From positions 1 to 64,000 of IMG/VR virus record IMGVR_UViG_3300024346_000030: a stretch of DNA of 64,000 nucleotides. The stretch is one strand, 5' to 3'. Below are positions 1 through 64,000 of the stretch, piece after piece (position 1 is the first letter of the stretch; each line of letters begins with the position of its first letter). The notes under the pieces are model-generated. The model had not been told where the DNA came from. It made no database searches and saw only the letters and a list, made by a program, of their open reading frames with translations. Made by a program: the position numbers and the translations under genes. The DNA is from a virus (lineage: Duplodnaviria; Caudoviricetes).

Positions 1-244
1 CTGCAATGCCTGTATGACCATAGCCAATCGTTCGCTTACCACCGCAACAAGTATATGCCTCAGCACGATAACTCTCAAAATGTTTTACGCCTTTTAGCAT
101 ATCATACCAAGCCTTGTTTATGTTAGGCGCAAGCACCGCGCTGTTAGGTTTTACCAGCACAGGTCTGTTAGGCTTCACTAGCACAGGTGTGTTAGATGCC
201 ATGATCGGGGTGATGAGGAGGGCGAGCAGTAGTGTTATTTTCAT
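1..244 (-). CDS. GH24 (T4/P1-type) lysozyme with N-terminal signal/SAR-like segment; runs off the window edge
   Basis: Absent from the ORF track. My translation from ATG 244: MKITLLLALLITPIMASNTPVLVKPNRPVLVKPNSAVLAPNINKAWYDMLKGVKHFESYRAEAYTCCGGKRTIGYGHTGIA. FES..AY.C..G..TIGYGH is the GH24 motif, with triad E57-X8-C66-X5-T72. Confidence 0.85.
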   Translation of the reverse strand, partial: MKITLLLALLITPIMASNTPVLVKPNRPVLVKPNSAVLAPNINKAWYDMLKGVKHFESYRAEAYTCCGGKRTIGYGHTGIA

Positions 245-250
245 GCCCTA

Positions 251-279
251 ATTATACTCTAACAGACGCACATCTGCAA
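251..279 (-). promoter_or_regulatory. sigma70-type promoter of the lysozyme gene
   Basis: TTGCAG-17 nt-TATAAT on the minus strand; the -10 ends 6 nt before the ATG. Confidence 0.75.
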
Positions 280-305
280 GGATTATTTTGTTTTTCTTTA
301 TTACT

Positions 306-424
306 TAACTCATTCAGTATCAATGAGTTACGATTTTTTTAACTTACATAACTCGTTGAGTATCAAGGACTTACGGGCTGGCGGGGGGTGCAGCGCCGTA
401 ACTCGTTCAGTATCAATGAGTTAC
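306..424. repeat. three copies of a ~26-bp imperfect palindrome (consensus TAACTCRTTSAGTATCAAYGAGTTAC)
   Basis: Copies at 306-331, 349-374 and 398-424; a fourth, more degenerate copy at 1889-1914. Confidence 0.9.
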
Positions 425-446
425 AGAGGTTTTTCTGTTAGATGGC

Positions 447-480
447 AAAACCCCGCCCCCCACACTACTAGGGGACGAGG
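447..480 (-). terminator. intrinsic terminator after the methyltransferase gene
   Basis: Minus strand CCTCGTCCCC-loop-GGGGGGCGGGG followed by TTTT. Confidence 0.65.
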
Positions 481-512
481 CACAATTACCACTATAAAAA
501 AGCTGTTAGATG

Positions 513-1037
513 TTAGATGAGCTTGGTGACGTATAGACCTTGATGCTCCCCCTTGAGGCAATCTGTTAGGGTGGTATAGCAGTTGTCGTCTGCTGCTGCC
601 TTAACGTATTCATGCAGTGCGTCCATGTCTAGACTCATCTTCCTTGGTCCGCTTGGGTAGTTCCACACTATACGTGTGCCTGACTTAGCGAAGCGCATGA
701 TGCTATCTAGCGTATCCTCTAACTGATCCTCTGTCTCTTGGACATTCAACACGTTAGACACAAGGATCACTGAGTATTTCTTTTCTATCATGTATTCCGC
801 TATTGATAGATCATAGCCATCGATGCTATACTCTTGTGGTCTTAGTCTGTTAGACCAGTAGTTATCCTTACCACATCCGAAGTCTAACACATCATCCTCA
901 TGCTTACTGATAACGTGATCTAGTGCATAGTGATATACTCTAGCCTTAGGCGTGAAGTTCTTACGGTATGTCTTGGTGCGTGAGTCTTTAGCCGCTTGCC
1001 ACATAGCACCGCCCCAGCTCTTAGGTTCTTCTGTCAT
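513..1037 (-). CDS. class I SAM-dependent methyltransferase
   Basis: VLDFGCGKD motif I, plus a downstream ILVSNVLNVQE motif. Confidence 0.75.
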   Translation of the reverse strand: MTEEPKSWGGAMWQAAKDSRTKTYRKNFTPKARVYHYALDHVISKHEDDVLDFGCGKDNYWSNRLRPQEYSIDGYDLSIAEYMIEKKYSVILVSNVLNVQETEDQLEDTLDSIMRFAKSGTRIVWNYPSGPRKMSLDMDALHEYVKAAADDNCYTTLTDCLKGEHQGLYVTKLI

Positions 1038-1048
1038 GCTGTTAGGTG

Positions 1049-1273
1049 TTAGTGGTTGACGTATTCCATGACCATATCATAACGGAACTGACCATCGTCA
1101 TTCATTTGGTCTAGTTCTTCATCGGTAGCCATGCGACCTTCTACCTTAGCGGTCATGATGTAAGCATCGCAGTAGTCGGGATAGTCTCGATGATCTATGC
1201 CGTCAATTTGGATGTCATTGATTGGGGCGGTATATGCTCCTCTGTCGGAGTGATTGAATGTGAATTGATTCAT
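1049..1273 (-). CDS. small conserved-looking phage hypothetical protein
   Basis: Acidic 74-aa ORF (IDGIDHRDYPDYCDAYI), co-oriented and closely packed with its neighbours. Confidence 0.65.
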   Translation of the reverse strand: MNQFTFNHSDRGAYTAPINDIQIDGIDHRDYPDYCDAYIMTAKVEGRMATDEELDQMNDDGQFRYDMVMEYVNH

Positions 1274-1295
1274 AGTAATTGTATTCTGTTAGTTG

Positions 1296-1580
1296 TTAGT
1301 AGTGAGTTCTTCGGGTTGGCTCGTCAGATAGTAACACGCAAGCCTTATTGATGTCGCCATGTGTGAAGCGTTCTCCGTTTATGGTTATGTAGTATCCACG
1401 GCATGAGACGGCAGAGAAGTTGCCAGATTTAAAGTAGACAGTGGCAGACCATCCAGCCTTATCATCATGGATAGATCTCTCAACGTGTGAGAAGGTAGGA
1501 TACCTGCGGAAGTCAAATGCTGTCATGCTATTGTATCCGAGGTGGAAGGCGTTGAGTGGTGGTGTAGTGTATGCTTTCAT
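1296..1580 (-). CDS. hypothetical protein
   Basis: 94-aa ORF directly downstream of a good promoter (1604-1632). Confidence 0.6.
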   Translation of the reverse strand: MKAYTTPPLNAFHLGYNSMTAFDFRRYPTFSHVERSIHDDKAGWSATVYFKSGNFSAVSCRGYYITINGERFTHGDINKACVLLSDEPTRRTHY

Positions 1581-1603
1581 AGTGTTTTTCTTTCGTTGGT
1601 GAG

Positions 1604-1632
1604 ATTATACGATATTTTTAGTGACCTTGCAA
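1604..1632 (-). promoter_or_regulatory. sigma70-type promoter
   Basis: TTGCAA-17 nt-TATAAT on the minus strand. Confidence 0.75.
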
Positions 1633-1827
1633 GATGTTTCGACACTTATTTTCAGCGTCTCTTTTAGCCTTCATGACCATCTCACGTTCACGCTTGATCT
1701 GGAACTGACGCTCACGCTCAAGCTGACGCTCAAGATTTCTGTTAGCGTTGGCGACCATCTCAGTGAGGATGTGCTGCACGTTAGGATTGGGAACTGGTGA
1801 AAGTGATGTAGTGTTTCTCTCTTGCAT
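1618..1827 (-). CDS. hypothetical coiled-coil protein (start reassigned to 1827)
   Basis: MQERNTT...LERQLERERQ; an extended -10 lies 6 nt upstream of ATG 1827. Confidence 0.6.
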   Translation of the reverse strand: MQERNTTSLSPVPNPNVQHILTEMVANANRNLERQLERERQFQIKREREMVMKAKRDAENKCRNILQGH

Positions 1828-1833
1828 GGTTGT

Positions 1834-1842
1834 ATTATACCA
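1834..1842 (-). promoter_or_regulatory. extended -10 promoter (TGnTATAAT)
   Basis: TGGTATAAT on the minus strand; weak -35. Confidence 0.6.
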
Positions 1843-1888
1843 CCAGAGCAGAAAAATGGAAGCAGAAACTTCATTTATTTTCATGTTT

Positions 1889-1914
1889 TAATCAGCTGAG
1901 TATCAACGAGTTAC
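1889..1914. repeat. fourth copy of the 26-bp palindromic motif
   Basis: TAATCAGCTGAGTATCAACGAGTTAC; its right two-thirds match the copies at 306-424. Confidence 0.7.
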
Positions 1915-1916
1915 AA

Positions 1917-1944
1917 TGTTCCACGGAAAATGTTCCACAGAATA
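1917..1944. promoter_or_regulatory. two abutting 14-bp boxes, TGTTC-N4-GAA(A/T)A
   Basis: TGTTCCACGGAAAA and TGTTCCACAGAATA; each is one mismatch from the TGTTC-N4-GAACA LexA motif described for Verrucomicrobia. Confidence 0.45.
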
Positions 1945-2262
1945 GTGATAAATGCCAAAAAAACGAAAACTAGAGCGTTTTTTGCCCTTAATTGCACCCT
2001 ACCCCATTAAAGCAATCTGTTAGAGTGGTAAATGTGAGATTTCGCGCGGGGGAATCCAATCTCAGTTTATCAACAACGATTCAAGATAAGGTAATGCGGG
2101 GGCGATGCCCCTCCCCCATTAATAAAAAAAAACACAAAAAAATCTAAGCCCAGATTCGTTAAGTGAAAAAAATCGGTGGGGGTATTTTAAAAAAAGGAAA
2201 ATATAATAAGCTTTAGGCAAGAATAAGATTAAATAATTCATATGCCGCGAAAACATTGAGTC

Positions 2263-2290
2263 TTGACAATAATAAAAAATAAAATATAAT
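2263..2290 (+). promoter_or_regulatory. consensus sigma70 promoter
   Basis: TTGACA-16 nt-TATAAT, 29 nt before ATG 2320. Confidence 0.8.
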
Positions 2291-2319
2291 AAATCCAATA
2301 CCGCGATTACTTTAAGATT

Positions 2320-3207
2320 ATGTGTGACCAGATAAAAAAAACATGTTCTTCCTGTGAAGAGTTTAAGATTCTTGATGATTTTCACAAAGGAAATGCTTTA
2401 TATGGTAAGAGTGCTTGGTGTAAAGATTGCATGAGCGCTCACAATAAAAAGAAAAGAGAAGAAGATAAGGAGCAAAATAAACACGTTTATGATTCTTACG
2501 ATCAATTTAAAGATACCAAAGTGTGTCTCAGGTGCTATCAAGAACTTTTGGTTAGTTCTTTTACCAAGAATTTATACAAAAAGGATGCCTTAGCTAGTTA
2601 CTGTAAGGAATGTGTGGTTATAATGAAAAAACACAGAGAAGCAGGGACCTGTTGGAGAATTCCTGAACCAGCAGATCCAGAGGTGAGATCTCCAGCTAAA
2701 ATGAGGGCTAGAGTTATAGGTGGGGAAAAAGAAGAAAGAAAAAGAAAAAAAACATATCCACATTTTAAGGGCATCAAAGGCTTATATAAAAAACGAGGGT
2801 TCTACTACTGGCAAGCACCACAAAAAGATGGAATCCGTCCAAAGGCTATTGCCTTGCAAACCAAGGACTACAACGAAGCCTTAAAAAAGCTGGATGAAAT
2901 TGAGGAAGGATTTGAACTTACTGAATACACAGAAGTTGGTAATGTTTATTTAATGAAGAGCGATCGGAATGGTCGGATAAAGATAGGTAGAACTAAGGGT
3001 GAGCCTGTATATAGAGAGAGAACGTTGCAAAGCCAAGAGCCAGAAGTGAATCTTATTTTTCATCGTGAGGTTTTACGTATGAATGAAACAGAAAGGTATT
3101 TGCATAAGATGTTTGAATCTAAGCGTTTTCGTGGTGAGTGGTTTGATCTGTCAAAAGAAGACATCGAGTACGCTAAGTCTATAATAGAAAGAGCCTCCAA
3201 TGCCTAA
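2320..3207 (+). CDS. T5orf172/MUG113 (GIY-YIG-like) domain protein with two N-terminal Cys4 zinc modules
   Basis: C-terminal VYLMKS..GRIKIGRT..RERTLQS..E..LH..F..R.RGEWFDL; N-terminal CxxC..CxxC twice. Confidence 0.75.
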   Translation: MCDQIKKTCSSCEEFKILDDFHKGNALYGKSAWCKDCMSAHNKKKREEDKEQNKHVYDSYDQFKDTKVCLRCYQELLVSSFTKNLYKKDALASYCKECVVIMKKHREAGTCWRIPEPADPEVRSPAKMRARVIGGEKEERKRKKTYPHFKGIKGLYKKRGFYYWQAPQKDGIRPKAIALQTKDYNEALKKLDEIEEGFELTEYTEVGNVYLMKSDRNGRIKIGRTKGEPVYRERTLQSQEPEVNLIFHREVLRMNETERYLHKMFESKRFRGEWFDLSKEDIEYAKSIIERASNA

Positions 3208-3829
3208 ATATATAAAAACAAAGATCTGTAATAAATGTGGCGAGGAGAAGTCATTAGATCATTTTAGCAAAACCAAAAGAATAAAAAGCGGTTATATTAG
3301 CATTTGTAAAGACTGTTGCAATAAACAAAGCAATGAAAGAAGAAAGGTTAGGAGAATTGAAGACCCAGAGTATAGAGCTAAAGAAATATCCCAATCAAAA
3401 AAGTGGAGAACTGAAAACAGAGATAAAAAAAATGACTATAAAAGAAAATATGAAAAGGATCGATACCACAACGACCCTATTCATAGAATGAAGATGTTAT
3501 ACTATAGTTCTGTAAATAACGCATTGTCGGGAAACAAAAGAGGAAAATTAAAATATCTTGGTTGTTCTTTAGAGCATCTTCAAGAGCATCTCGAATCTCA
3601 GTTTGAAGACGGCATGACGTTAGATAATAGGGGTGTTGGAAAAGGTAAGTGGCATGTTGATCATATTTTGCCTTTAGCTGCTGCCAAAGGTGATGAGGAT
3701 AAAATAATAATGCTGTGCCATTATACCAACCTTCGCCCAATGTGGAGTCATGAAAACGAGGCCAAGGGAGACAAACACTGCCCTAAAGAACTTGAGGCGT
3801 ATTTTGAAGAGAGAAAAGCTGCCAAATAG
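3200..3829 (+). CDS. HNH homing-type endonuclease with N-terminal zinc module
   Basis: KWHVDHILPL...HYTNLRPMW..EN..K; N-terminal CNKC..CKDC. Confidence 0.8.
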   Translation: MPKYIKTKICNKCGEEKSLDHFSKTKRIKSGYISICKDCCNKQSNERRKVRRIEDPEYRAKEISQSKKWRTENRDKKNDYKRKYEKDRYHNDPIHRMKMLYYSSVNNALSGNKRGKLKYLGCSLEHLQEHLESQFEDGMTLDNRGVGKGKWHVDHILPLAAAKGDEDKIIMLCHYTNLRPMWSHENEAKGDKHCPKELEAYFEERKAAK

Positions 3830-3833
3830 TGTA
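3829..3833 (+). promoter_or_regulatory. candidate late promoter GTGTA
   Basis: G of the motif lies 14 nt before ATG 3843; the same spacing occurs at several structural genes. Confidence 0.55.
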
Positions 3834-3842
3834 TAAACATGC

Positions 3843-4709
3843 ATGGAGTATAGCAGAATGCCATTTTATGTGGGAGCCATTAGCGGTAGCGGTATTGATG
3901 CTAGTGATGAGAGTGGTCGCTTCTTGTTTGTTGATTCTGTTGATGTTACATATGACACCAAGCTTACTCGGAAGAAGAAATTGGGCAGATGTAGTGTAGG
4001 TAATACGGATTATGTATCTGATCAGTTCTTAGATTGCAGGATTAAATTTGATTTTTATTTTAATGCGTCTTTACCTAGTGGTAACGGGAGTGTTTATGAT
4101 TTTTTGAATTATATACCAAATGAAAACAACTTTTTCCCAGTCAGGATAGGCAATAATACATTTAAGAAGTGTTTTGTAGATGATTACAGTGTAAAAGTTG
4201 AGCCATTTAAGGCTGTTAAGGGCAGCGCAACGCTATCTTGTTATGATCCACCTACAAGTGGTAGTATATCTGGTGATTCTACATTGCCAAATGAGTATTT
4301 TAATGATTTAATGAACAGTAATCAGCTGGTTTATGGTCATACTTGCGAGGTTAGTGGTGTTTGGGGTGATGTAGTTAGTTCCAATGTGTTAAATTCTGTA
4401 GAATATCGTCGAAGAGTTACTAAAGACCCGTCATATCAGCTTGGAGAAGAGTCTCCAGACTCTTTTCGGGTTGAGGAAATCGAAGAGGAGGTGATTGTAG
4501 AGTCTACTGGATTAGCTACATTCATAAATAAGAACGGTTATGACATTACAGGCAACTTAGCCTTGTTTTTGAAAGACTTTTCGGGTAATGCTGTTCCTAA
4601 TTACGAGATCAACTTGCCTATTGGGTCTAAACTATCGAACGAAACCTATGCAATCAAGGGTGGTGACGGTTTAATTAGTAAAGCTACAATAAAAAACTTA
4701 CTTGTATAA
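3843..4709 (+). CDS. probable tail-associated structural protein (tube/hub-like), displaced from the tail module
   Basis: Beta-rich pattern resembling 30821-31615 (FVDSVDVTYDT..KLG; YQLGEESP); preceded by GTGTA. Confidence 0.45.
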   Translation: MEYSRMPFYVGAISGSGIDASDESGRFLFVDSVDVTYDTKLTRKKKLGRCSVGNTDYVSDQFLDCRIKFDFYFNASLPSGNGSVYDFLNYIPNENNFFPVRIGNNTFKKCFVDDYSVKVEPFKAVKGSATLSCYDPPTSGSISGDSTLPNEYFNDLMNSNQLVYGHTCEVSGVWGDVVSSNVLNSVEYRRRVTKDPSYQLGEESPDSFRVEEIEEEVIVESTGLATFINKNGYDITGNLALFLKDFSGNAVPNYEINLPIGSKLSNETYAIKGGDGLISKATIKNLLV

Positions 4710-4846
4710 CTGTTATCAGTGTATTATATTTGAAATAACACTTGCTGACAACGCTAAAGCTGCGAAAAGCAAAAAATAACGTCACAATTTGTTGTTTTTT
4801 TAAATAAACGTTGAAAAACGTCAATAAATGCCTATATATAATATAC

Positions 4847-5179
4847 ATGAACCATGTTTTTTGTACTGATTGCGGCAATAAGATTGAGTATGCTTACTCG
4901 AAGCCTAAATTTTGCTCATCTTGCGGAAGCAAGGTAGGCGGTGGGGCTTCTTTAAAAAAAGATACCGTAGCCAAACCCTCTAGTAGTGAGGTTTTGGCTG
5001 CTGATGAGACTGATATTGATTTCATCCCTGATATAGACAGGCTTTCTGTCGATATTGAGCAGTTTAGTGATAATGTGTTTACATTTCAGTCATTATCAGA
5101 GGGGAAGACCTCTGGAAAAAATGTTAGAAGTAGAGGTTCTAAAACTTTAGAAGACTTTATTGATGACAAAAGAAGATAA
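4847..5179 (+). CDS. double zinc-ribbon protein (start reassigned to 4847)
   Basis: FCTDCG..KPKFCSSCG; TATAAT ends 4 nt before the ATG. Confidence 0.7.
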   Translation: MNHVFCTDCGNKIEYAYSKPKFCSSCGSKVGGGASLKKDTVAKPSSSEVLAADETDIDFIPDIDRLSVDIEQFSDNVFTFQSLSEGKTSGKNVRSRGSKTLEDFIDDKRR

Positions 5180-5888
5180 TTCAAAAAAAGATAGCCCCAA
5201 GAGATTTGAGGACCACATAGAGATAATAGAGGAAGCAATCCGCAAGCAGAGAAGCAGGTGGAGATTGGATTGTATTTCTTGGTTTGATTTTGAAGATGTA
5301 GAGCAGGTTATAAAGCTCCACATATATAATAAATGGTCCATGTGGGACCAAGAGAGGCCACTTGAGCCTTGGATTAACATAATTGTTACCAACCAGATAA
5401 GAAATCTGGTAAGAAACCACTACGGGAACTATACAAAGCCTTGTACTACTTGTGAATTCAATATGGGTGGTGATGGTTGTGATTATACCCCTAGCAGACA
5501 GCAGAACTCCGAGTGCGGTAAGTATGCTAAGTGGGAAAAAACAAAAAAGGTTGCTTTTGACCTTAAGGTAGCGGTGACTACAGAGAATCACATGCATGAA
5601 ATAAGTTATGCTCATGATAAGAGGTTGTGTTTTGATACGGCGATAGGTAAACTAAACCACCACATGAAACTGTGCCTTTCCAGCACTCACTTCAAAGCTT
5701 ATCATATGTTGTTTTTTGAAGAGTGTAGTGAAGAAGAGGTTGCCGAGTTCATGGGTTACAAAACTAACGAGAAGAAAAGAAAAGCTGGTTATAGGCAGGT
5801 AAAAAACCTCAAGAAAAACTTCATGGAAAAAGCAGCAGAAATTATAAAAAAAGAAGATATAATAATAAACAATACAGATAATTTATGA
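5160..5888 (+). CDS. phage RNA polymerase sigma factor (ECF-like) with a Cys4 insertion
   Basis: Region 2-like FEDVEQVIKLHIYNKWSMWDQERPLEPWINIIVTNQIRN; region 4-like SEEEVAEFMG; inserted CTTC-x8-C-x11-C. Confidence 0.7.
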   Translation: MMTKEDNSKKDSPKRFEDHIEIIEEAIRKQRSRWRLDCISWFDFEDVEQVIKLHIYNKWSMWDQERPLEPWINIIVTNQIRNLVRNHYGNYTKPCTTCEFNMGGDGCDYTPSRQQNSECGKYAKWEKTKKVAFDLKVAVTTENHMHEISYAHDKRLCFDTAIGKLNHHMKLCLSSTHFKAYHMLFFEECSEEEVAEFMGYKTNEKKRKAGYRQVKNLKKNFMEKAAEIIKKEDIIINNTDNL

Positions 5889-6933
5889 AACTTTCAGAAG
5901 ACCAGGAGAAATTTTTATCGGAGAATCACAAGGATATAAGCGATTTGAACAGCTTGACGCAACAATGTTTTGATGATGATAGCTTGGACGGAAGAACTAG
6001 CAGGGTAGGTTAGTTAGGAAGTTTTTAATTGATAACAATATTGATTTTAATACATCCAGGCGCAAAAAGAAAGATGAAATAGTATTTACCGACCAACAGA
6101 AGGATTTTATACTTGATCAAGCTAGGGATGGTATTTCTTCATTAGCTATAGCTAAATTAGTGTTCCCTAGCAAGAACGTTGTTGCACTGAGCAACGAGCA
6201 GAGATCTGTTCTTTCTCATATACATAGCGTTAACCCCGATTACCTGCCTACTCAGGACGGTGGGGCTTTAGATTCTTACGTTGGCCCGAAAGCTACTAGC
6301 AGAATAGTAAAGAAGATTAACGACGCGACTGGAAACACATTTGATGAACAAAAACTAAACAGACAGTACCAAGTTTGTGTCGAGCGGCTTGGTATTCACT
6401 TAAATAACTCACGCTTTCTTAAGATAATGAATAATTACTTAGATAAAACTGACAGAGATTTATTTGAGCAAGAATTTGTACGCTTAACCTGGGACAAACC
6501 AGACCTTACCGCTGATGAAATAAACCTTTACCTTAACGTATGTAAGGAAATCATTAACTTGGAGGTAGTAAGCAAGCATTTAAACAAACTTAACGACATG
6601 TTCGATGTTGCTGACGACCAAACGGAGATGTCTGTCCGACTTGCCGAAATCATAAAGGCTAAAAGTTCAGAATATCACCAGTGCGAAGGAAGAATCGAGA
6701 ACCTTACTAAAAAACTCCAAGGTGACAGATCAACTAGAATGCTAAACAAAACAAAAGACAATGCTTCTATTTTGTCCATAGTTCAATTATTTCAAGAAAA
6801 AGAAGAAAGAGACAATATGGTCAGGATGGCGGAAATGCAAAAAATGACAGCTAAAAAGGAGGCCGAAAGACTTGAGGGAATGGCTGAATGGAAAGCTAGG
6901 GTGTTAGGTATAAGCCAAGACGATGTTATTTGA
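5885..6933 (+). pseudogene. conserved packaging-cluster protein (terminase small subunit candidate), broken by an apparent 1-nt deletion at ~5999
   Basis: ATG 5885 reads MKLSEDQEKF..DGRT and then stops at TAG 6011. The -1 frame is open from 6001 (QGRLVRKFLIDN) into ORF 6160-6933. Adding one A gives DGRTKQGRLVRKFL. Confidence 0.6.
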
Positions 6934-7834
6934 ATGTAAAGAGTGCGGACAGGATTTCGAAACCCTAAGAAGCTTACATGCACACATCAAGAAGCACAAG
7001 ATGTTTCTTGGTGATTATTATGTCAAGCACTTTGCTAGAAAGAACAAACTCACTGGCGAGTTGTTGCCTTTCAAGAATCATGACGATTATTTTTCAAAAG
7101 ACTTCTCTCAGCCTCACCAATTAATGGAGTGGATTGAGAAATCCAAAGAAGAGGAAGTAAAAGAATATATAATTAAACTTCTTAATGATAGAATTATAAA
7201 AAAAGACCTATCTTATGGTCCAACGGACCTTGAATTGAGGACTTCTGGATTGCCTTCTGTTGACATATACAAAAAATATTTTGGCAACTATACTGAGGCT
7301 TGTAGGTTGTGTGGTGTTAAACCATTACTTTTTAAAAACCTGCCAAAATCTTTCGACAAAGATTATTCTGAAATTAAAATACTGATTGATACTAGAGAAC
7401 AGCAACCTTTAAGTTTTAAAAACTCAGAAAAGTACAAATCAGATGTTGGGGATTACTCTGTTGAATCTTCTAATTATGATTATACCCACGTAGATAGAAA
7501 GTCTTTTGGTGATTTCTGTGGAACGATTACATCTGGTTATGCTCGCTTTTGCAAAGAACTTGATAGGTGCGAAGCAATGGGATGCTATTTATTTGTTGTT
7601 ATGGAGTTTTCGTATGAAGACATCAAAGAAATAAACAAAGAAAGCTATAAAAAATACAAGTTAGATTATGTTTTTCATAATATGAGAGAGATTCAAAAGA
7701 AATATAAAGACTGTTGTCAGTTTGTTTTCACTGGATCTAGAGAATCAAGTGAATTGATCATACCTAAGATACTTGTATTGGGTAAAGAACTTTGGCAAAC
7801 AGACCTGAATTATTTTTGGTCTAAAAAACTATAA
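6923..7834 (+). CDS. C2H2 zinc finger + ERCC4-type nuclease domain protein
   Basis: CKECGQDF..LHAHIKKH; ILIDTREQ..GDYSV..DRKS..DF..T..RF.KEL.R. Confidence 0.75.
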   Translation: MLFECKECGQDFETLRSLHAHIKKHKMFLGDYYVKHFARKNKLTGELLPFKNHDDYFSKDFSQPHQLMEWIEKSKEEEVKEYIIKLLNDRIIKKDLSYGPTDLELRTSGLPSVDIYKKYFGNYTEACRLCGVKPLLFKNLPKSFDKDYSEIKILIDTREQQPLSFKNSEKYKSDVGDYSVESSNYDYTHVDRKSFGDFCGTITSGYARFCKELDRCEAMGCYLFVVMEFSYEDIKEINKESYKKYKLDYVFHNMREIQKKYKDCCQFVFTGSRESSELIIPKILVLGKELWQTDLNYFWSKKL

Positions 7835-7839
7835 AAAAA

Positions 7840-9699
7840 ATGAGTTGGGAAAAAGGAATACAAGAATCTAGAAATAGGTTCCCAGATATCAATAAAGAGA
7901 TTCTGGAGATAGATGGATACATAGAAGAAGAAGAGGCAAAACTATTGCTTTATAAATTCTTAAGACAGAACCCATCTTTTGCTGCTGAGTTTATTACTGG
8001 AGTAAAATTGTTCCCTTTCCAGCATATGTCCATAAAGGCCATGATGGAGACCGATTACTTTTTGGGGATATGGAGTCGTGGAATGTCCAAAAGCTTCTCT
8101 ACGGCCGTTTTTGCGCTATTAGACGCTATTTTAAACCAAGGTGTTCACATTGGAATCATATCTAAGTCTTTTCGACAGTCAAAAATGATATTTACGAAGA
8201 TGGAAGAGATAGCTGCGAGCCCAAAAGCCGAATTTCTTTCTCAATGTATTACGAGGGTATCAAAAGCTAATGATCAGTGGGTCATGGAGGTCGGTAGAAG
8301 TAAAATTACCGCCCTACCTCTTGGTGATGGAGAAAAACTTCGAGGCTTCCGTTTTGAGAGGATGATTATTGACGAGCTATTGCTCATGCCAGAGAAGGTT
8401 TTGAATGAGGTTATCATGCCGTTTCTATCTGTTATTAAAAATCCGACAGAGAGGCAGGAGATTCATGATGTGGAAACAGAGATGATTAAACAGGGTAAGA
8501 TGAAAGAGGAGGATAGACATAAGTGGCCGAACAACAAAATTATTGGTTTGTCTTCTGCATCTTATAGGTTTGAACATTTATATAAGATGTATTGTCAGTA
8601 TGAGTCATTGATTCTTAATGAAAACGAGCAAGACAAGGCTCATAGAACCATAATGCACTTTAGTTATGATTGTGCGCCGCCCCAACTATACGATCAAAAC
8701 CTTATTGATCAAGCAAAGGCTACAATGAGTCAGTCTCAGTTCGACCGAGAGTTTATGGCTGTATTTACAGACGATAGTTCTGGTTATTTCAAGGTGAGTA
8801 AGATGGCCGCGTGTACAATTCCAGATGGAGAAGGTCAATGCGTAGAAGTCAAGGGTCAGCCTGGCGATGAATATATATTAGCCTTTGACCCTTCTTGGTC
8901 TGAGAGTGATGGGTCCGACGATTTTGCTATGATGGTTATTAAGCTTAATAAAGAAACAAAAAAGGGTACAATAGTTCATAGTTATGCTTTATCAGGGTCT
9001 AACCTGAAAACTCACATTAACTACATGGCTTATATACTGGAAAACTTCAATATTGTTTCTGTGGTTGGTGACTACAATGGTGGAGTTCAGTTCTTAAACT
9101 CATGTAATGAGAGTAGTATTTTTAAAGATAAAAAAATAAAACTAAACTTGATTGATGCTGATTTAGACGATCATCAAAACTACGATAAAGGTCTCCGTGA
9201 TTTAAAGAGGCAGTATAACAAAGACAACAGGACTTTTGTGTTTTTAAGAAAGCCAAGTTCTAAGTGGATACGTTATGCAAACGAACTTCTTCAGGCTTCT
9301 TTTGACCACAAGAGAATATTCTTTGCTGGAGCAGCTATGGATGAAGATTACAACAAGCAAAGGAAGTCCAATATTCCAATTAAAAAATTAAAATTTATAA
9401 ACAACTATAATGAATCATCTGAGGCCGCAAAAATGATTGATTTTGTTGAGCATCAAAAAGATATGATGGACTTGGTGAAAGTTGAGTGTGCTATGGTTCA
9501 GGTTTCTACTTCAACACAAGGAACTCAAAGTTTCGATCTGCCTTTGAACTTAAGAAAACAAAGAGGTGCGGATAAAGCAAGAAAAGACTCATATTCTGCT
9601 TTAATACTTGGCAACTGGATGTTGAATGTATACTATGATATGACTGATGATAAAATCGAAACTAATCAAGGTACATTCACGCCTATGTTCATTGATTGA
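7840..9699 (+). CDS. terL: terminase large subunit
   Basis: SRGMSKS Walker A, LRGFRFERMIIDE Walker B, AFDPS RNase H-like nuclease, KDSYSA; lies upstream of the portal. Confidence 0.9.
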   Translation: MSWEKGIQESRNRFPDINKEILEIDGYIEEEEAKLLLYKFLRQNPSFAAEFITGVKLFPFQHMSIKAMMETDYFLGIWSRGMSKSFSTAVFALLDAILNQGVHIGIISKSFRQSKMIFTKMEEIAASPKAEFLSQCITRVSKANDQWVMEVGRSKITALPLGDGEKLRGFRFERMIIDELLLMPEKVLNEVIMPFLSVIKNPTERQEIHDVETEMIKQGKMKEEDRHKWPNNKIIGLSSASYRFEHLYKMYCQYESLILNENEQDKAHRTIMHFSYDCAPPQLYDQNLIDQAKATMSQSQFDREFMAVFTDDSSGYFKVSKMAACTIPDGEGQCVEVKGQPGDEYILAFDPSWSESDGSDDFAMMVIKLNKETKKGTIVHSYALSGSNLKTHINYMAYILENFNIVSVVGDYNGGVQFLNSCNESSIFKDKKIKLNLIDADLDDHQNYDKGLRDLKRQYNKDNRTFVFLRKPSSKWIRYANELLQASFDHKRIFFAGAAMDEDYNKQRKSNIPIKKLKFINNYNESSEAAKMIDFVEHQKDMMDLVKVECAMVQVSTSTQGTQSFDLPLNLRKQRGADKARKDSYSALILGNWMLNVYYDMTDDKIETNQGTFTPMFID

Positions 9700-9705
9700 A
9701 TTTTA

Positions 9706-9710
9706 GTGTA
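9706..9710 (+). promoter_or_regulatory. candidate late promoter GTGTA
   Basis: 14 nt before ATG 9720. Confidence 0.55.
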
Positions 9711-9719
9711 ACAATTATT

Positions 9720-10058
9720 ATGCCTTTACCAACACCAAACGATAAAGAGAAGAAAAGCGACTTTGTTTCAAGATGTTTATTATCTGAAGTTGTAAAAAAA
9801 GACTTTAAAAGTCAAGATCAGAGAGTTGCTGTTTGTTACAGTCAGTATGAAGAAGCAAAAAATAAATCCAAAGCTGTTGCTGAATTTGGTGATGATGAGA
9901 TTATTCTCATGGAATCAAATGAAGATCAAAAGAATTACGATCACGAAATGACCATTTCTAAAGAGTCAATGGAAGAGCTCCACGAAAAAGGAGAAACATA
10001 CATAACCGAAACAGATGGAGACGAAACTATGGTCATAAAAGTTAAATACCAAAGTTAA
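9720..10058 (+). CDS. small head-module protein (start reassigned to 9720)
   Basis: MPLPTPNDKEKKSDFVSRC..QRVAVCYSQY, a motif common in phage head-region proteins. Confidence 0.6.
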   Translation: MPLPTPNDKEKKSDFVSRCLLSEVVKKDFKSQDQRVAVCYSQYEEAKNKSKAVAEFGDDEIILMESNEDQKNYDHEMTISKESMEELHEKGETYITETDGDETMVIKVKYQS

Positions 10059-10098
10059 AGTCAAACTTTCGAAAGTTAAAGTTAAACTTTTGACTTTT
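10037..10098. repeat. nested AAAGTY/RACTTT inverted-repeat array
   Basis: Perfect palindrome AACTTTCGAAAGTT at 10064-10077; AAAGTCAAA 10057-10065 pairs with TTTGACTTT 10089-10097; further AAAGTTA copies. Confidence 0.8.
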
Positions 10099-10100
10099 CC

Positions 10101-10105
10101 GTGTA
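10101..10105 (+). promoter_or_regulatory. candidate late promoter GTGTA (portal operon)
   Basis: 14 nt before ATG 10115. Confidence 0.6.
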
Positions 10106-10114
10106 TAATAGGTT

Positions 10115-12115
10115 ATGGCGAAGAGAAAGTATACAAAGAAGTCTGATTACTGGGCTAAGTTTCACAAGGATCAAGAAAAGAGTATTGCTGCTAGCAACGA
10201 ACTCTTCGAACCGTCTTTAGAGGGCGATCCTTTTTATGTTTCATCAGCCTCTTACAAGGGGGTTTCAAAATCAGCTTGTCAAAGGGGTTCTTCGCCTAAA
10301 TCTGCGAGCAGAATAAATAGGGCTGCAGTAGCACCAAAAATAGATAAGTTTTCTAGTATCAGAACAGGCTTGCTTCCTTACGATTACTCTGCCGATGGCA
10401 TTAACGTTCGTGATGCTATAGAGTTGTGTCAAAAAGCATATGCCAATGTGTCTGTTTTTAGAAACGCTATTGATATTATGTCTGAATTCGCTAATACGGA
10501 TTTATTTCTAGAGGGAGGAACAAAGAAAAGCAGGGATTTCTTTAATGAGTGGTTTAAAAAGATTAATTTGATTAATTTGAAGGATCAATACTTTAGAGAG
10601 TACTACAGAAGCGGTAATATATTTTTATACAGGTTAGACGGTAAGTTTAAAGCTGATGATTTTGCTGAACTTGTTAATTCCATAGCTCCTAAAAATGGAT
10701 CTAAGAATTCCGTGCCAATCAGATACATACTCATGAACCCTTACGACATTGTCGCTACAAGGGCTTCGTCTTTCAATGATGGCGCTTACGAAAAAATACT
10801 CTCCGAGTATGAGATGTCTAGACTCCAAAACCCATCTACCGATGAGGACAAAGAGATATTCGAGGCCCTGCCAAAGAAAGTTCAGGAGAGTATTAAAAGA
10901 GGAGAATACAATGTTGATGGTTTAAAAATTCAACTAGACCCAGTTAAAGTGCTTCATTCTTTTTACAAGAAGCAGGATTATGAACCTTTTGCAATTCCTT
11001 TTGGTTATCCAGTTCTAGAGGACATAAACGCAAAGCTTGAACTTAAGAAAATGGATCAAGCTATAACAAGAACTATAGAAAATGTAATTCTTCTCATAAC
11101 TATGGGTGCAGAGCCTGATAAGGGTGGCATTAACGCTCAAAACCTAAACGCCATGCAATCTTTATTTAAAAATGAAAGTGTTGGACGGGTCCTTGTCTCG
11201 GATTATACAACGAATGCTGAATTTATTATACCAGACCTGAATAAGGTTCTTGGATCAGAAAAATACAAAGTATTAAACGAAGATATTAAGCAAGGTTTGC
11301 AGAATGTTGTTGTAGGAGAAGAAAAATATGGAGCTACTCAAGTCAAAGCTCAAATCTTCATAGATAGACTAAAAGAGGCCAGAAACGCATTCTTGTCAGA
11401 CTTCCTTCAAAAAGAAATAAAAAGAGTTTCCAAGGAGCTTGGTTTTAGATCTTATCCTACCGCCACATTTAAAGATATTGACATGAGAGATGAGACTCAG
11501 TTGATGAAGGTTGCCACCAGATTGATGGAGCTTGGTATCATTACCCCACAGCAAGGCATGGAAATGTTCCATACTGGTAAATTCCCTGAAGTAAGCGAAA
11601 TAAGCCCAGCACAAAAGAAGTTTGTAGAGGAACGTGAGGATGGTTACTACAACCCAATAGTAGGTGGAGTACCAATGATGGAGGGCGCTGAAACCAAAGA
11701 CAACAATCCCCAAAATGGTCCAAAGGGACAACCTGGCAGACCAGAAGGAACTTCGGGTTCGCCTCAAGTAAACTCAGAAGCAAAATATTCAAGGAAAGAT
11801 ATAGAGAGAACCATAAACGAACTCGAGACTGCTAGAGCGAGTATAAAGAAAGAAATGAAAGACAAGTTGAACATCAAAAGGTTTAATAAGAAAAACGAAA
11901 AGATGTTAGACAGTTTGTGCGAAGCTATAGTTTGTTCTACTGAGATTGAAAATTGGACACAAAAAGCTTTTTCTTGTGTATCTAATTTAGAAGAGATACA
12001 AAAACTTGACGTAAAGTCAAAAATTTTAGAAATAGCTGCGGAACACGAATTAGATAATTACTCTGCAGCTATACTTTATCACAGCAATAATAAGAATGAA
12101 GAAACACAAGCCTAA
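10115..12115 (+). CDS. portal protein
   Basis: Lies between terL and the protease; AYANVSVFRNAID, KQDYEPFAIPFGYPVL, GRVLVSDY motifs. Confidence 0.8.
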   Translation: MAKRKYTKKSDYWAKFHKDQEKSIAASNELFEPSLEGDPFYVSSASYKGVSKSACQRGSSPKSASRINRAAVAPKIDKFSSIRTGLLPYDYSADGINVRDAIELCQKAYANVSVFRNAIDIMSEFANTDLFLEGGTKKSRDFFNEWFKKINLINLKDQYFREYYRSGNIFLYRLDGKFKADDFAELVNSIAPKNGSKNSVPIRYILMNPYDIVATRASSFNDGAYEKILSEYEMSRLQNPSTDEDKEIFEALPKKVQESIKRGEYNVDGLKIQLDPVKVLHSFYKKQDYEPFAIPFGYPVLEDINAKLELKKMDQAITRTIENVILLITMGAEPDKGGINAQNLNAMQSLFKNESVGRVLVSDYTTNAEFIIPDLNKVLGSEKYKVLNEDIKQGLQNVVVGEEKYGATQVKAQIFIDRLKEARNAFLSDFLQKEIKRVSKELGFRSYPTATFKDIDMRDETQLMKVATRLMELGIITPQQGMEMFHTGKFPEVSEISPAQKKFVEEREDGYYNPIVGGVPMMEGAETKDNNPQNGPKGQPGRPEGTSGSPQVNSEAKYSRKDIERTINELETARASIKKEMKDKLNIKRFNKKNEKMLDSLCEAIVCSTEIENWTQKAFSCVSNLEEIQKLDVKSKILEIAAEHELDNYSAAILYHSNNKNEETQA

Positions 12116-13625
12116 ATATAAATATACCGCCAAGTTTGATGCGGAGGTTTTCTCTTGTGATATTGGAGGAGACTCTTTCTTGTCGAAAGCTTCTCTAGAG
12201 AACTTAGAGTCTTTGATTCCTAATGGTATAGACTTTGAGGATAACATAGACTTGCTTGGTGTGGCTTTTAATGCTGCTGTAGTAAATAAATTTAATAAAA
12301 ATGGCGACGGGATTGATTCTAAGACCGCTATTGAATATACAAAAAACTTCGTACATAAACCCACGAACATAGAACACGACAAAGACAAGATCGTGGGGCA
12401 TATAGCCAGTGCTGGTTGGAGTGAATATGGAACTAGCAGAGTACTGACAGCTGAAGAGCTTCAGGGTTATACTAAGCCTTTCAATATCGCTCTTGGTGCT
12501 TTGGTTTATAAATCGGCCAACTCAACGTTTGCGGAAGCTATAGAAAAATCAGTAGATCCTAAAGGAGGTATGTATCACAGCATATCAACAAGTTGGGAAG
12601 TTGGTTTCTCGGATTTCGTGCTGGCAGTTGGCAGTGAATATGTCGAAGAAGCAAGAATAATCTCTGATCCTGAAGAGATGGAAGAAATGGTCGGATGCCT
12701 TCGTTCCTTTGGTGGAAGCGGCAAGACAGACAAGGGTGAGACTGTAAATAGACTCATCACAGGAAAAATTTATCCACTTGGGATTGGTTACACAACTAAT
12801 CCAGCTGCTGACGTAAAAGGAATTTACATGAAGCAAGACCAAGAAAATACTATTGTAATAAAAGACAAAAGAGATAAAAATATTTCACAAAGTGAAAAAA
12901 CTAATGTAAACCTTAAAAAGAATAATTCTATGGAAACCGAAAAAGTTATCGACGAACTGAAGGATCTTCTGGCTGACAAGAAGTTCTCACAGGAAGCAAT
13001 CGCCTCCATGACTAGCACCTTTAATGATGCTATCAAGGAAAAAGACGAGGAATTCCGTGCAGAACTTGCCAAAGCTAACGAAGAAAAAGAGGCAATTGCC
13101 AAAGAACAAGAAGAACTAAAGTCATCTGTTGAAGAACTTAAGACTAAGTTTGACGAAGCACAACTAAAAATTGCTGATTACGAAGCTGCAGAAAAAGCAG
13201 AAAAGGCAATTGCTCGTTTTAATGAGCGTATGGATGTGCTTGATCATAAATTTGAACTTGAAGATGAGGACAAAGAATTCCTTGCTCAGGAACTAAAAAG
13301 CATCGACGAAGCCGAAGAAGCATTTGCATCTTTCGAGCAGAAACTTGATGTTCTTTGGAGACACAAGAGCAAAGAGGCTAAAGCCGAATTTGAAAAGCAA
13401 GTTGAAGCACGTATCCAACAAGAAGTTGAAAAGCGTATTTCAAGTCCAAAGGAAGAAGCAGTGCAAGAGTCTGTAGCCAGCAAAACAGAAGAAGAAATTC
13501 TTGATGGTGCTGAAACTACAGAAGCAGCTATTGCAAATTCAAACGAAGAAGTTTCCCGTGAGGAAAAAACAATCAAAGAGAAATTCTCAGCTGCGTTTGA
13601 TCGTAGTAACGTGGAAATCTCCTAA
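12096..13625 (+). CDS. prohead protease/scaffold fusion
   Basis: Globular N-half (NKNGD, NIEH, SWEVGF, GIGYTTNPAA) followed by a long acidic coiled coil; position before the capsid genes. Confidence 0.7.
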   Translation: MKKHKPKYKYTAKFDAEVFSCDIGGDSFLSKASLENLESLIPNGIDFEDNIDLLGVAFNAAVVNKFNKNGDGIDSKTAIEYTKNFVHKPTNIEHDKDKIVGHIASAGWSEYGTSRVLTAEELQGYTKPFNIALGALVYKSANSTFAEAIEKSVDPKGGMYHSISTSWEVGFSDFVLAVGSEYVEEARIISDPEEMEEMVGCLRSFGGSGKTDKGETVNRLITGKIYPLGIGYTTNPAADVKGIYMKQDQENTIVIKDKRDKNISQSEKTNVNLKKNNSMETEKVIDELKDLLADKKFSQEAIASMTSTFNDAIKEKDEEFRAELAKANEEKEAIAKEQEELKSSVEELKTKFDEAQLKIADYEAAEKAEKAIARFNERMDVLDHKFELEDEDKEFLAQELKSIDEAEEAFASFEQKLDVLWRHKSKEAKAEFEKQVEARIQQEVEKRISSPKEEAVQESVASKTEEEILDGAETTEAAIANSNEEVSREEKTIKEKFSAAFDRSNVEIS

Positions 13626-13654
13626 CAATTTAACAAAAAAACAAAAATAAAATT

Positions 13655-14263
13655 ATGTCACTCAGAATTCTACCATTCAGACAATATGACGAAAACGATG
13701 TTATCAATCTTTTCGCTCTAGATAGTTCCAGCGTCAACGAAGCCACAACGGCTTCAGGCGATGGCGATGCTGGTGTATTTGTTAAGGTCTCCGCTGGAGA
13801 TTTTAACCTTGAACCAGTTGCATACGGTGATGACGCTTACCTTGGTAAGACCGATTACCCTTTCGTAAAAGCACAATACCCAAGCGTTCAGCTTGAGTGC
13901 GCTCCAGCCGCAAGCGGTGAAGCCCTTTTGGGAATCACTCTTCGTCAAACTGCAAAGACTGACGAAAACGGTGAAAAGCTTCTTTACAATCCAGTAAAGG
14001 CCGAAGAGCTTGGTTGTGTACTTCCTGGACAAGCTGTTCCTGTTGCTACTCGCGGAGTATTCACCATTACTGCAGGTGCCTTTGTTGGTGCTCTTACAGT
14101 AGGCGGTGGAATCGCTCTTAGCGCTACTCCAGGTAAAGTTGAGGCTTGCGCCGCAACAGCTCCTGAAAAAGTTGGTACTGTTATCGGAACTGGAACTCGC
14201 GGAAGCGGAACCATTACTGATGCTTTAGAAGGCGATTACGCGGTCATCGCTCTTGGTCTCTAA
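13655..14263 (+). CDS. capsid decoration/cement protein
   Basis: Gly/Ala-rich 202-aa ORF between scaffold and MCP (VLPGQAVPVATRG). Confidence 0.6.
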   Translation: MSLRILPFRQYDENDVINLFALDSSSVNEATTASGDGDAGVFVKVSAGDFNLEPVAYGDDAYLGKTDYPFVKAQYPSVQLECAPAASGEALLGITLRQTAKTDENGEKLLYNPVKAEELGCVLPGQAVPVATRGVFTITAGAFVGALTVGGGIALSATPGKVEACAATAPEKVGTVIGTGTRGSGTITDALEGDYAVIALGL

Positions 14264-14294
14264 TCTTTAACAATTAACAAGAATATATATAAAT

Positions 14295-15413
14295 ATGAAA
14301 ATTTCTCTTAAAAGAACACCAGAACAAATTGAGCTTATTAAGGCTATGGCTTCTAAGAACCGTTCGGTTGCTTACGAAGCTCAAGTAGCACTTGCAGAGT
14401 TTATTGGCCCAGTTATCGCTGAAGTCATCAACAACGCTCCAGTACTTAGTAACCTATTTACCCCTCTTCAGTTTAACTCAGAAGACAATCCTTCGATTCC
14501 TTTGGATCTGTACTACGATGTTACTGATGAAGATTACGTACAGGTTTACAGCAACAGTGTTGCTGGAGGTCTTCCTCAAAACCAAGTCGTTCCTACTGTT
14601 TCCGAACTTAAGGTCGCTACCTACAGCCTGGACACAGCAGTAAGCTTTGATCGTCGTTATGCAGCCAAGAGCCGCATGGACGTTGTAAGCAAGACATTCA
14701 CTCGCATGGCTCAAGAAATTCTTCTCAAGCAAGAGAAGACTTCAGCTAACCTTATCATGGGTGCTGTAGCAGGAGCAACAACTAACGGTAAGGATCACGT
14801 TTTCCGTGCAACTTCCGATGGTTCTTTCCTTCTTGACGACTTCAACGAGCTTATCACTCGCGGCAAGCGCATCAACACAGCATGGAACAAAGGCACCCCA
14901 GAAGGTGGCCGTCGTGGTATCACCGATATCATGGTTTCTCCAGAAGCTGTTAAAGCTCTTCGTGAGATGTCTTACAACCCAATCAACACCAAAGGTACCG
15001 ATTCTATTGCTGGCACAGACAGCGTACGTGAGTCAGTATTCAATGCTGGTGGTGGTCTTCCTGACTTCTACGGTATCTCCATCATGGAGGTTAACGAGCT
15101 TGGTGTAGGACAGAAGTTCAACACAATCTTCGACACAGTTGCTGGCGCAACTTCATACACCAAGGCTGATGGAACTGCTGGAGCTGTCTTTGACGGCGCT
15201 GCAGACGAAATCATGATTGGTCTTGATCGTGGACGCGATGCTCTTATTAAGGCAATCGCTGTTGACGAGGAGAACGGATCTGAGTTCCAAATGATTGCTG
15301 ACGATCAGTACAGCATTCGTCAGAACAAGATTGGCTGGTTCGGTGGTCTTGAAGAGGGCCGCATGGTCCTTGATAACCGCGCACTTGCTGGTATCGTTTG
15401 TAACGGTCTCTAA
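14295..15413 (+). CDS. major capsid protein (HK97 fold)
   Basis: 372 aa, highly biased codon usage, position in the head operon, strong terminator immediately after. Confidence 0.8.
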   Translation: MKISLKRTPEQIELIKAMASKNRSVAYEAQVALAEFIGPVIAEVINNAPVLSNLFTPLQFNSEDNPSIPLDLYYDVTDEDYVQVYSNSVAGGLPQNQVVPTVSELKVATYSLDTAVSFDRRYAAKSRMDVVSKTFTRMAQEILLKQEKTSANLIMGAVAGATTNGKDHVFRATSDGSFLLDDFNELITRGKRINTAWNKGTPEGGRRGITDIMVSPEAVKALREMSYNPINTKGTDSIAGTDSVRESVFNAGGGLPDFYGISIMEVNELGVGQKFNTIFDTVAGATSYTKADGTAGAVFDGAADEIMIGLDRGRDALIKAIAVDEENGSEFQMIADDQYSIRQNKIGWFGGLEEGRMVLDNRALAGIVCNGL

Positions 15414-15434
15414 GATCATTATAATTAAAAATTT

Positions 15435-15465
15435 AAGGTCACTCTTAACTGAGTGGCCTTTTTTT
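15435..15465 (+). terminator. intrinsic terminator after the MCP, abutting a GTGTA motif at 15466
   Basis: AAGGTCACTC-TTAACT-GAGTGGCCTT followed by a T tract. Confidence 0.85.
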
Positions 15466-15499
15466 GTGTAAATATTCAATAACAAACCTATTATAAAAT

Positions 15500-16060
15500 A
15501 TGGAAGAAGAAAAATCAAACGAAATGGACGTATCTTATGGAGTTAAAAACCCTGAAGATTCTATCGAATCTGCAAATAAGAGCAAGTCTAAAAAAGCGAA
15601 ATCAAAAAAGAAGGCTAAAAAGTCTAAAGTGATTGAGTCGTCCGAAGGAGTAACTAAGGAAGATAAAGAAGCAAAGCCGCCAAAAAAAGATCTTATTAAA
15701 GAGATAAATGATATGAAGGCTTCGGGAGATGTTAGCTCTTCAGAGTTTACTGATAAAATGGCAGAGCTTGAGGGCATTCTTGGAGTAGATACCATAAACC
15801 CATTTGGGACAAACGAAATTGAAGTTTTCGAAAGAAACCTTAAGGGTATGAATATGGCTGACATGAAAAACCTAGCAGCTAAGGTAGGAATTAACCCGTT
15901 CCATGAAAAAAGTGTTCTTAAGAACATCCTCAAAAAAGAGTTCATGGCAGCTAATAGAAACAACATGAAGAACATCATGCCTTCACCCCAAAGCTCTATT
16001 CAATTAGATCCTAATAATCCACAGCATGCAAAGACCATTGCTATTCTTGGAGATATTTAA
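15500..16060 (+). CDS. hypothetical virion-module protein
   Basis: 186-aa ORF with a Lys-rich N-terminus; GTGTA 34 nt upstream. Confidence 0.6.
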   Translation: MEEEKSNEMDVSYGVKNPEDSIESANKSKSKKAKSKKKAKKSKVIESSEGVTKEDKEAKPPKKDLIKEINDMKASGDVSSSEFTDKMAELEGILGVDTINPFGTNEIEVFERNLKGMNMADMKNLAAKVGINPFHEKSVLKNILKKEFMAANRNNMKNIMPSPQSSIQLDPNNPQHAKTIAILGDI

Positions 16061-16077
16061 TAGTATTATATAAATCA

Positions 16078-16530
16078 ATGAGTGTTTTATCAGATCTGGC
16101 AGATACAATCATGTCTCAAGAATTCGATGGCGATTTCGATGAGAATACGACGCAATCAATACAGGCCTGGTTAGAGGAGAATCTTGGCCAGTTAAATATA
16201 TTGATAAATACTAACTATTGTCTGGAAGACGCAGAATTAGGCATAGAAGAGTCCGCAGTGTATAGAGAGCTATATCTGTACCATTACTACTCCAAACGCG
16301 CCAGGATGGCTTCTAGAGGCGTTACGGGTAGTTGTTCGGAGTCTTCGTCGGGAGACATAACATCTATTAGCGATGGAGAAAGTAGGGTTACCTTCACAAA
16401 CAAAAACGAAGTTACTAAAGTATTAAGAGGTTTGGCTAATGACGCCAAGCAGAACATGGATGATTTGATCCATAGGTACAACATGTATCAATCTGAACCT
16501 AGACAAGTAGGTGGTATAGAGGCTGAATAA
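16078..16530 (+). CDS. probable head-tail adaptor
   Basis: Helical N-terminus then SISDGESRVTF; size and position after the MCP. Confidence 0.5.
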   Translation: MSVLSDLADTIMSQEFDGDFDENTTQSIQAWLEENLGQLNILINTNYCLEDAELGIEESAVYRELYLYHYYSKRARMASRGVTGSCSESSSGDITSISDGESRVTFTNKNEVTKVLRGLANDAKQNMDDLIHRYNMYQSEPRQVGGIEAE

Positions 16531-16554
16531 AATATCACAAGCTTTAAGTTAAAC

Positions 16555-16598
16555 AAAAAAAACCCCGCTCTAGCAAAACTAGGCGGGGCTTTTATTTT
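16555..16598. terminator. bidirectional terminator between convergent genes
   Basis: A tract-CCCCGCTCTAG..CTAGGCGGGG-T tract. Confidence 0.8.
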
Positions 16599-16608
16599 GA
16601 ATGTTATA

Positions 16609-17739
16609 TTAAACTGGGAATGGTGGGTTTATATTAGCTCCACTACAGATGATTCCTTGGTTTACATCGTCGATACCGCCGAGTTGTACTCCAAAGGTCA
16701 AATCAACCGTCTTGTTCGACCCAATACTAGAACTAAAGCTCTCTGAGTCTAGAGTTGCACCCTTAAGAGTCCATTTCATTTGAGGATCTTTGTTGCAGTC
16801 CTTAAGAAGAATCTCAACAGATCTTGTGTTGTTAGGTGTGCAACCAGCAATGAAGTCAGCTAGGTTTCCAGCTTCTACGTTGTTGAGTACAGCACTAACA
16901 CTTAGGCTTGCGTTGACAGGGAAGTCAACAACCCTTGCAAATGGGAACTTAGATCCGAGTCTCTCAATGGCTGTTCTAGAAAGAGGAACAGAAAGAGATG
17001 CTGACTGGATGTGGAACGCATTGTCGCCGCTAACAGCTGAAAGGTTTGCCTTATCACCTGCATCGGAAAACCCTGGGAATACGAGTGTGATGTCTCCAGG
17101 TCTTAGGGCAGTAGGAGCAATAAGAACGTCGCCTACATCAGATGGAGTTGGTAAAACAATTGGATCAGTTGTAAGTTTAGTGCCGCTCTCTGGGTTGATT
17201 GCTGCAGATTCGCCGACAATAATGTCGTCGCCAACCGTAGCGTTGATTGAGTTAATGTTAGAGCACTCGTAACTTGCTGATACTGTTGGGATTGACCCTA
17301 CAGCGAGCTCTACAGTGTAATCACTGAGGAAAGCGTTTCCTAGTCCGATAACACTGCAATCGTCACCAATTTCAAGTGTTGTAGAATCTGCGCCTTCATC
17401 AGAAGTTACCATGTAGAAGTTTTTGCCACTTGATGACTCTAGTTGACCACTTGGAAACTGTGATGTTTCAGAAATACTGAAACCCATAGCCTGCTCGTTA
17501 ATACCATTTGAAAGGTAGTAACTGAAGTCGAAGTTTACTGTTGGAGACTCAAGAACAAGGGAATCGATTCTTGCTAGGTTTCCATATTGGTTTACGTCTT
17601 CCCTGTTAATAGTGAAACCGTAGTTTGCACTTTGGACTCTGATGAGCTCATGATGTTCTGAAGCTCCTGTAGAAGTTATATCCTTACTTACAAAGAGGGA
17701 TTCTGATTGATAGATTACTCTGTTTCTTGATGTTGCCAT
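16609..17739 (-). CDS. tail tube (major tail) protein, paralog A
   Basis: Shares RNRVIYQSE, RVQSANYGFTINR.DVNQ.GNLARIDSL, RT.IERLGSKFPFAR.VDFP with 17774-18943. Confidence 0.65.
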   Translation of the reverse strand: MATSRNRVIYQSESLFVSKDITSTGASEHHELIRVQSANYGFTINREDVNQYGNLARIDSLVLESPTVNFDFSYYLSNGINEQAMGFSISETSQFPSGQLESSSGKNFYMVTSDEGADSTTLEIGDDCSVIGLGNAFLSDYTVELAVGSIPTVSASYECSNINSINATVGDDIIVGESAAINPESGTKLTTDPIVLPTPSDVGDVLIAPTALRPGDITLVFPGFSDAGDKANLSAVSGDNAFHIQSASLSVPLSRTAIERLGSKFPFARVVDFPVNASLSVSAVLNNVEAGNLADFIAGCTPNNTRSVEILLKDCNKDPQMKWTLKGATLDSESFSSSIGSNKTVDLTFGVQLGGIDDVNQGIICSGANINPPFPV

Positions 17740-17773
17740 ATTAAAAAGATGTTATATTGTTATGATTTTTGTT

Positions 17774-18943
17774 TTACTCCCAAGGAAGTTTTGTGTCGTT
17801 ACTGCCGCTGAAGAATACACCCTTGGTTTTATCTTTAACGCCTCCAAGTTGAGTAGAGAAGGTAAGGTCTACACTCTTATTTGACCCGATGCTTGATGAG
17901 AAGTTCTCAGAATCAAGGGTACAACCAAGAAGTTTAATCTTCATAGCTGGTGTCTGGTCACACTCAAGGAGAGTCAGTGTTACAGAGTTAAGTGACTGCT
18001 CACAACCACTAATTAGATCAGCAAGGTTTTGTGCTTCAACTGTGTTAACTACAGCGCTAACGTTTAGTGTTGCGTTAATTGGGAAATCAACAGTTCTTGC
18101 GAATGGGAACTTAGAACCAAGTCTTTCGATTGGTGTCCTTGAAAGAGGGACAGATAGTGCCGCGCTCTGAACGTGGATTCCGTTATCTCCAACAAGAGAT
18201 GAAAGGGTGTTGCCACTGAAGTCGGAAAGATCGATTTGAATGTCTCCAGGTCTAAGGGCTGTTACCTTATCTCTGTCATCAGCAACATAGTCACCGCTAA
18301 AGGAGTTTCCTGTTGCAAAAGGAATAGATAATGAAGTGCCAAGCGCTGTTCCCAATGTTGGGTTGATTCCTGGGCTTTCGATTCCTGTGAATGATTTGCT
18401 AGCAAGGTCTCCGCTAACTGATGCGTCAGTAGAGATGTTTGAAGCTTCAAAACTTACAGAAGCAGTTGGTAGTGAACCAACGGAAAGATCGAGTGAATAA
18501 TCACTGAGGAATGCATTTCCAATACAGATAAACGTGTTGTCTGTCTCGTTCTCTTGTCTGTTAAGGTTTGCGTCTCTACCTTCTGGGGTAGTTAGAATGA
18601 AAAGGTTTTGACCTGAGTTTGAAACCATGTGACCAGAAGGAAACTGACCCGTAGTTGGGTTGTTTGCGTTCTCAACGTGGAAACCTAAAAGTCTTTCGTT
18701 AAATCCGTTTGTTGGGTAGTATGTTAAGTCAACGTTTACTGTTGGAGCTTCAAGAATCAAAGAGTCGATTCTGGCGAGGTTTCCAAACTGGTTGACATCC
18801 TGCCTGTTGATAGTAAAACCATAGTTTGCACTCTGAACTCTCTGGACCTGTGCGTGGTCAGAAAGACTTGTTGAGTTGTACTCTTTACTAGCAAAAAGCG
18901 CTTCTGATTGGTAGATTACTCTATTTCTGTTATTTATTGCCAT
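17774..18943 (-). CDS. tail tube (major tail) protein, paralog B
   Basis: Tandem paralog of 16609-17739; beta-rich with biased codon usage. Confidence 0.65.
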   Translation of the reverse strand: MAINNRNRVIYQSEALFASKEYNSTSLSDHAQVQRVQSANYGFTINRQDVNQFGNLARIDSLILEAPTVNVDLTYYPTNGFNERLLGFHVENANNPTTGQFPSGHMVSNSGQNLFILTTPEGRDANLNRQENETDNTFICIGNAFLSDYSLDLSVGSLPTASVSFEASNISTDASVSGDLASKSFTGIESPGINPTLGTALGTSLSIPFATGNSFSGDYVADDRDKVTALRPGDIQIDLSDFSGNTLSSLVGDNGIHVQSAALSVPLSRTPIERLGSKFPFARTVDFPINATLNVSAVVNTVEAQNLADLISGCEQSLNSVTLTLLECDQTPAMKIKLLGCTLDSENFSSSIGSNKSVDLTFSTQLGGVKDKTKGVFFSGSNDTKLPWE

Positions 18944-18992
18944 AGCGATTATTATTTAAAATGATTACAGTTGTTTTGGGGGTTTGTGAAAT

Positions 18993-19865
18993 TTATTGAT
19001 GTCTAAATCTATGTTGTTTAAGTTCAAAGTCTATAAAACCTACAAATATATCATTAGATAAGGATTTTCTTGCTCTATCCGTGAGCTTAGATGTGTTAAC
19101 ATCATTGATATACATACCATTACACTTACCGTGCTGTTCTGATAGATCTTTATAGTTATAAACGCCGCTTTTCAAATCGTTAAATTCATTAAACGGGTGC
19201 TCTGACATTGGTATTAATGAAAAACATTCATTTCTTGAGTCGTTAAAGATTGAAAGAACGCCATCAAGCTGATAGCTATCTTCAGATAATACCGAGGCAG
19301 TTATTGTTACCGTGGTTTCTTCCATACCTCCGAAAGCAAAGCCTTTATTTTGTGATGTTGCTGTATTTATAAAAACAGCAGGTATTACTTGGTCGTAAGG
19401 CTGTATGTAGGATTCTGGTTCTGAAAATATTCTTGAGTTGATTTCGTATTTATTTTCAACTATCAAGTCTTCTTCTGTTTCGTTTGTAAAATAAACATTA
19501 AAATCTTTAACTGCGAAATCACAAGTTATATTTAGATTGCTGTCAGAACCCTCTACAAGAACCCTGCCATTATCAAAATCTATAGCATAACCATCTCTGC
19601 TTTGTGTTGTTGGGTTGTATTGTGCAGTTGGGGTGTTTCCTACAGTTATACCGTTTGGTATCGTCGCGCCATTTATGGACGAATCTATGACCCATTGTTT
19701 AAAAGGGCTTCCGTAAACTTCGTAACTAGAATCAGACCTGTCGTCTTTATAGTTTTGAAGACTAACTCCAGTTTTGTTGGTGTAAGCCTCACCTTTTTCT
19801 AGCAAGTAGTTGTCAAACCAAAGAAGAAAAGAGTTGGTTAGTTTATGATGGTATTGTTCGATCAT
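18993..19865 (-). CDS. probable tail terminator/completion protein
   Basis: Immediately upstream of the tail tube genes; C-terminal P.VFIN..TVTITASVLSEDSYQLD..IDFEL pattern. Confidence 0.45.
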   Translation of the reverse strand: MIEQYHHKLTNSFLLWFDNYLLEKGEAYTNKTGVSLQNYKDDRSDSSYEVYGSPFKQWVIDSSINGATIPNGITVGNTPTAQYNPTTQSRDGYAIDFDNGRVLVEGSDSNLNITCDFAVKDFNVYFTNETEEDLIVENKYEINSRIFSEPESYIQPYDQVIPAVFINTATSQNKGFAFGGMEETTVTITASVLSEDSYQLDGVLSIFNDSRNECFSLIPMSEHPFNEFNDLKSGVYNYKDLSEQHGKCNGMYINDVNTSKLTDRARKSLSNDIFVGFIDFELKQHRFRHQ

Positions 19866-20440
19866 TTTATATTTTTAAACTTTTTCTTGTACTTTTTAAG
19901 TAGAGAGGATATATAAGGAACCCTTTTAAATCTTGCTGTTCTGACTTTTTTGTCTGCCTGTATAGCTACACCAGATCTACTTGAAGAAGTTGATTTATTT
20001 AATAAATAACCAAGACCAGATATTCCAGACTCTATACCTTTAGACCAACTTCTACCAGAAGCCCACGGCATTGGGGTTGCGTTGAATATATCTTGAGAGG
20101 TGGGAAAGGATACGTTGAATTTTCTGCCCTTTGTAGATTCTCCGTTATCTGAGTAAGATATGTTTTCTAGTATTTGCAAAATGGGATCTATGGGTTGCTC
20201 AGAAGTGTTGAAACCTATAAATGCGAATAGGTTAGATTTACCTGCTAGCGTACCGCTTATATTAGAGCCTCCTGGTCCAGAAAGTATTTCGATTGTAACT
20301 GGATGACTTAGAAACTCTTTTATCATTTCTTTCTTTGTTTCGTCAAACGCCTTCTTGAAAGCCTTTTTGTAATCTTTTTTTAAAGATTTTTGAGACTTTC
20401 TCTCTATTTTTTTAAGTACGCTTTTTGGTATTTTAATCAT
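19862..20440 (-). CDS. neck/tail completion-like protein
   Basis: Basic 192-aa ORF coupled within the inverted neck-tail block. Confidence 0.45.
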   Translation of the reverse strand: MIKIPKSVLKKIERKSQKSLKKDYKKAFKKAFDETKKEMIKEFLSHPVTIEILSGPGGSNISGTLAGKSNLFAFIGFNTSEQPIDPILQILENISYSDNGESTKGRKFNVSFPTSQDIFNATPMPWASGRSWSKGIESGISGLGYLLNKSTSSSRSGVAIQADKKVRTARFKRVPYISSLLKKYKKKFKNIK

Positions 20441-20901
20441 TAGTCTGTAGACTCGTCAATAGGTGAGAAGTAGAAGGTATAAAATAGGTTTCCAGTTAAC
20501 CCGTAAGGCTTACCGTCTGTATGTATTGAAAACCTTTTTCCGTCGAACTCCACTCTTCTGGCTTCTTTTATATAGTCGTAACCCTCTTTTTTTACTATAA
20601 CCTTAACAGAGCCCTCCGCAAGAATAATCTTTGTTTGGCTTTTTTCGTTATTTAGTAGCCCCTCTTCCGTTTTAATATAATATATTCTAGCGTCAAAGGT
20701 TTCGGATAAAGTTGTATACTCTACACTGTCTCTTTTCCCTAAGTTGTTTCTACTATATATAGAGTTGTATTTGGGGTCGTGAGCTATAAGTGTTTTTTTG
20801 CCGTTCTTATAAACGGTAATTGTTTGAGAAAACGTATCATGCAATTTATTATATAAAAAGTCTATGTTTTCTATTTGTGATGAAGATAAGAACCCTGCCA
20901 T
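20440..20901 (-). CDS. probable head closure (stopper) protein (start reassigned to 20901)
   Basis: FSQTITVYK..DARIYY..VKVIVK..RRVEFDGKRF; GTGTA (20911-20915, minus strand) lies 14 nt upstream of ATG 20901. Confidence 0.5.
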   Translation of the reverse strand: MAGFLSSSQIENIDFLYNKLHDTFSQTITVYKNGKKTLIAHDPKYNSIYSRNNLGKRDSVEYTTLSETFDARIYYIKTEEGLLNNEKSQTKIILAEGSVKVIVKKEGYDYIKEARRVEFDGKRFSIHTDGKPYGLTGNLFYTFYFSPIDESTD

Positions 20902-20947
20902 GTTGAAAATTACACTTTTTTTCGTATTATTATACGAGGTTAACGGT

Positions 20948-21235
20948 ATGAACGCTAAAAAAATTCTAAATGATGCTTCTAATAAGGAGATTTCTAATCT
21001 TTTTAAGATGTTATTGATACTGCTGGAGGACATGAAACAAGATCATGATTTCCATTATAAAAAGCTTTACGATAATATACCTAAGAAATATCATTCAGTA
21101 ATAGACACCGCAAATCACTTCACTCCAGAAAAAATATCATGGATAAGGAAAAGGATTCTGGATTTTGGTAATGAGTCTATTAGAAATGTTGAAAGCGAGC
21201 TCGAAAACTATCAAGTAACATTTAAATTTAAATAA
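20948..21235 (+). CDS. hypothetical protein (start reassigned to 20948)
   Basis: MNAKKILNDAS..; divergent from the neck block. Confidence 0.6.
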   Translation: MNAKKILNDASNKEISNLFKMLLILLEDMKQDHDFHYKKLYDNIPKKYHSVIDTANHFTPEKISWIRKRILDFGNESIRNVESELENYQVTFKFK

Positions 21236-21241
21236 AGGAAT

Positions 21242-22024
21242 ATGGAAAACAAAACATTATATCAGTTTACCTTAGATAAGGAAACAGAAAAGACAGTAGA
21301 ATCAACCAGAAAAAATAAAAAAACTGGTGAGGAAACAATTACTAAAAGAAAGAAGAAGATCAAAGAGCCTATCCAGGTTCAAATCAAAAGACCTAGCAGA
21401 AGAGAGCTAGAAGAGGCTGAGTTGGTTTACTCTATTGAAATGAGTAAGTGCATCAAAAGCGGTATCCTTACTAAGGCTATGCTTGGTAAAAAGTATAGTG
21501 ATACTGGTGGTGTCTTCAGTAAAGAAGACTCAGATAATTATGCAGAGCTTTATAAATCTGCTCTAGATCTTCAGAACGAGTATGTTAGATTGGATACAGC
21601 CAAGAAGAGAACTGAGGCTCAAGAGTCTAGGTTTGAAAAAGTTAAGGGTGAGATCGCTGTGAACAGAACAGCAATCATCGATTTCGAATCAAACTTCCAA
21701 TCTCTTTTTGATCACACAGCAGATTCAAGAGCTCAAAATAAAATACTTTTGTGGTATTGTTTGCAACTTACTTATGTTTATGACGAAGAAAAAGACAAGT
21801 TCGTAGAATACTTTGAAGGTGCTGATTTCGAAGAAAAAACGAAGTCTTATTACGATCTCGAGGAAGCTGACGATAATTTTTATTGGGATTTAATCAAGAA
21901 GGTTACAACTGTTGTAGCATTTTGGTATTTCAATCAGGCTTCTACGCAGGACGAGTTTGAGGAGCTTATCGATAAAGTTGATTCTGGTGAGTTTAACGGC
22001 GACCTTGAGGATGCGACCGCTTAG
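21242..22024 (+). CDS. probable tail assembly chaperone
   Basis: Acidic/coiled-coil ORF two genes upstream of the tape measure. Confidence 0.5.
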   Translation: MENKTLYQFTLDKETEKTVESTRKNKKTGEETITKRKKKIKEPIQVQIKRPSRRELEEAELVYSIEMSKCIKSGILTKAMLGKKYSDTGGVFSKEDSDNYAELYKSALDLQNEYVRLDTAKKRTEAQESRFEKVKGEIAVNRTAIIDFESNFQSLFDHTADSRAQNKILLWYCLQLTYVYDEEKDKFVEYFEGADFEEKTKSYYDLEEADDNFYWDLIKKVTTVVAFWYFNQASTQDEFEELIDKVDSGEFNGDLEDATA

Positions 22025-23004
22025 TGAATGAAGAATTTTACATATCTTTAGCGGGTGAAATATTTGACGGGTATACCGAGTTCGATTTTAACGGTCGAGC
22101 TCTATACCTAAAACACCTTACTATAAAAGACCAAAGAAATCTCCATTTATACTACGAGAAGTATAAGGAGAAGGCTTTGAGCAAGGGTGTGGAGTCTGAA
22201 GAGGATATACTATCTAGGATAAAAGAAGATGGACTGTGGACTGAAGACGACGATCTCAAGATAGATAACTTAGGGAAAGAACTGGAAAACCTAAGAAAAA
22301 CAAAAGAAAGTTTCTTTCTTCAGTCTCAAAAAGACGATACTCAAAAAACAATATTAGAAAAAGAATCTGAATACTATACGCTACTCTATAAGAGAAAGGA
22401 GCTGGTAGGTAAAACTGCAGAGGATTATGCATCCAATATGTCGTCTACGGAGATGATTAGGTACTTTGTTTATAATTCCAAGGACTTAACAAATCAAGCA
22501 TTCACCGAAAAAGAATTCGATGATATGGATGATGACGACCTTCTTAAGCTAAAAAAAATCCAATTAAATGTTTCTAATCTGATGGTCGAAAAGACTATAC
22601 AAGAAGTTGTTTTAAGGCCGTTTTTTGGTTTGTATTTATCTTTTTGTGATAACGCTAGAGATTTTTTTGGCAAGCCGTTAATATATCTGTCAGTTTATCA
22701 ATTGAAAATGGTTGTATTCGGTCGTATATTCCAAAGCATATTCCAGCATGTAGAGGATATACCAGACAACATAAAAGATAATCCAGAAAAGTTATTGGCT
22801 TTTGCAGACGGCAAAAGAAATGGAGGTACGGCTAAGGATAAATTTATCAAGGATGATGCAGCTGGTTCTACTATATTTGGAGGTACAAAAGAAGATGTTG
22901 AAAACCTTAACAAGGATAATGGTGGGGTGTCTCTATCTAAAGAAATTAAAAAGGCTGGCGGCAAGCTGACCATGGAACAAATGATCAATTTGGCGGGACA
23001 ATAA
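22024..23004 (+). CDS. probable tail assembly chaperone 2
   Basis: TAG/GTG overlap with the previous gene; directly precedes the tape measure. Confidence 0.5.
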   Translation: MNEEFYISLAGEIFDGYTEFDFNGRALYLKHLTIKDQRNLHLYYEKYKEKALSKGVESEEDILSRIKEDGLWTEDDDLKIDNLGKELENLRKTKESFFLQSQKDDTQKTILEKESEYYTLLYKRKELVGKTAEDYASNMSSTEMIRYFVYNSKDLTNQAFTEKEFDDMDDDDLLKLKKIQLNVSNLMVEKTIQEVVLRPFFGLYLSFCDNARDFFGKPLIYLSVYQLKMVVFGRIFQSIFQHVEDIPDNIKDNPEKLLAFADGKRNGGTAKDKFIKDDAAGSTIFGGTKEDVENLNKDNGGVSLSKEIKKAGGKLTMEQMINLAGQ

Positions 23005-23048
23005 TTAAATTTTGGTGTAATTAGAACCAAGGATAAAAGGTTTCACCC

Positions 23049-26000
23049 ATGCCAGAATCAGTACCATTACCATTAAGAGGAGAATTAGAAAATGTTAGGC
23101 AGCTTGAAAGGCAGGTCCAATCATTAGCTAAAAAAGCTAGCAAAAATTTAAAAATAGATTTTGGTAGTGGAAAGAAGAACATTGAAAGCTTATCTCAGCC
23201 TCTCGGTAGGATTACGGGAAAAGCCGACGAGTTTACAAAGTCAATGGAGGCAGCTAACGCTCGCGTTATTGCTTTCGGAGCTTCTGTTGGTATCCTTTCT
23301 GCGGTAACGCAAAGTTTTAAAGCATTAGTATCAACAACAATTGAAGTTGAACAAAAATTGGCTTCAATTAACGCCATTCTAAATACCAATGTCTCAGGCC
23401 TAGAGAAACTAAAAGGCCAAATTTTTGACATAGCTAGAAACACAGAACAAACATTCGATACTGTGGCAGAGGCCGCACTTGAATTGTCTAGACAGGGTTT
23501 GTCTGCTTCTGAGGTAACGAAGAGACTGAACGACTCCTTGATTCTTGCTCGTTTGTCTGGTGTAGGTGCAGCCGAGGCAGTTGGAAGTTTGACTGCTGCT
23601 GTTAACGGATTTTCTGCCTCTGGATTAACAACATCAGAGATACTCAACAAGGTTAGTGCCGCAGCAAACAAATTTGCTGTATCTGAAAGGGATTTGTTTG
23701 AAGGATTCAAGCGTTCGGCTTCTGTTGCTCAACAGGCTGGAGTAAGCCTAGATGAGCTTGGAGGTATTATTACTGCCGTCCAGCAAAAAACCGCCCGTGG
23801 TGGAGCTGTTATTGGAAACTCATTTAAAACAATTTTTACAAGGATTGGAAGATCCGAAAACCTAAACTTACTTGAATCTGTAGGTGTTCAAATTACTGAC
23901 TTACAGGGTAATATACTTCCAGCAACAAAACTCATAGAGGGGTTAGCTCAACAATTATCTAGTTTAGATGATGTACAGGTTAGATCAATAACTGAGAAGA
24001 TTGGTGGAGGATTCCAGATAGCGCCGTTACTTGCTGCACTTCAAGATTACAGCTCTGAAAACTCAGTTGCTATTCAGGCCACTGAAGCTTTTGCCAACGC
24101 TACGGATGAGGCTTACAGAAAGAACATCGCTTTGAATCAGACGTTGTCTGCAGCTATACAGTCAACATCTTTGACTGTAAAAGAGTTGGCTAATACTCTT
24201 GGTGAACTAGGTATTACAGATGTATTTGGCACTCTTTTGAGTTCTGTACAGAGTCTTATCTCAAATATAACAGACTTGTTACAAGGGGATGGGCTAGGTT
24301 CTACTTTTGCAAGAGGTTTTGTTAAGGGTGTTAGTGGTTTAATACTACCAGCTATTGGTTTGGTGTTGGTAATTATAGGAAAGTTATCAAAAGACTTGAT
24401 TAAGTTTGGCATAGATTCCCTCAAAACATTTTTGGGTCTTGGCAACGCAGCAGAAAGACTTAAGTCCGTAGAGCAAAAAACATTTCAGGTACTCCTTAAC
24501 AATGAAGCTGTAAGGAAACAAATTTTAGCTATAGAGAACTCATCTATAACCGTTGAACAGAAAAGATTACTGCAGTCGGAGCTTTTTACAAAATCTCTAT
24601 TAGGGCAAAGAACTCTTCTACAAGAACTGCAACAAATATCAGCTAGGGTTGCTCCTGGGATAATTGCTGGTGTTGGAGCTGGTAAGTCTAGGGTTGGGCG
24701 GAGTGCTGGTGGATTTTTACCAGTAGGAGCCGAGAAGAGTGATATTTCAAGAGGTGTAGGAGGAGCTCCTTCTTCAGCTAAACCAGTTGTTATTCCTAAC
24801 TTCGCATTTGGCGGAGGACAAAAAGGAACAATGGTCGCTAATAGTAGTGAATATATAGTTCCTAACTTTGCTGGTGGTGGATCTGCTATATTTAACCAAG
24901 ACATGGTTAAGTCAATGGGCTTACCAAGTGGAGCAAAGAAGATAAACGCGGCTGGAGGGTTTATACCAAACTTTGCTTTTGGAAATTCGTATAGTTTAGA
25001 TAGGATTGAAAACAGAAGCACCCCTTCTGATTTTTATTCAAAGGGTGTACTAAAAGATTCGGCTAGAAATTTTATAGACAAAAACCCAAAAGACCCAAGA
25101 GCTGCAGCTATTTTAGCTAAAGACCCAAAGAAAAAAGCAGCAGGTCAATTAGATTTATCTGTTAACGGCAGAAGATATGGAATAGCTTCTATAGGTACCG
25201 ACCTTAAAGCTGGTAACGAAACACCATTCGATATAGCCCCAAAACCTTTATCCTCTTTTGCATCCTCTTCATCTTTATCTTCTCCGACAGCTAAGGCTTT
25301 GATTGAGCAAGGTTATAACACAATAAGTTTTAGAAAGGTTCAGGTAAAATCTTTACAAGAGAACGAGTTACAAAATGCTGTAGAAAAAAACAGAAATAGG
25401 CTTTTTGATTATTTTTTACAACCACTAGCATCTTACGGCAAGGACTTGCTGGGTAGTTCTGGGCTATTCAAAGGTAACGATCTTAATGATGCCACAAAAC
25501 TTATAGACACAAAGAATAATAAGAAATTATTTTCTAAAGGTGCCGAAGGAGGAATATTTGAGTCTGCCGTTGATTTAATAACAAAGGGGATTTCTGGCTT
25601 GCCTTCAATCGGAGACTCAGAAACCTCTCCTTTTGATTTCGAAGAAACTGGATCTGCTTCAAGCGAGCTAAAAAAGGCTTTTGGTTTTAGTAATGCATTA
25701 AAAAAGGCAGACGCCAAAAGAACAGCCTCCACTACTACTGTTGGTAGTGTAGTAGGTAAAGCTTTAAGGGATGGAGAAGAATCTTCATACATAAAAAGTT
25801 TAGCTAAAAGAAGGTTAAAATCGGTCGCCAAAAAAGCATCTACTGGCTACATCCCTAACTTTGCAATGAGTCCTATCGATGACGCTATTCAACGCGAAAA
25901 AGATGCTGGAGTTCCTGTCAATCAAATTAGAATAAATCAAAGCGGCAAATTAAGAAGCAGCCAAAACCCAAATGGTGTTGCTGTTACTAATACAAGAGAT

Positions 26001-29000
26001 GAACCTACTGGAAGAATACCTCAAACTGCGGCTAGAGGTTTTGTTCCTAACTTTGTGGGGACTTTCATGGCAGATAGCGCTCGCAAAGCCAACAAAAACA
26101 GCAATAACTCAAACGGAGGAAATAGTGATAATGGTGAAGCTGCGAGTGACGCTTCTGGTAGACTTTTTGCATTAAGTACTGCAGCGTTTGTTTTGCAGGG
26201 AGCTTTTAGTAGTGTCGGTGAGGAAGCCACAGGAGCATCCAAAACAATGTCTGAACTAGCGGCGGGAGCCTCAAAGGCTGTTACTACTCTTTTACTTTTA
26301 CAGGGTTTTGGTGTTAAATTGGGTAGGGGTCAGGGATTTATACCAGAAAAGACGCCATCGCTTGGACTTGGGGAGGACGGAAAAATTGGTAAAATTTTTG
26401 GAGTTCTCGGTAAGGTTCTGCCTGGTTTAGGTAAGGGGTTTGGCTTTTTTGCAAAGCTTCTTCCTAGATTAATTCCTGGAGTAGGACAGGCTGTTATTGC
26501 GTTCCAGATTTTATCACCAATCATAAAATCGCTTGCTAATAAATTTAAACCACTTGGAAATGCTCTAGATTACTTTAAAGATAAATTACTTGAGTTTGCG
26601 GGCCTTATACCTGGAATTGATTCTCCCCAAGAAAGAGAAGCAAAAAAAAGAGCAAAAGAATCGAAAACAGATCTTTCAAAGATACTTACTAATAAAGAAT
26701 TTGGTAAAAATATTTTTGCTGGCAAAAACAGAAGAGCAGACGAGATAAGGAGGGGAGTTGCAGATGAAAACACAGGTACTGATCAAGCAGGTAAGGATCA
26801 GGTTTTAGTTAACTCAATAGAGAGGGAAATAAGCAGAATATCACCTACGGCTGAAACTTCAGACACCGTTAACGGTATTATTGCTACATTTTCAGAATTT
26901 CAAAGATCGACTCTTGCTGATGACCCAGGAAGTTTAGAGCGGTTAATAAACCAACAACTTTCGAAGTTACCACAAGATAAGCAGGGGCAGTTTGGCAAAG
27001 TTACAGATGCTATATCGGAGAAAAAAGCTCAACTTAAGTCAGAAAAACGACCAGAATCAAGAACAAGGATTAAACAAGAATTAATTGAACAAGAAAAAAT
27101 TAGAGAGAGTTTAGTCGACCTTCTTTTGAAGGAAGCCAAGGTTGCCGAAGAGACAGAACAAATAGAAATAAGAAAAATATCAACCCTTAAAGCTATAGAC
27201 GATTTAAGAAGAAGTGCGTTTCTTTCTGCTTCAAAAGCATTGATTGGAACTACTAGTGAGCTTGAATTTCAATTGAAACTTCAAAATTCTCTAAAACAAA
27301 CTTCTGACTTAACAAAGTCTTCAAGCGAAAGACAACTGAGATCCATAGATCAAGAAAAGAAAAAAAGAATAGAGCTTTTAGATGTTTTTGATGCGTCTGT
27401 AACTCAGAATAAAGAGCTTCAAGTAAGTGCTCTGCCTGGAGGTAAACTTATTAAGGATTCAGACATAAAGCGAAGAGATGATGCTTTGGCATCGGCTAGA
27501 TTTCAGGTTCAAGAAACTGGAACATTTGATGAGAATCAATTAAGAAGTGAACTTGAAAATTCTGGCTTAGTAAAAGGCAATCTAGAAGATATCATTAAAT
27601 TAGCCAAGGAAAGTTTTAAAATAAGAAGCGCAGAAATAAATGCACAGAACGCGGAAATAAATATACAAAAAGAAAACTTAAAACTGATTAAGCTTGCTGT
27701 CCAAGAAGAAAAAAATAGAGAAACTATTACCCAGAGGATACTGGATCTAAAAGGAGAGGAATTAAGTAGACAGCGAACTAGCGCCGAAATTCAGAGGGAT
27801 CTGGATATAAGCAACATAAAGCTAAAAGGTGGATCTATACAGAGCGAAGGACAAGCATTCGCCCAAGAAAAAGCAATAAACAATGTAAACAAAAACTTTA
27901 CACGTAACGACTTTGAAAGACAGCGAGGATTGGCACAGGAAACCTTACTAAAAGATGTCATAAACACATTGAAGGATCAGGGTGTTAACGTAGATAGAGC
28001 CACACAAGGAAGCTTAAGAGAAAGCCTTCAAGGAGAAGGAGGATCATTAGGTAGTTTTAAGCAAGCTGCCGATAAACTTGTTACAGACTTAAACACAGAA
28101 AGAAAGCAAGAGAAAACAGATGCCATACAAGCAAAAATAGAAGCTAAGGAATCTTTGTTACAAAATATAAGGCTAAATCAAAACATAAGCAATAAGAATA
28201 GAGATGCTGCAGATATACAATTACAAGCTGCTAAATTAAATCTTCAGGCTTCCGATCCAGCTGCAGCCGCCAATGAAAACTCTTTTGGATCTTTGACTCT
28301 GTCTGAGTTGCGGGAAAAATTATCAAAAATTCAAAGTGATACATTATCTAAAAGAGATGAATTGGGTAGGTTGTCGGGAGAGTTTGGTCCTGGTAAAGAA
28401 ACCGATGAACAAATAAAATTAATAAAAGCAAATAACGAACTAGAATCCACTATTCAAGCTTTTATAAAGATAAGAGCATCAAATGCAACTGTTGTTTTTG
28501 ACAAAACATTAGAAAAATCGGTTAAGGCAGGTCTAACTGGTTTGAAGGAGGATCTTGCAGCTGCTAAAAAAGAAACTGGTAGCGGCGCTACAGGTATAGA
28601 CAGTTTTACATCCTCTTTAAAAGATTACGAAGCAAAAAGAGCGGGTCTTGAAAAGCTTGAAAGAATAGCTCTTAACGATTTTGAATTAGCGATAAGAGAC
28701 GCTTCTGGTGGCCTTACAATATTTGGTAATCTTTTGTTAAAGGAGATTGCTAATTCTGAACCAAGAAGACAGCAGGCTCTTTTTCAAGCAAAAACCAGTA
28801 CAGACCCAAGTCAAATACTTTCAGGTTTGATTGGAGCTAGAAGAGAGTCGGTACTTCAGTCTAGTGGTAGTGTAGCAGAAGCGAATGAATCTCAATTATT
28901 GCTTGAGAAAAAATTAACCTTAATAGAGGCTACAAGTACAGCCCAAAGAATACAAGCAGAGGAAGAATATAATATTAATCTGCAAATATTAAAGATAAGG

Positions 29001-30821
29001 TCAACTATAAATAAATCTTCGACACCAGATGAAATTGAAGCTGCCGTCAAGAGGATAAAAACCCTGCTAGCAGAGCCCGACACACTTGGACAAGGACTTG
29101 TTAAGGCTCTGGCTGTAGACGGCACTCAGGCGTCCTTAAACATAAGGAACACACTTATTGATGGTGCTGTTCAATTCAAGGATACTTTAATTGACGGAAT
29201 TTTAGAAGCCACACAAAGAGGGGGCGATCTAAAGGACATACTTTTAGGTGCAGCCACTGAATTCTTAAACAAAATTGCAAGAACGCAATTAGATAATGCT
29301 TTTGGTGGTATTGCCGATGCAATAGGAATTGTTACGGGGAGCATAAAAAAACGTGCTTCTGGTGGAATGATTAATGGAGGTTCTGGCACAAAGGACGATG
29401 TTCCTGCTCTCTTAATGGGTGGAGAATACGTAGTCAGAAAAAGTGCTGTAGAAAAATATGGACCATCTTTCATGGATCAGATCAACGGAGGAAAGATAGA
29501 AAAATTTGCCTCAGGAGGTCTTGTCGGTGGAAACTTTGCAGATATATATGGGAGACCATTTGAAGCCAACACTAGAAATAGATTTGAGTCTTCAAGCGCT
29601 TATGGCAATCCTCTTGAAAGCGGTAAATTGGCTGTACAAACTGGGCAAGGCGGGTTCTTCGGCCCTGGTATACGTGGAGGAGGAGCCATAAAAGGAGCTG
29701 ATGATTTGATTGCTTTTGCTGGTCAAGGTTTTACACAGGGTTTAAGTGATACTAAAAGATTTAGCAGTGCAAGAGGTGGAGGAGCAGCTTCAATAGACCT
29801 AGAGCCTGAAAGCGTAAGGCTAACAAACTTTGGAAGATCTAGAGGGGCACCGTTACAAAGATTGACTCAGGAATCAAAAGGTCAAGCTTTCGACGCTTTC
29901 ACAAAAGAAAATAGTGAAAGAACAAGGCTTAAGCTGGAAGAAAAACAGAGGAAAAAAGAAAGAAAAGATGCGTTTAAAAACGCAATCATCGGCGCTGTTG
30001 TTAGTACTGTATTCGGTGCTATAGCACAGTCGGCTACAGCTGGATTCCAAAACAAGTTTGCAGAAACAAGGGTACAGGGCGGCGGCGCTGGCAATCTTTT
30101 AAAATCTATAGGCTCTGGACTTAAGGGTGTATTCACTGGAGGGGAAATAAAAGGTCTTGATGGGAACTTTGGTGGTCTTGTTAATATATTCAGTGAAAAA
30201 GGAAACCTCACAACTACAAACTTATCATCGTTCTTCGAAAAAAACCCAACTAGTAAAATTGCTGATCAGTATATAGCTAATAACCCTAATAGCCCGTTAG
30301 CTAAAGAGGTTATTAATAACAGATTGCTTTCTACCTCTCTTGGTGAAAATGCATCGTTCTCTAGCAGTGCTCTTAGTAGAGAGGCTAGGAATAATGCTAA
30401 GGAGATAACTATAAGTCGGGCTACTGGAGGTTACGTTCCATCTACCGCTGGTATTGATAACGTTCCTACGATGCTCTCTGGAGGAGAGTTTGTAATGAAC
30501 TCTGCAGCAACACAAAGAATTGGGCAAGGAAATCTTGAAAACCTAAATGCTGGATTCCAGGAAGCACAAACAGAAAATTCAGAAGAACTTTTGGACAAAA
30601 TTCAAGAACTTATAGACATCAATAAAGAGTCTGGTGGAGGGTCTGGAGATATCAGCATTACGGTTAATTCTACGTCATCAGGTGCGTCTAGTGGAGAATC
30701 CGAAGAGTCCTCTGATGGAACAAGTAAAAAAGACCAAGAGCTTGCAAGAAAAATCAAGGATCAGGTTCTTCAGGTTATCAATGAAGAAAAAAGACTTGGA
30801 GGAACACTTAGAAGGATATAA
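23049..30821 (+). CDS. tail tape measure protein, 2590 aa
   Basis: TP901-like N-terminal domain (AEAALELSRQG..AAANKFAVS..IGNSFKTIF), hydrophobic segments, coiled coils, DDVPALLMGGEYVV and DNVPTMLSGGEFVM motifs. Confidence 0.9.
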   Translation: MPESVPLPLRGELENVRQLERQVQSLAKKASKNLKIDFGSGKKNIESLSQPLGRITGKADEFTKSMEAANARVIAFGASVGILSAVTQSFKALVSTTIEVEQKLASINAILNTNVSGLEKLKGQIFDIARNTEQTFDTVAEAALELSRQGLSASEVTKRLNDSLILARLSGVGAAEAVGSLTAAVNGFSASGLTTSEILNKVSAAANKFAVSERDLFEGFKRSASVAQQAGVSLDELGGIITAVQQKTARGGAVIGNSFKTIFTRIGRSENLNLLESVGVQITDLQGNILPATKLIEGLAQQLSSLDDVQVRSITEKIGGGFQIAPLLAALQDYSSENSVAIQATEAFANATDEAYRKNIALNQTLSAAIQSTSLTVKELANTLGELGITDVFGTLLSSVQSLISNITDLLQGDGLGSTFARGFVKGVSGLILPAIGLVLVIIGKLSKDLIKFGIDSLKTFLGLGNAAERLKSVEQKTFQVLLNNEAVRKQILAIENSSITVEQKRLLQSELFTKSLLGQRTLLQELQQISARVAPGIIAGVGAGKSRVGRSAGGFLPVGAEKSDISRGVGGAPSSAKPVVIPNFAFGGGQKGTMVANSSEYIVPNFAGGGSAIFNQDMVKSMGLPSGAKKINAAGGFIPNFAFGNSYSLDRIENRSTPSDFYSKGVLKDSARNFIDKNPKDPRAAAILAKDPKKKAAGQLDLSVNGRRYGIASIGTDLKAGNETPFDIAPKPLSSFASSSSLSSPTAKALIEQGYNTISFRKVQVKSLQENELQNAVEKNRNRLFDYFLQPLASYGKDLLGSSGLFKGNDLNDATKLIDTKNNKKLFSKGAEGGIFESAVDLITKGISGLPSIGDSETSPFDFEETGSASSELKKAFGFSNALKKADAKRTASTTTVGSVVGKALRDGEESSYIKSLAKRRLKSVAKKASTGYIPNFAMSPIDDAIQREKDAGVPVNQIRINQSGKLRSSQNPNGVAVTNTRDEPTGRIPQTAARGFVPNFVGTFMADSARKANKNSNNSNGGNSDNGEAASDASGRLFALSTAAFVLQGAFSSVGEEATGASKTMSELAAGASKAVTTLLLLQGFGVKLGRGQGFIPEKTPSLGLGEDGKIGKIFGVLGKVLPGLGKGFGFFAKLLPRLIPGVGQAVIAFQILSPIIKSLANKFKPLGNALDYFKDKLLEFAGLIPGIDSPQEREAKKRAKESKTDLSKILTNKEFGKNIFAGKNRRADEIRRGVADENTGTDQAGKDQVLVNSIEREISRISPTAETSDTVNGIIATFSEFQRSTLADDPGSLERLINQQLSKLPQDKQGQFGKVTDAISEKKAQLKSEKRPESRTRIKQELIEQEKIRESLVDLLLKEAKVAEETEQIEIRKISTLKAIDDLRRSAFLSASKALIGTTSELEFQLKLQNSLKQTSDLTKSSSERQLRSIDQEKKKRIELLDVFDASVTQNKELQVSALPGGKLIKDSDIKRRDDALASARFQVQETGTFDENQLRSELENSGLVKGNLEDIIKLAKESFKIRSAEINAQNAEINIQKENLKLIKLAVQEEKNRETITQRILDLKGEELSRQRTSAEIQRDLDISNIKLKGGSIQSEGQAFAQEKAINNVNKNFTRNDFERQRGLAQETLLKDVINTLKDQGVNVDRATQGSLRESLQGEGGSLGSFKQAADKLVTDLNTERKQEKTDAIQAKIEAKESLLQNIRLNQNISNKNRDAADIQLQAAKLNLQASDPAAAANENSFGSLTLSELREKLSKIQSDTLSKRDELGRLSGEFGPGKETDEQIKLIKANNELESTIQAFIKIRASNATVVFDKTLEKSVKAGLTGLKEDLAAAKKETGSGATGIDSFTSSLKDYEAKRAGLEKLERIALNDFELAIRDASGGLTIFGNLLLKEIANSEPRRQQALFQAKTSTDPSQILSGLIGARRESVLQSSGSVAEANESQLLLEKKLTLIEATSTAQRIQAEEEYNINLQILKIRSTINKSSTPDEIEAAVKRIKTLLAEPDTLGQGLVKALAVDGTQASLNIRNTLIDGAVQFKDTLIDGILEATQRGGDLKDILLGAATEFLNKIARTQLDNAFGGIADAIGIVTGSIKKRASGGMINGGSGTKDDVPALLMGGEYVVRKSAVEKYGPSFMDQINGGKIEKFASGGLVGGNFADIYGRPFEANTRNRFESSSAYGNPLESGKLAVQTGQGGFFGPGIRGGGAIKGADDLIAFAGQGFTQGLSDTKRFSSARGGGAASIDLEPESVRLTNFGRSRGAPLQRLTQESKGQAFDAFTKENSERTRLKLEEKQRKKERKDAFKNAIIGAVVSTVFGAIAQSATAGFQNKFAETRVQGGGAGNLLKSIGSGLKGVFTGGEIKGLDGNFGGLVNIFSEKGNLTTTNLSSFFEKNPTSKIADQYIANNPNSPLAKEVINNRLLSTSLGENASFSSSALSREARNNAKEITISRATGGYVPSTAGIDNVPTMLSGGEFVMNSAATQRIGQGNLENLNAGFQEAQTENSEELLDKIQELIDINKESGGGSGDISITVNSTSSGASSGESEESSDGTSKKDQELARKIKDQVLQVINEEKRLGGTLRRI

Positions 30822-31615
30822 TGTTTGATTTAAAATTAAATGACGAAGTTAGATTCTTCTTGGGCGGCTATGAGTTGTCTGGGGTAGAATCTCTTTCTGT
30901 TGTAAACTCAAGCACAGCTTCAAATATATTTCCACTTGGAACTAGAAGAGGCTTAACCTCTGTGGATTCAAAGCAGTCTCAGTCCGTTAGTTTTTCTAGG
31001 TATCTTACTTATGAAGACCCTGTTTTAGATTATACTGGTGTATTACCTATTTCTGGTGATGTGTATTACGAAAATTCTCACTACGGTTTTGCCTCTTCCT
31101 ATTTGTCTAGTTATGCGGTTAATTGTGCCGTAGGTGCTGCACCTAGAGTTTCTGTAACATTAGATGTGCTTGATGAGATGTCAATAGACCTAGACACAAG
31201 CAATAATCTTTTACCGCTGCAACACCCTCCGATAGATATCCCCTCTCAGGGGTCTATTGTTGCTACTTGCGAGCAGTCTGCGACAAACAGAATAACAAGC
31301 TTTAATTACTCTTTAAAACCAAGAAGAAAATATTATTATACAATAGGTTCTAATGTTCCTTCTGCAGTAGAAAGATTTTCACCTATGGAATATTTAGCTG
31401 ATATAACAATAGATGTGGATGACGCTTTTCTACAGGACGGGTTTTCCTTTTTGGAAGAAAGAGAAAACAAAAATGTATCACTATCTATAAACGGTAGAAA
31501 CGGGTTGCCAATACAAACTTTAACGGTTCCTAACGCAAGTTTAATTTCCGAGAACTTGTCGGTATCTTCCGAAGGAGGGGCAACATTAACACTAAACTAT
31601 AAGGGTCATATTTAA
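30821..31615 (+). CDS. tail tip/tube-like protein
   Basis: Coupled to the tape measure; two-fold tube-like pattern (SYAVNCAVG..VSV; FNYSLKPRRK.YYTIG). Confidence 0.5.
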   Translation: MFDLKLNDEVRFFLGGYELSGVESLSVVNSSTASNIFPLGTRRGLTSVDSKQSQSVSFSRYLTYEDPVLDYTGVLPISGDVYYENSHYGFASSYLSSYAVNCAVGAAPRVSVTLDVLDEMSIDLDTSNNLLPLQHPPIDIPSQGSIVATCEQSATNRITSFNYSLKPRRKYYYTIGSNVPSAVERFSPMEYLADITIDVDDAFLQDGFSFLEERENKNVSLSINGRNGLPIQTLTVPNASLISENLSVSSEGGATLTLNYKGHI

Positions 31616-32556
31616 TGTCTGAAGAATATTTTTATAATAGAGTAGCCAACTTTTCTGGTGTTTCTACAGTAGACCTTACAGGCAAAAAACCTGACTACGG
31701 TTCAACTGTTAATTTTACTGCCACAAATTTAAAATTAGATGTCCATGATAATCATTTATATGTTATACCGCTTGGTATTAATAGTTTAAAGGCTTCATTT
31801 AATCTTTTATATAAAACAAGTGAATCTGGTGCTAGGGAATTAGCAAACACGTTTGAGCAATCAAGTGGAACAAATACTATATCCTTTTCTGTAGATGGAG
31901 ACATTTACAAAAACAACTTTGGTTACTGCGACGCATATGCAATAAATCACAAAAGCTTAGACGATATAGAAGTTGCAGCTTCAATACAGGTTTCTGACGC
32001 GCCGAACATACTGAACTGGAGTGGTACAAGTTTTCTTAATTACGAATTAGAAAAGTGGTCTGGTTCTAAAAGTTATGAAACATTTGATATAGTTTATACT
32101 GGAGTAAACCAAAACAAGCTTAATAATTTTTATTACTGCACTGGCGACCATGTTTCTTCTCCAGAAAATTCTCCAACTGGAGTCAATTCTGCTTGGGGGA
32201 GCGATACTGATTTTTTCTGGTGTCCAGACGCTGGACTGCAGAACGAGGTTACATTTGATACCGTAAAGTTTGGAGAAAGGTATATAAAAAGACAAACGGT
32301 CAAAAAGAACACAGCACTAGTACCTATATCTTATAATTTTACAGATTTGCCTACCAAGCAGGCTTTTTCATTATTACATTTTTTAGAAAATAAAGCTGGT
32401 TATAGGAGGTTTAGGCATTTAATACCATCTGTATATAACAGGCCTAAAGTTTATATATGTCAAGACTGGACCCATGAGTTCAAGTCGTTTAATGCTCATA
32501 ATATACAAGTTTCTTTCATAGAAGATCCCTTAGGTATAATTTACGAAGACAGTTAA
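31615..32556 (+). CDS. distal tail protein, lambda gpM-like
   Basis: VKFGERYIKR..AFSLLHFLENKAGYRRF..P..VYICQDW..VSFIEDP. Confidence 0.65.
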   Translation: MSEEYFYNRVANFSGVSTVDLTGKKPDYGSTVNFTATNLKLDVHDNHLYVIPLGINSLKASFNLLYKTSESGARELANTFEQSSGTNTISFSVDGDIYKNNFGYCDAYAINHKSLDDIEVAASIQVSDAPNILNWSGTSFLNYELEKWSGSKSYETFDIVYTGVNQNKLNNFYYCTGDHVSSPENSPTGVNSAWGSDTDFFWCPDAGLQNEVTFDTVKFGERYIKRQTVKKNTALVPISYNFTDLPTKQAFSLLHFLENKAGYRRFRHLIPSVYNRPKVYICQDWTHEFKSFNAHNIQVSFIEDPLGIIYEDS

Positions 32557-32557
32557 A

Positions 32558-33658
32558 ATGGATAGGGTTAATTTAAAAAGTAACAATACTGCAGTTTTGG
32601 CTGGTACATCTCCAGCTTTTAAGACTGTTGATGAAACGGCAATTCTATTTGGTGGAGTACAATCTAGTTCTTTTTCTATACCTGGAAACAGAGAAGTAAA
32701 AAAACAAGTTGGATCTTGTTATTATGCTGTTGATGATCTACCAAGACATCCAGATATAGATTTATCTATTAATTATCTTTATTCTCCAAGCATGGAAAAT
32801 GAAAAGATTTTAGGTTTGAACGCAGATTACACTAGCATAGATTTATTACCGTCAAGTCTCGATGGGTCTTTTGTTTCTGGAGTTGAGTTGTTTTCTAATA
32901 ACTTTTATTTTTACAATCATCCAGACCAGGGTTCAGACGCTATAGAATATTTAACATCCAGTGAAATAACAAATCCTAACAGCGGAGAAATAATATCATT
33001 TGGTAATTGTTTTTTGACTGATTATGGTATTTCTTTTGAAGTTGGTAATTTACCCACTGTTTCTACTAGCTATAAATGTTCGAATATGAAGGCTGAACTT
33101 TATACTGGTAATATAGAAATGCCATCTATAAACTTATCTTCTGGAAACAATATAGGCGTAGGCGATTTAGATTTTACTGGTTTATTAACCAAGAGGGAAA
33201 ATTACTTGGGTTTAGGAATAGATGTAGACTTGGCTAACCCTAAAACAGTAGAACCAGGGGATTTACAGTTATTTTTAGAAGATCTTCAGGTAGGAGGACA
33301 AAGTTTATTACAGTCAAAGCAGATTTTACAAAACTTTAATTTTAGTTTCAGTTTAGATAGGGTTGATCTTTATGGATTAGGATCTGATTATGTCTTCAAT
33401 AGAAAAGTCCAGTATCCAGTCAGGGGCAGTGTTACTATAAACTCTGTTGTAGCCAATTATGAAACTGGGTTTATTTCAGGAATGCTTAAGGATGAATCAA
33501 GTTACGATTTTACTATAAAAGCTTTAGACTGTGAACAAATTGTGGAGTGTGAATTTAATTTTGATGATTTGAAGCTTGAGACATTTAACTATTCCTTAGA
33601 TGTGAATAATGATATGCAATACTCTGCTTCTTTTTCTTTTGCAATGTATAATAAATAA
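32558..33658 (+). CDS. tail tube paralog C
   Basis: GNCFLTDYGISFEVGNLPTVSTSYKCSN, PGDLQL, RVDLYGLGS..YPV align by eye to paralogs A and B. Confidence 0.6.
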   Translation: MDRVNLKSNNTAVLAGTSPAFKTVDETAILFGGVQSSSFSIPGNREVKKQVGSCYYAVDDLPRHPDIDLSINYLYSPSMENEKILGLNADYTSIDLLPSSLDGSFVSGVELFSNNFYFYNHPDQGSDAIEYLTSSEITNPNSGEIISFGNCFLTDYGISFEVGNLPTVSTSYKCSNMKAELYTGNIEMPSINLSSGNNIGVGDLDFTGLLTKRENYLGLGIDVDLANPKTVEPGDLQLFLEDLQVGGQSLLQSKQILQNFNFSFSLDRVDLYGLGSDYVFNRKVQYPVRGSVTINSVVANYETGFISGMLKDESSYDFTIKALDCEQIVECEFNFDDLKLETFNYSLDVNNDMQYSASFSFAMYNK

Positions 33659-33659
33659 C

Positions 33660-36077
33660 ATGAGAGTTAGAGTTACATATAATATAGAAGGTGGTGTTCC
33701 AGAGAATCAACCTCCCATAATAACAGACATTCCTGCACAGACCAACAATGAAGAAGATGTAATTTCTTTACAGGTGAACGCCACAGATCCAGACGGTAAT
33801 AATCTTTCTTATTCGGCCACGGGTTTACCAGCTGGTCTCTCTATAAATCCATCTACAGGTTTAATATCAGGAACAATAACTATTGGCGCTGAAACTTCAA
33901 GTCCGTATACTGTTACGGTAACTGTCCAAGATGATGGATCTCCAGTTAAAAGCACTGACGAAATATTTAGTTGGGGTGTTTCTGCGGTCGCCGTTAATCA
34001 ACCTCCAGTTATAACGCCTATATCAAACCAATCAAACACAGAAGAAGATGTAGTTTCACTACAGGTTAATGCAACAGACCCAGAAAATGGAGTATTGACT
34101 TATTCTGTATCAAGTTTGCCGACAGGACTATCTATAAATTCATCGACAGGATTGATATCTGGAACTATAAGCGTAGGAGCTGAAGCTTCAAGTCCATACA
34201 TTACTACCATAACAGTTACAGATGATGGATCTCCAATAGAGAGTTCTCAAATATTAGTCACATGGACTGTTTCTACCGTTAACCAAGCACCAGTCATAAC
34301 AACTATACCTACTCAAAACGATGATGAGGGTGATGTAATTTCATTACAGGTAAGTGCTACAGACCCAGAAGGAAATAATTTATCTTATTCTGCTACAGGA
34401 TTACCAGCTGGATTGTCAATAAACTCGTCAACAGGACTTATATCTGGAACTGTAAGCGTTGGATCTCAATCATCAAGCCCTTATACAGTTACGGTAACCG
34501 TAACCGATGATGGTTCTCCCATTGAAAGCTCTAATGAAGTATTTACTTGGAATGTGTCTGTTCCTGTTACGGGTGGTCCAGTAGATACATCTCTTTATGA
34601 CTCTTCAGGAAACCAAATAGCAGGAAGTGTAGTTAATGGAGACATACCAAACGACTATTATTCATTAGGAGCAAATGGAGCGTCTACAGGTGTACGTGTT
34701 GAGTTTGGTACATCTTGTAATAGTATTGGAGACTATGCTTTCGGAGGTGGTAATTATACTCTTGACGGTCCCATAATTATAGGAGATGGAGTTGCAAATA
34801 GTATCACTAACATTGGAAGTAATGCGTTTTATTATTGTACTGCGTTATTTGGACCAGTTGTAATAGGAAATACTGTTACGAGTATTGGGGACTATGTGTT
34901 TGCGTTCAATTGTCCTCTTGACGAACTTTATTTGGATGTGCCATCTACCGCGTTTACTTCAATTGGTGCATTTGACAACCAATTTGGTGTTGGTATATTC
35001 GATAAAGTTATTTATGTTTCCCCAACATACTTTGGGGTTGGAAGTAATTACGACACTGCATGGAGATCCGCACAATCGTTAAGCTCAGGATCCACTATTG
35101 TTAACTGGGATAACTATCCTAACCCAATACCAAATAATCCAATAAACCAAGCTCCGATACTAAGCCCTATAGGAAATCAAACTAATGAAGAATCAGATGT
35201 TGTTTCCCTTCAGGTGAGTGCTACAGATCCAGAAAACGACAACTTAACCTATTCCTCGACTGGTTTGCCAACAGGTTTAAGTATAAATAGCACAACTGGA
35301 TTAATTTCAGGAACAATAAGTGTTGGCGCAGAAGCATCCAGCCCATATACCACAACGGTTACTGTCACAGACGATGGTTCACCGATTGAAAGCACTAACG
35401 AGGTATTTACATGGAATGTATCAGCTGTGGTTGCCTTAACAGACACCATTATTTATGATGCTGGAGATAACTTCTTAGATTCTATTCCTGGACCTATACC
35501 CGCAAACTGGGACAGGTTTTCACCTTTTCCAGCTACCCGTTTAGAGATCGGAACATCCTGCACAAGTATCGGGAGTTATGCTTTTTATCAAAGAACTGGC
35601 TATCTTAGTTCATTAGATATCCCAAGTAGTGTCGTAACTATTGGGAATTATGCTTTTGGTTCTACCAACTTTACTAGTCCTTTGGTGCTTCCAGACAGTG
35701 TCACAAGTATTGGCATTTATGCTTTTGGTAATTGTTTTGGTATCCCAAATACCGTATTGGAGCTCCCAGATAATGCTGTGACAGTATCTAGCTCTGCTTT
35801 TGCTTATTTGCAAATAACTGACGTTGTCGCTGTCAATACTGCAACAAACCTAGCTGGCGCCTCGTTCTTTGGTTCTACTGTTGCAACTGCATATTTAGCT
35901 CCATCTTTTTCAAGCGTTAATTCTCTGCCATTTACTTATTGCGGCAACTTCTCAACGGTGTATGCCAAAGACGCAGTAGCTAACGGTTGGACATTAGGGG
36001 CGGGACAAAACATACTAGGAGCATCAAATGTTACTGTGTTTAACTGGGATAACTATCCTGTCGCAACACCAAATTAA
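33660..36077 (+). CDS. adhesin/tail fibre: four He_PIG-like Ig repeats and two BspA-type LRR modules (start reassigned to 33660)
   Basis: NQ.P.I..I..Q.N.E..V.SLQV.ATDP..GLP.GLSIN..TGLISGT four times; IGTSCTSIGSYAF / IGNTVTSIGDY repeats. Confidence 0.8.
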   Translation: MRVRVTYNIEGGVPENQPPIITDIPAQTNNEEDVISLQVNATDPDGNNLSYSATGLPAGLSINPSTGLISGTITIGAETSSPYTVTVTVQDDGSPVKSTDEIFSWGVSAVAVNQPPVITPISNQSNTEEDVVSLQVNATDPENGVLTYSVSSLPTGLSINSSTGLISGTISVGAEASSPYITTITVTDDGSPIESSQILVTWTVSTVNQAPVITTIPTQNDDEGDVISLQVSATDPEGNNLSYSATGLPAGLSINSSTGLISGTVSVGSQSSSPYTVTVTVTDDGSPIESSNEVFTWNVSVPVTGGPVDTSLYDSSGNQIAGSVVNGDIPNDYYSLGANGASTGVRVEFGTSCNSIGDYAFGGGNYTLDGPIIIGDGVANSITNIGSNAFYYCTALFGPVVIGNTVTSIGDYVFAFNCPLDELYLDVPSTAFTSIGAFDNQFGVGIFDKVIYVSPTYFGVGSNYDTAWRSAQSLSSGSTIVNWDNYPNPIPNNPINQAPILSPIGNQTNEESDVVSLQVSATDPENDNLTYSSTGLPTGLSINSTTGLISGTISVGAEASSPYTTTVTVTDDGSPIESTNEVFTWNVSAVVALTDTIIYDAGDNFLDSIPGPIPANWDRFSPFPATRLEIGTSCTSIGSYAFYQRTGYLSSLDIPSSVVTIGNYAFGSTNFTSPLVLPDSVTSIGIYAFGNCFGIPNTVLELPDNAVTVSSSAFAYLQITDVVAVNTATNLAGASFFGSTVATAYLAPSFSSVNSLPFTYCGNFSTVYAKDAVANGWTLGAGQNILGASNVTVFNWDNYPVATPN

Positions 36078-36236
36078 ATGAAACAAAAACCTAAAATAAC
36101 AAAGAATTTGGAATCTGGACTTTATAATGCCAGTATAACTTATGATGGTAAGTTTTATTCTGCAGAAGGCAAAACCAGCACAGAGGCTTTAAAAAAACTA
36201 CTAAAACAACATGAAAAAAGTTTTGGCTTTGGATGA
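36078..36236 (+). CDS. 52-aa hypothetical protein
   Basis: Absent from the ORF track; ATG follows the adhesin stop directly. MKQKPKITKNLESGLYNASITYDGKFYSAEGKTSTEALKKLLKQHEKSFGFG. Confidence 0.45.
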   Translation: MKQKPKITKNLESGLYNASITYDGKFYSAEGKTSTEALKKLLKQHEKSFGFG

Positions 36237-36262
36237 TGTGGTAGGTAAAAGCCAGTTTGGTT

Positions 36263-36655
36263 TTAATCGCTGTAATCAACCTTAACGTTTTTGCTTTCGT
36301 AGCCTTTCGATTTAATTTCGTCGAGGTGTTTAGCTCCGCTTCTTGCTTTTGAGTAATCAGCAAAATGCTTTTCTTTGACTGGGTCTATTCCACCATTTGA
36401 CTCTGATCTTCTTTCGCTCATTTCTTTGCTATAATTCATCATTTCTCCAAAAGTTCCTTTTTTGCCTCCAGTTTTATCAACAAACTCTTTAGAGCTGTGA
36501 GGGTCAATATGGGTATCTATAGATGCATTGGGTATTGTGAATATCCTCTTCCATTCGAGGCCGTCTGAGTCGAAGTGGATGTGCTCATCATTCATGCCCT
36601 GAACAACTTCTGTATATTTTTCTTCTTCTGGGTGCTTGTAGATATATATTGGCAT
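36263..36655 (-). CDS. FmdB-like protein lacking the zinc-binding Cys residues
   Basis: MPIYIYKH..VVQGMN..WKRIFTIP matches the FmdB N-terminal pattern; TATAAT 5 nt upstream. Confidence 0.6.
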   Translation of the reverse strand: MPIYIYKHPEEEKYTEVVQGMNDEHIHFDSDGLEWKRIFTIPNASIDTHIDPHSSKEFVDKTGGKKGTFGEMMNYSKEMSERRSESNGGIDPVKEKHFADYSKARSGAKHLDEIKSKGYESKNVKVDYSD

Positions 36656-36668
36656 ATTATATTATACG

Positions 36669-36708
36669 ACAACAGGGGCAGTATTTCTACTAACCCCTGT
36701 TGTTTTTT
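36669..36708 (+). terminator. hairpin terminator with the U tract on the plus strand
   Basis: ACAACAGGGG / CCCCTGTTGT arms followed by a T tract; would stop plus-strand read-through from the tail operon. Confidence 0.6.
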
Positions 36709-36726
36709 GTTTGTGTTTATTTAAGT

Positions 36727-37056
36727 TTAATTAATTTCAATTTCAAACACCTCTTTAGACTCAAGCTCCTTCTTTGGCATTGTTACCGTGAGTAAGCCAT
36801 TTGACATCTTGGATTGGATCTTTGATGTCGAGACAAGCTCGTTTAACTTTACAGAGAAAGTTTTGACGTTGTCGCCTTTCTTAGCCTCTATTTTAAGAAG
36901 TTCGTTTGTTGCAGTAATTTTTACATCCTTCTTTGAAAAGCCAGCTAATTCAAACTCCGTCGTGTAGACATCGTTACTACTTTTAATAAATTGAATTTGC
37001 TGTTTATCTTGTTCAAATACAGGATCCCTAAATAATTCGTCGAATAATGTTCTCAT
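36727..37056 (-). CDS. small heat-shock protein (Hsp20) (start reassigned to 37056)
   Basis: FELAGFSKKDVKIT..LLKIEA..KIQSKMSNGLLTVTMPK alpha-crystallin motif. Confidence 0.85.
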   Translation of the reverse strand: MRTLFDELFRDPVFEQDKQQIQFIKSSNDVYTTEFELAGFSKKDVKITATNELLKIEAKKGDNVKTFSVKLNELVSTSKIQSKMSNGLLTVTMPKKELESKEVFEIEIN

Positions 37057-37068
37057 ATATTTTATATA

Positions 37069-37086
37069 TTGCAGGTTGCATGCCAA
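37069..37086 (-). promoter_or_regulatory. sigma54 (-24/-12)-type promoter of hsp20
   Basis: TTGGCATGCAACCTGCAA with exact GG-N10-GC spacing; the predicted TSS falls a few nt before ATG 37056. Confidence 0.6.
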
Positions 37087-37095
37087 TTGAAAAAC

Positions 37096-38151
37096 CTAGG
37101 AAATAAGGGATAAAATACCATCAACCGTATTAGAATAGGTAAATTTGTCCGCTAACTTTTGTCCCTCTGTGTTTATTTGTCCCACCTTCTTTTCTGCTTC
37201 CTCCATGGCTGAAATTGCCTGATCCTCGGTCCAGTTATAAAAGGTTCCTTGATTAAAAGAGTTTCCTTCTACAAAGAATTTTTGATCATAACAAGGAAAC
37301 TCAGAATCAGACTCTACAATAATAGAATTACTTTTGTCAGCCCAGTCTTTGTGTGATGTTTCATTTAACACAATACTCCACTTGCCTAAACAAGTAGCAT
37401 TAAAGGCTGGCAGATTCCAACCCTCAGCCCCAGATAAACCAGTTAGGTCTATATCTATAGAATTCAAAAAATCGTTGACATCTTTATTCTTAGGTAAAAA
37501 TGGAAGAAAATTTATATTAGTATAACTTTCACCGCCCAAACAGTTATGTAAAAGGGAATTCATTTCTTCGTTGCTGAAGAATGGATTGCCAACACAACAG
37601 GTTAACTGGTACTTATTATTGTTTCCATATTTTTTAGCCCATGTAGAGATGATATTTGCTGTATGCTTTCTCTTCTCAAACTTACCCATTAATCCAAAGT
37701 GAACAACATCGTTAAGATACTTTTTTTCTGTAACATTGAAGTCTTGATCAAACCCCAGCGGTACATATTTTGCGTCTAACATTTCAGCTGCGCATGACGA
37801 ACTAAAGATGGAAGTTGCCTGATGATTACAGATTTTTTTCTCAACTTCAGTTGGTTGGTTACATTCATAAAAACTATAAAGATATTGATCTTTGTTCTTT
37901 TTGTCTTCTGATCCGTTAATGTGCCATATTTTTAACTGTGGAATATCATCAGATAGATAATCATATCTGTTATCTACAGCATCTTTAATTTTTGATAAGA
38001 GGTTTTTATCTTCGTCAAAGGTGCTTAGATCTACCTTCCCAATTGGGAATATACCTATGTCGTGGCCCTTGCCAACCAGCTCTCGTACAATGTTATAACT
38101 AACATTGCCGAGGCTGAGTGGATTCAAGGGGGCTTCTACTAGAAGTTTCAT
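37096..38151 (-). CDS. GT-B (GT4-like) glycosyltransferase
   Basis: GKFEKRKH, SGAEGWNLPAFNATCLGK. Confidence 0.8.
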   Translation of the reverse strand: MKLLVEAPLNPLSLGNVSYNIVRELVGKGHDIGIFPIGKVDLSTFDEDKNLLSKIKDAVDNRYDYLSDDIPQLKIWHINGSEDKKNKDQYLYSFYECNQPTEVEKKICNHQATSIFSSSCAAEMLDAKYVPLGFDQDFNVTEKKYLNDVVHFGLMGKFEKRKHTANIISTWAKKYGNNNKYQLTCCVGNPFFSNEEMNSLLHNCLGGESYTNINFLPFLPKNKDVNDFLNSIDIDLTGLSGAEGWNLPAFNATCLGKWSIVLNETSHKDWADKSNSIIVESDSEFPCYDQKFFVEGNSFNQGTFYNWTEDQAISAMEEAEKKVGQINTEGQKLADKFTYSNTVDGILSLIS

Positions 38152-38531
38152 TAAAATGGGATTTCTTCTTCTACTGCAGAAGATTTTGGTGCAGTAGCTG
38201 ATGCAGAATTCGATGAGTCGTCATCTTTAGATCCTCCAGTATTTAGAAACTTAAATGTGTTTCCTCTAATGAAGTTCTTGCTATACTTCTTGCCCTCTTT
38301 TTCCCAAGAGGATTGCTTCAACTCTCCATTTAGAATGATACTTCTCCCTTTCTTAAGGTATTCGTTAGCCACTTCGGCTTGACGATCCCAAACTTCTACA
38401 TCAATAAAACAAGGATCTTTTGCCTTGTTGTCAGAGATGCACATGCGCATTTTGCACACTTTCGAACCACCCACTTCTCTCATTTCTGGATCAGAGACCA
38501 GGTATCCTGCTGTTACTATTGTATTATACAT
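38151..38531 (-). CDS. ssb: single-stranded DNA-binding protein
   Basis: GYLVSDPE, FIDVEVW, YLKKGR..GELKQSSWE; C-terminal EEIPF. Confidence 0.95.
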   Translation of the reverse strand: MYNTIVTAGYLVSDPEMREVGGSKVCKMRMCISDNKAKDPCFIDVEVWDRQAEVANEYLKKGRSIILNGELKQSSWEKEGKKYSKNFIRGNTFKFLNTGGSKDDDSSNSASATAPKSSAVEEEIPF

Positions 38532-39099
38532 TGTTTTTGTTTATTTGTGTTTTTACTTTTTCGATGAATTTATTGTGAATATTGATGCAGCCTTGAATAC
38601 TTAAACCTAAAGCATCGGAGACTTGCCTCCACGGAACTAACTTAGTATTGCTTGTTTTGTATCTAATGTCAAGTATTTTTTTGATCCTTTTGTCCTTTTC
38701 TTTTTTAAGCATATCGAAGAAAATATCAAATGTTTCGTTAATAACGAGTAACTCAAACGAATTAGATTCGCCGCTTTCCATATTGTATATAGATTCGATC
38801 CCAACTTCTTTCTTTTTGTTTGAGGAATTAATCTCGTTGAGGCATTTCCATTTTGTTTGATTCGCTAAAAATGTAGAGAACTTGCTATTCTTTTCTGGTT
38901 TGTATTCTATTGCGGATTTATATATAATGTAATCCTTGTCCTGTAAAATGAAATCTCTACTTATTGGGCAGTTCCTGCTTTTTGTAAACTGATCTACAAT
39001 GTAAACATATATTCCAGAGTGCCTGTCAATCAGCGCATTTAGACATGATTCATCGTTTTCGTTTTTCAGTTTGTTTATGAGTGACAGGTCGCTTTCCAT
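38524..39099 (-). CDS. second phage sigma70-family factor
   Basis: Region 2 YKPEKNSKFSTFLAN; region 4-like ILDIRY..WRQVSDALGLS. Confidence 0.75.
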   Translation of the reverse strand: MESDLSLINKLKNENDESCLNALIDRHSGIYVYIVDQFTKSRNCPISRDFILQDKDYIIYKSAIEYKPEKNSKFSTFLANQTKWKCLNEINSSNKKKEVGIESIYNMESGESNSFELLVINETFDIFFDMLKKEKDKRIKKILDIRYKTSNTKLVPWRQVSDALGLSIQGCINIHNKFIEKVKTQINKNNV

Positions 39100-39662
39100 G
39101 ATTTAAATATTGTTCCTGTTAAGAGTTTATCAAGTATCTCGTTGCTTGTCAAGTATATAATATTGTCGTCCTCAAAGTTGCCGATGTGAAATGTTAGGTC
39201 AACAACATCTTTTATCTTTTTGTTTTCCTCTTCCTCATAGGGGTTTGCTGGCTCCACACCCTCCCTGCTTAGAAAAACAGTAAGGCCGCCATTGTCTTTA
39301 ACCCAGCTTATTTCATTTTCAAACCTTGCATCCGTAATTATGTTAACGCAGTCATCTGATAAATTTGATTCAAGCTTATTGATCCAACAAGACTTATCAA
39401 TAGACCTCATAACTTCGGTTCCCCAAAAAACAAGAAATGGTCTGATTATCTTTTTTTCCTCATCCTTCTCGGTAAATGCAGAAATACCCAATTTAGATAT
39501 TAAAAACTCATCAACAGATGATTTGAGTTCATTCGCAAAAGATACCGTCTTAGCTTTTATACCTTGTTCCTCCAATATTTTAACCATATTGTTTCCAAGT
39601 GTATCTTTACCAGACCTGGCGTTACCAGATATGCTTATAATTTTGTATTTAGATTGTTTCAT
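39075..39662 (-). CDS. deoxynucleoside monophosphate kinase (start reassigned to 39662)
   Basis: ISGNARSGKDT P-loop, RPFLVFWGTEVMR, IITDARFENE. Confidence 0.8.
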   Translation of the reverse strand: MKQSKYKIISISGNARSGKDTLGNNMVKILEEQGIKAKTVSFANELKSSVDEFLISKLGISAFTEKDEEKKIIRPFLVFWGTEVMRSIDKSCWINKLESNLSDDCVNIITDARFENEISWVKDNGGLTVFLSREGVEPANPYEEEENKKIKDVVDLTFHIGNFEDDNIIYLTSNEILDKLLTGTIFKSWKATCHS

Positions 39663-39676
39663 GATCGCTGAACCAT

Positions 39677-39704
39677 ATTTTAACACAAGTATATACTTGG
39701 TCAA
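39677..39704 (-). promoter_or_regulatory. sigma70 promoter with a perfect 14-bp palindrome in the spacer
   Basis: TTGACC-16 nt-TAAAAT; CAAGTATATACTTG at 39686-39699. Confidence 0.6.
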
Positions 39705-40063
39705 TACATTTAATGTCTTTATTAATTATATATGTAATACCTTTAATACTATATACCTCATTGCGCCTTCGGCGCGTTATTTATTTTAAATTGCATTTAA
39801 AAAAATAACTATAGGTGTATATGTTATTTTGCCAATAGAGGTATTTTCTTTCTGTTCCGTTGTTCCTTTCGAAGTTATTATATAAAAGCCGTCTACTTTT
39901 TTCTACAACAAAATTAATTTTTATTTTCAACTTAAAAAAAATGCTAAATTTTCTCGTTGACTAGGAACTAAAATCAGCTAATGTGTAACTTATACCAGCG
40001 ACCACTTTTGGGGCATCGTCGCGGCCGAAATTAAATTAACAATAAACAAAAAAAACACTGAAA

Positions 40064-41041
40064 ATGAGCATATTCGAAGAACAGATATCAAGAAAACCTA
40101 ATAATTATCCATGGGCTGAAGACTTTATTGAAGTTATGCATAATGGTTTTTGGACCGACAAGGAGTTCAGTTTCTCTTCAGATGTTCAGGACTTCAATAT
40201 ATCAATGGATGACCAAGAAAGGGAGATAATTATAAGGACCCTCTCAGCTATTGGTCAAATCGAGGTTGCAGTTAAAAAGTTTTGGGCTAAACTGGGCGAT
40301 AATCTGCCCCACCCATCCCTTACTGATCTTGGTTACGTAATGGCAAATACAGAGGTTATTCATAATAATGCTTACGAAAGACTACTCAAGGTTCTTGGTT
40401 TGGAAGACGTATTCGAAGAAAACCTAAAACTAGACTTTATTGAGGGCCGTGTTAAATATTTGCGTAAGTATACACACAGGTTTTACAAGGACTCTAAGAA
40501 GCAGTATCTATATGCTCTTATTCTGTTTACCCTGTTTGTAGAGAACGTGTCTCTAATGAGTCAATTCTACGTTATAAATTGGTTTTCCAGAAATAAAAAC
40601 GTACTCAAGGACACTGAGCAACAAGTGAGATATACAAGGAACGAAGAAAACATCCATGCCCAAGTAGGAATTAAAATTATCAAAACAATAAGAGAAGAGC
40701 ACCCAGAGCTTTTTGATGCTGAACTAGAGGAAAGAATTCTTCATGAAGCCGAGCAAGCCTATATTGCAGAAGCTAAAATTATTGATTGGATGGTAAATGG
40801 TATATACGAAAAAGGTCTTAGTGCTCCAGTCCTCAAGGAATTCATTAAAAGTAGGATTAATGAATCATTAGAACAAATTTCATTTAAAAAGGCATTTGAT
40901 GTTGACAACACCCTAATTAAAGATACAATGTGGTTTGAAGAGGAGTTGATGGGCAACAACTCTACAGATTTCTTCCATTCTCGCCCAGTAGAGTATTCAA
41001 AAAAATCACAAACATTTGACTTAGACAGCGTATTTGCATGA
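40064..41041 (+). CDS. nrdB: ribonucleotide reductase beta subunit, class Id-like
   Basis: E67-V-A-V-K71, E97-x-x-H100, Y104, FVEN, EENIH ligand set. Confidence 0.9.
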   Translation: MSIFEEQISRKPNNYPWAEDFIEVMHNGFWTDKEFSFSSDVQDFNISMDDQEREIIIRTLSAIGQIEVAVKKFWAKLGDNLPHPSLTDLGYVMANTEVIHNNAYERLLKVLGLEDVFEENLKLDFIEGRVKYLRKYTHRFYKDSKKQYLYALILFTLFVENVSLMSQFYVINWFSRNKNVLKDTEQQVRYTRNEENIHAQVGIKIIKTIREEHPELFDAELEERILHEAEQAYIAEAKIIDWMVNGIYEKGLSAPVLKEFIKSRINESLEQISFKKAFDVDNTLIKDTMWFEEELMGNNSTDFFHSRPVEYSKKSQTFDLDSVFA

Positions 41042-42708
41042 AAAAATATTATTGGAACAACGAAACTTCGCAGCGGATCTTAAATAGAGGATATCTTGAC
41101 GGCGAAAGCTTGATTAGTAGAGTATTAAGTGTAGGGGAGACATTTCAGAAAGATTTTGTATCTCGCGCACCTTCTGAGCACAAAGGAAAATTTTCTGATT
41201 TGTGTGAGAAGTTTGAGCATTATATGTCTCTTGGATTCTTTTCTTTGTCTAGCCCTGTTTGGGCTAACTATGGAAGAGTTAGGGGTTTACCTGTTTCTTG
41301 TAATGGTGTTTTTGTGCCTGACACAATGGAGGGTATTTTAACAAAACAGTCTGAGGTTGGCATGCAAACCAAGCACGGAGCTGGAACTTCTGGTTATTTC
41401 GGTGAATTGAGAGGTAGGGGTAAGTCTATTAGTACAGGAGGAAGCTCATCTGGCTCGGTTCACTTTATGGAGTTGTTTGACAAGGTCACTTCAGTAGTCT
41501 CCCAGAGTAGCGTTCGAAGAGGTTCTTTTGCTGCCTATCTCCCTGTCGATCATCCAGATATCGAAGAGTTTCTTCGTATTAGGTCTGATGGACACCCTAT
41601 TCAGGATCTTTCATTTGCGGTTACCATTACAGATGAATGGATGGAAAGTATGAAGGATGGGGATATTGACAAGAGAAAGATATGGGCAAAGATCGTTCAG
41701 AAGAAGTTCGAATCTGGTTATCCATACCTATTCTTCCAAGACACCGCAAATAAAAATGCGCCTCAAGTATATAAAGATAAAAACATGAAGATATATGCTT
41801 CAAATCTTTGTAACGAAATTGCGCTACCTTCTTCACCAGAAGAGTCGTTTGTCTGTTGTTTATCTTCTCTTAATTTGGAGAGGTGGGATGAGATTGTTGA
41901 AACTGATGCTATTGAAACAATGGTTTACTTTCTTGATTCCGTCATGGAGGAATACATTAACAAAACTGAGGATATTCCTTATATGGAATTTGATCACAAT
42001 TTTGCAAAGCGTCATAGGGCACTTGGAATGGGTGTTCTTGGCTGGCACTCTTATTTGCAGGATAATATGATTTCTTTTGAGAGTATGGAGGCTAAAATGA
42101 AAAATGCAGAAATCTTCAGAACAATCAGAGAAAGAGCAGATAAAGCTACCGAAGAGTTAGCTAAAATATTTGGAGAACCAGAAGTATTAAAAGGCTACGG
42201 GAGAAGAAACACAACAACAATGGCTGTTGCTCCCACAACTACAAGTTCACTAATTCTCGGTCAAGTGTCTCAAGGAATTGAGCCTACTGTTAATTATTAT
42301 ACAAAGAACTCAGCAAAAGGAAAATTCACAATTAGAAGTCCACATTTAGAGAAACTTCTTGAATGTAAAGGTAAAAACACAGAAGCCGTATGGAAATCTA
42401 TCTTAGTTAGGGATGGATCAGTCCAGCACCTTAGCTTTTTAGACGAACATGAAAAGAATGTATTTAAAACGTTTTCCGAAGTATCTCAGAAAGAGATAGT
42501 TATACAGGCTTCTCAGCGCCAAAAATATATTGACCAAGGGCAATCTTTGAATTTAATGGTTCACCCTAAAGCATCACCAAAAGAAGTTAGCGACCTGATG
42601 ATTTTCGGTTGGGAAATAGGCCTTAAGGGATTTTATTACCAAAGAAGCACAAACCCCAGCCAAGCCCTAGCACAATCCATTATGGAATGTACATCTTGCG
42701 AAGGTTAA
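41038..42708 (+). CDS. nrdA: class I ribonucleotide reductase alpha subunit, short, no ATP cone
   Basis: PVSCN, SNLCNEI, VCCLSSLN, APTTTSS, FYYQRS, C-terminal CTSCEG. Confidence 0.95.
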   Translation: MKKYYWNNETSQRILNRGYLDGESLISRVLSVGETFQKDFVSRAPSEHKGKFSDLCEKFEHYMSLGFFSLSSPVWANYGRVRGLPVSCNGVFVPDTMEGILTKQSEVGMQTKHGAGTSGYFGELRGRGKSISTGGSSSGSVHFMELFDKVTSVVSQSSVRRGSFAAYLPVDHPDIEEFLRIRSDGHPIQDLSFAVTITDEWMESMKDGDIDKRKIWAKIVQKKFESGYPYLFFQDTANKNAPQVYKDKNMKIYASNLCNEIALPSSPEESFVCCLSSLNLERWDEIVETDAIETMVYFLDSVMEEYINKTEDIPYMEFDHNFAKRHRALGMGVLGWHSYLQDNMISFESMEAKMKNAEIFRTIRERADKATEELAKIFGEPEVLKGYGRRNTTTMAVAPTTTSSLILGQVSQGIEPTVNYYTKNSAKGKFTIRSPHLEKLLECKGKNTEAVWKSILVRDGSVQHLSFLDEHEKNVFKTFSEVSQKEIVIQASQRQKYIDQGQSLNLMVHPKASPKEVSDLMIFGWEIGLKGFYYQRSTNPSQALAQSIMECTSCEG

Positions 42709-42746
42709 CATTTCATTATTTTAAAATTTTAGTGTAAAGAATTAAT

Positions 42747-43715
42747 ATGGAATACGATTTTTCAGAACAAGCAAAAGAGTTTTTAGAAAGCCATTCAGCT
42801 AAAAGACCAGGACCTAAAGGTTCCGCTCAAACTCCGTCTAAAAAAGACGAGAAAAAAGAGGGTTCGAGCAAAAACGAGAAAGGTAGTGCTGGCAAAGATG
42901 GTAAAAAAATAACATTTTCAGATAAGATCATATCAGCTTTAAAAACAAAAGTTAAAGAACACAACGAAAAACATTCCAAAAAAGTAACATTAGCTCAACT
43001 TAAAAAAGTATACAGAAGAGGTGCTGGTGCTTTTAGCTCTAGCCACAGACCTGGTATGACCAGGGGTCAATGGGCAATGGCTAGAGTAAATATGTTTCTT
43101 AAAATGACCAGAGGTGGTAAAGTTAAAAAATCGTATAAAGCTGCTGATAAAGACGTAGCTAATGGTTCAGAAGATTATTACATTGAAAAAGAAGGAGAAG
43201 CATTTTTCGCCTTTGAAGACATTGACTTTCAGCTTGCTAAAATTGATTTGGTAAAAGCTGGTATTGAAGTATGGGATCAAGACCAAGAAGCTGAAGAACT
43301 TGAATATTCAGAGGCTGAGAAAAAAACCCTTAACAAACCTTTTAGACTCAAAGGAGAAAAAAAGAAATTCGGTGTTTATGTTAAAAGTCCCAAAACAGGT
43401 AACGTTATTGTAGTTAAGTTTGGTGACCCAAATATGGAAATCAAAAGAGATGATCCTGATCGTCGTAGAAGTTTTAGAGCTAGACACAAGTGTGACACAG
43501 CTAAAGACAAAACCACACCTCGTTATTGGTCTTGCAAGATGTGGAGCAAAAAGCCAGTCAATAAATCAGTTTCCTCTGAAGCTTTAGAGTGGGACGAGGA
43601 AGAACTAATCAGCGAGTGGGGCTGGGATGAATCTTGTGTTCTCGAAAACGGAGATGATTTCCTATCTTATGATCATTTAAAAGATTGTAAAACAGTTGAA
43701 GAAGATGGAGTATGA
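42747..43715 (+). CDS. conserved phage protein, probably late/virion-associated
   Basis: LKKVYRRGAGAFSSSHRPGMTRGQWAMARVN and KFGDPNMEIKRDDP..FRARHKCD..YWSC; GTGTA 15 nt upstream. Confidence 0.55.
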   Translation: MEYDFSEQAKEFLESHSAKRPGPKGSAQTPSKKDEKKEGSSKNEKGSAGKDGKKITFSDKIISALKTKVKEHNEKHSKKVTLAQLKKVYRRGAGAFSSSHRPGMTRGQWAMARVNMFLKMTRGGKVKKSYKAADKDVANGSEDYYIEKEGEAFFAFEDIDFQLAKIDLVKAGIEVWDQDQEAEELEYSEAEKKTLNKPFRLKGEKKKFGVYVKSPKTGNVIVVKFGDPNMEIKRDDPDRRRSFRARHKCDTAKDKTTPRYWSCKMWSKKPVNKSVSSEALEWDEEELISEWGWDESCVLENGDDFLSYDHLKDCKTVEEDGV

Positions 43716-43728
43716 TATATAATATTGC

Positions 43729-44478
43729 GTGTCCAGCGTTATATTAACTTCATATTTCACCAAAAAGAAACACCCAAACAGTCCGCAAGACAATCATGTT
43801 GTCGGTCGTGATAAAGACGGGTTTATTTCTAAGGACGATTTCTCATATATAGAGCCTTGGTACAACTCTGTTAATAGTTTAAAGTTATCGGGATATATAT
43901 TTCACGATGGTTTATCGAGTGAATTTGTATCTACTTATGAGACAGATAATGTAAAGTTTATACAAGTAGAAGATTCAGAGTGGTCTAACTTAGATTATAG
44001 GTGGTTTTGCTACAAAGATTTTTTAGACAATAATCAATTTGAAAACGTCTTTCTAACTGATTGTTCAGATGTTAAAATAGTAAAAAACCCATCTTTAATT
44101 CTTGATGAGTTTCCAGAAGTTGATATCTTTCTTTGCAAGGACTCAATAATGCTAAATCAGTTTCCTTATATTGATTTTCATGATTCGTTTAACTTGGAAG
44201 ATAGAGTTTGGTTTTTAATCAACCAAAACAGATTAGAACTAATTAATATGGGGGTGATCGGAGGTTCTTATAAAAACATAAAAACCTTCCTCGATTCTTA
44301 CAAAACAGTAAGAGAGGGTTTAAAAAATAAGGAGTTTGGACAAGCTGACATGTTTGTTGGTCAGTATCTCTTTAGAAGGGTTCTCAAAGAGAAAAAACTA
44401 TTGATAGGAAGCCCTTTTTGTAGCGAGTTTAAAGGTTACCAAGAAGATAGGGACGACGTATATTTTATCCATAAGTAA
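43729..44478 (+). CDS. GT-A-like glycosyltransferase/glycan-modifying protein
   Basis: VFLTDCSDV DxD-like motif, NMGVIGG; GTG start 5 nt after TATAAT. Confidence 0.55.
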   Translation: MSSVILTSYFTKKKHPNSPQDNHVVGRDKDGFISKDDFSYIEPWYNSVNSLKLSGYIFHDGLSSEFVSTYETDNVKFIQVEDSEWSNLDYRWFCYKDFLDNNQFENVFLTDCSDVKIVKNPSLILDEFPEVDIFLCKDSIMLNQFPYIDFHDSFNLEDRVWFLINQNRLELINMGVIGGSYKNIKTFLDSYKTVREGLKNKEFGQADMFVGQYLFRRVLKEKKLLIGSPFCSEFKGYQEDRDDVYFIHK

Positions 44479-44480
44479 AT

Positions 44481-45101
44481 ATGAAAGATTTTAAAGACAA
44501 ACATAAAGGCAAGACCTTTGTAATTTTCGGTTCTGGACCAAGCCTATTAGATTGGGATGATTCGTTTTGTGGAGATGTTATCAAGGTAGGTTGCAATACG
44601 GTGTTTATGCATAAGCCAAACCTTGACTATTATCTAATACAAGATTCAGGTCTCATGACTGGAAGCAAGAATGGATACTGCAAATTTAAGAACAAGTATG
44701 ACAAATACCAACCATCCATTAAAAAGTTTTATGGAGTTTCTTATTTTGATAAAGGAAGGCTTCACGGGCATTCGCTATCTCCACAAGACGTAAAAGATGG
44801 TGAGGCTTTAACTTATTCAGTTGGTTCTGTCGGTAGTGATTCTGACTTTATTGAGTTTTATTCAGTTATATTTTCTTGCTTACAATTTGCAGATTTGTGT
44901 GGGGCAGAAAAGATCATCGTAGTTGGTTGCGACGTTACAAACAACATTAGGGTGGGCGAAGAACAAGAACACAACGGATACAAAATAACCAATCTAAAGA
45001 AAAGGTGGGAAAATTTTAAAAATTTTTATCCACACCTAAATATTAAAGTTTTCAAGCCAATGGGATTAAAGGATTTATTTAAAGAATATAAAATATCATG
45101 A
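44481..45101 (+). CDS. GT42/Maf/MptE-like fold transferase
   Basis: VIFGSGPSL..VGCN..and SCLQFADLCGAEKIIVVGCD resemble the CstII-type sialylmotif layout. Confidence 0.6.
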   Translation: MKDFKDKHKGKTFVIFGSGPSLLDWDDSFCGDVIKVGCNTVFMHKPNLDYYLIQDSGLMTGSKNGYCKFKNKYDKYQPSIKKFYGVSYFDKGRLHGHSLSPQDVKDGEALTYSVGSVGSDSDFIEFYSVIFSCLQFADLCGAEKIIVVGCDVTNNIRVGEEQEHNGYKITNLKKRWENFKNFYPHLNIKVFKPMGLKDLFKEYKIS

Positions 45102-45664
45102 AAAAAGTAAAATTTTTAAGCAAAAAACACAGAGCACTATTTATCCACATACCCAAAACAGGTGGCGCAACCATTAAACACCACCTTATTAAGGACTTTG
45201 ACAGAATATTTGACGCACCACCAAAGCACATATATGATTTTTCTTTTGCGTTTGTCAGAAATCCTTTTACAAGATTTTGTAGTGCTTTATCAATGTTTAA
45301 ACATGGTTCTATTTGGGTAAAAAACGAAGATAAATATTTATCTGTAGATAAAGCCATTTCTATTCTAGAGGATGAATCAATAGGTCATGCTAATATAGCA
45401 TCTGACTTCAATCAATATTTAAAACATCATATGATACCGATGACCCATCCTTATAATTGTATTGACTTGGCTGGAAAAACATATAAATTTGAAGAATATA
45501 GCGATGCTTATAAAGACATAAGCGATAGATTAGGGATTTGCAAACCAGAAAAACAAATCAATAAATCTAAATGTGATCTTGATTACAAAGAAATCTTATC
45601 AAAAGACCAAACAAAAAAAATAGAAGAAATCTTCAAAGATGATTTTGAGGCCTTTAATTATTAA
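45098..45664 (+). CDS. sulfotransferase (Sulfotransfer_2-like)
   Basis: FIHIPKTGGATI (5'-PSB) and FAFVRNPFTRFCS (3'-PB). Confidence 0.85.
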   Translation: MKKVKFLSKKHRALFIHIPKTGGATIKHHLIKDFDRIFDAPPKHIYDFSFAFVRNPFTRFCSALSMFKHGSIWVKNEDKYLSVDKAISILEDESIGHANIASDFNQYLKHHMIPMTHPYNCIDLAGKTYKFEEYSDAYKDISDRLGICKPEKQINKSKCDLDYKEILSKDQTKKIEEIFKDDFEAFNY

Positions 45665-45675
45665 AACAATACAAC

Positions 45676-46224
45676 ATGAAAGAAATAAAACAAAAATTTG
45701 ACTCTGATTTTTTTCAGAAGGTCTACGAAGAAGAGGACTGGTATGGAAATGCAGCTGCTGGCAGATGTCCAGGTACAAGGCTATTTCCTTTGTATGAAAG
45801 AAACATAGAAGGTAAGGTTCTTGATGTTGGTTGTGGGAGGGGCGATGTTGTAAACTTATTAAGATCAAAGGGTTTTGAAGCAGATGGTATAGATCAAATA
45901 AACCTAGACAACGGAATGATTGTGGGGTCAATATTAGAGCCATTTGAGGATGGAAAATATGACACCATGATTTGTATAGATGTTATAGAACATATAGAAA
46001 AAGAATATGAAGACATATTATTCGAAAACCTCAGTAAAAGCAAAACTCAAATATTTGCTATACATAATGGACCATCAATCACCAAAGGTGAAGATATACA
46101 TGTAAACAAAAGAAGCTGGAGTGAATGGCAAGAAAAAATTGAAACTCTCTTTGAAATAAAAAGAAAAATAAGGATTCATGCTGAACAGTATCTTTATGTA
46201 ACAGAACCAAAACAAAAAAGATAA
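45676..46224 (+). CDS. class I SAM methyltransferase
   Basis: VLDVGCGRG, YDTMICIDVIEHI. Confidence 0.85.
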   Translation: MKEIKQKFDSDFFQKVYEEEDWYGNAAAGRCPGTRLFPLYERNIEGKVLDVGCGRGDVVNLLRSKGFEADGIDQINLDNGMIVGSILEPFEDGKYDTMICIDVIEHIEKEYEDILFENLSKSKTQIFAIHNGPSITKGEDIHVNKRSWSEWQEKIETLFEIKRKIRIHAEQYLYVTEPKQKR

Positions 46225-46226
46225 AA

Positions 46227-47255
46227 ATGAAGAAGGCAATAATTACAGGAGTAACAGGTCAAGATGGTAGTCACATGGTAGACTACTTGTTGGCGAACAC
46301 AGACATTGATATCATCGCAGGAGTACGCCGACTTAGCGTTAAAAATCACGAGAATATAAAACACTTGTCTGACAGCCCAAGATTTAGACTAATCGACCTT
46401 GATATAACTGATCAATCAAATGTCAATCGTGTTATCGAGGAAGAGAAGCCAGACTACTTTATTAATTTTGCAGCAAATTCATTTGTTGGTGTTAGTTGGG
46501 ACATGCCAGAGAACCACATGAATACAAACTGCATGGCGGTATTGTACCAGCTTGAGGCTATCCGCAAATACTGCCCAGATTGCCGTTATTACAACGCTGG
46601 TTCATCCGAAGAGTTTGGCGACGTAGTTACTGCCCCACAGGACGAGACGCACCCACTGCGCCCTAGAAGCCCCTATGGAGCATCCAAAGCGGCAGCAAGA
46701 CACCTAGTTAAAGTATGGCGTGAAAGTTATAATTTATACGCCATTCAAGGTTGGCTTTTTAATCACGAAGGAATTCGTAGAGGTGAAGAATTTCTTACCC
46801 GAAAAGTCACTAAAGGTGTGGCTGAGATATTTTGGAAAAACAGCATCGGAGATGACTTCAAACCCATTAAGCTTGGAAACCTTGAAGCAAAAAGAGACTG
46901 GTCTGATGCGGAGGATTTTGTAGATGGTATTTGGAAGATGCTTAATCAAAAAGAGCCAAAGGAATATGTTCTAGCCTCTGGAGAGACCCATACAATCAGA
47001 GAGTTTGTGGAAACTGCTTTTGCTTATGCTGGCTACGGTGCTGAAAAATGCAAATGGGTTGGTGAAGGTCTAGACGAAAAATATATTCACGGTAATCAAT
47101 TACTTGTTGAGATTAACCCTAAATATTACAGACCCGCCGAGGTAGAGCTTTTATTAGGAGACCCTTCCAGAGCAGAAAAAGAGCTTGGCTGGATCAGAAA
47201 AACAAATTTTCAAGGGCTTGTAAAAAAGATGGTTGACAACGATATCAGTTTGTGA
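46227..47255 (+). CDS. gmd: GDP-mannose 4,6-dehydratase
   Basis: ITGVTGQDGS, SSEEFG, PRSPYGASK, LFNHEG.RRGEEF.TRK, GNLEAKRDW, YRPAEVELLLGD. Confidence 0.95.
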   Translation: MKKAIITGVTGQDGSHMVDYLLANTDIDIIAGVRRLSVKNHENIKHLSDSPRFRLIDLDITDQSNVNRVIEEEKPDYFINFAANSFVGVSWDMPENHMNTNCMAVLYQLEAIRKYCPDCRYYNAGSSEEFGDVVTAPQDETHPLRPRSPYGASKAAARHLVKVWRESYNLYAIQGWLFNHEGIRRGEEFLTRKVTKGVAEIFWKNSIGDDFKPIKLGNLEAKRDWSDAEDFVDGIWKMLNQKEPKEYVLASGETHTIREFVETAFAYAGYGAEKCKWVGEGLDEKYIHGNQLLVEINPKYYRPAEVELLLGDPSRAEKELGWIRKTNFQGLVKKMVDNDISL

Positions 47256-47261
47256 TATCGT
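47233..47261 (+). promoter_or_regulatory. sigma70 promoter of the replication operon, overlapped by a 9-5-9 inverted repeat
   Basis: TTGACA-17 nt-TATCGT, 6 nt before ATG 47268; ACGATATCA-gtttg-TGATATCGT. Confidence 0.7.
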
Positions 47262-47267
47262 TATCCC

Positions 47268-47708
47268 ATGCCTAGGGGTAAAAAAGAGTGTCCATCATGC
47301 AAAAGTCTCATAGGAGTGAGGCTCGAAAGCTGTGCGTGTGGACACGTATTTTCCAAAAAGAAAAAAGCAGAAAGTAAGATAAGTAAAATGTCTATACTTA
47401 ACAGGCTTATTTTGGTACCAGATAAAAATAAGAGGCCCTTCTATGCGAGGGAAATGAAAATGCTAAACATCCTCTGCGAGAGATACTCTCTTGAGTTTAT
47501 TAACATAGTGGAGTTTGGTAAAAAGTTTGATTCGTTTGCTTATATTTCGAGTCCAAAACTTAAGGATGTTATGGATATGAAATGGAGGGCTTTTAATTAT
47601 AAGGTTGACAAAAATAAATATACGGAATATAATATTGGTGAAAAGGTAGGGAAAGACAAACAAATAACAAAAAGAAACAAAACAACAAAAGATTTTTTAA
47701 ATGAGTGA
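47268..47708 (+). CDS. zinc-ribbon hypothetical protein
   Basis: CPSC..CACGH at the N-terminus. Confidence 0.6.
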   Translation: MPRGKKECPSCKSLIGVRLESCACGHVFSKKKKAESKISKMSILNRLILVPDKNKRPFYAREMKMLNILCERYSLEFINIVEFGKKFDSFAYISSPKLKDVMDMKWRAFNYKVDKNKYTEYNIGEKVGKDKQITKRNKTTKDFLNE

Positions 47709-48819
47709 TAAACTAAATTCAACTAACCTATTAGGCAACTTCCTAAAAGCAAACAAGGAAGACCATTACAATTTCGAAGAAGAGATTGATTATAAAATCT
47801 CAAGCGGGTCACTTCAATTTGACCTCCATTTAGGAGGCGGCTTTGGACCAGGTCTTCATAGGTTTTGTGGTATGAACGAAGGAGGTAAGACTTCCGAAGC
47901 TTTGGAGGTTATGAAAAACTTCTTAATTACCCTGCCTAAATCAAAAGCGGTTTACTTCAAAGCTGAAGGTAGGCTTTCTCCAGAGATGAAGAAGAGGTCT
48001 GGCGTTAAGTTCGTTTCCAAAGCTGAAGATTGGGTAGAGGGTACGTGTTTTGTCTTTGAGTCAAACATTTACGAGACTGTCGTAGATCTAATGAGGCAGC
48101 TTGTAACCAATAACGAGGACGAAACGAAATACTGTTTCCTTTTAGATTCTGTTGATGGATTGATTTTAAAAAATGACATCGATAAACCCTTTGAGGATTC
48201 ATCAAAGATAGCTGGTGGAGCAGTTGTTGCTGGAACCTTCATGAAGAAAATGTCAATAGCCTTAGCTAAACGTGGTCACATGGCTATTTTCATTTCGCAG
48301 GTTAGGGCTGACATAAAATTAGATCCCTACAGCAAAGCTCCAATTAGGCAAACTAGCGCTACAGGCGGTAACGCATTATTGCATTTTGCTAACTGGATTA
48401 TAGAATTCGAAGCTAGATATAATAAAGACTGTATTCTTAAAAACCCATCAATCAAAAAGATGGACGCAAAGAAAAACCCAGCAATAGGCCACTTCGCCGT
48501 TGTTACAGTTAAAAAATCACCAAACGAAAAAACTAATACTAAAATTACATACCCAATCAGGTATGGTAGGTCTGATGGTACATCTATATGGATTGAAAAA
48601 GAAATAGTAGATTTACTTTTTGCTTGGGAGTTCTTAATTAAGAAAGGTTCATGGATACAAGCGACAGAAGAATTCCTTGAGATAATTTCAGAAAACAACT
48701 TAGAGTTTCCAGAAAAAATCCAAGGAGAAAACAACGTTTTCAAGCAAATAGAAGGTGATGAGAAGCTTTCTGATTTCCTAGTTGATTATTTCAAAAAAGC
48801 GATCAATGAATTTTCATGA
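47701..48819 (+). CDS. recA: RecA/UvsX-like recombinase
   Basis: ISSGSLQFD, GMNEGGKTS, LLDSVDG, IFISQVR, GGNALLHFA. Confidence 0.85.
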   Translation: MSDKLNSTNLLGNFLKANKEDHYNFEEEIDYKISSGSLQFDLHLGGGFGPGLHRFCGMNEGGKTSEALEVMKNFLITLPKSKAVYFKAEGRLSPEMKKRSGVKFVSKAEDWVEGTCFVFESNIYETVVDLMRQLVTNNEDETKYCFLLDSVDGLILKNDIDKPFEDSSKIAGGAVVAGTFMKKMSIALAKRGHMAIFISQVRADIKLDPYSKAPIRQTSATGGNALLHFANWIIEFEARYNKDCILKNPSIKKMDAKKNPAIGHFAVVTVKKSPNEKTNTKITYPIRYGRSDGTSIWIEKEIVDLLFAWEFLIKKGSWIQATEEFLEIISENNLEFPEKIQGENNVFKQIEGDEKLSDFLVDYFKKAINEFS

Positions 48820-49223
48820 AGTTTTATGATTCATATGGAAAAACAAGAAACCTAAAAAACCCCAAAAAATATCTAATAGATTGGGATGGCTCTAGTCGAA
48901 GTAAATTTCAAAATAATGTGAAAAACTTTTTAAGAGACTACTGGTTTAACGATATTGTTTTTGAAGAATTCCGAGTTGTTGGCTCCAGATTGTCTCTTGA
49001 CTTTTATAACGCAAACAAAAAGATTGCAATTGAGGTTCAAGGAGCTCAACATTTAAAATACGTCAAGCACTTTCACAAAAACAAATTAAAATATTTAGAT
49101 CAATTGAAAAGAGATCAGAAAAAGCTTGATTTCTGTGAGATCAATGGTATAAAGCTTGTAGAGATATACCCAAAAGATAAACTAAGCCCAACATACTTTA
49201 CAGACCAAGATATATATTTATGA
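48816..49223 (+). CDS. Vsr/DUF559-like PD-(D/E)XK endonuclease
   Basis: LSLDFY..IAIEVQGAQH..RDQKK. Confidence 0.7.
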   Translation: MKFYDSYGKTRNLKNPKKYLIDWDGSSRSKFQNNVKNFLRDYWFNDIVFEEFRVVGSRLSLDFYNANKKIAIEVQGAQHLKYVKHFHKNKLKYLDQLKRDQKKLDFCEINGIKLVEIYPKDKLSPTYFTDQDIYL

Positions 49224-49441
49224 ATGAAGAAGCAGTATTTGTGATACCAGAAAATTTTTTAGATAAGTTGTACGAGTTTACGGGTTCGGCTGACAAGTAT
49301 AAAGGTTTAATATTGGTCCATTGTGACGAGAAGGGTAGACCTATCATATTTAATAATTGCGAGTCTCAAATTATTGAGTCAGGACTAATGAAAGCAATGA
49401 GCTCATACCTAAAAAGATACGACAATATACAAACAAAATGA
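49220..49441 (+). CDS. hypothetical protein
   Basis: 73-aa ORF with overlaps to both neighbours. Confidence 0.6.
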   Translation: MNEEAVFVIPENFLDKLYEFTGSADKYKGLILVHCDEKGRPIIFNNCESQIIESGLMKAMSSYLKRYDNIQTK

Positions 49442-50946
49442 TTTACAATCTAGAACTAGAAAAACAGCTGCTAGCTGGTCTTATAAAAGATCCAGATTCC
49501 TTTTCTGAAATATCAAACTTCATCAATAATGATGATTTCTATTCAGAAGAGAGCAATCTGCACAAAACCATTTTTACTGTAATAAAGCAAGCACATCAGT
49601 CTGGTGAGGATATCGATGAGATTATCGTTGCTGACAGAATAGCGAGCATAGGGTTATCTTTTGAAGATAATTTAAACCCCTCTGATTATATTAAGTCGTT
49701 AGCATTAAGGAAGGTTCCTGTTGGTAATGTAATTAAAACAGCAAAAGAACTCAAAAAGACTTCGGTAAGAAGAGGTATTTACAAAGCCGCTCAAGATGTG
49801 GCTAGTGAGATGAAGAAGATTTCTCCAGAAATTCCATATACAGAAATCATAGAAAAAGCAGACCAGGTTTACAATTCTAAAATAAATCTATACGAAGCTG
49901 GTGATAATTTACCAGAAAACATATATGATGAAATGGAGTTCGTTATCGAGGATAGGGGTAATAACCCTGTCGTAGAGTTTGGCATGATGGGACCACACCC
50001 AACAGTTAATAAGATTTACGGGTCACTTCTTAGGCCTGGTAATATTACGGTTATTGTTGCAAGATCTGGTGTTGGTAAAACTCAGTTTTGCATGGATTAT
50101 GCCACTAAGGTAAGCTTAAAATACGACGTTCCTGTTTTGCATTTTGATAACGGAGAGATGAGTAAAGAGGAACTTATAATGAGGCAGTGTGCTTCTTTAT
50201 CTGGCGTACCGATGCATCTACTTGAAAGCGGTAAGTGGAGACAAGCTGGTAGCGATGTTGTAGATAAAGTTCGTTCTGTTTGGCCTAAGGTTAAAAACCT
50301 AAAATTTTATTACTATAATGTTGGAGGTCTAGATGTTGACTCAATGGTTAATACATTGAAGCGCTTTTACTTCTCCAAAGTAGGCAGAGGCAACAAGATG
50401 ATTTTTTCTTTTGACTACATCAAAACCACAAGCGAAGCTTCCGCCAATAAAAACGAGTGGCAGATTGTTGGGGAAATGGTCGACAAGTTCAAGAAGTGTG
50501 TCCAGAAAGAAATACTTCATGAAGGCGAACCTATCATACCAATGATAACCTCTGTCCAGTCCAATAGGTATGGAATAACGAACAACAGAAACGCTCAGAA
50601 TGTGGTTGACGATGAGAGCATCGTGTCTCTCTCTGATAGAATTATTCAATTCTGTTCTCACATGTTTATCCTAAGAAGTAAAACTGCTGATGAAATAGAA
50701 ATTGAAGGGAGCAACTTTGGAACCCATAAGTTAGTCAACATTAAAAGCAGACACTTAGGACAAGACATCGCTGGAGCTCTGGAACCTATCCAAGTCGGAG
50801 ACACTCTTCGTAAAAACTTTATAAACCTCAACTTTGCTAACTTTAACATTACGGAAAGAGGAGATCTTCGTGATATAGTTAGGTCTGACGAAGGTCATGC
50901 AGAGATAGATGGGTCAGAAGTACAACAGGTTCCTAGTTTTGAATGA
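49438..50946 (+). CDS. dnaB: replicative helicase, DnaB family
   Basis: ARSGVGKT, FDYIK, TSVQSNR, helical N-terminal domain. Confidence 0.9.
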   Translation: MIYNLELEKQLLAGLIKDPDSFSEISNFINNDDFYSEESNLHKTIFTVIKQAHQSGEDIDEIIVADRIASIGLSFEDNLNPSDYIKSLALRKVPVGNVIKTAKELKKTSVRRGIYKAAQDVASEMKKISPEIPYTEIIEKADQVYNSKINLYEAGDNLPENIYDEMEFVIEDRGNNPVVEFGMMGPHPTVNKIYGSLLRPGNITVIVARSGVGKTQFCMDYATKVSLKYDVPVLHFDNGEMSKEELIMRQCASLSGVPMHLLESGKWRQAGSDVVDKVRSVWPKVKNLKFYYYNVGGLDVDSMVNTLKRFYFSKVGRGNKMIFSFDYIKTTSEASANKNEWQIVGEMVDKFKKCVQKEILHEGEPIIPMITSVQSNRYGITNNRNAQNVVDDESIVSLSDRIIQFCSHMFILRSKTADEIEIEGSNFGTHKLVNIKSRHLGQDIAGALEPIQVGDTLRKNFINLNFANFNITERGDLRDIVRSDEGHAEIDGSEVQQVPSFE

Positions 50947-50956
50947 TATAGCAGAC

Positions 50957-51982
50957 ATGAAACAAATCCTAGAAAACATTGGTTACAATCTTGTTGATTG
51001 CGGTAACCATTGGAGAACCAGGGCTGTGTATAGGGATGGAGACAACCCTACGGCGCTGCAGATATATAAAAACACAGGGGTATGGATAGACTTTATTCAA
51101 GGCAATAAGTCAAAACCTTTTGAAGCTCTTATACAGCTTACATTAAAAGACGATAAAGATAAATTAAAAACAATCCTAAAGTCGATAGACTCAAACTCTG
51201 AAGATTTTACTGAATACAAACAAAAAGCATTAATACAAATGGAGAAAACTTACGACAATTCTGTTTTAGATAAATTGTTCCCTAACTACAATTTTTATAA
51301 ATGCAAAAAAATATCAGAGTCAACACAGTCTGCTTTCAAGGTTGGTCTAGCTGGCTCTGGTCAGATGTATCGCAGAATGGTTTTCCCTGTTTATAATGAA
51401 CACTCTCAAATTATAGGTTTCTCAGGTAGAAGAGTTGATGACAATGATTTTGCAAAATGGAAACACTTAGGTAAAAAAAATAACTGGATATACCCAGCCT
51501 ATATACCAAACGAAGAGAGTGTAGACTCTATAATAACAAAGTCTAAAGAAGTGTATCTTGTAGAAAGTATTGGTGATGCAATGTCCCTTTATGAAGAAGG
51601 CATAAAGAATGTGTTAGTTATTTTTGGTCTTTCTGTCAGTGCTTCAATTATAACTTATTTATCTAGTAAAAGTTTAGAAAGAATAATTATAGCTGGTAAC
51701 AATGATTTCAATTCGAAAGAGAATAGGGGTTTGATGGCTTCGATTAAAAACTTTTTAAAACTCTCAGCTTATTTTGATCTTGATTCTATTCAAATTAAAA
51801 ACCCACCGAAAGGTTTTAATGATCTTGGAGAGGCACATGAGTCTGGTAAATCTTTAAAAGACTGGTCTAATGATAAAGTTGATATAAAAAAGCAAAGGTC
51901 TTTTATATCCAGCTTCGTTTCGGAGAACTACCAGAAGTTTTCTAAAAGCCATATTAAAAAAGCAAAAAAAATAAATGAGTGA
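50957..51982 (+). CDS. DnaG-like primase (start reassigned to 50957)
   Basis: RMVFPV..IIGFSGR..KWKH; TOPRIM VYLVESIGDAMSL; NDLGE. Confidence 0.85.
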   Translation: MKQILENIGYNLVDCGNHWRTRAVYRDGDNPTALQIYKNTGVWIDFIQGNKSKPFEALIQLTLKDDKDKLKTILKSIDSNSEDFTEYKQKALIQMEKTYDNSVLDKLFPNYNFYKCKKISESTQSAFKVGLAGSGQMYRRMVFPVYNEHSQIIGFSGRRVDDNDFAKWKHLGKKNNWIYPAYIPNEESVDSIITKSKEVYLVESIGDAMSLYEEGIKNVLVIFGLSVSASIITYLSSKSLERIIIAGNNDFNSKENRGLMASIKNFLKLSAYFDLDSIQIKNPPKGFNDLGEAHESGKSLKDWSNDKVDIKKQRSFISSFVSENYQKFSKSHIKKAKKINE

Positions 51983-53000
51983 ACCAATAACAACATTATC
52001 AGCTAGCAGAATCAAGACAGCAGAGAGTTGTTCCTGGTTGTATTGGGCTAAGTATAAATTAAAACTTCCAGACAGGAGTAATGATGGGGCTAGGAGGGGT
52101 TCTATATGCCACTTAATCTTTGAGGTGCTCGGTGAAAAAAGAAGAAGACATTATTTCGACGAGATCGTAAGAACGCTTGACGTATTTAGCGTACCTTCTA
52201 TTAAAAGGTTGATCATGAAACACGCTATCAGAGAAGGCGTAGATGATGAAGATAATGTTCAAATGATGAAGGAAATGACCCTCAATGGTTTGATGTATGA
52301 TTTCTTTGGAAACACTGATCAAGAGCCCACTGAAGAACATTCTGAGAAAGACTTCCATATTGTAGTTAATGATGGAACTGTTAAATATAAAATAAGAGGT
52401 TTTATCGACAAGCTGTTCTTATACAAAGACAAAAAGTTTGCCTTGATTAGAGACTTTAAAACCAGTAAGGAAACATTTAAAGGTAAAGATGCAGAGGACA
52501 ACATGCAAGACCTTATGTATAGCCTCGCTGTAAAGCATTTATTCCCAGAGTACGAGACAAAACAAAGTGAATTCTTGTTCTTGAAGTTTGACTTGATTCC
52601 AGATGTCAAAAAAAGCGGTATTGTTAGGATGGAGCCTCTTGATGAGCATGATCTTCACGGTTTTGAACACCACTTAACAGAGATACAAAAATATCTAGAC
52701 AACTTCAATGAGGAGTCTGCCACTAAAAACATGGCTGCATATAAAGGTTTTCCTAGTGATGGATCATTTAGCTGTAAACTTCTTTGTGGTTTTGCCAAGG
52801 AAAAAGGACAACTTAAGAAAGATGGTTCGCCAATGTGGCATTGCGGAATGAAGTTTGACTTCTTTTATTATGACATTAAGGACGCGGAAGGTAACTTTTA
52901 CAAGTCTTGTTTTGATGATGAGTTTTCTGAGGATCTAGTTCCAGAAGGAGGTACTTATGAAATGAAATATTATGCAGGATGCCCAGCACATTCTTCTTGA
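51975..53000 (+). CDS. Cas4/RecB-like PD-(D/E)XK exonuclease
   Basis: LSASRI..C, RGFIDKL, IRDFKTS; one N-terminal plus three C-terminal Cys in the Fe-S pattern. Confidence 0.8.
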   Translation: MSEPITTLSASRIKTAESCSWLYWAKYKLKLPDRSNDGARRGSICHLIFEVLGEKRRRHYFDEIVRTLDVFSVPSIKRLIMKHAIREGVDDEDNVQMMKEMTLNGLMYDFFGNTDQEPTEEHSEKDFHIVVNDGTVKYKIRGFIDKLFLYKDKKFALIRDFKTSKETFKGKDAEDNMQDLMYSLAVKHLFPEYETKQSEFLFLKFDLIPDVKKSGIVRMEPLDEHDLHGFEHHLTEIQKYLDNFNEESATKNMAAYKGFPSDGSFSCKLLCGFAKEKGQLKKDGSPMWHCGMKFDFFYYDIKDAEGNFYKSCFDDEFSEDLVPEGGTYEMKYYAGCPAHSS

Positions 53001-53025
53001 CTTTTTTATATTATGATGTTACCAT
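52997..53025 (+). promoter_or_regulatory. sigma70 promoter of the polymerase genes
   Basis: TTGACT-17 nt-TACCAT, 6 nt before ATG 53032. Confidence 0.6.
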
Positions 53026-53031
53026 CATAAC

Positions 53032-53745
53032 ATGATCAAGCCCATATTTAAGTCGACATACTCTACAGGTAAGAGTATATTGACTCTAGATGAGATAATA
53101 GATATCTGCGATGAAGGAGACATGAATAATGTCACCATCGTTGAGGATAACTTAACCAGCTTTATGAAAGCTTTTCACTTGTGCAAACAAAGAGGAAAAG
53201 ACCTAACTTATGGCCTTAGGATTACTCTTTGTAATGAAGACCTAGAAGATGATTCTGATCATAAGGCCGTGATATTCGCAATGAATGATTTAGGCTGCAA
53301 ACTCCTAAATAAGATATACTCTTTGGCTTTTGTCGAGAACGGCGGAAAGCTTACTTATAAGGATTTGAAATCATTTTGGGATAATGAATCCTTATGTTTT
53401 GTGGTCCCTTTTTATGACAGCTTTATACATCAGAACAACCTTTATTTAAAGAACTGTATTCCAGACCTGGAGGGGTTAAATCCTAGGTTTTGGGTTGAGA
53501 ATAACAACTTACCTTATGATCGCCTTATTTGTCAAAAAGTTTTAGAGTATGCGGAAGACTGTTATGACATGAGTCATGTTAAGTCTATATACTATAAGAA
53601 CAAAGAAGATGTAGAAGCTCTGCAGACTTACAAAATTCTCTGCAATAGAACATTTGGTAGGCAAGCTACATTATCATGCCCTAACCTAAGCCACTTCTCT
53701 AGCGATGAGTTTTGCTGGGAATCATATAAAGAATTATCAAAATGA
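53032..53745 (+). CDS. stand-alone PHP domain of DNA Pol III alpha (metal ligands degenerate)
   Basis: FKSTYS.GKSIL (versus HxHSxYS), IVEDNLTSF, YGLRI, AMNDLGCKLLNKIYS. Confidence 0.75.
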   Translation: MIKPIFKSTYSTGKSILTLDEIIDICDEGDMNNVTIVEDNLTSFMKAFHLCKQRGKDLTYGLRITLCNEDLEDDSDHKAVIFAMNDLGCKLLNKIYSLAFVENGGKLTYKDLKSFWDNESLCFVVPFYDSFIHQNNLYLKNCIPDLEGLNPRFWVENNNLPYDRLICQKVLEYAEDCYDMSHVKSIYYKNKEDVEALQTYKILCNRTFGRQATLSCPNLSHFSSDEFCWESYKELSK

Positions 53746-54371
53746 ACGAACTATTAAGATTCAATAGAAAGCAAAAATATATAATCTTCGACACTGAAAC
53801 CGAAGGTTTAAATTTAGTAAAGTCAAAACCATGGCAAGCTGCCTGGATCGTTGCTGAAGGCAGCAAGGTCATCAAGAAATATGACAAGCTCATCAAGTGG
53901 GACGATCTTAAAGTCTCTAAGGATGCTGCAAGAATAACAGGTTTTGACAAAAAAAATTATGAAGACAACGCAGAAGACCCAAGGTCTGTATGGAATGAAT
54001 TTTCAAAATATCTTTTTGACGACTCCTATTTAATAGTTGGCCAGAACCTACTAGGCTTTGATGTTTATATGATAGATGTATGGAGAAAGCTTATTGGAGA
54101 GCCTCTGAATCAAGACTATATTAATAGAATCATTGACACTAAAGCAATTGCTACGGCCATTGCTAAGGAGTCTCCAGTAGACAAAGCTAATTTTATTTAC
54201 TGGCAATACAGGTGGCTTAATTATAGAGAAAGAGGACTTAAAACATCTCAATTGACATTGCTTAAAAAATACGGCATTGACTTTGATCAAAAGAGATTGC
54301 ATGATGCACTTTACGACATTGAAATGAACCTTGAGATTTTTCACAAACAACTTTACGATATTGAATTATGA
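53742..54371 (+). CDS. DEDDh 3'-5' exonuclease (DnaQ/epsilon-like)
   Basis: IFDTETEG, GQNLLGFD, LHDALYD. Confidence 0.9.
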   Translation: MNELLRFNRKQKYIIFDTETEGLNLVKSKPWQAAWIVAEGSKVIKKYDKLIKWDDLKVSKDAARITGFDKKNYEDNAEDPRSVWNEFSKYLFDDSYLIVGQNLLGFDVYMIDVWRKLIGEPLNQDYINRIIDTKAIATAIAKESPVDKANFIYWQYRWLNYRERGLKTSQLTLLKKYGIDFDQKRLHDALYDIEMNLEIFHKQLYDIEL

Positions 54372-56911
54372 GATATGAAAACCCATTCCCAGTAGGGGTC
54401 AAGCTACCAGAGATTAGCGTACCAGACAACACACTAGAATCACTTGGTTTAAAGAACGGAAGCTCCAGCTTAGAAATATTGAAACAGCTTTGCAGAAAGG
54501 GTCTTAGAGATAAGCTTCTTATCGAAGCCGAAAACAGAAAAGATTATTATGATCGAGTCCAGATGGAAATCGACATTTTAGATGACCTTGGTTTTGTAGA
54601 TTATATACTCCTTAACTGGGATATTATGGATTACTGTCAGAGAAGCGGTATTCCTACTGGTGCTGGCAGGGGAAGTGCTGCTGGTAGTTTAGTTCTTTTT
54701 CTTCTTGGTGTAACAAACATTGACCCTATTAAATATGAATTATTTTTTGAGAGATTCGTCTCTAAAAGCAGAGCCAGAAAAATTGAGCATAACGGAGAAG
54801 TCTTTCTTGACGGTTCTCTACTTGCTGACATTGATAACGATATTTCTTATGATAGGAGGGCTGAAGTTATTAAGTATATTGAAGATAAGTACGAAGGTAG
54901 AACCTCCAAAATCTTAACACTTAACACACTAAGTTCCAAGCTCTGTATGAAAGAGTGCGGTAAGATTATCGGCGAACTATCTGAAATGGAAGTAAACCAA
55001 ATTAGCGATACAATACCAAAGCACTTTGGCAAGGTTGTAAAACTAGATGTGGCTTATGAAGAAAGTGAAGCCTTTAAGGTTTTCGCTGACAAGCATGAAA
55101 AATCCTACAAAATAGCAAAAAAGCTAGAAGGTTTAATTAAGAATACTGGCGTTCACCCTTCTGGTATATCAATCAGTTATTACAACCAAGGGGACATAAT
55201 GCCGCTACAAAAAACAAACGATGGAGCTTTGGTTTCAGGTTATGATATGGACGATGTAGCCAGTCTTAGTGTTAAGTTCGATATACTCGGACTGAGGACG
55301 CTTTCGGTTGTTAATGATACTTGTAACCAATTAGGCATTAAGGCCTCTGACATCGACCCAGGGCACGAAAGCATCTATGCTGCGTTAGCTTGTCTCCAAC
55401 AACCCAAAGGATTGTTTCAGATTGAGGCGGATGTAAACTTCAAGGTTTGCAAACAAGTTTCGCCCAGAAACCTAGAGCAGCTTTCAGCTGTTGTTGCTAT
55501 TGCAAGACCTGGAGCGTTGGATTTTAAAGACATGTATGCTGATTATGTCAGAACAGGAGAGTTTAATTGTGTGCATGAGTTCTTTGATGATATACTTAGT
55601 TATACTGGAGGCATTCCTCTTTACCAAGAGCAGTTGATGAAGATGGCTGTTAAGGTTGGTTTTAGCCTAGACGAGTCCGAACAGCTTCGAAGGATAGTTG
55701 GAAAAAAGAAGGTAGAAGATATGCCAGCTTGGAAAGCCAAGATTGAAGAGAAAATCAAGGAAAAAAATCTAGACCCAGTTATAGGAGATGTTTTATGGAA
55801 AGTGGCAGAAGATTCTGCTAACTACTCCTTCAACAAGTCTCATAGTATTTCTTACGCATATCTAGCAGCTATAACAGTCTACCTTAAATTCAACCACCCT
55901 CAAGAATTCTTCCTCAGTCTTCTCAAGATGGCTAGGTTTGAGCCAAATTCACACGAAGAGATTGCTAAGATATCTCAAGAGCTTTCGTTTTTTGACGTAA
56001 CTCTATTACCTCCAGATTTGAATCTTTCAGACTTTGACTTTAAAATTGAAGGAAAGAACATAAGGTATGGGTTAAATTCCATCAAGGGTGTTTCTGGTAA
56101 AATTATTGAATCATTAATTGAGTTTAGGGAGAATAACTTTGAAAACAAGTATGATGTTTTCTCAGCTGCAAAAGATTGTGGCGTAAACATCGGTACAATG
56201 TCAGCGTTCGTACAGGCTGGTCTATTAGATTCTTTTGTAACCACTGACCGTTGTCGATTAGTTCTTGAGGCTCAGAGCTTCAACATACTAACTGACAGAG
56301 AAAAAAGAAACATAATAGAGGTTGGTGATCGTTTTAATTACGACGTACTAAACACGATACAACATTTTAGAAGTGATAACGCTCCAGCTGATGATGGCAA
56401 GCTTCTATTCACTGACAGAAGGTTCGGGACATTCAAAAAGAAATATGACCAATATAAAAATATTTATAAACAGAATTCTAGCCACATTAAGTTTGCTAAT
56501 TGGCATTTTGAGACTCAATTGCTGGGTTACAGTTACTCATATAACATAAGGGAGATATTCACAAGCGGAGACGAAGCTACATTGAATACATCAGAACAAG
56601 TTAGAAACAGTTCCGACAGACAAAGAATTAAGTTCGTTGGTCAGGTAACAGACATTACAAAAAGAACAAGTCGAAACGGCAATAAATATGCTAGAATTGA
56701 AATGCAAGATGAGCTAGGTCCTATTTGTGGATTGTTTTTAGACTCAGATAGAGAAGAAAGGTTGACAGACTATCTAAACTCTGGTAAAAAGTTACCTACC
56801 AAAGGTAGTATTGCAATAATAACTGGCAGTGCTGGTGACGATATAATCTTTGTAGATAAGATAAAAACAATAGAAGAGAAAATATATATGAAACTTTCCG
56901 AACTAAAATGA
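54368..56911 (+). CDS. dnaE: DNA polymerase III alpha catalytic core with C-terminal OB fold
   Basis: GRGSAAGS, LADIDND, GVHPSG, KFDILGL, YQEQLM, YSFNKSH. Confidence 0.95.
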   Translation: MRYENPFPVGVKLPEISVPDNTLESLGLKNGSSSLEILKQLCRKGLRDKLLIEAENRKDYYDRVQMEIDILDDLGFVDYILLNWDIMDYCQRSGIPTGAGRGSAAGSLVLFLLGVTNIDPIKYELFFERFVSKSRARKIEHNGEVFLDGSLLADIDNDISYDRRAEVIKYIEDKYEGRTSKILTLNTLSSKLCMKECGKIIGELSEMEVNQISDTIPKHFGKVVKLDVAYEESEAFKVFADKHEKSYKIAKKLEGLIKNTGVHPSGISISYYNQGDIMPLQKTNDGALVSGYDMDDVASLSVKFDILGLRTLSVVNDTCNQLGIKASDIDPGHESIYAALACLQQPKGLFQIEADVNFKVCKQVSPRNLEQLSAVVAIARPGALDFKDMYADYVRTGEFNCVHEFFDDILSYTGGIPLYQEQLMKMAVKVGFSLDESEQLRRIVGKKKVEDMPAWKAKIEEKIKEKNLDPVIGDVLWKVAEDSANYSFNKSHSISYAYLAAITVYLKFNHPQEFFLSLLKMARFEPNSHEEIAKISQELSFFDVTLLPPDLNLSDFDFKIEGKNIRYGLNSIKGVSGKIIESLIEFRENNFENKYDVFSAAKDCGVNIGTMSAFVQAGLLDSFVTTDRCRLVLEAQSFNILTDREKRNIIEVGDRFNYDVLNTIQHFRSDNAPADDGKLLFTDRRFGTFKKKYDQYKNIYKQNSSHIKFANWHFETQLLGYSYSYNIREIFTSGDEATLNTSEQVRNSSDRQRIKFVGQVTDITKRTSRNGNKYARIEMQDELGPICGLFLDSDREERLTDYLNSGKKLPTKGSIAIITGSAGDDIIFVDKIKTIEEKIYMKLSELK

Positions 56912-59346
56912 GTGTAGATAATAATGTGATATTTCAAGATTTCAACCTTACCCCTAGGGCGAAAAAAGCATACTCGGACGCCAAACAAATATCTGAAGAG
57001 TTTGGCCACAAAACCATAAACAACTTACATATAATGTATGGTTGCCTAAAAAACATGTCTAAAGATTTAGACGACTATCTTTTTGATAATGGTTATGTGT
57101 TGTCTCACGAAGATGTAAAAGATAGCTTTAGTTTTGCAGTTTTAAATGAAAAAGATAAATTTTATAGTAACAAAAACTCAGAGATATGGCACAAAGAAGT
57201 AGTTGACTCAATAAAAGAATCTAACAGAATATCAAAAAAACACGGACAGCATTATATTAGCATAGAGCATGTTGTGTGTGCTATATCATCTACATCCTCG
57301 TATATATTTGAATACATAGACGATTTCTTTGATTGTAAAGGCTTTCATCAAGTACTTTCTCAATTTATCAATGAGGAGCATTACAACCCCGATGAAATTG
57401 AGCAAGACTTAGATCAAAGCGTAAACCTAGAAAGCATAGAAAATTTACTTGCTGAAAATTTTGAGCCTTTATCTATACCAGATTTTGTATCAAACATGAA
57501 TCTCCTTTATATTGATGGTAAGGTTGATGATGTTCATGGTAGGGAAGAAGAGGTTACGTCTTTAGTAGAAACATTATCCAAGAAGAATAAATGTAACGCT
57601 ATACTTACTGGTGATCCAGGTGTTGGCAAGACTGCCATTATAGAAGCTTTGGTTAAAAAAGTATGCGATGGTGATGTTCCAGCAAACCTACTTAATATAG
57701 AAATCTTAAGTGTAGATTTAGGCGCTATGATTTCAGGAACTCAATACAGAGGTCAGTTCGAAGAAAAATTCAAGTCGTTATTGAACATGGCTAAAAGCAA
57801 TCCATCTATAGTTTTGTTTTTTGATGAGATACATACTATCTTCGGAACAGGAGGAAACAACCAGGAGGGCAGCCTGGATGCCGCCAACATGTTGAAACCA
57901 CTTCTAGCAAGGGGCGAGATCAGGTGTGTCGGAGCGACCACTACAGACGAATACAGGAAGATATTCGAAAAAGATGGAGCTATAAAAAGAAGATTCTTAA
58001 ATATTGACGTTTTAGAGCCCAGTAAAGATGAGACCAAGCATATCTTATATAACTGCAAGAAGAAGTATGAAAAATTTCATGGTGTTTATTTCAGAAAAGA
58101 CACAATAGATCACATTGTAGATCTTTGTGATTTATTCTTAACAAACAAGAAGTTTCCAGATAAGGCTTTTGATGTTCTGGATTTAGTGGCTGCTAAAGTA
58201 AAGATAGCTAACTTAGAACCAACATCTGTAATCAAAGACGCACATAAAGGTTTTGTTTCTGACATATCCAAAAAAAACATTAGCGAATCAGAGATAAGAG
58301 AAACTTTCAAAGACTTCATGCAAACGCTAGAAGGTTTTAGTCAAAACAAAAATAAGAAAGCATCATTGGTTAAGAAGAAAGATGTTACAAACTTAATTTC
58401 TAAAATGGCTAAAGTGTCTATAAATGAATTATCAAATCAAAAAAACAGCTTTGATAAGTTTGTAAACAAGATGTCGTCGGAGGTTTTTGGTCAAAAAGAA
58501 GTAATAGAAGAAGTTAATAACCTCTTATCTTGTTGTAAGGTTGGCTTACACGACGAACAAAAACCATTGGCTAGTATGTTTTTTGTAGGCCCAACAAGTG
58601 TTGGCAAAACATACACAGCAAAGAAAATAGCAAAACACTATTTTGGCAACGAAAAAGCTTTCTTGCAGATAAATATGAGTGAGCTTTACGACAAGACAGG
58701 GATTAGCAAACTTATTGGTTCTAATTCTGGTTATGTTGGTTATGAGAACGGGGGTTTATTAACTAACTTCGTGAAAGATAACCCAAACTGTGTTATATTA
58801 TTTGACGAAGCTGAAAAAGCTGACCCACAAATTCTCAATATACTCCTGCAGATACTTGACGAGGGTTATATAGAAGATAGCAAAAACAATAAAATAAACT
58901 TTTCAAAATCAATAATAATATTCACAAGCAATGCTGGTCATGACTTAGTGACAAAGAAGACCATGGGTTTTATTGAGGAGGAGGTTAACGCAAATAAAAC
59001 TTACGTATCCTCTGTCAAAAAATATCTAAAACCAGAACTTGTTGCTCGCATAGATAAAGTCATGGCGTTCAATTCTATAGGTGAAAATGAATTTAAAATG
59101 ATAATAAAGAGAGAGCTTCAAATCATAAAAGAAAAACTTGCGAAAATAAACATCAAATTTAATTTCAATGACTCAACAATTAAATCCTTAAAACAACAAA
59201 TGGAAGATAAAAATTTCCATGCCAGAGAAATAAACTCTTTCATAAAAGAAAAGGTAAAAGTTCCAATTTCCAAGTTCCTTGTCAAAAATAAAAACATTCG
59301 AAAATTATCTATAAAACATGTTGACAATGATACGAAGGTGTGTTAA
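56908..59346 (+). CDS. ClpA/ClpC-like Hsp100 AAA+ ATPase (true start may be GTG 56926)
   Basis: Clp N-domain, GDPGVGKT, FFDEIH, GATT, PDKAFD, GPTSVGKT, LFDEAEKA; MGF loop. Confidence 0.9.
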   Translation: MSVDNNVIFQDFNLTPRAKKAYSDAKQISEEFGHKTINNLHIMYGCLKNMSKDLDDYLFDNGYVLSHEDVKDSFSFAVLNEKDKFYSNKNSEIWHKEVVDSIKESNRISKKHGQHYISIEHVVCAISSTSSYIFEYIDDFFDCKGFHQVLSQFINEEHYNPDEIEQDLDQSVNLESIENLLAENFEPLSIPDFVSNMNLLYIDGKVDDVHGREEEVTSLVETLSKKNKCNAILTGDPGVGKTAIIEALVKKVCDGDVPANLLNIEILSVDLGAMISGTQYRGQFEEKFKSLLNMAKSNPSIVLFFDEIHTIFGTGGNNQEGSLDAANMLKPLLARGEIRCVGATTTDEYRKIFEKDGAIKRRFLNIDVLEPSKDETKHILYNCKKKYEKFHGVYFRKDTIDHIVDLCDLFLTNKKFPDKAFDVLDLVAAKVKIANLEPTSVIKDAHKGFVSDISKKNISESEIRETFKDFMQTLEGFSQNKNKKASLVKKKDVTNLISKMAKVSINELSNQKNSFDKFVNKMSSEVFGQKEVIEEVNNLLSCCKVGLHDEQKPLASMFFVGPTSVGKTYTAKKIAKHYFGNEKAFLQINMSELYDKTGISKLIGSNSGYVGYENGGLLTNFVKDNPNCVILFDEAEKADPQILNILLQILDEGYIEDSKNNKINFSKSIIIFTSNAGHDLVTKKTMGFIEEEVNANKTYVSSVKKYLKPELVARIDKVMAFNSIGENEFKMIIKRELQIIKEKLAKINIKFNFNDSTIKSLKQQMEDKNFHAREINSFIKEKVKVPISKFLVKNKNIRKLSIKHVDNDTKVC

Positions 59347-59349
59347 TAT
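59321..59349 (+). promoter_or_regulatory. sigma70 promoter
   Basis: TTGACA-17 nt-TAATAT, 6 nt before ATG 59356. Confidence 0.6.
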
Positions 59350-59355
59350 ATGCTC

Positions 59356-59583
59356 ATGAATAAAACAACGCAAAACAAAATCATGAAGGCAATCCGATCA
59401 AGCAAAGGCCGCTTCTTTGGTCTCTATACCAAAAGTGGAGAGTCCCTAAATGCACAATTTGTTTCCGAGACCCCTCAGTATGTGACTGTATATGACAGAA
59501 ACAACAGCAAAAAAAGGAAGTTTGCAAAAACAAGCCTTTGTGCTCTAAGGTTGAAGAACGAGAAGATTGGTAAGCTAGTATAG
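59356..59583 (+). CDS. small basic hypothetical protein
   Basis: KGRFFGLYTKSGE..VTVYDRN..RKFAK. Confidence 0.6.
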   Translation: MNKTTQNKIMKAIRSSKGRFFGLYTKSGESLNAQFVSETPQYVTVYDRNNSKKRKFAKTSLCALRLKNEKIGKLV

Positions 59584-59633
59584 ATTTGAATTAACGGTTT
59601 GAAAAACCACAGCCCTGCCCGTATAATAATTGA

Positions 59634-60713
59634 ATGAACGCACACCAATTATTTGCTGGCAGGGCTTATGTTTTTAATGAGTTTAGCGAATTGCTGACTG
59701 ACTCAGCAGAGTTTTTGCTTATAGAGAAGTTATCGCAACGTTTTAAGATACCTTTCTCATTATTCTCTGCGGAAACTCTAGGTGGAACGGAAGATTTCGA
59801 TATTTACAAGTTAAATAGTTTAGGTAAAAACTACCTACTTAAAATTTCTTTTGACAGTTCTAGCGCGCAGATGATAAACGAGTCAAACATATTAAAGAAC
59901 AATGAATCAATCACAATACAGAAACACGTTGATTCAGGTGAGGTTTCTGTAGGTCAACCCTTGAGGTTTATCCTTACCGAGCTTGACGATTTTGGTAGCC
60001 TTGAAGATTACGGGGTCAGTTTCCCAATTTCACGTATTGGCTCTTTACTTGCTTCATTCAACACTTATACATCTCTAAAAGGCGGTTTCAGCTTCCAAGA
60101 ATATTGTTCTAAATTACTCGACAAGATAGACCCAAATAAATGGTCCACCTTCGTCAGAGGTTCTGTATTTTCTTTTTACGAATACAAAAAGATAATGTCA
60201 GTATACGAAAGCCTTCTTAAAGAAATGAATTCTTTAAGGACTGAGGATTTTTTAAATAGTGACAAACTCATAAACCCAAACATAGGTCCAGAGAATATAA
60301 GTTCTAATGGAACTATTTTTAGGTTCTTAGACTGCAGCGATTCCTTTAGGTCTAGCAGCATACTGGGTTTATGCTTTATTTGTATAAACTATGGCTTAAA
60401 AAAGAAAGCAAGAAAAAAACTATTCAAGTTGTATTGTGATATTGAAAAAATAGAATACAAAGACATCAAACAGGAACTCAAAAAAAGCATGAAAGTTGCT
60501 TGTTGTATTTTCTTGTTTGATTCCTTTTATAAATTCATAATAGAAGAGTGTATTTTTGAATCATCAAGACCCAAAAAAATAATAGGTCTGAACTTAACCC
60601 TTTCGAATTGCTTTGATATTTGCTCTTGTTTAGATTGTTACGAAGATATACGATTACCAATCAAAGAAATGTTCATTAGGCCTATAATTGAAGATTCAGA
60701 AGACCGTATTTAA
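59634..60713 (+). CDS. degenerate APH/choline-kinase-like protein
   Basis: YLLKISF, LINPNIGPENI and FLDCSD sit where K, HGDxxxxN and D(F/W)E occur in this family. Confidence 0.4.
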   Translation: MNAHQLFAGRAYVFNEFSELLTDSAEFLLIEKLSQRFKIPFSLFSAETLGGTEDFDIYKLNSLGKNYLLKISFDSSSAQMINESNILKNNESITIQKHVDSGEVSVGQPLRFILTELDDFGSLEDYGVSFPISRIGSLLASFNTYTSLKGGFSFQEYCSKLLDKIDPNKWSTFVRGSVFSFYEYKKIMSVYESLLKEMNSLRTEDFLNSDKLINPNIGPENISSNGTIFRFLDCSDSFRSSSILGLCFICINYGLKKKARKKLFKLYCDIEKIEYKDIKQELKKSMKVACCIFLFDSFYKFIIEECIFESSRPKKIIGLNLTLSNCFDICSCLDCYEDIRLPIKEMFIRPIIEDSEDRI

Positions 60714-60771
60714 ATTAAGCATTTCAAATATTTATATAGAATTTCTATTGATTTAATTTATCATAGTTTAT

Positions 60772-61239
60772 ATGATAAACTTCTACAAACCTAACTCGAA
60801 GAACTCAGGAAGCGCTTTTGGATTCAGACTTGGAATACAGGGCAAAAGCGAAGAGCCTTGTCTGTATATGACGGCAGTCAAACAATTTTCCTGGGACTCG
60901 AACAAAAAAAGTGGATCTTTTTCCAACAACTCAAAAGACCCAGACAAATCAGCAAGTGTTAAATTTAATGAAACAGAATTAGGAGGTTTTATATATGCCA
61001 TAGAAAACTATGAAAAGTTTAGTGCTTTCCATAGTTACGATCAAAACTCAACATCCATATCTCTATCTCCCTACAAAAAATCTGATGGCACAAAAGCTTT
61101 TTCATTCTCACTAACAAGAAACTCTTCAAACAAGTTTGGGTTGGGACTTGAGATGTCTGAGGCCTATCTTATTTCCGAGTACTTTAAATTTGTCCTTAAA
61201 GAACTATTTATATTTAGAACAAACTCCCAGAAAAAATGA
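60772..61239 (+). CDS. hypothetical protein with a Whirly/PC4-like repeat pattern
   Basis: Two beta-beta-beta-beta-alpha-like units ending FNETELGGFI and LEMSEAYLISEYF. Confidence 0.45.
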   Translation: MINFYKPNSKNSGSAFGFRLGIQGKSEEPCLYMTAVKQFSWDSNKKSGSFSNNSKDPDKSASVKFNETELGGFIYAIENYEKFSAFHSYDQNSTSISLSPYKKSDGTKAFSFSLTRNSSNKFGLGLEMSEAYLISEYFKFVLKELFIFRTNSQKK

Positions 61240-63089
61240 GAAAAAAAACAATACTTCTACATTCTAATTTCTGCAAAGCCCTCACTGGTTTTGGTAAAAA
61301 CAAAAAAAACATATTAAAATATCTCTATAAGACAGGTAAATATAGAATTGTAGAGGCGGCTAACGGTAGGCCTATGGGAAGCAAAGAACTTGACTGCCTA
61401 CCTTGGGAGTGCATAGGAACTCTTGACAGAAGAGGCAACGTCCCAGAAGAATCTCAGAGAGAGAATAGTTATGGAGGTTTACTTATTGATGAAATCATCG
61501 AAGATGTGAGGCCAGATGTATATATAGGTATTGAGGATATATGGGCATTTAAAAATTTTCACCACAAGCCTTGGTGGAATAAGGTAAATACCATGATTTG
61601 GACTACGTTGGACAGTTTACCAATATTACCAGAAGCGGTAGAATACGCGCCAAAAATTAAAAACTACTATGTGTGGTCTAATTTCGCTGAGAAAGGGTTC
61701 AAAGATATTGGTTATGAACATGTGAAAACCTTAAGGGGTTCATTGGATACTGACAACTTCTACAGGTTAGACGATAATACTAGATCAGTATTGAGGGACC
61801 GTCACGGCATAAACAAAAACGACTTCATTATTGGTTTTGTATTTAGAAATCAGTTAAGAAAATCCGTGCCAAACCTTCTAGACGGCTTTAAAAAATTCAA
61901 GAAAAACAACCATAACTGCAAATTACTATTACATACATCTTGGTCTGAGGGTTGGGATATACCAAGACTTCTTGAGGAGAAAGGCATAAACAGAAATGAC
62001 GTATTAACAAGTTACTTCTGCGATGACTGCGGAAGCTACAAAGTGCAGCCCTTCACTTCAGATAAAAGCAATTGTACTAGCTGCGGTGGTAAAAACAACC
62101 ATACGACAAACGTAGTCAATGGGGTTAGCGAGAAACAGCTGAACGAAGTTTATAATCTAATGGATGTTTACTGCCACCCTTTTACAAGCGGAGGTCAGGA
62201 GATACCTATACAAGAAGCGAAGCTAACCGAACTTATAACTCTGGTTACTGATTATTCTTGTGGCGAAGATAGCTGTAGCGAAGAGAGCGGCGGCTTGCCT
62301 CTTTCTTGGAATGAATATAGAGAACCTGGTACCCAATTCATTAAAGCATCTACGGATCCAGACAGCATTAATCAAATGCTTCAAACAGTTTTTGATATGC
62401 CTAATGATCAAAAACTAGAAGAAGGAAAAAAATCTAGACAATGGGTTATTGATAATTTTTCGATTGATGTTATAGGTTCTTCTTTAGAGAAGATTATAGA
62501 TGAAATGCCTTTTCTGGATGATAATGTAGATATTAAGACAGTGTCTTACAACGAAGACTTCCCGTTTCCAGTAGGTTTAAGTAATGAAGATATTGTAACT
62601 GTTTTGTATAAAGAAATACTAAACGACGAAGTAGATACAAATACTCCAGGATTCAAAAAGTGGACCTCGGATTTAAATAACCGCAAAATATCCCAAGAAG
62701 AATTACATAGCCATTTTGTAAAGGTAGCCATAGAGAACAATAAAAATAAAAATATAAACTTTGAAGACGTTTTAAGTAAAGATGACGAAGGAAGAAGGAT
62801 TGCCGTAGTTGTACCTGAAGACAGTGTTGATGTTATTCTTGTTAACTCATTACTTGCCAATTTACAAAAGAAACACAAAAAACATAATATTTACATTTTT
62901 ACAAATAAAAGTTATTTCGACCACATAGAAGATAACCCTCATGTTTATAAATGCATACCTTACTCAAAGTCTTTAAGCAACCCGCTGGTTCTTGAGGGAA
63001 GCGGTGCTCATAAAGGTTTTTTTGAGGCCGCATATTATCCTACAGTTACGACAAGATCAATACCATGCAACAATCACAACGGATTATAA
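61236..63089 (+). CDS. GT4-like glycosyltransferase with a zinc-ribbon insertion and an extra C-terminal domain
   Basis: FRNQLRKS, HPFTSGGQEIPIQEA; inserted CDDC..CTSC. Confidence 0.8.
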   Translation: MRKKTILLHSNFCKALTGFGKNKKNILKYLYKTGKYRIVEAANGRPMGSKELDCLPWECIGTLDRRGNVPEESQRENSYGGLLIDEIIEDVRPDVYIGIEDIWAFKNFHHKPWWNKVNTMIWTTLDSLPILPEAVEYAPKIKNYYVWSNFAEKGFKDIGYEHVKTLRGSLDTDNFYRLDDNTRSVLRDRHGINKNDFIIGFVFRNQLRKSVPNLLDGFKKFKKNNHNCKLLLHTSWSEGWDIPRLLEEKGINRNDVLTSYFCDDCGSYKVQPFTSDKSNCTSCGGKNNHTTNVVNGVSEKQLNEVYNLMDVYCHPFTSGGQEIPIQEAKLTELITLVTDYSCGEDSCSEESGGLPLSWNEYREPGTQFIKASTDPDSINQMLQTVFDMPNDQKLEEGKKSRQWVIDNFSIDVIGSSLEKIIDEMPFLDDNVDIKTVSYNEDFPFPVGLSNEDIVTVLYKEILNDEVDTNTPGFKKWTSDLNNRKISQEELHSHFVKVAIENNKNKNINFEDVLSKDDEGRRIAVVVPEDSVDVILVNSLLANLQKKHKKHNIYIFTNKSYFDHIEDNPHVYKCIPYSKSLSNPLVLEGSGAHKGFFEAAYYPTVTTRSIPCNNHNGL

Positions 63090-63090
63090 A

Positions 63091-64000
63091 ATGTCTCATC
63101 TATTAAAAGAATACCAAAACAGTTTAGGTGTCTCAGCAGAGAAGCCTATAATTAACAAGCACTTCTATCCCATTACCTGTGAAAAGTTTATTGTTTTTTA
63201 CAATGATGGCTTTGATAGTGATAAATTTTACCATCATTACGACCTTGTTCTTGGTTTGATATATGACTTCGTAGTTGATAATGATATCAAGGTTGTTTTT
63301 ATTGGCGAAGATAAAGGGTGTCCTCTGCAGGCTGACTTTGTTTTGAGCAACCTAACTTTCAGGCAAAGTTGCTACGTCATATCCAAAGCTTCTGTTTTGA
63401 TTTCTAGCGACAACTCGCTTAGTCATTATGCCAGCTCTGTTGGTGTTCCTATTGTAAACCTAATAAGCAAAAATTATCCTAGCGTAGCGAAACCTTTTTG
63501 GTCTACTGATAATAAAAATGCAATTAATATTAGCCCTAAATGGAGTGTCAAGCCATATCTGGTAACAAAAGACATGGAAGATTCTATAAACACTATACCA
63601 GCTGAAAGCGTGGCTAACTCCATTATAGGGTTGATTACTAACTGGACGGCTAAAAAGCTTAAATTCAAAACCAAACAAACAAATTCAATAAAGTCTCCAA
63701 AGGCTGATGTAATACCTAGTTGCGTTATCAATTCAACCGTACTTAATGAGTTTGAATATTTAAATGTAAGGTTGGATCTTTTAAATGAAGATTTGGATTC
63801 GAAAGCTTTGTTGCAGCTATTAGAGAGGCACAAATGCACCTTGTTTACAAAAGACAACTTAATAAACATTGATCCCCTTGCTCCTTACGCTTCTAATATA
63901 GAGAAAGTTTGCGTAATCTTAAACGAAGAACCTCCCCAAATAGAAGATTCGTATTTTGAGAAACTCAGAAGACTAAATATCGATTTTGAATTCTTGGTTG
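63091..64000 (+). CDS. GT9 (heptosyltransferase-like) protein; runs off the window edge
   Basis: Absent from the ORF track. ATG 63091 reads MSHLLKEYQNSLG..LTFRQSCYVISKASVLISSDNSLSHYASSVGVPIVNL, the GT9 C-terminal motif. Confidence 0.75.
   Translation, partial: MSHLLKEYQNSLGVSAEKPIINKHFYPITCEKFIVFYNDGFDSDKFYHHYDLVLGLIYDFVVDNDIKVVFIGEDKGCPLQADFVLSNLTFRQSCYVISKASVLISSDNSLSHYASSVGVPIVNLISKNYPSVAKPFWSTDNKNAINISPKWSVKPYLVTKDMEDSINTIPAESVANSIIGLITNWTAKKLKFKTKQTNSIKSPKADVIPSCVINSTVLNEFEYLNVRLDLLNEDLDSKALLQLLERHKCTLFTKDNLINIDPLAPYASNIEKVCVILNEEPPQIEDSYFEKLRRLNIDFEFLV

Follow-up and report, generated by a model that had tools for sequence, protein, structure and literature searches.

A short DNA word, CTAACA, saturates a single block of an uncultured marine phage genome and is maintained there by selection on the nucleotides themselves. 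With a probability of roughly 40%, we interpret it as a Chi-type word that would be read by the host and that clusters at the packaging-proximal, probably first-entering end of the phage DNA, comparable to the Chi clusters of the phages LLS, MD8 and P1.

The window is a stretch of 64,000 nucleotides from this phage, whose genome measures ~125 kb. On the plus strand of positions 1-2040, TGTTAG occurred 15 times (at 121, 142, 166, 190, 436, 504, 511, 564, 848, 1040, 1047, 1287, 1294, 1740 and 2018), versus two copies on the minus strand (259 and 884). The 2000 dinucleotide-preserving shuffles of positions 1-2040 contained 1.09 ± 1.03 plus-strand copies, with a maximum of 6. The full CTGTTAG was present ten times on the plus strand, versus a shuffled mean of 0.24 and a maximum of 3. 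The other 62 kb carried TGTTAG 14 times on the plus and 10 times on the minus strand, CTGTTAG not once on the plus strand, and CTAACAG three times on the plus strand, all at or below expectation. These counts bear out the first-pass annotation, which had described the enrichment (about 15 versus 2, ten full copies, where chance would give well under 2 per strand) and the rarity of the motif elsewhere; its positions were all correct except 2019, which is really 2018. Because all genes of this stretch lie on the minus strand, the word reads Y-CTAACA-G on the sense strand. It occurred in intergenic DNA, as had been noticed earlier, and also in stop codons, and the claim of more than one reading frame was confirmed for CTA-ACA and nCT-AAC-A. 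The KPN repeats of the lysozyme N-terminus, which the earlier remark saw as shaped by the word, contained four copies in PVLVKPN linkers. The individual features are as follows; the promoter at 250-278 and the terminator-like hairpin at 447-480 were read directly from the sequence.

1-2040, minus strand: share of the word-saturated, higher-GC block that lies in the window, from word counts and GC
121-195, minus strand: four sense copies in frame nCT-AAC-A (plus-strand positions 121, 142, 166, 190) inside the linker repeats of a secreted GH24 lysozyme, kept in relatives L001 and L005
250-278, minus strand: sigma70-type promoter TTGCAG-N17-TATAAT; the lysozyme ATG (244) follows after 6 nt, a design that recurs throughout the block, and the lysozyme mRNA is probably leaderless
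259-264, plus strand: opposite-orientation copy, in the spacer of the lysozyme promoter
291-425, minus strand: three copies of a 27-nt dyad, GTAACTCRTTGATACTGAAYGAGTTAC, with a fourth at 1889-1915
436-516, minus strand: three sense copies in the gap that separates the methyltransferase-like gene from the lysozyme gene; the TAA stop of ORF 513-1037 falls within 511-516, which forms a tandem pair with 504-509 (7 nt apart), and 436-441 lies just before the first stem-loop
447-480, minus strand: intrinsic-terminator-like GC hairpin and T run after the methyltransferase-like gene
564-853, minus strand: two in-CDS copies in the methyltransferase-like ORF, 564-569 as CTA-ACA and 848-853 as nCT-AAC-A
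884-889, plus strand: second opposite-orientation copy, inside a CDS
1040-1052, minus strand: two copies in tandem, 7 nt apart; the TAA stop of ORF 1049-1273 lies in 1047-1052, and only 2 nt separate the end of 1040-1045 from the ATG of ORF 513-1037
1287-1299, minus strand: two copies in tandem, 7 nt apart; the TAA stop of ORF 1296-1580 lies in 1294-1299, and 1287-1292 is 13 nt before the ATG of ORF 1049-1273
1604-1632, minus strand: sigma70-type promoter TTGCAA-N17-TATAAT for the operon ORF94-ORF74-methyltransferase
1740-1745, minus strand: in-CDS copy GCT-AAC-AGA in a small ORF that ends at 1618 and whose likely leaderless start is the ATG at 1828-1830
1915-1942, minus strand: two direct GTGGAACAT boxes with a period of 13-14 nt, upstream of a promoter; GTGGAACAT is the second enriched word of the block
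2018-2023, minus strand: outermost copy, at the block boundary, within a 29-nt direct repeat of 548-576
2041-2319, no strand: block boundary, A-tract-rich and non-coding, where the word and the higher GC both end
2263-2290, plus strand: perfect rightward TTGACA-N16-TATAAT inside the boundary region
Past the boundary, plus strand: genes for T5orf172, HNH and a sigma-like protein, then the large terminase (7840-9699)

The saturated early region described in the first-pass annotation was confirmed, but its extent of 2 kb was not: of the word-rich block, only the final ~2 kb fall in the window, while its remainder lies beyond the left window edge; in the relatives G001 and G002 the block totals ~9-10 kb, or ~7-8% of the genome. 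The edges of the block were sharp, and every contig continued through both boundaries. The word was confined to one block in every close relative, a localisation that the annotation had proposed to check in related genomes, and in G001 and G002 the flanks were nearly empty of CTAACA. The block had a GC content of 44-48%, versus 35% elsewhere (0.44 versus 0.36 in the window). It directly adjoins the HNH/terminase module and contains ~8 short sigma70/leaderless operons, all directed inward from the HNH/terminase side. Its sigma70-type promoters 6 nt before leaderless ATGs and its ORFan genes give the block the appearance of early-region DNA. The only recognised block proteins were GP88, DUF932, a methyltransferase-like domain and the lysozyme, and a search among the block proteins for a candidate reader of the word recognised nothing beyond these four. 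Cultured relatives gave no DNA match, and protein matches of only 25-30% identity.

Over the full block, the word was the most over-represented 6-, 7- and 8-mer, at a density of ~5 per kb. CTAACAG occurred 29 times versus 0.8 expected, with four copies on the other strand, and CTAACA was distributed over the sense and antisense strands as 49:7 and 47:9 in two relatives. Within coding sequences, 18 copies in the first relative compared with 4.8 ± 2.0 (maximum 11) in 1000 codon-aware shuffles, and 20 copies in the second with 4.0 ± 1.8; the codon-aware background suggested earlier thus left the enrichment intact. Non-coding DNA of the block contained 22-24 copies, versus 1.6-1.7 expected from dinucleotide shuffles.

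The copies were also conserved. Between relatives that are 77% identical, 28 of the 34 aligned copies (82%) were retained, versus 30% of random hexamers, and identity was 0.89-0.97 in the core of the word versus ~0.75 in its flanks. In a 255-aa gene, the L-T encoded by the word replaces the M-N and V-I of word-less orthologues, while the flanks vary synonymously. The codon-aware enrichment, the retention of 28 of 34 copies and the synonymous variation around a fixed word support the conclusion that purifying selection acts on the nucleotide word and not on the protein, as the first-pass annotation had supposed. It is very unlikely that the word has no function of its own and is a by-product of biased mutation, repair or gene conversion, or of recurrent local duplication, hitch-hiking in a fast-evolving region. 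Tandem 7-nt duplicates are common, as 7-bp tandem footprints would be, and the word is limited to one lineage. However, the 82% versus 30% conservation and the displaced amino acids speak against such a by-product, and a host-wide mutational bias would mark the whole genome instead of one block.

Nine of the 23 stop codons in the block (~40%) were cTAAca, i.e., part of the word. Further copies occupied terminator loops and surrounded tRNA-Met and the mini-tmRNA, directly abutting the 5' and 3' ends of both, and one base-paired copy lay in the free P2 helix of the mini-tmRNA. Many ATGs were preceded by the word at 2-13 nt, in genomes without Shine-Dalgarno sequences. Such a distribution is compatible with a signal for which the number of copies counts more than their exact positions. 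The same stops, starts, RNA ends and terminator loops would suit a sense-strand RNA signal that punctuates and times early transcripts as a cleavage or binding site. It would separate cistrons, release tRNA and mini-tmRNA, shorten the life of early mRNAs and create near-leaderless downstream cistrons (CUAACA-NN-AUG), functionally like the GGAG target of T4 RegB. The word also lies on the sense strand in both phage groups that carry it, whatever the orientation of the terminase. Nevertheless, we consider an RNA signal unlikely: antisense copies were significantly enriched too (3-5x), whereas a RegB-like signal would be confined to RNA and the sense strand; copies within coding sequences were enriched and conserved instead of avoided; the P2 copy is base-paired; and in one unrelated phage, G311, the word also fills the late structural genes. 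An apparent avoidance on the sense strand outside the block (5 versus 17) was non-specific, with similar depletion in the word-less G310 and none in G002.

A further possible role concerns the build of the block. Its GTAACTCRTTGATACTGAAYGAGTTAC dyads form the stem-loop part of PeSL-like regulatory cassettes, in which stem-loops are combined with a strong sigma70 promoter, and the block is highly mosaic between relatives. The word could therefore be a junction linker of a hyperplastic region, i.e., a microhomology or nuclease target for the exchange of small-gene modules, especially as tandem pairs at gene ends, which would extend the cassette shuffling of T4-type phages (PMC2839356, PMC4122927). 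In the comparison of G1 with G2, five of the 22 homology end-points fell within 10 nt of the word versus two expected, a test that is biased because alignment ends are drawn towards any conserved word. Several junctions in this comparison were exactly of the form unrelated sequence / TTACTAACAGCnTCTAACAG / homologous sequence, and two homing-type nuclease genes (T5orf172 and HNH) flank the block. Such a linker function nonetheless appears improbable. A length of 6-8 bp is short for recombination, and neither the conserved single copies within genes nor the genome-wide word of G311 would be explained. Moreover, the dyads are also present in word-less relatives, where the cassettes shuffle equally well: the block cassettes are of the PeSL shuffling type, but CTAACA is not part of the ancestral cassette.

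Several other candidates were rejected. The mini-tmRNA might have served as a guide, its P2 helix being TCTAACAG/CTGTTAGA in G001, G002 and L014; this was dismissed because L015 has another P2 sequence and no flanking copies, yet a word-saturated block. The word fits the integron attC consensus RYYYAAC/GTTRRRY. In attC, however, inverted core-site pairs make up a folded site of 57-141 nt, whereas the copies here are direct and not inverted pairs; the tyrosine recombinase domain PF00589 was not found in the four contigs searched. Pseudo-promoters of the form TTGACA-N17-TCTAAC were absent here. A promoter or an extended motif was rejected, as the logo showed unconserved flanks except for Y at -1 and G/A at +6. 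A GGCGACC word in L015, considered as a second signal, is a GDH-repeat protein.

The distribution of the word among phages pointed to a reader outside the phage lineage. Distant relatives with the same cassettes lacked the word, as expected for a host-specific signal, and no substitute word was found in them. Conversely, three unrelated phages of ~55 kb (G311, G312 and G313), which have only the lysozyme gene in common with the 125 kb phage, carried the word genome-wide. In coding sequences of G311 the two orientations occurred 87 times versus 24.9 expected and 44 times versus 15.5 expected, i.e., they were enriched 3.5x and 2.8x. The sharing of a word by unrelated phages points to a host-encoded reader rather than one that belongs to a phage lineage.

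The defining property of Chi is over-representation with replichore skew in the host genome. The host searches covered 301 Verrucomicrobiota genomes, in which CTAACAG and TCTAACAR were not enriched, and five Bacteroidota genomes, in which the octamer was at control level genome-wide. A host hunt via triple TCTAACAG arrays in bacterial genomes returned mostly 8-bp microsatellites or local repeats. A literature search by motif string returned primers only.

In the 125 kb phage, 5'-CTGTTAG-3' lies on the structural-gene strand. This orientation would be the active one for a RecBCD-type enzyme that enters from the terminase-side boundary, provided that the DNA end is located there, and it agrees with the pattern known from LLS and MD8 (PMC12315714). 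The raw ratios of ~5:1 to 7.5:1, however, overstate the selected polarity because the opposite orientation is also enriched, by 3-5x in non-coding DNA, where the factors for the two orientations were 7-15x and 4-5x. Base composition accounts for part of the raw polarity, with ~3:1 for the sense strand predicted from background alone, and a sense bias of 1.6-3x remained in non-coding DNA after correction. Relative to its terminase and structural genes, G311 favours the orientation opposite to that of the 125 kb phage, while in both phages the commoner orientation is the sense strand. This agrees better with a bias linked to transcription or driven by composition, unless G311 uses headful packaging. 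The orientation dependence proposed in the first-pass annotation may thus be less than strict, given that both orientations are enriched and that the G311 majority is reversed relative to the terminase.

The enrichment of both orientations, in coding DNA of G311 and in non-coding DNA, and the background bias of about 3:1 would also be compatible with a double-stranded 'self' word that acts in either orientation. Its reader would be a host or phage factor other than RecBCD/AddAB that binds or surveys DNA, for instance a nucleoid or anti-silencing protein, or a defence that leaves tagged DNA alone. Its polarity would arise mainly since CTAACA costs less than TGTTAG on a sense strand rich in A and poor in G, and an AT-seeking silencer would be easier to escape for a block of higher GC. 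We regard this as unlikely in view of the residual sense bias, the lack of a word-enriched genome among the 301 Verrucomicrobiota and five Bacteroidota, and a density in the phage ~10x that of any reported host watermark. Quite improbable, in our assessment, is the more specific proposal that CTAACA is the tag of an undescribed host self/non-self system, distinct from RecBCD/AddAB, in which a surveillance or silencing factor spares or activates Y-CTAAC-A-R-rich DNA. Unrelated phages would counterfeit this tag, either genome-wide where they lack a countermeasure or just in those parts needed before takeover proteins are made.

Under the Chi-type interpretation, Y-CTAACA-R (5'-CTGTTAGR-3' on the structural-gene strand) would be a DNA-level word whose reader is a host factor, most likely a helicase-nuclease of the RecBCD/AddAB type. 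The phage has gathered it at every position that would be cheap: TAA stops, gene junctions, terminator loops, RNA-gene flanks, a free RNA helix, tolerant codon pairs and linker peptides. The copies are limited to the ~10 kb block of host-promoter, leaderless, early-type operons at the packaging-proximal end. We infer that the block is a DNA end, being packaged last and entering first or forming a terminal repeat, and would therefore be naked to an end-processing nuclease before phage proteins exist. An enzyme moving in from that end would meet the word from its 3' side many times and might be switched from degradation to RecA loading, so that the DNA would be protected and circularisation or concatemer formation helped. 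The smaller unrelated phages of the same gene pool carry the word genome-wide in both orientations, as phage P1 carries Chi.

Several observations count against this Chi-type interpretation. Among them are the contigs that continue through both block boundaries, the missing enrichment in the 301 Verrucomicrobiota and five Bacteroidota genomes, and the reversed majority orientation in G311 relative to its terminase. Copies cluster at junctions and stops, which a pure Chi model explains only as 'cheap positions', and mosaic junctions fall on tandem pairs. The word-less relatives have no substitute word, and known Chi clusters have densities far below the ~5 per kb of the block. To our knowledge, G-richness is common to all Chi sequences described so far. 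It is not obvious that the 'no Rec module, many Chi' rule applies, given an exonuclease-like gene beside two unknown ORFs in G311 (all genomes being incomplete). The Chi analogue proposed by the first-pass annotation is thus partly supported, and its translocase-guide and protective-protein variants are indistinguishable from Chi in this analysis.

If the Chi-type interpretation is true, CTGTTAGR would be the candidate Chi of an uncultured marine host and could be used to find that host. The clustering of host recombination signals at an exposed genome end, described for lambdoid phages and P1, would then also occur, in an extreme form, in a large marine lineage unrelated to them. A six-letter signal would have reshaped a linker peptide and an RNA helix as well as Leu-Thr codon pairs and the choice of stop codons. 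With a different reader, a word common to unrelated phages would instead mark an unknown host-phage recognition system.

Among known systems, T5 carries its first-step-transfer DNA with the pre-early genes in a 10 kb terminal repeat. The block resembles it in that ~8% of a ~120 kb siphophage genome consists of small host-takeover-type genes with host promoters and a repeat-rich non-coding neighbour. Terminal repetition and stepwise injection, which are features of T5, would be putative for the block; it has no sequence relationship to T5, and we know of no comparable word in that phage. The DUS and USS watermarks are words of bacterial chromosomes that are tied to competence. Like these, CTAACA is a short non-palindromic word that occurs in several frames and both orientations against codon habits, but its carriers are phages, its density is ~10x higher, and in one phage it is confined to 8% of the genome.

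The RegB/S1 target of T4, GGAG(A-rich), is likewise a short motif concentrated in early transcripts, especially in intergenic and initiation regions (PMC1702504, PMC3014915). That motif acts in RNA only and doubles as a Shine-Dalgarno sequence, whereas here both DNA strands are enriched and copies occur in coding sequences; no nuclease candidate for a RegB-like role was found. As in the PeSL of T4-type hyperplastic regions (Arbiol et al. 2010, PMC2839356; PMC4122927), small ORFan genes are split by cassettes that combine a stem-loop with a strong sigma70 promoter, and close relatives differ by reshuffled gene content. PeSL are composite elements of ~50 nt; the 6-8-nt word, in contrast, is an extra layer that also occurs inside genes and is missing from relatives with the same cassettes.

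A further close parallel is formed by LLS of E. coli, MD8 of P. aeruginosa (GCTGGCGC) and P1, which have terminally clustered Chi and no RecBCD inhibitors (Zheng et al. 2025, PMC12315714; Bobay et al. 2013, PMC3784561). In LLS and MD8, Chi is the commonest octamer, with right-end clusters at 20:3 and 32:0, and lies on the top strand in the orientation active for an enzyme entering from the right end (PMC12315714). Bobay et al. found Chi concentrated between the origin and the packaging site (PMC3784561). The block differs from these phages in that CTGTTAGR is not G-rich, that a hexamer core occurs at ~5 per kb instead of an octamer at ~1 per kb, and that the word is absolutely confined to a block of early-type operons with a distinct GC content, where it includes 40% of the stops. 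Like Chi in LLS, MD8 and P1, however, the word is a short commonest oligomer, strongly one-stranded (49:7 here, 20:3 and 32:0 there), that lies just before the packaging site on the structural-gene strand and for which codon usage is an insufficient explanation.

The hexamer CTAACA, hereafter the word, reads TGTTAG or, in its longer form, CTGTTAG on the plus strand of the window. Within positions 1-2040, the plus strand has 15 copies of TGTTAG and the minus strand two, as counted in the first-pass annotation, whose listed positions were all right except for 2019 (which should be 2018). The chance level was 1.09 ± 1.03 (at most 6 in any of 2000 dinucleotide-preserving shuffles), while CTGTTAG occurred 10 times versus 0.24 expected from the same shuffles. 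The word was indeed rare in the other 62 kb, with 14 and 10 copies of TGTTAG on the two strands and no plus-strand CTGTTAG. Since the genes of 1-1890 are on the minus strand, the word is Y-CTAACA-G on the sense strand.

Features at the left end of the window
1-1890, minus strand: all real genes, i.e., a secreted GH24 lysozyme, a methyltransferase-like ORF and three ORFans
250-425, 1604-1632 and 1836-1942: PeSL-like cassettes with 27-nt dyads, paired GTGGAACAT and a sigma70 promoter (also throughout loci L007/L008)
right of ~2040, plus strand throughout: T5orf172/zinc-ribbon gene, HNH nuclease gene, sigma-like gene and terminase gene
2263-2290, plus strand: perfect TTGACA-N16-TATAAT promoter, 30 nt ahead of the T5orf172/zinc-ribbon gene

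Block proteins were used to recover IMG/VR relatives, six at first and more afterwards. In the whole contigs of two of them, G001 and G002, the word was limited to a single block of ~9-10 kb, which confirms its localisation. This block has a GC content of 44-48% versus ~35% in the flanks, and contains 47-49 sense and 7-9 antisense copies of CTAACA versus almost none in the 10-kb flanks on either side. The window begins within the block and covers its last 2 kb only, up to a right boundary at ~2040. The promoter at 2263-2290 faces away from the block, and hence the boundary is a divergent promoter region. A 29-nt direct repeat (548-576 and 2002-2030; 86% identical), with the word in both copies, occurs at the methyltransferase-like gene's 3' end and again at the boundary.

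The window is part of the genome of an uncultured siphophage, ~125 kb in size according to CheckV estimates of related contigs. It encodes the large terminase, a 2590-aa tape-measure protein, a ribonucleotide reductase, a DnaB-like helicase, a DnaE-type polymerase, a Lon-like protease and its own sigma-like factor. A search for a close cultured relative found none. Shine-Dalgarno sequences were found nowhere in the genome, and many genes have TATAAT 6-7 nt ahead of the ATG. This combination indicates that the probable host is a bacterium poor in SD sequences whose -10 elements are canonical. At 2320-64000, upstream regions are A-rich, with (G)TATAAT at the same distance (e.g. 3843, 10115, 36655 and 59634).

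The block comprises ~8 short operons, every one directed away from the terminase side. Each is preceded by a repeated cassette of one or two 27-nt dyads (GTAACTCRTTGATACTGAAYGAGTTAC), two GTGGAACAT boxes and a promoter (TTGCnn-N17-(TGn)TATAAT), with the ATG 6 nt further on, and the mRNAs are therefore probably leaderless. The exact 6-nt distance in the PeSL-like cassettes amounts to a systematic leaderless design. The paired boxes resemble DnaA boxes, and the dyad includes an IHF-consensus-like TAACTCATTGATA. The cassettes are close to the PeSL cassettes of T4-type hyperplastic regions (PMC2839356), and the gene content of the block is mosaic between relatives, in line with PeSL-type regions. 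More distant relatives (DUF932 protein identity 52% and 43%) showed neither enrichment of CTAACA nor a substitute word. They share the twin-dyad and leaderless-promoter cassettes and the higher-GC block, and hence the word is a lineage-specific addition. The blocks of relatives also encode two RNA genes.

RNA genes in the blocks of relatives
L001:8404-8473, L005:8621-8689, L014:8902-8970 and L015:8008-8088: mini-tmRNA of 70-81 nt (Rfam RF00023), past the left edge of the window
L007:11370-11444 (minus strand) and L014:12415-12487: tRNA-Met, the final gene of the block

The mini-tmRNA consists of the tRNA-like domain alone, with a G3:U70 acceptor stem and a T-arm (RF00023, E 1e-12 to 6e-19).

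Selection on the DNA itself, as proposed from the window alone, is supported by codon-aware shuffles, by the conservation of copies and by replacements in the DUF932 gene. In the full block of the two relatives, 18 and 20 copies lie within coding sequences, versus 4.8 ± 2.0 and 4.0 ± 1.8 after synonymous-codon shuffling, and CTAACA encodes 9 of 22 and 12 of 17 Leu-Thr pairs. As stated previously, the word occurs in intergenic DNA and in two reading frames, which are both of the permitted frames. Between G001 and G002 (77% identical), 28 of the 34 aligned copies are kept versus 30% of random hexamers, and core positions are 0.89-0.97 identical versus ~0.75 in the flanks. In the DUF932 gene (255 aa), the word turned M-N and V-I of word-less orthologues into L-T, and it is invariant while adjacent synonymous sites vary. 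Next to these numbers, we regard a non-functional by-product as very unlikely.

The claimed strand polarity holds in part. The sense strand is favoured, with 22-24 copies versus 1.6-1.7 expected in non-coding DNA of the block. The opposite orientation is also enriched, however (4-5 versus ~0.9-1.0, non-coding DNA), and the raw ratio of ~5:1 to 7.5:1 is too high. Given a sense strand rich in A and poor in G, ~3:1 for CTAACA is expected from background alone, so that the selected polarity is roughly 2-3 fold in the block. An orientation-free 'self' word would be enriched on both strands, and with this remaining bias it seems unlikely. We tentatively predict, with a probability of about 0.4, that the word is a Chi-type signal, read by a host helicase-nuclease of the RecBCD/AddAB type.

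The information lies in the core CTAACA alone, and Y is favoured at -1 and G/A at +6. The word, as cTAAca, supplies 9 of the 23 stop codons in the block. Copies lie 2-13 nt ahead of downstream ATGs and in terminator loops, and a second copy is frequent 7, 10 or 11 nt downstream of the first. Copies also abut both ends of the tRNA and the mini-tmRNA: CTAACATCTAACAG stops 2 nt short of the 5' end of tRNA-Met, and TCTAACA follows its 3' end, where CCA is incompletely encoded. In three genomes the word brackets the mini-tmRNA gene and forms its P2 helix (TCTAACAG/CTGTTAGA); the P2 of L015 is different and longer. Such positions recall an RNA punctuation or decay signal, which we consider quite unlikely given the enrichment in both orientations. 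Recombination linkers are similarly doubtful. Mosaic junctions fell on tandem copies in 5 of 22 cases versus 2 expected in a biased test, which is also a weakness of the Chi reading. One operon is word-free (L007 12424-13496; G001 block coordinates 7905-9400), and encodes a 104-aa ORF, a GP88-family protein and a 114-aa ORF. The GP88 orthologue in L015, 86% identical, carries three words, a difference that indicates putative recent exchange and ongoing gain. Just beyond the word-rich block, L015:2829-3677 encodes a 282-aa protein with GGCGACCAC repeats of ~12-nt period (Gly-Asp-His-x).

A lysozyme search yielded three further phages with the word, namely G311, G312 and G313; their genomes measure ~46-55 kb, and in each a single strand carries all the genes. 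G311 (L162-L164, IMGVR_UViG_3300047369_000677) is an unrelated siphophage of ~55 kb that has only the lysozyme gene in common with the 125 kb phage. The word spans its whole genome, including the structural genes, and CTAACA is its top hexamer, with 117 sense and 48 antisense copies versus ~14 expected per strand. Copies within coding sequences numbered 87 versus 24.9 ± 4.6 and 44 versus 15.5 ± 3.7 in the two orientations, and sense copies in non-coding DNA 23 versus 3.2. Between genes, the word typically precedes ~10 nt of A-rich sequence, after which the ATG comes. A gene exchanged between two unrelated lineages, together with a shared word, suggests that a host common to both encodes the reader.

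Two results weaken the Chi reading. Relative to the terminase gene, most copies in G311 point the opposite way from the majority in the large phage; in both phages the majority is on the sense strand. Moreover, the bacterial genomes sampled (301 Verrucomicrobiota and 5 Bacteroidota) showed no enrichment of the word. Several marine Bacteroidota (Kordia, Crocinitomicaceae, Ancylomarina and Gangjinia; L027, L075, L079, L095, L099 and others) contain perfect intergenic microsatellite arrays of (TCTAACAG)5-9, outside which the octamer occurs at control frequency. A Spartobacteria MAG contig (L140, G009:C45:8000-27000) has a ~60-nt intergenic element (cttcCTAACAGtctaacagtcttcagCCTAACAGcctcactt) six times, between small ORFs of either orientation, with ~1 kb spacing in five of six intervals. 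Many contig ends also have the word of this element ~113 nt away, which suggests a dispersed repeat.

The word would act by number, tolerate any position and work at the DNA level on both strands with a bias, which fits the accumulation of Chi in phages. It would also fit the Chi pattern in being restricted to a lineage, in recurring in unrelated phages and, for the large phage, in keeping to the block beside the packaging genes. Chi is the commonest octamer in phages LLS and P1, with a 20:3 ratio in the active orientation and a right-end cluster in LLS, and the Pseudomonas Chi reaches 32:0 in MD8 (PMC12315714). Bobay et al. found that, in lambdoid phages without recombinases, Chi clusters in the interval from the origin to the packaging site (PMC3784561). 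When the map follows the lambda convention (terminase on the left), the block falls at its right end, and the structural-gene strand reads 5'-CTGTTAG-3'; by analogy, this is the active orientation for an enzyme that comes in from the right. The block size (~7-8% of the genome), the inward host-type promoters and the ORFans are reminiscent of the early regions in the terminal repeats of T5 and SPO1. If the block were a terminal repeat, word-stimulated recombination between the repeats would circularise the genome, as in P1.

Follow-up and report, generated by a model that had tools for sequence, protein, structure and literature searches.

GTGTA(A/T), a box phased to gene starts in a family of uncultured marine phages: a probable single-element promoter read by a phage sigma factor

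The DNA analyzed here, hereafter designated the window, is a 64,000-nt stretch from an uncultured marine phage with a genome of ~125 kb. Among cultured phages, neither a near-identity DNA search with the window nor tblastn with its portal and sigma proteins gave a match, and the terminase reached at best only ~26% identity; ~600 related portal loci were found in IMG/VR. The genes and features concerned are listed below, with distances counted from the first base of each box.

3829–3834, plus strand: GTGTAT, 14 nt before ATG 3843 (288-aa protein)
4719–4724, plus strand: GTGTAT, just past the stop of the 3843 gene and ~92 nt before the Zn-ribbon (4811) and sigma (5160) genes
4811–5179, plus strand: putative Zn-ribbon gene overlapping the sigma gene; Pfam DZR/zinc ribbon matches below curated cut-offs
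5160–5888, plus strand: predicted sigma70-family (ECF-like) sigma gene, proposed reader of the box
9706–9711, plus strand: GTGTAA, 14 nt before ATG 9720 (112-aa protein, between terminase and portal)
10051–10092, plus strand: two tandem 21-nt repeats, each with an AAAGTyAAACTTT palindrome, directly upstream of the portal box
10101–10106, plus strand: GTGTAT, 14 nt before portal ATG 10115, at the head of the portal–scaffold/protease–cement–capsid block
15435–15460, plus strand: intrinsic terminator (hairpin with a 10-bp stem including 5 GC pairs, and T-run) ending the head operon, directly followed by a box
15466–15471, plus strand: GTGTAA, 34 nt before ATG 15500 (34–35 nt in relatives)
18965–18970, minus strand: CTGTAA, 27 nt before ATG 18943 (389-aa gene)
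20910–20915, minus strand: GTGTAA, 14 nt before ATG 20901, at the head of the minus-strand block 20901–16609
23015–23020, plus strand: GTGTAA, 34 nt before tape-measure ATG 23049
39957–39988, plus strand: host-type promoter TTGACT-N16-TAATGT overlapping GTGTAA (39983–39988), 81 nt before nrdB ATG 40064
42732–42737, plus strand: GTGTAA, 15 nt before ATG 42747 (DUF5824 protein, Pfam)
56912–56917, plus strand: GTGTAG, 14 nt before in-frame GTG 56926 of a ClpB-like AAA+ gene (Pfam)

An earlier sequence-only reading had placed the G of GTGTA 14 nt before ATG 3843, 9720, 10115, and 20901 (minus strand) and GTG 56926, 15 nt before 42747, and 34 nt before 15500 and 23049, with extra copies at 4719 and 39983; when re-read against the sequence, all these coordinates were correct, and ATGTA lies 16 nt before 33660. 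In the window, GTGTA is rarer than chance (59 copies versus 89 ± 8.5 in shuffles), and the non-coding DNA, amounting to 4.5% of the window, holds 8 copies (P = 0.005), all 8 of which are oriented toward the next gene. Within the window only, scanning every 5-mer at 36 offsets with no prior choice of motif put GTGTA at 14 nt in fourth place (p = 8.6e-5), a value that loses significance once 36,864 tests are allowed for, and three of the five 14-nt starts (9720, 20901, and GTG 56926) are hand-chosen alternatives to the longest ORF. The statistical support from the window by itself is moderate. A preceding T-run was rejected as part of the motif, because TTTNNGTGTAW was found 5 times versus 2.05 expected, a non-significant excess; only its placement is informative, all 5 sites lying on the sense strand ≤34 nt upstream of a start.

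The evidence from relatives is decisive for phasing against chance. When every 5-mer was scanned at every offset in the window together with two related genomes (G1 and G3), GTGTA at 14 nt emerged as the top signal (13 versus 0.97 expected, p = 4e-11). Once duplicate sites had been discarded, the distance from GTGTA(A/T) to the ATG opening an ORF in 80 related IMG/VR loci (836 kb) was 14 nt at 68 sites, 15 nt at 33, and 16 nt at 16, with a tail running to ~36 nt and 0–1 site at each offset of 10–13 nt. Four control words gave a flat profile at the same loci, and this result, combined with the conservation in relatives, rejects an artefact of chance or composition; the GTGTA(A/T) motif near gene starts is real. 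The sharp lower edge with a tail is the pattern predicted if the start site of a promoter cannot fall downstream of the ATG. Moreover, the codon 14 nt after the box was ATG in 76 cases, GTG in 4, and TTG in 2, a preference expected for leaderless initiation. The fixed spacing initially proposed thus survives as a mode and minimum of 14 nt recurring in relatives and not as a constant, since the box lies 14–24 nt upstream of the portal gene, where all ~75 relatives examined have it, and 27–39 nt upstream of the tape-measure gene, where some relatives have two copies.

Conservation was also evident site by site, even though the sequences flanking the boxes have diverged. GTGTAA or GTGTAT precedes the ATG of the 3843 orthologues by 14–15 nt in 9 of 10 relatives, and GTGTAW precedes the 20901 gene by exactly 14 nt in 17 of 17 distinct relatives, which share the N-terminus MAGFL.. 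The MPLP.. N-terminus of the 9720 protein recurs in L001 and G3, where the distances to the box are 14 and 16 nt. These N-termini confirm the start corrections at 9720 and 20901, the third one, GTG 56926, being ambiguous with respect to ATG 56908. The arrangement at 42747 is identical in G1 (box at 15 nt), and the box of the 16078 gene is kept in ~24 of 30 relatives; in the 15500/16078 orthologues, the intergenic gap carrying the box is ~16 nt. Both copies previously regarded as orphans (4719 and 39983) are conserved as well. GTGTAW follows the stop of the 3843 orthologue in ~18 of 21 relatives, and the relatives' box lies 14–18 nt before a gene of ~238 aa that is missing from the window, L007, and L009, while the overlap of promoter and box at nrdB is also found in G1, and G3 has GTGTAA 18 nt before the nrdB ATG. 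Leadered sites, conserved at 27–39 nt and 81–92 nt, indicate that the box is independent of a start codon; likewise, no ATG stands 14 nt after the box at 15466, which therefore acts independently of the start codon there.

Two variants of the box had been suggested. ATGTA is unsupported, since ATGTAW showed no phased enrichment in the 80 loci. CTGTA(A/T) was rejected as a general variant because its phased peak is absent, and the suggestion stands solely for the 18943 gene, which has NTGTAA 26–28 nt upstream in 22 relatives, with TGTAA invariant and N being C, A, or T, never G. This 389-aa gene, formerly called the tail tube, gave no family match.

In the block headed by the portal box, the most conserved ORF is the 372-aa gene at 14295, which has no box of its own and no family match and is presumed to encode the major capsid protein. 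The AACTTT/AAAGTT repeats are kept upstream of the portal gene in ~75 relatives and occur nowhere else in the window; being found only at the portal promoter, they are rejected as a general upstream element and may serve as an operator of the head operon alone. At the end of this operon, the hairpin, T-run, and GTGTAA are conserved as a set in 6 close relatives, and the order of terminator, then box, seen at 15435–15471 recurs in many relatives. The box precedes the portal, tape-measure, and other virion genes, but the idea of a regulon of structural late genes is too narrow in that the Zn-ribbon/sigma, nrdB, DUF5824/putative glycan, and ClpB-like genes also have the box. Host-type −35/−10 promoters are found ahead of small genes and of genes that lie outside the virion block.

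A logo of 56 non-redundant GTGTA(A/T) sites showed an invariant GTGTA followed by A more often than T, preceded by A in 36 of the 56 sites, and flanked by AT-rich DNA. Between −45 and −10, no position carried as much as 0.26 bit of information, and no second conserved element was present upstream, showing that these sites have no −35 and bearing out the −10-only architecture proposed earlier. Canonical ECF promoters consist of an AAC-containing −35 ~16–17 nt upstream of a CGT/GTC-type −10; the present sites depart from this scheme, as the AAC-type −35 is absent and only the short G/T-rich core resembles an ECF −10. Promoters of the TTGACA-N17-TATAAT type in the window end 5–6 nt before ATGs (47261/47268, 59627/59634, 53025/53032, and 36661/36655), and the TATAAT-to-ATG distance peaks at 11–12 nt. 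The TA of GTGTA, 11–12 nt from the ATG, falls in the register of the TA of TATAAT. Together with the 14-nt edge, this shared register with ATG-abutting promoters upholds the near-leaderless placement, from which we infer the position of the transcription start.

The two strands are treated differently. Antisense GTGTA is the second most depleted 5-mer of the window (13 versus 39.7 expected from synonymous-codon shuffles, z = −5.3). Family-wide, it numbers 280 versus 425 expected and ranks 33 of 1014, after restriction-site words, the depletion being weaker in G1 (z = −3.2) and G3 (z = −2.1). Sense GTGTA, at 1.0–1.09 of expectation, is not depleted. Depletion confined to the antisense strand is in keeping with selective removal of antisense promoters and not with a signal acting in RNA.

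The proposed reader of the box is the product of 5160–5888, whose gene is conserved family-wide, adjoining packaging genes. Sigma70_r2 (PF04542) matched the window protein with 20 bits, below the 24-bit cut-off, and its orthologues in G002 and G003 with 24.6–24.9 bits, above it; many homologues have precomputed PF04542 matches and are named sigma24. In a Foldseek search with an AF2 model (pLDDT 79), each of the best 14 matches was a sigma factor (12 being of the ECF type), at probabilities of 0.91–1.00 and with alignments of ~205–226 columns that span both ECF sigma domains, the global TM-score being low (0.25). These results show a sigma fold and a phage sigma70-family factor. At its C-terminus, the model has a unit of four helices, and a sigma4-like domain seems to be present, PF08281 being undetected in the relatives; such a domain sits oddly with the absence of a −35 element. 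Four Cys residues (Cys95, 98, 107, and 119), located in the linker, are invariant, and the overlapping Zn-ribbon gene possibly encodes a partner of the sigma factor.

Two phage sigma factors had been assumed, and only one sigma-like gene was found by Pfam searches and among neighboring and candidate ORFs. ORF 6160–6933 was rejected as the second because it is part of a conserved but broken helical protein of 349 aa, for which neither a sigma signature nor a fold match was found. The relatives have one real PF04542 match each plus a weak one (E = 0.01) in a 191-aa ORF, the window counterpart of which shows no sigma domain. In G001–G003, no multisubunit RNA polymerase beta (PF00562) was detected with working positive controls, nor any single-subunit polymerase (PF00940) in a search that had no positive control.

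Collectively, we judge it probable (approximately 0.68) that the phage sigma factor recognizes GTGTA(A/T) as the only element of a phage-specific class of middle/late promoters, whose messages are mostly leaderless. With this factor, host core RNA polymerase would contact the box, lying at about −14 to −9, melt the AT-rich DNA downstream, and begin transcription ~14 nt past the initial G. Because the ATG of most genes of the class lies at this site or 1–2 nt beyond, their messages would be leaderless or nearly so, and a minority of sites in the window (those of the tape-measure gene, 15500, nrdB, and the sigma operon) would yield leaders of 27–92 nt. The boxes, often right behind an intrinsic terminator, would head operons and split the virion region into units, one running from the box at 10101 through the portal to the 372-aa gene at 14295 and the terminator at 15435–15460, and others starting at the boxes at 15466, 20915 (the minus-strand block), and 23015 (tape-measure). 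The box ahead of the sigma genes suggests positive autoregulation.

Alternatively, the host primary sigma might read the box as an unusual extended −10 element (GTG + TAnnnn), the phage sigma serving other genes; we consider this rather unlikely. It might be favored by a phage factor disabling −35 recognition, as gp39 of Thermus phage P23-45 and AsiA of T4 do, and it would account for the shared register of the TA with that of TATAAT, for the several sites that read GTG-TATAAT or GTG-TAATAT, and for a class swap at 36655, where the window has TATAAT 11 nt before ATG versus GTGTAT 14 nt before GTG in G1. In P23-45 itself, middle/late promoters are extended −10 elements read by host sigma-A (PMC3950348). 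Nevertheless, the box does not conform to an extended −10 (TGnTATAAT), as TG abuts TA with no spacer base and the equivalent of T−7 is unconserved (A in 26 and T in 24 of 56 sites). T−7 is a key contact for primary sigmas. GTG is invariant in the box, yet the host-type promoters of this genome have a −35 and no GTG, and a sigma gene kept family-wide beside packaging genes also speaks against host recognition.

Less likely still is a box working in RNA, within the 5′ UTR, as a translation enhancer or operator to which a phage protein binds or as an endonuclease processing site that creates a 5′ end just ahead of the start codon. The tight spacing to the start codon, the location at closely packed junctions such as those of the 15500/16078 orthologues, and the 8–10-nt spacer between box and start, which contains no Shine-Dalgarno sequence, agree with it. 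However, the distances show a hard 14-nt edge and a long tail instead of symmetry around an optimum, and GTGTAA is not complementary to the anti-Shine-Dalgarno sequence CCUCC, both of which reject a Shine-Dalgarno-type element; the conserved sites 27–92 nt from a start have no ATG at 14 nt; the box often stands directly after a terminator, where the upstream transcript would be scarce; and an mRNA signal would not cause depletion on the antisense strand with none on the sense strand. We give least credence, and very little, to the box being a site for a late activator or repressor with the true promoter in the surrounding AT-rich DNA. The element is short and invariant, as such a site could be, and the operator-like palindromes at the portal promoter were taken to show DNA-binding regulators acting there, but a site ~11 nt upstream of the inferred start would lie inside the region melted by RNA polymerase, and activator sites are normally at or upstream of −35. 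In addition, the box is asymmetric and just 6 nt long, and no second conserved promoter element accompanies it.

Among known systems, T4 late promoters (TATAAATA), to which the box had been likened, share with the phage-sigma promoter proposed here a −10-only architecture and a phage sigma-like protein acting on host core RNA polymerase. They are a poor analogue, and the likeness does not hold, because the sequence, the factors (gp55, gp33, and the gp45 clamp), and the leaders all differ: T4 gp55, a minimal sigma2-like protein, depends on gp33 and the sliding clamp, whereas the protein encoded in the window gives alignments of ~205–226 columns to ECF sigmas with two domains, and T4 late mRNAs have Shine-Dalgarno leaders. 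Many middle/late transcripts of P23-45 are leaderless. Its middle/late promoters, like the present sites, have no −35 and are recognizable from the bases immediately preceding the −10 hexamer (PMC3950348); they differ in consisting of TGn and a full −10 hexamer, which host sigma-A reads while gp39 displaces sigma4, whereas the hexamer here is degenerate past TA(A/T) and a phage sigma is encoded.

By analogy, the closest counterpart is the promoter class of gp36, the sigma factor of phiEco32 (and 7-11), which reads a single AATGTA centered at −11.5 with no −35 (PMC12276001), written as TAATGTATA elsewhere (PMC4331800). The gp36 promoters drive middle/late genes, early genes using host-type −35/−10 promoters (PMC12276001, PMC4331800). 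Both systems would thus use one short element with no −35, host core RNA polymerase, and a phage sigma70-family protein, and AATGTA/tAATGTAtA, centered near −11, shares the TGTA core with the present box. In contrast to phiEco32, a coliphage podovirus, the consensus here is (A)GTGTA(A/T), the sigma has four invariant linker Cys, most transcripts would be leaderless, and neither the host nor the phage lineage is related, the present phage being an uncultured marine one of ~125 kb with a tape-measure gene; a cofactor like gp79 of phiEco32 was not identified here. Homology to gp36 was rejected, hhalign of a 31-sequence profile giving a probability of 0.2%. Since the sigma is not detectably related to gp36, the analogy is functional only, within the sigma70 superfamily.

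As for lambda cI expressed from PRM and in mycobacteria (PMC4633059), a −10 element ~6–7 nt upstream of the AUG would make this codon the start of both transcription and translation, and AUG is strongly preferred here as in other leaderless systems. The present case would differ from those in being a phage-specific promoter class for virion genes lineage-wide, beside host-type leaderless early promoters. Tentatively, one may imagine a "start code" governing most post-early expression in an abundant lineage of uncultured aquatic phages, in which a Cys4-bearing ECF-like sigma, a 6-nt box with no −35, and initiation exactly on AUG yield leaderless mRNAs for virion and other middle/late genes that bypass host ribosome-binding signals, variant boxes and operators (NTGTAA at 18943, the overlap at nrdB, and the portal repeats) tune single operons, and the sigma amplifies itself. 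If the phage also impaired leadered translation or −35-dependent transcription, this would be a complete takeover strategy. Should the phage-sigma promoter be correct, it would provide an operon map and corrected starts for a large family of uncultured marine/aquatic phages, a new sigma/promoter pair orthogonal to host promoters, and a clear case of a virus systematically making leaderless virion mRNAs. With the precedents of the phiEco32 sigma and one-box promoter and of leaderless phage transcripts, this would extend a known kind, not establish a new principle.

The box at 56912 deviates from the others in that G occupies the sixth position and GTG would be the start, a codon from which some bacteria initiate leaderless messages poorly. 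The longest ORF of this ClpB-like gene opens at ATG 56908, overlapping the stop of the DNA pol III alpha gene. In G1, GTGTAT stands 14 nt before GTG, and in G3, GTGTAA stands 15 nt before an ATG with no other ATG further upstream.

Genes identified in the 64-kb phage window (GC ~37%) include the following.
7840-9699: terminase
5160-5888: ECF-like sigma factor
10115 (start): 666-aa gene, named the portal in the sequence-only reading; first gene of the virion block

Pfam and PHROGs searches with the 666-aa gene at 10115 gave no match, and the genes next after it carry scaffold/protease-like and cement-like Pfam labels that are weak and sub-threshold. The most conserved ORF of the virion block is the 372-aa gene at 14295, presumably encoding the major capsid protein, and a 2590-aa ORF, taken as the tape measure, is followed by a hint of a minor tail protein. 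The window also encodes nrdB, DNA polymerase III alpha, and a ClpB-like AAA+ protein. Searches against cultured phages found no close one, while the 666-aa query retrieved ~600 IMG/VR loci with a related portal gene; 80 of these (56-88% amino-acid identity) were used as the comparison set, to which G1 (98.5 kb) and G3 (104 kb), near-complete genomes of relatives, were added.

All coordinates previously assigned to GTGTA copies were correct on re-check. The word is under-represented in the window (59 observed vs 89 ± 8.5 expected); non-coding DNA, 4.5% of the window, holds eight copies (P = 0.005), all eight directed into the next gene (P = 0.004), and all five window sites of the form TTTNNGTGTAW lie ≤34 nt upstream of a start. 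Nevertheless, in an agnostic scan of 1024 5-mers at 36 offsets in the window alone, GTGTA at 14 nt (counted from its first G to the start codon) ranked only fourth (p = 8.6e-5) and failed correction, and three of the five 14-nt starts had been chosen contrary to the longest ORF. Thus, the signal in the window is suggestive, and inconclusive alone.

The relatives settle the reality of the phased signal, and the GTGTA observation is confirmed. With the window, G1, and G3 combined, GTGTA at 14 nt topped the entire scan (13 vs 0.97 expected, p = 4e-11). Among the 80 loci (836 kb, with duplicate sites excluded and only ATGs that open ORFs of ≥40 codons counted), the distance from the box, GTGTA(A/T), to ATG was 14 nt at 68 sites, 15 nt at 33, 16 nt at 16, and 17-22 nt at 65 in total, with ~1 site per offset at 10-13 nt; the control words TGTGAW, GAGTAW, and GTGTA[CG] gave flat distributions. 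Moreover, the box is retained at orthologous genes despite diverging flanks: upstream of ~24 of 30 orthologues of the gene at 16078, of 9 of 10 orthologues of the gene at 3843, and of all ~75 portal genes, there at 14-24 nt. The spacing, claimed to be fixed, is therefore not a constant, 14 nt being its minimum and mode. Two starts revised in the sequence-only reading are borne out, namely 9720 (N-terminus MPLP..) and 20901, the MAGFL.. gene, with the box exactly 14 nt upstream in 17/17 distinct relatives. The GTG start proposed for the ClpB-like gene is ambiguous; in both the window and G1, the upstream stop overlaps an ATG (56908), and the sole usable ATG in G3 lies 15 nt downstream of the box. 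At 14 nt, ATG accounts for 76 of the codons, GTG for 4, and TTG for 2, a dominance of ATG that is expected under leaderless initiation.

A logo built from 56 non-redundant sites shows an invariant GTGTA followed by A (40) or T (16), preceded by A in 36 of the 56, and flanked by strictly AT-rich sequence. The reported absence of a -35 element holds, with no position from -45 to -10 exceeding 0.26 bit. Many boxes lie directly 3' of a GC-rich hairpin and T-run, as does the box at 15466 behind the hairpin at 15435-15460. No separate box precedes the 372-aa gene at 14295, in keeping with a putative operon extending from the portal box at 10101 to the terminator at 15435-15460. The description of the downstream genes as structural was too narrow for the regulon, since boxes also precede, for example, nrdB and the Zn-ribbon and sigma genes. 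Immediately 5' of the portal box, two tandem 21-nt repeats (10051-10092) each contain an AAAGTyAAACTTT palindrome; AACTTT/AAAGTT arrays upstream of the portal gene are conserved in ~75 relatives and absent elsewhere in the window. Such repeats resemble operator sites for a head-operon-specific dimeric regulator, although they may instead mark a packaging site.

Four results favour a promoter over an RNA-level ribosome signal as the predicted function of the box. An RNA-level signal should yield a symmetric distance optimum, whereas the box-to-ATG distances have a sharp lower limit at 14 nt and extend far beyond it, as expected if transcription begins a fixed distance past the box and the ATG lies there or further. 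Conserved boxes 27-92 nt from a start, with no ATG at 14 nt, likewise argue against a ribosome signal. Antisense to genes in the window, GTGTA occurs 13 times against 39.7 expected by synonymous-codon shuffling (z = -5.3), which ranks it second in depletion among 1024 5-mers, behind CCGG-containing words; family-wide, the counts are 280 vs 425 expected (rank 33 of 1014), and sense-strand GTGTA is not depleted (1.0-1.09 of expectation). This depletion fits selection against antisense promoters, whereas no selection would be expected against copies of an mRNA signal on the untranscribed strand. The remaining result comes from host-type promoters resembling TTGACA-N17-TATAAT.
47233-47268: host-type promoter
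59599-59634: host-type promoter
52997-53032: host-type promoter
59321-59356: host-type promoter
36689-36655, minus strand: host-type promoter
256, minus strand: host-type promoter

Such matches end 5-6 nt before the ATGs at 47268, 59634, 53032, and 36655 (minus strand), and probably also before that at 59356, where, at 59350, this geometry implies the second ATG (59356) to be the real start. TATAAT-to-ATG distances peak at 11-12 nt and the TA of GTGTA also lies 11-12 nt from ATG, so that, in both promoter classes, transcription would begin at the A of ATG or right next to it. Early and other genes are thus predicted to be leaderless as well. One pair of orthologues differs in promoter class with equal geometry, the window gene at 36655 (minus strand) having TATAAT 11 nt upstream of its ATG and the G1 gene at 48974, which starts with GTG, having GTGTAT 14 nt upstream. 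The relatives also revealed a 95-aa gene with a conserved N-terminus at 20949-21235, divergent from the 20901 gene and masked by the over-long ORF 20440-21033; its own TTGAAA-N16-TATTAT promoter overlaps the minus-strand box at 20915.

Neither of the two copies regarded as orphans is one. For that at 4719, ~18 of 21 relatives have GTGTAW after the stop of the 3843 orthologue, 14-18 nt upstream of a ~238-aa gene (N-terminus MARK../MPKK..) that most relatives (L026, L059, L062, G3, and others) carry between the 3843 orthologue and the Zn-ribbon and sigma genes (window 4710-4810). This gene is missing, but its box kept, in the window and in L007 and L009, the relatives closest to it; in the window, the box now lies ~92 nt upstream of the Zn-ribbon and sigma genes. 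The copy at 39983 is an nrdB box common to the window and G1 at ~81 nt, the 81-nt leader in the window containing a GC-rich hairpin; in G3 the box is 18 nt upstream of the nrdB ATG. In the window (39957-40063), a host-type TTGACT-N16-TAATGT overlaps GTGTAA upstream of nrdB, and the conservation of this arrangement in G1 (as TTGAC-N16-TAATGT) suggests that nucleotide synthesis may be under dual early and late control. Regarding the proposed variants, CTGTA before the gene at 18943 (called the tail tube, with no family match) is conserved in 22 relatives, but as NTGTAA, with every base except G found at N, and ATGTAW shows no general phasing in the 80 loci.

The product of ORF 5160-5888 belongs to the sigma70 family. 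Its Pfam match to region 2 lies barely below the cut-off, that of orthologues barely above it, many homologues carry PF04542 or a sigma24 name, and the best Foldseek matches of its AF2 model (pLDDT 79) are all sigma factors, mostly ECF (probability 0.9-1.0), including SigH, SigL, RpoE, AlgU, and SigW. Its inter-domain linker contains four invariant Cys. Only one phage sigma was found, rather than the two assumed. In relatives G001-G003, no beta subunit of a multisubunit RNA polymerase was found, and a search run without a positive control gave no match to a single-subunit enzyme. The gene after sigma (5885-6933) encodes a 349-aa protein conserved family-wide (70-100% identity); a one-base deletion near 5999, either a misassembly or a genuine frameshift, splits it in the window, so that ORF lists show 6160-6933 only. 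Its helical fold includes a long C-terminal coiled coil and had no match in a database search; a small terminase or a transcription cofactor would be compatible with its position.

The closest known case is coliphage phiEco32, whose sigma gp36 guides host core RNAP to promoters of the middle and late classes; these lack a -35 and have one element only, AATGTA (tAATGTAtA), with its centre at -11.5 (PMC12276001, PMC4331800). The element of phage 7-11 is TGATGT. The phiEco32 promoters share the TGTA core and layout with the present box, although gp36 is not detectably homologous to the window sigma (hhalign probability 0.2%). The box had been likened to T4 late promoters, from which it differs in sequence and factors, and phiEco32 is the better analogue. 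From family-wide co-conservation and this precedent, we infer the phage sigma to be the reader of the box. The main rival mechanism is that of Thermus phage P23-45, in which host sigma-A acts on promoters without a -35, aided by a sigma4-displacing protein (PMC3950348). Among other promoter types, an extended -10 promoter is ruled out by the direct junction of TG with TA and the lack of conservation at the equivalent of T-7, and so is a canonical ECF promoter, for want of an AAC -35. With these corrections, the sequence-only interpretation is largely right, its promoter activity, start site, cognate factor, and timing being predictions.

CCGG does not occur in the window (0 vs 55.8 expected) and is nearly absent family-wide (G1, G3, and the 80 loci), and G3 is also entirely without GTAC, which points to strong avoidance of restriction sites. 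One NCBI contig labelled 'MAG: Flavobacteriaceae bacterium' bears P0025 and P0155, homologues of 5160-5888 and 5885-6933, respectively; the label may hint at the host, or else be an artefact of binning. The early promoters of the TTGACA/TATAAT type in the window do not resemble those of Bacteroidota.
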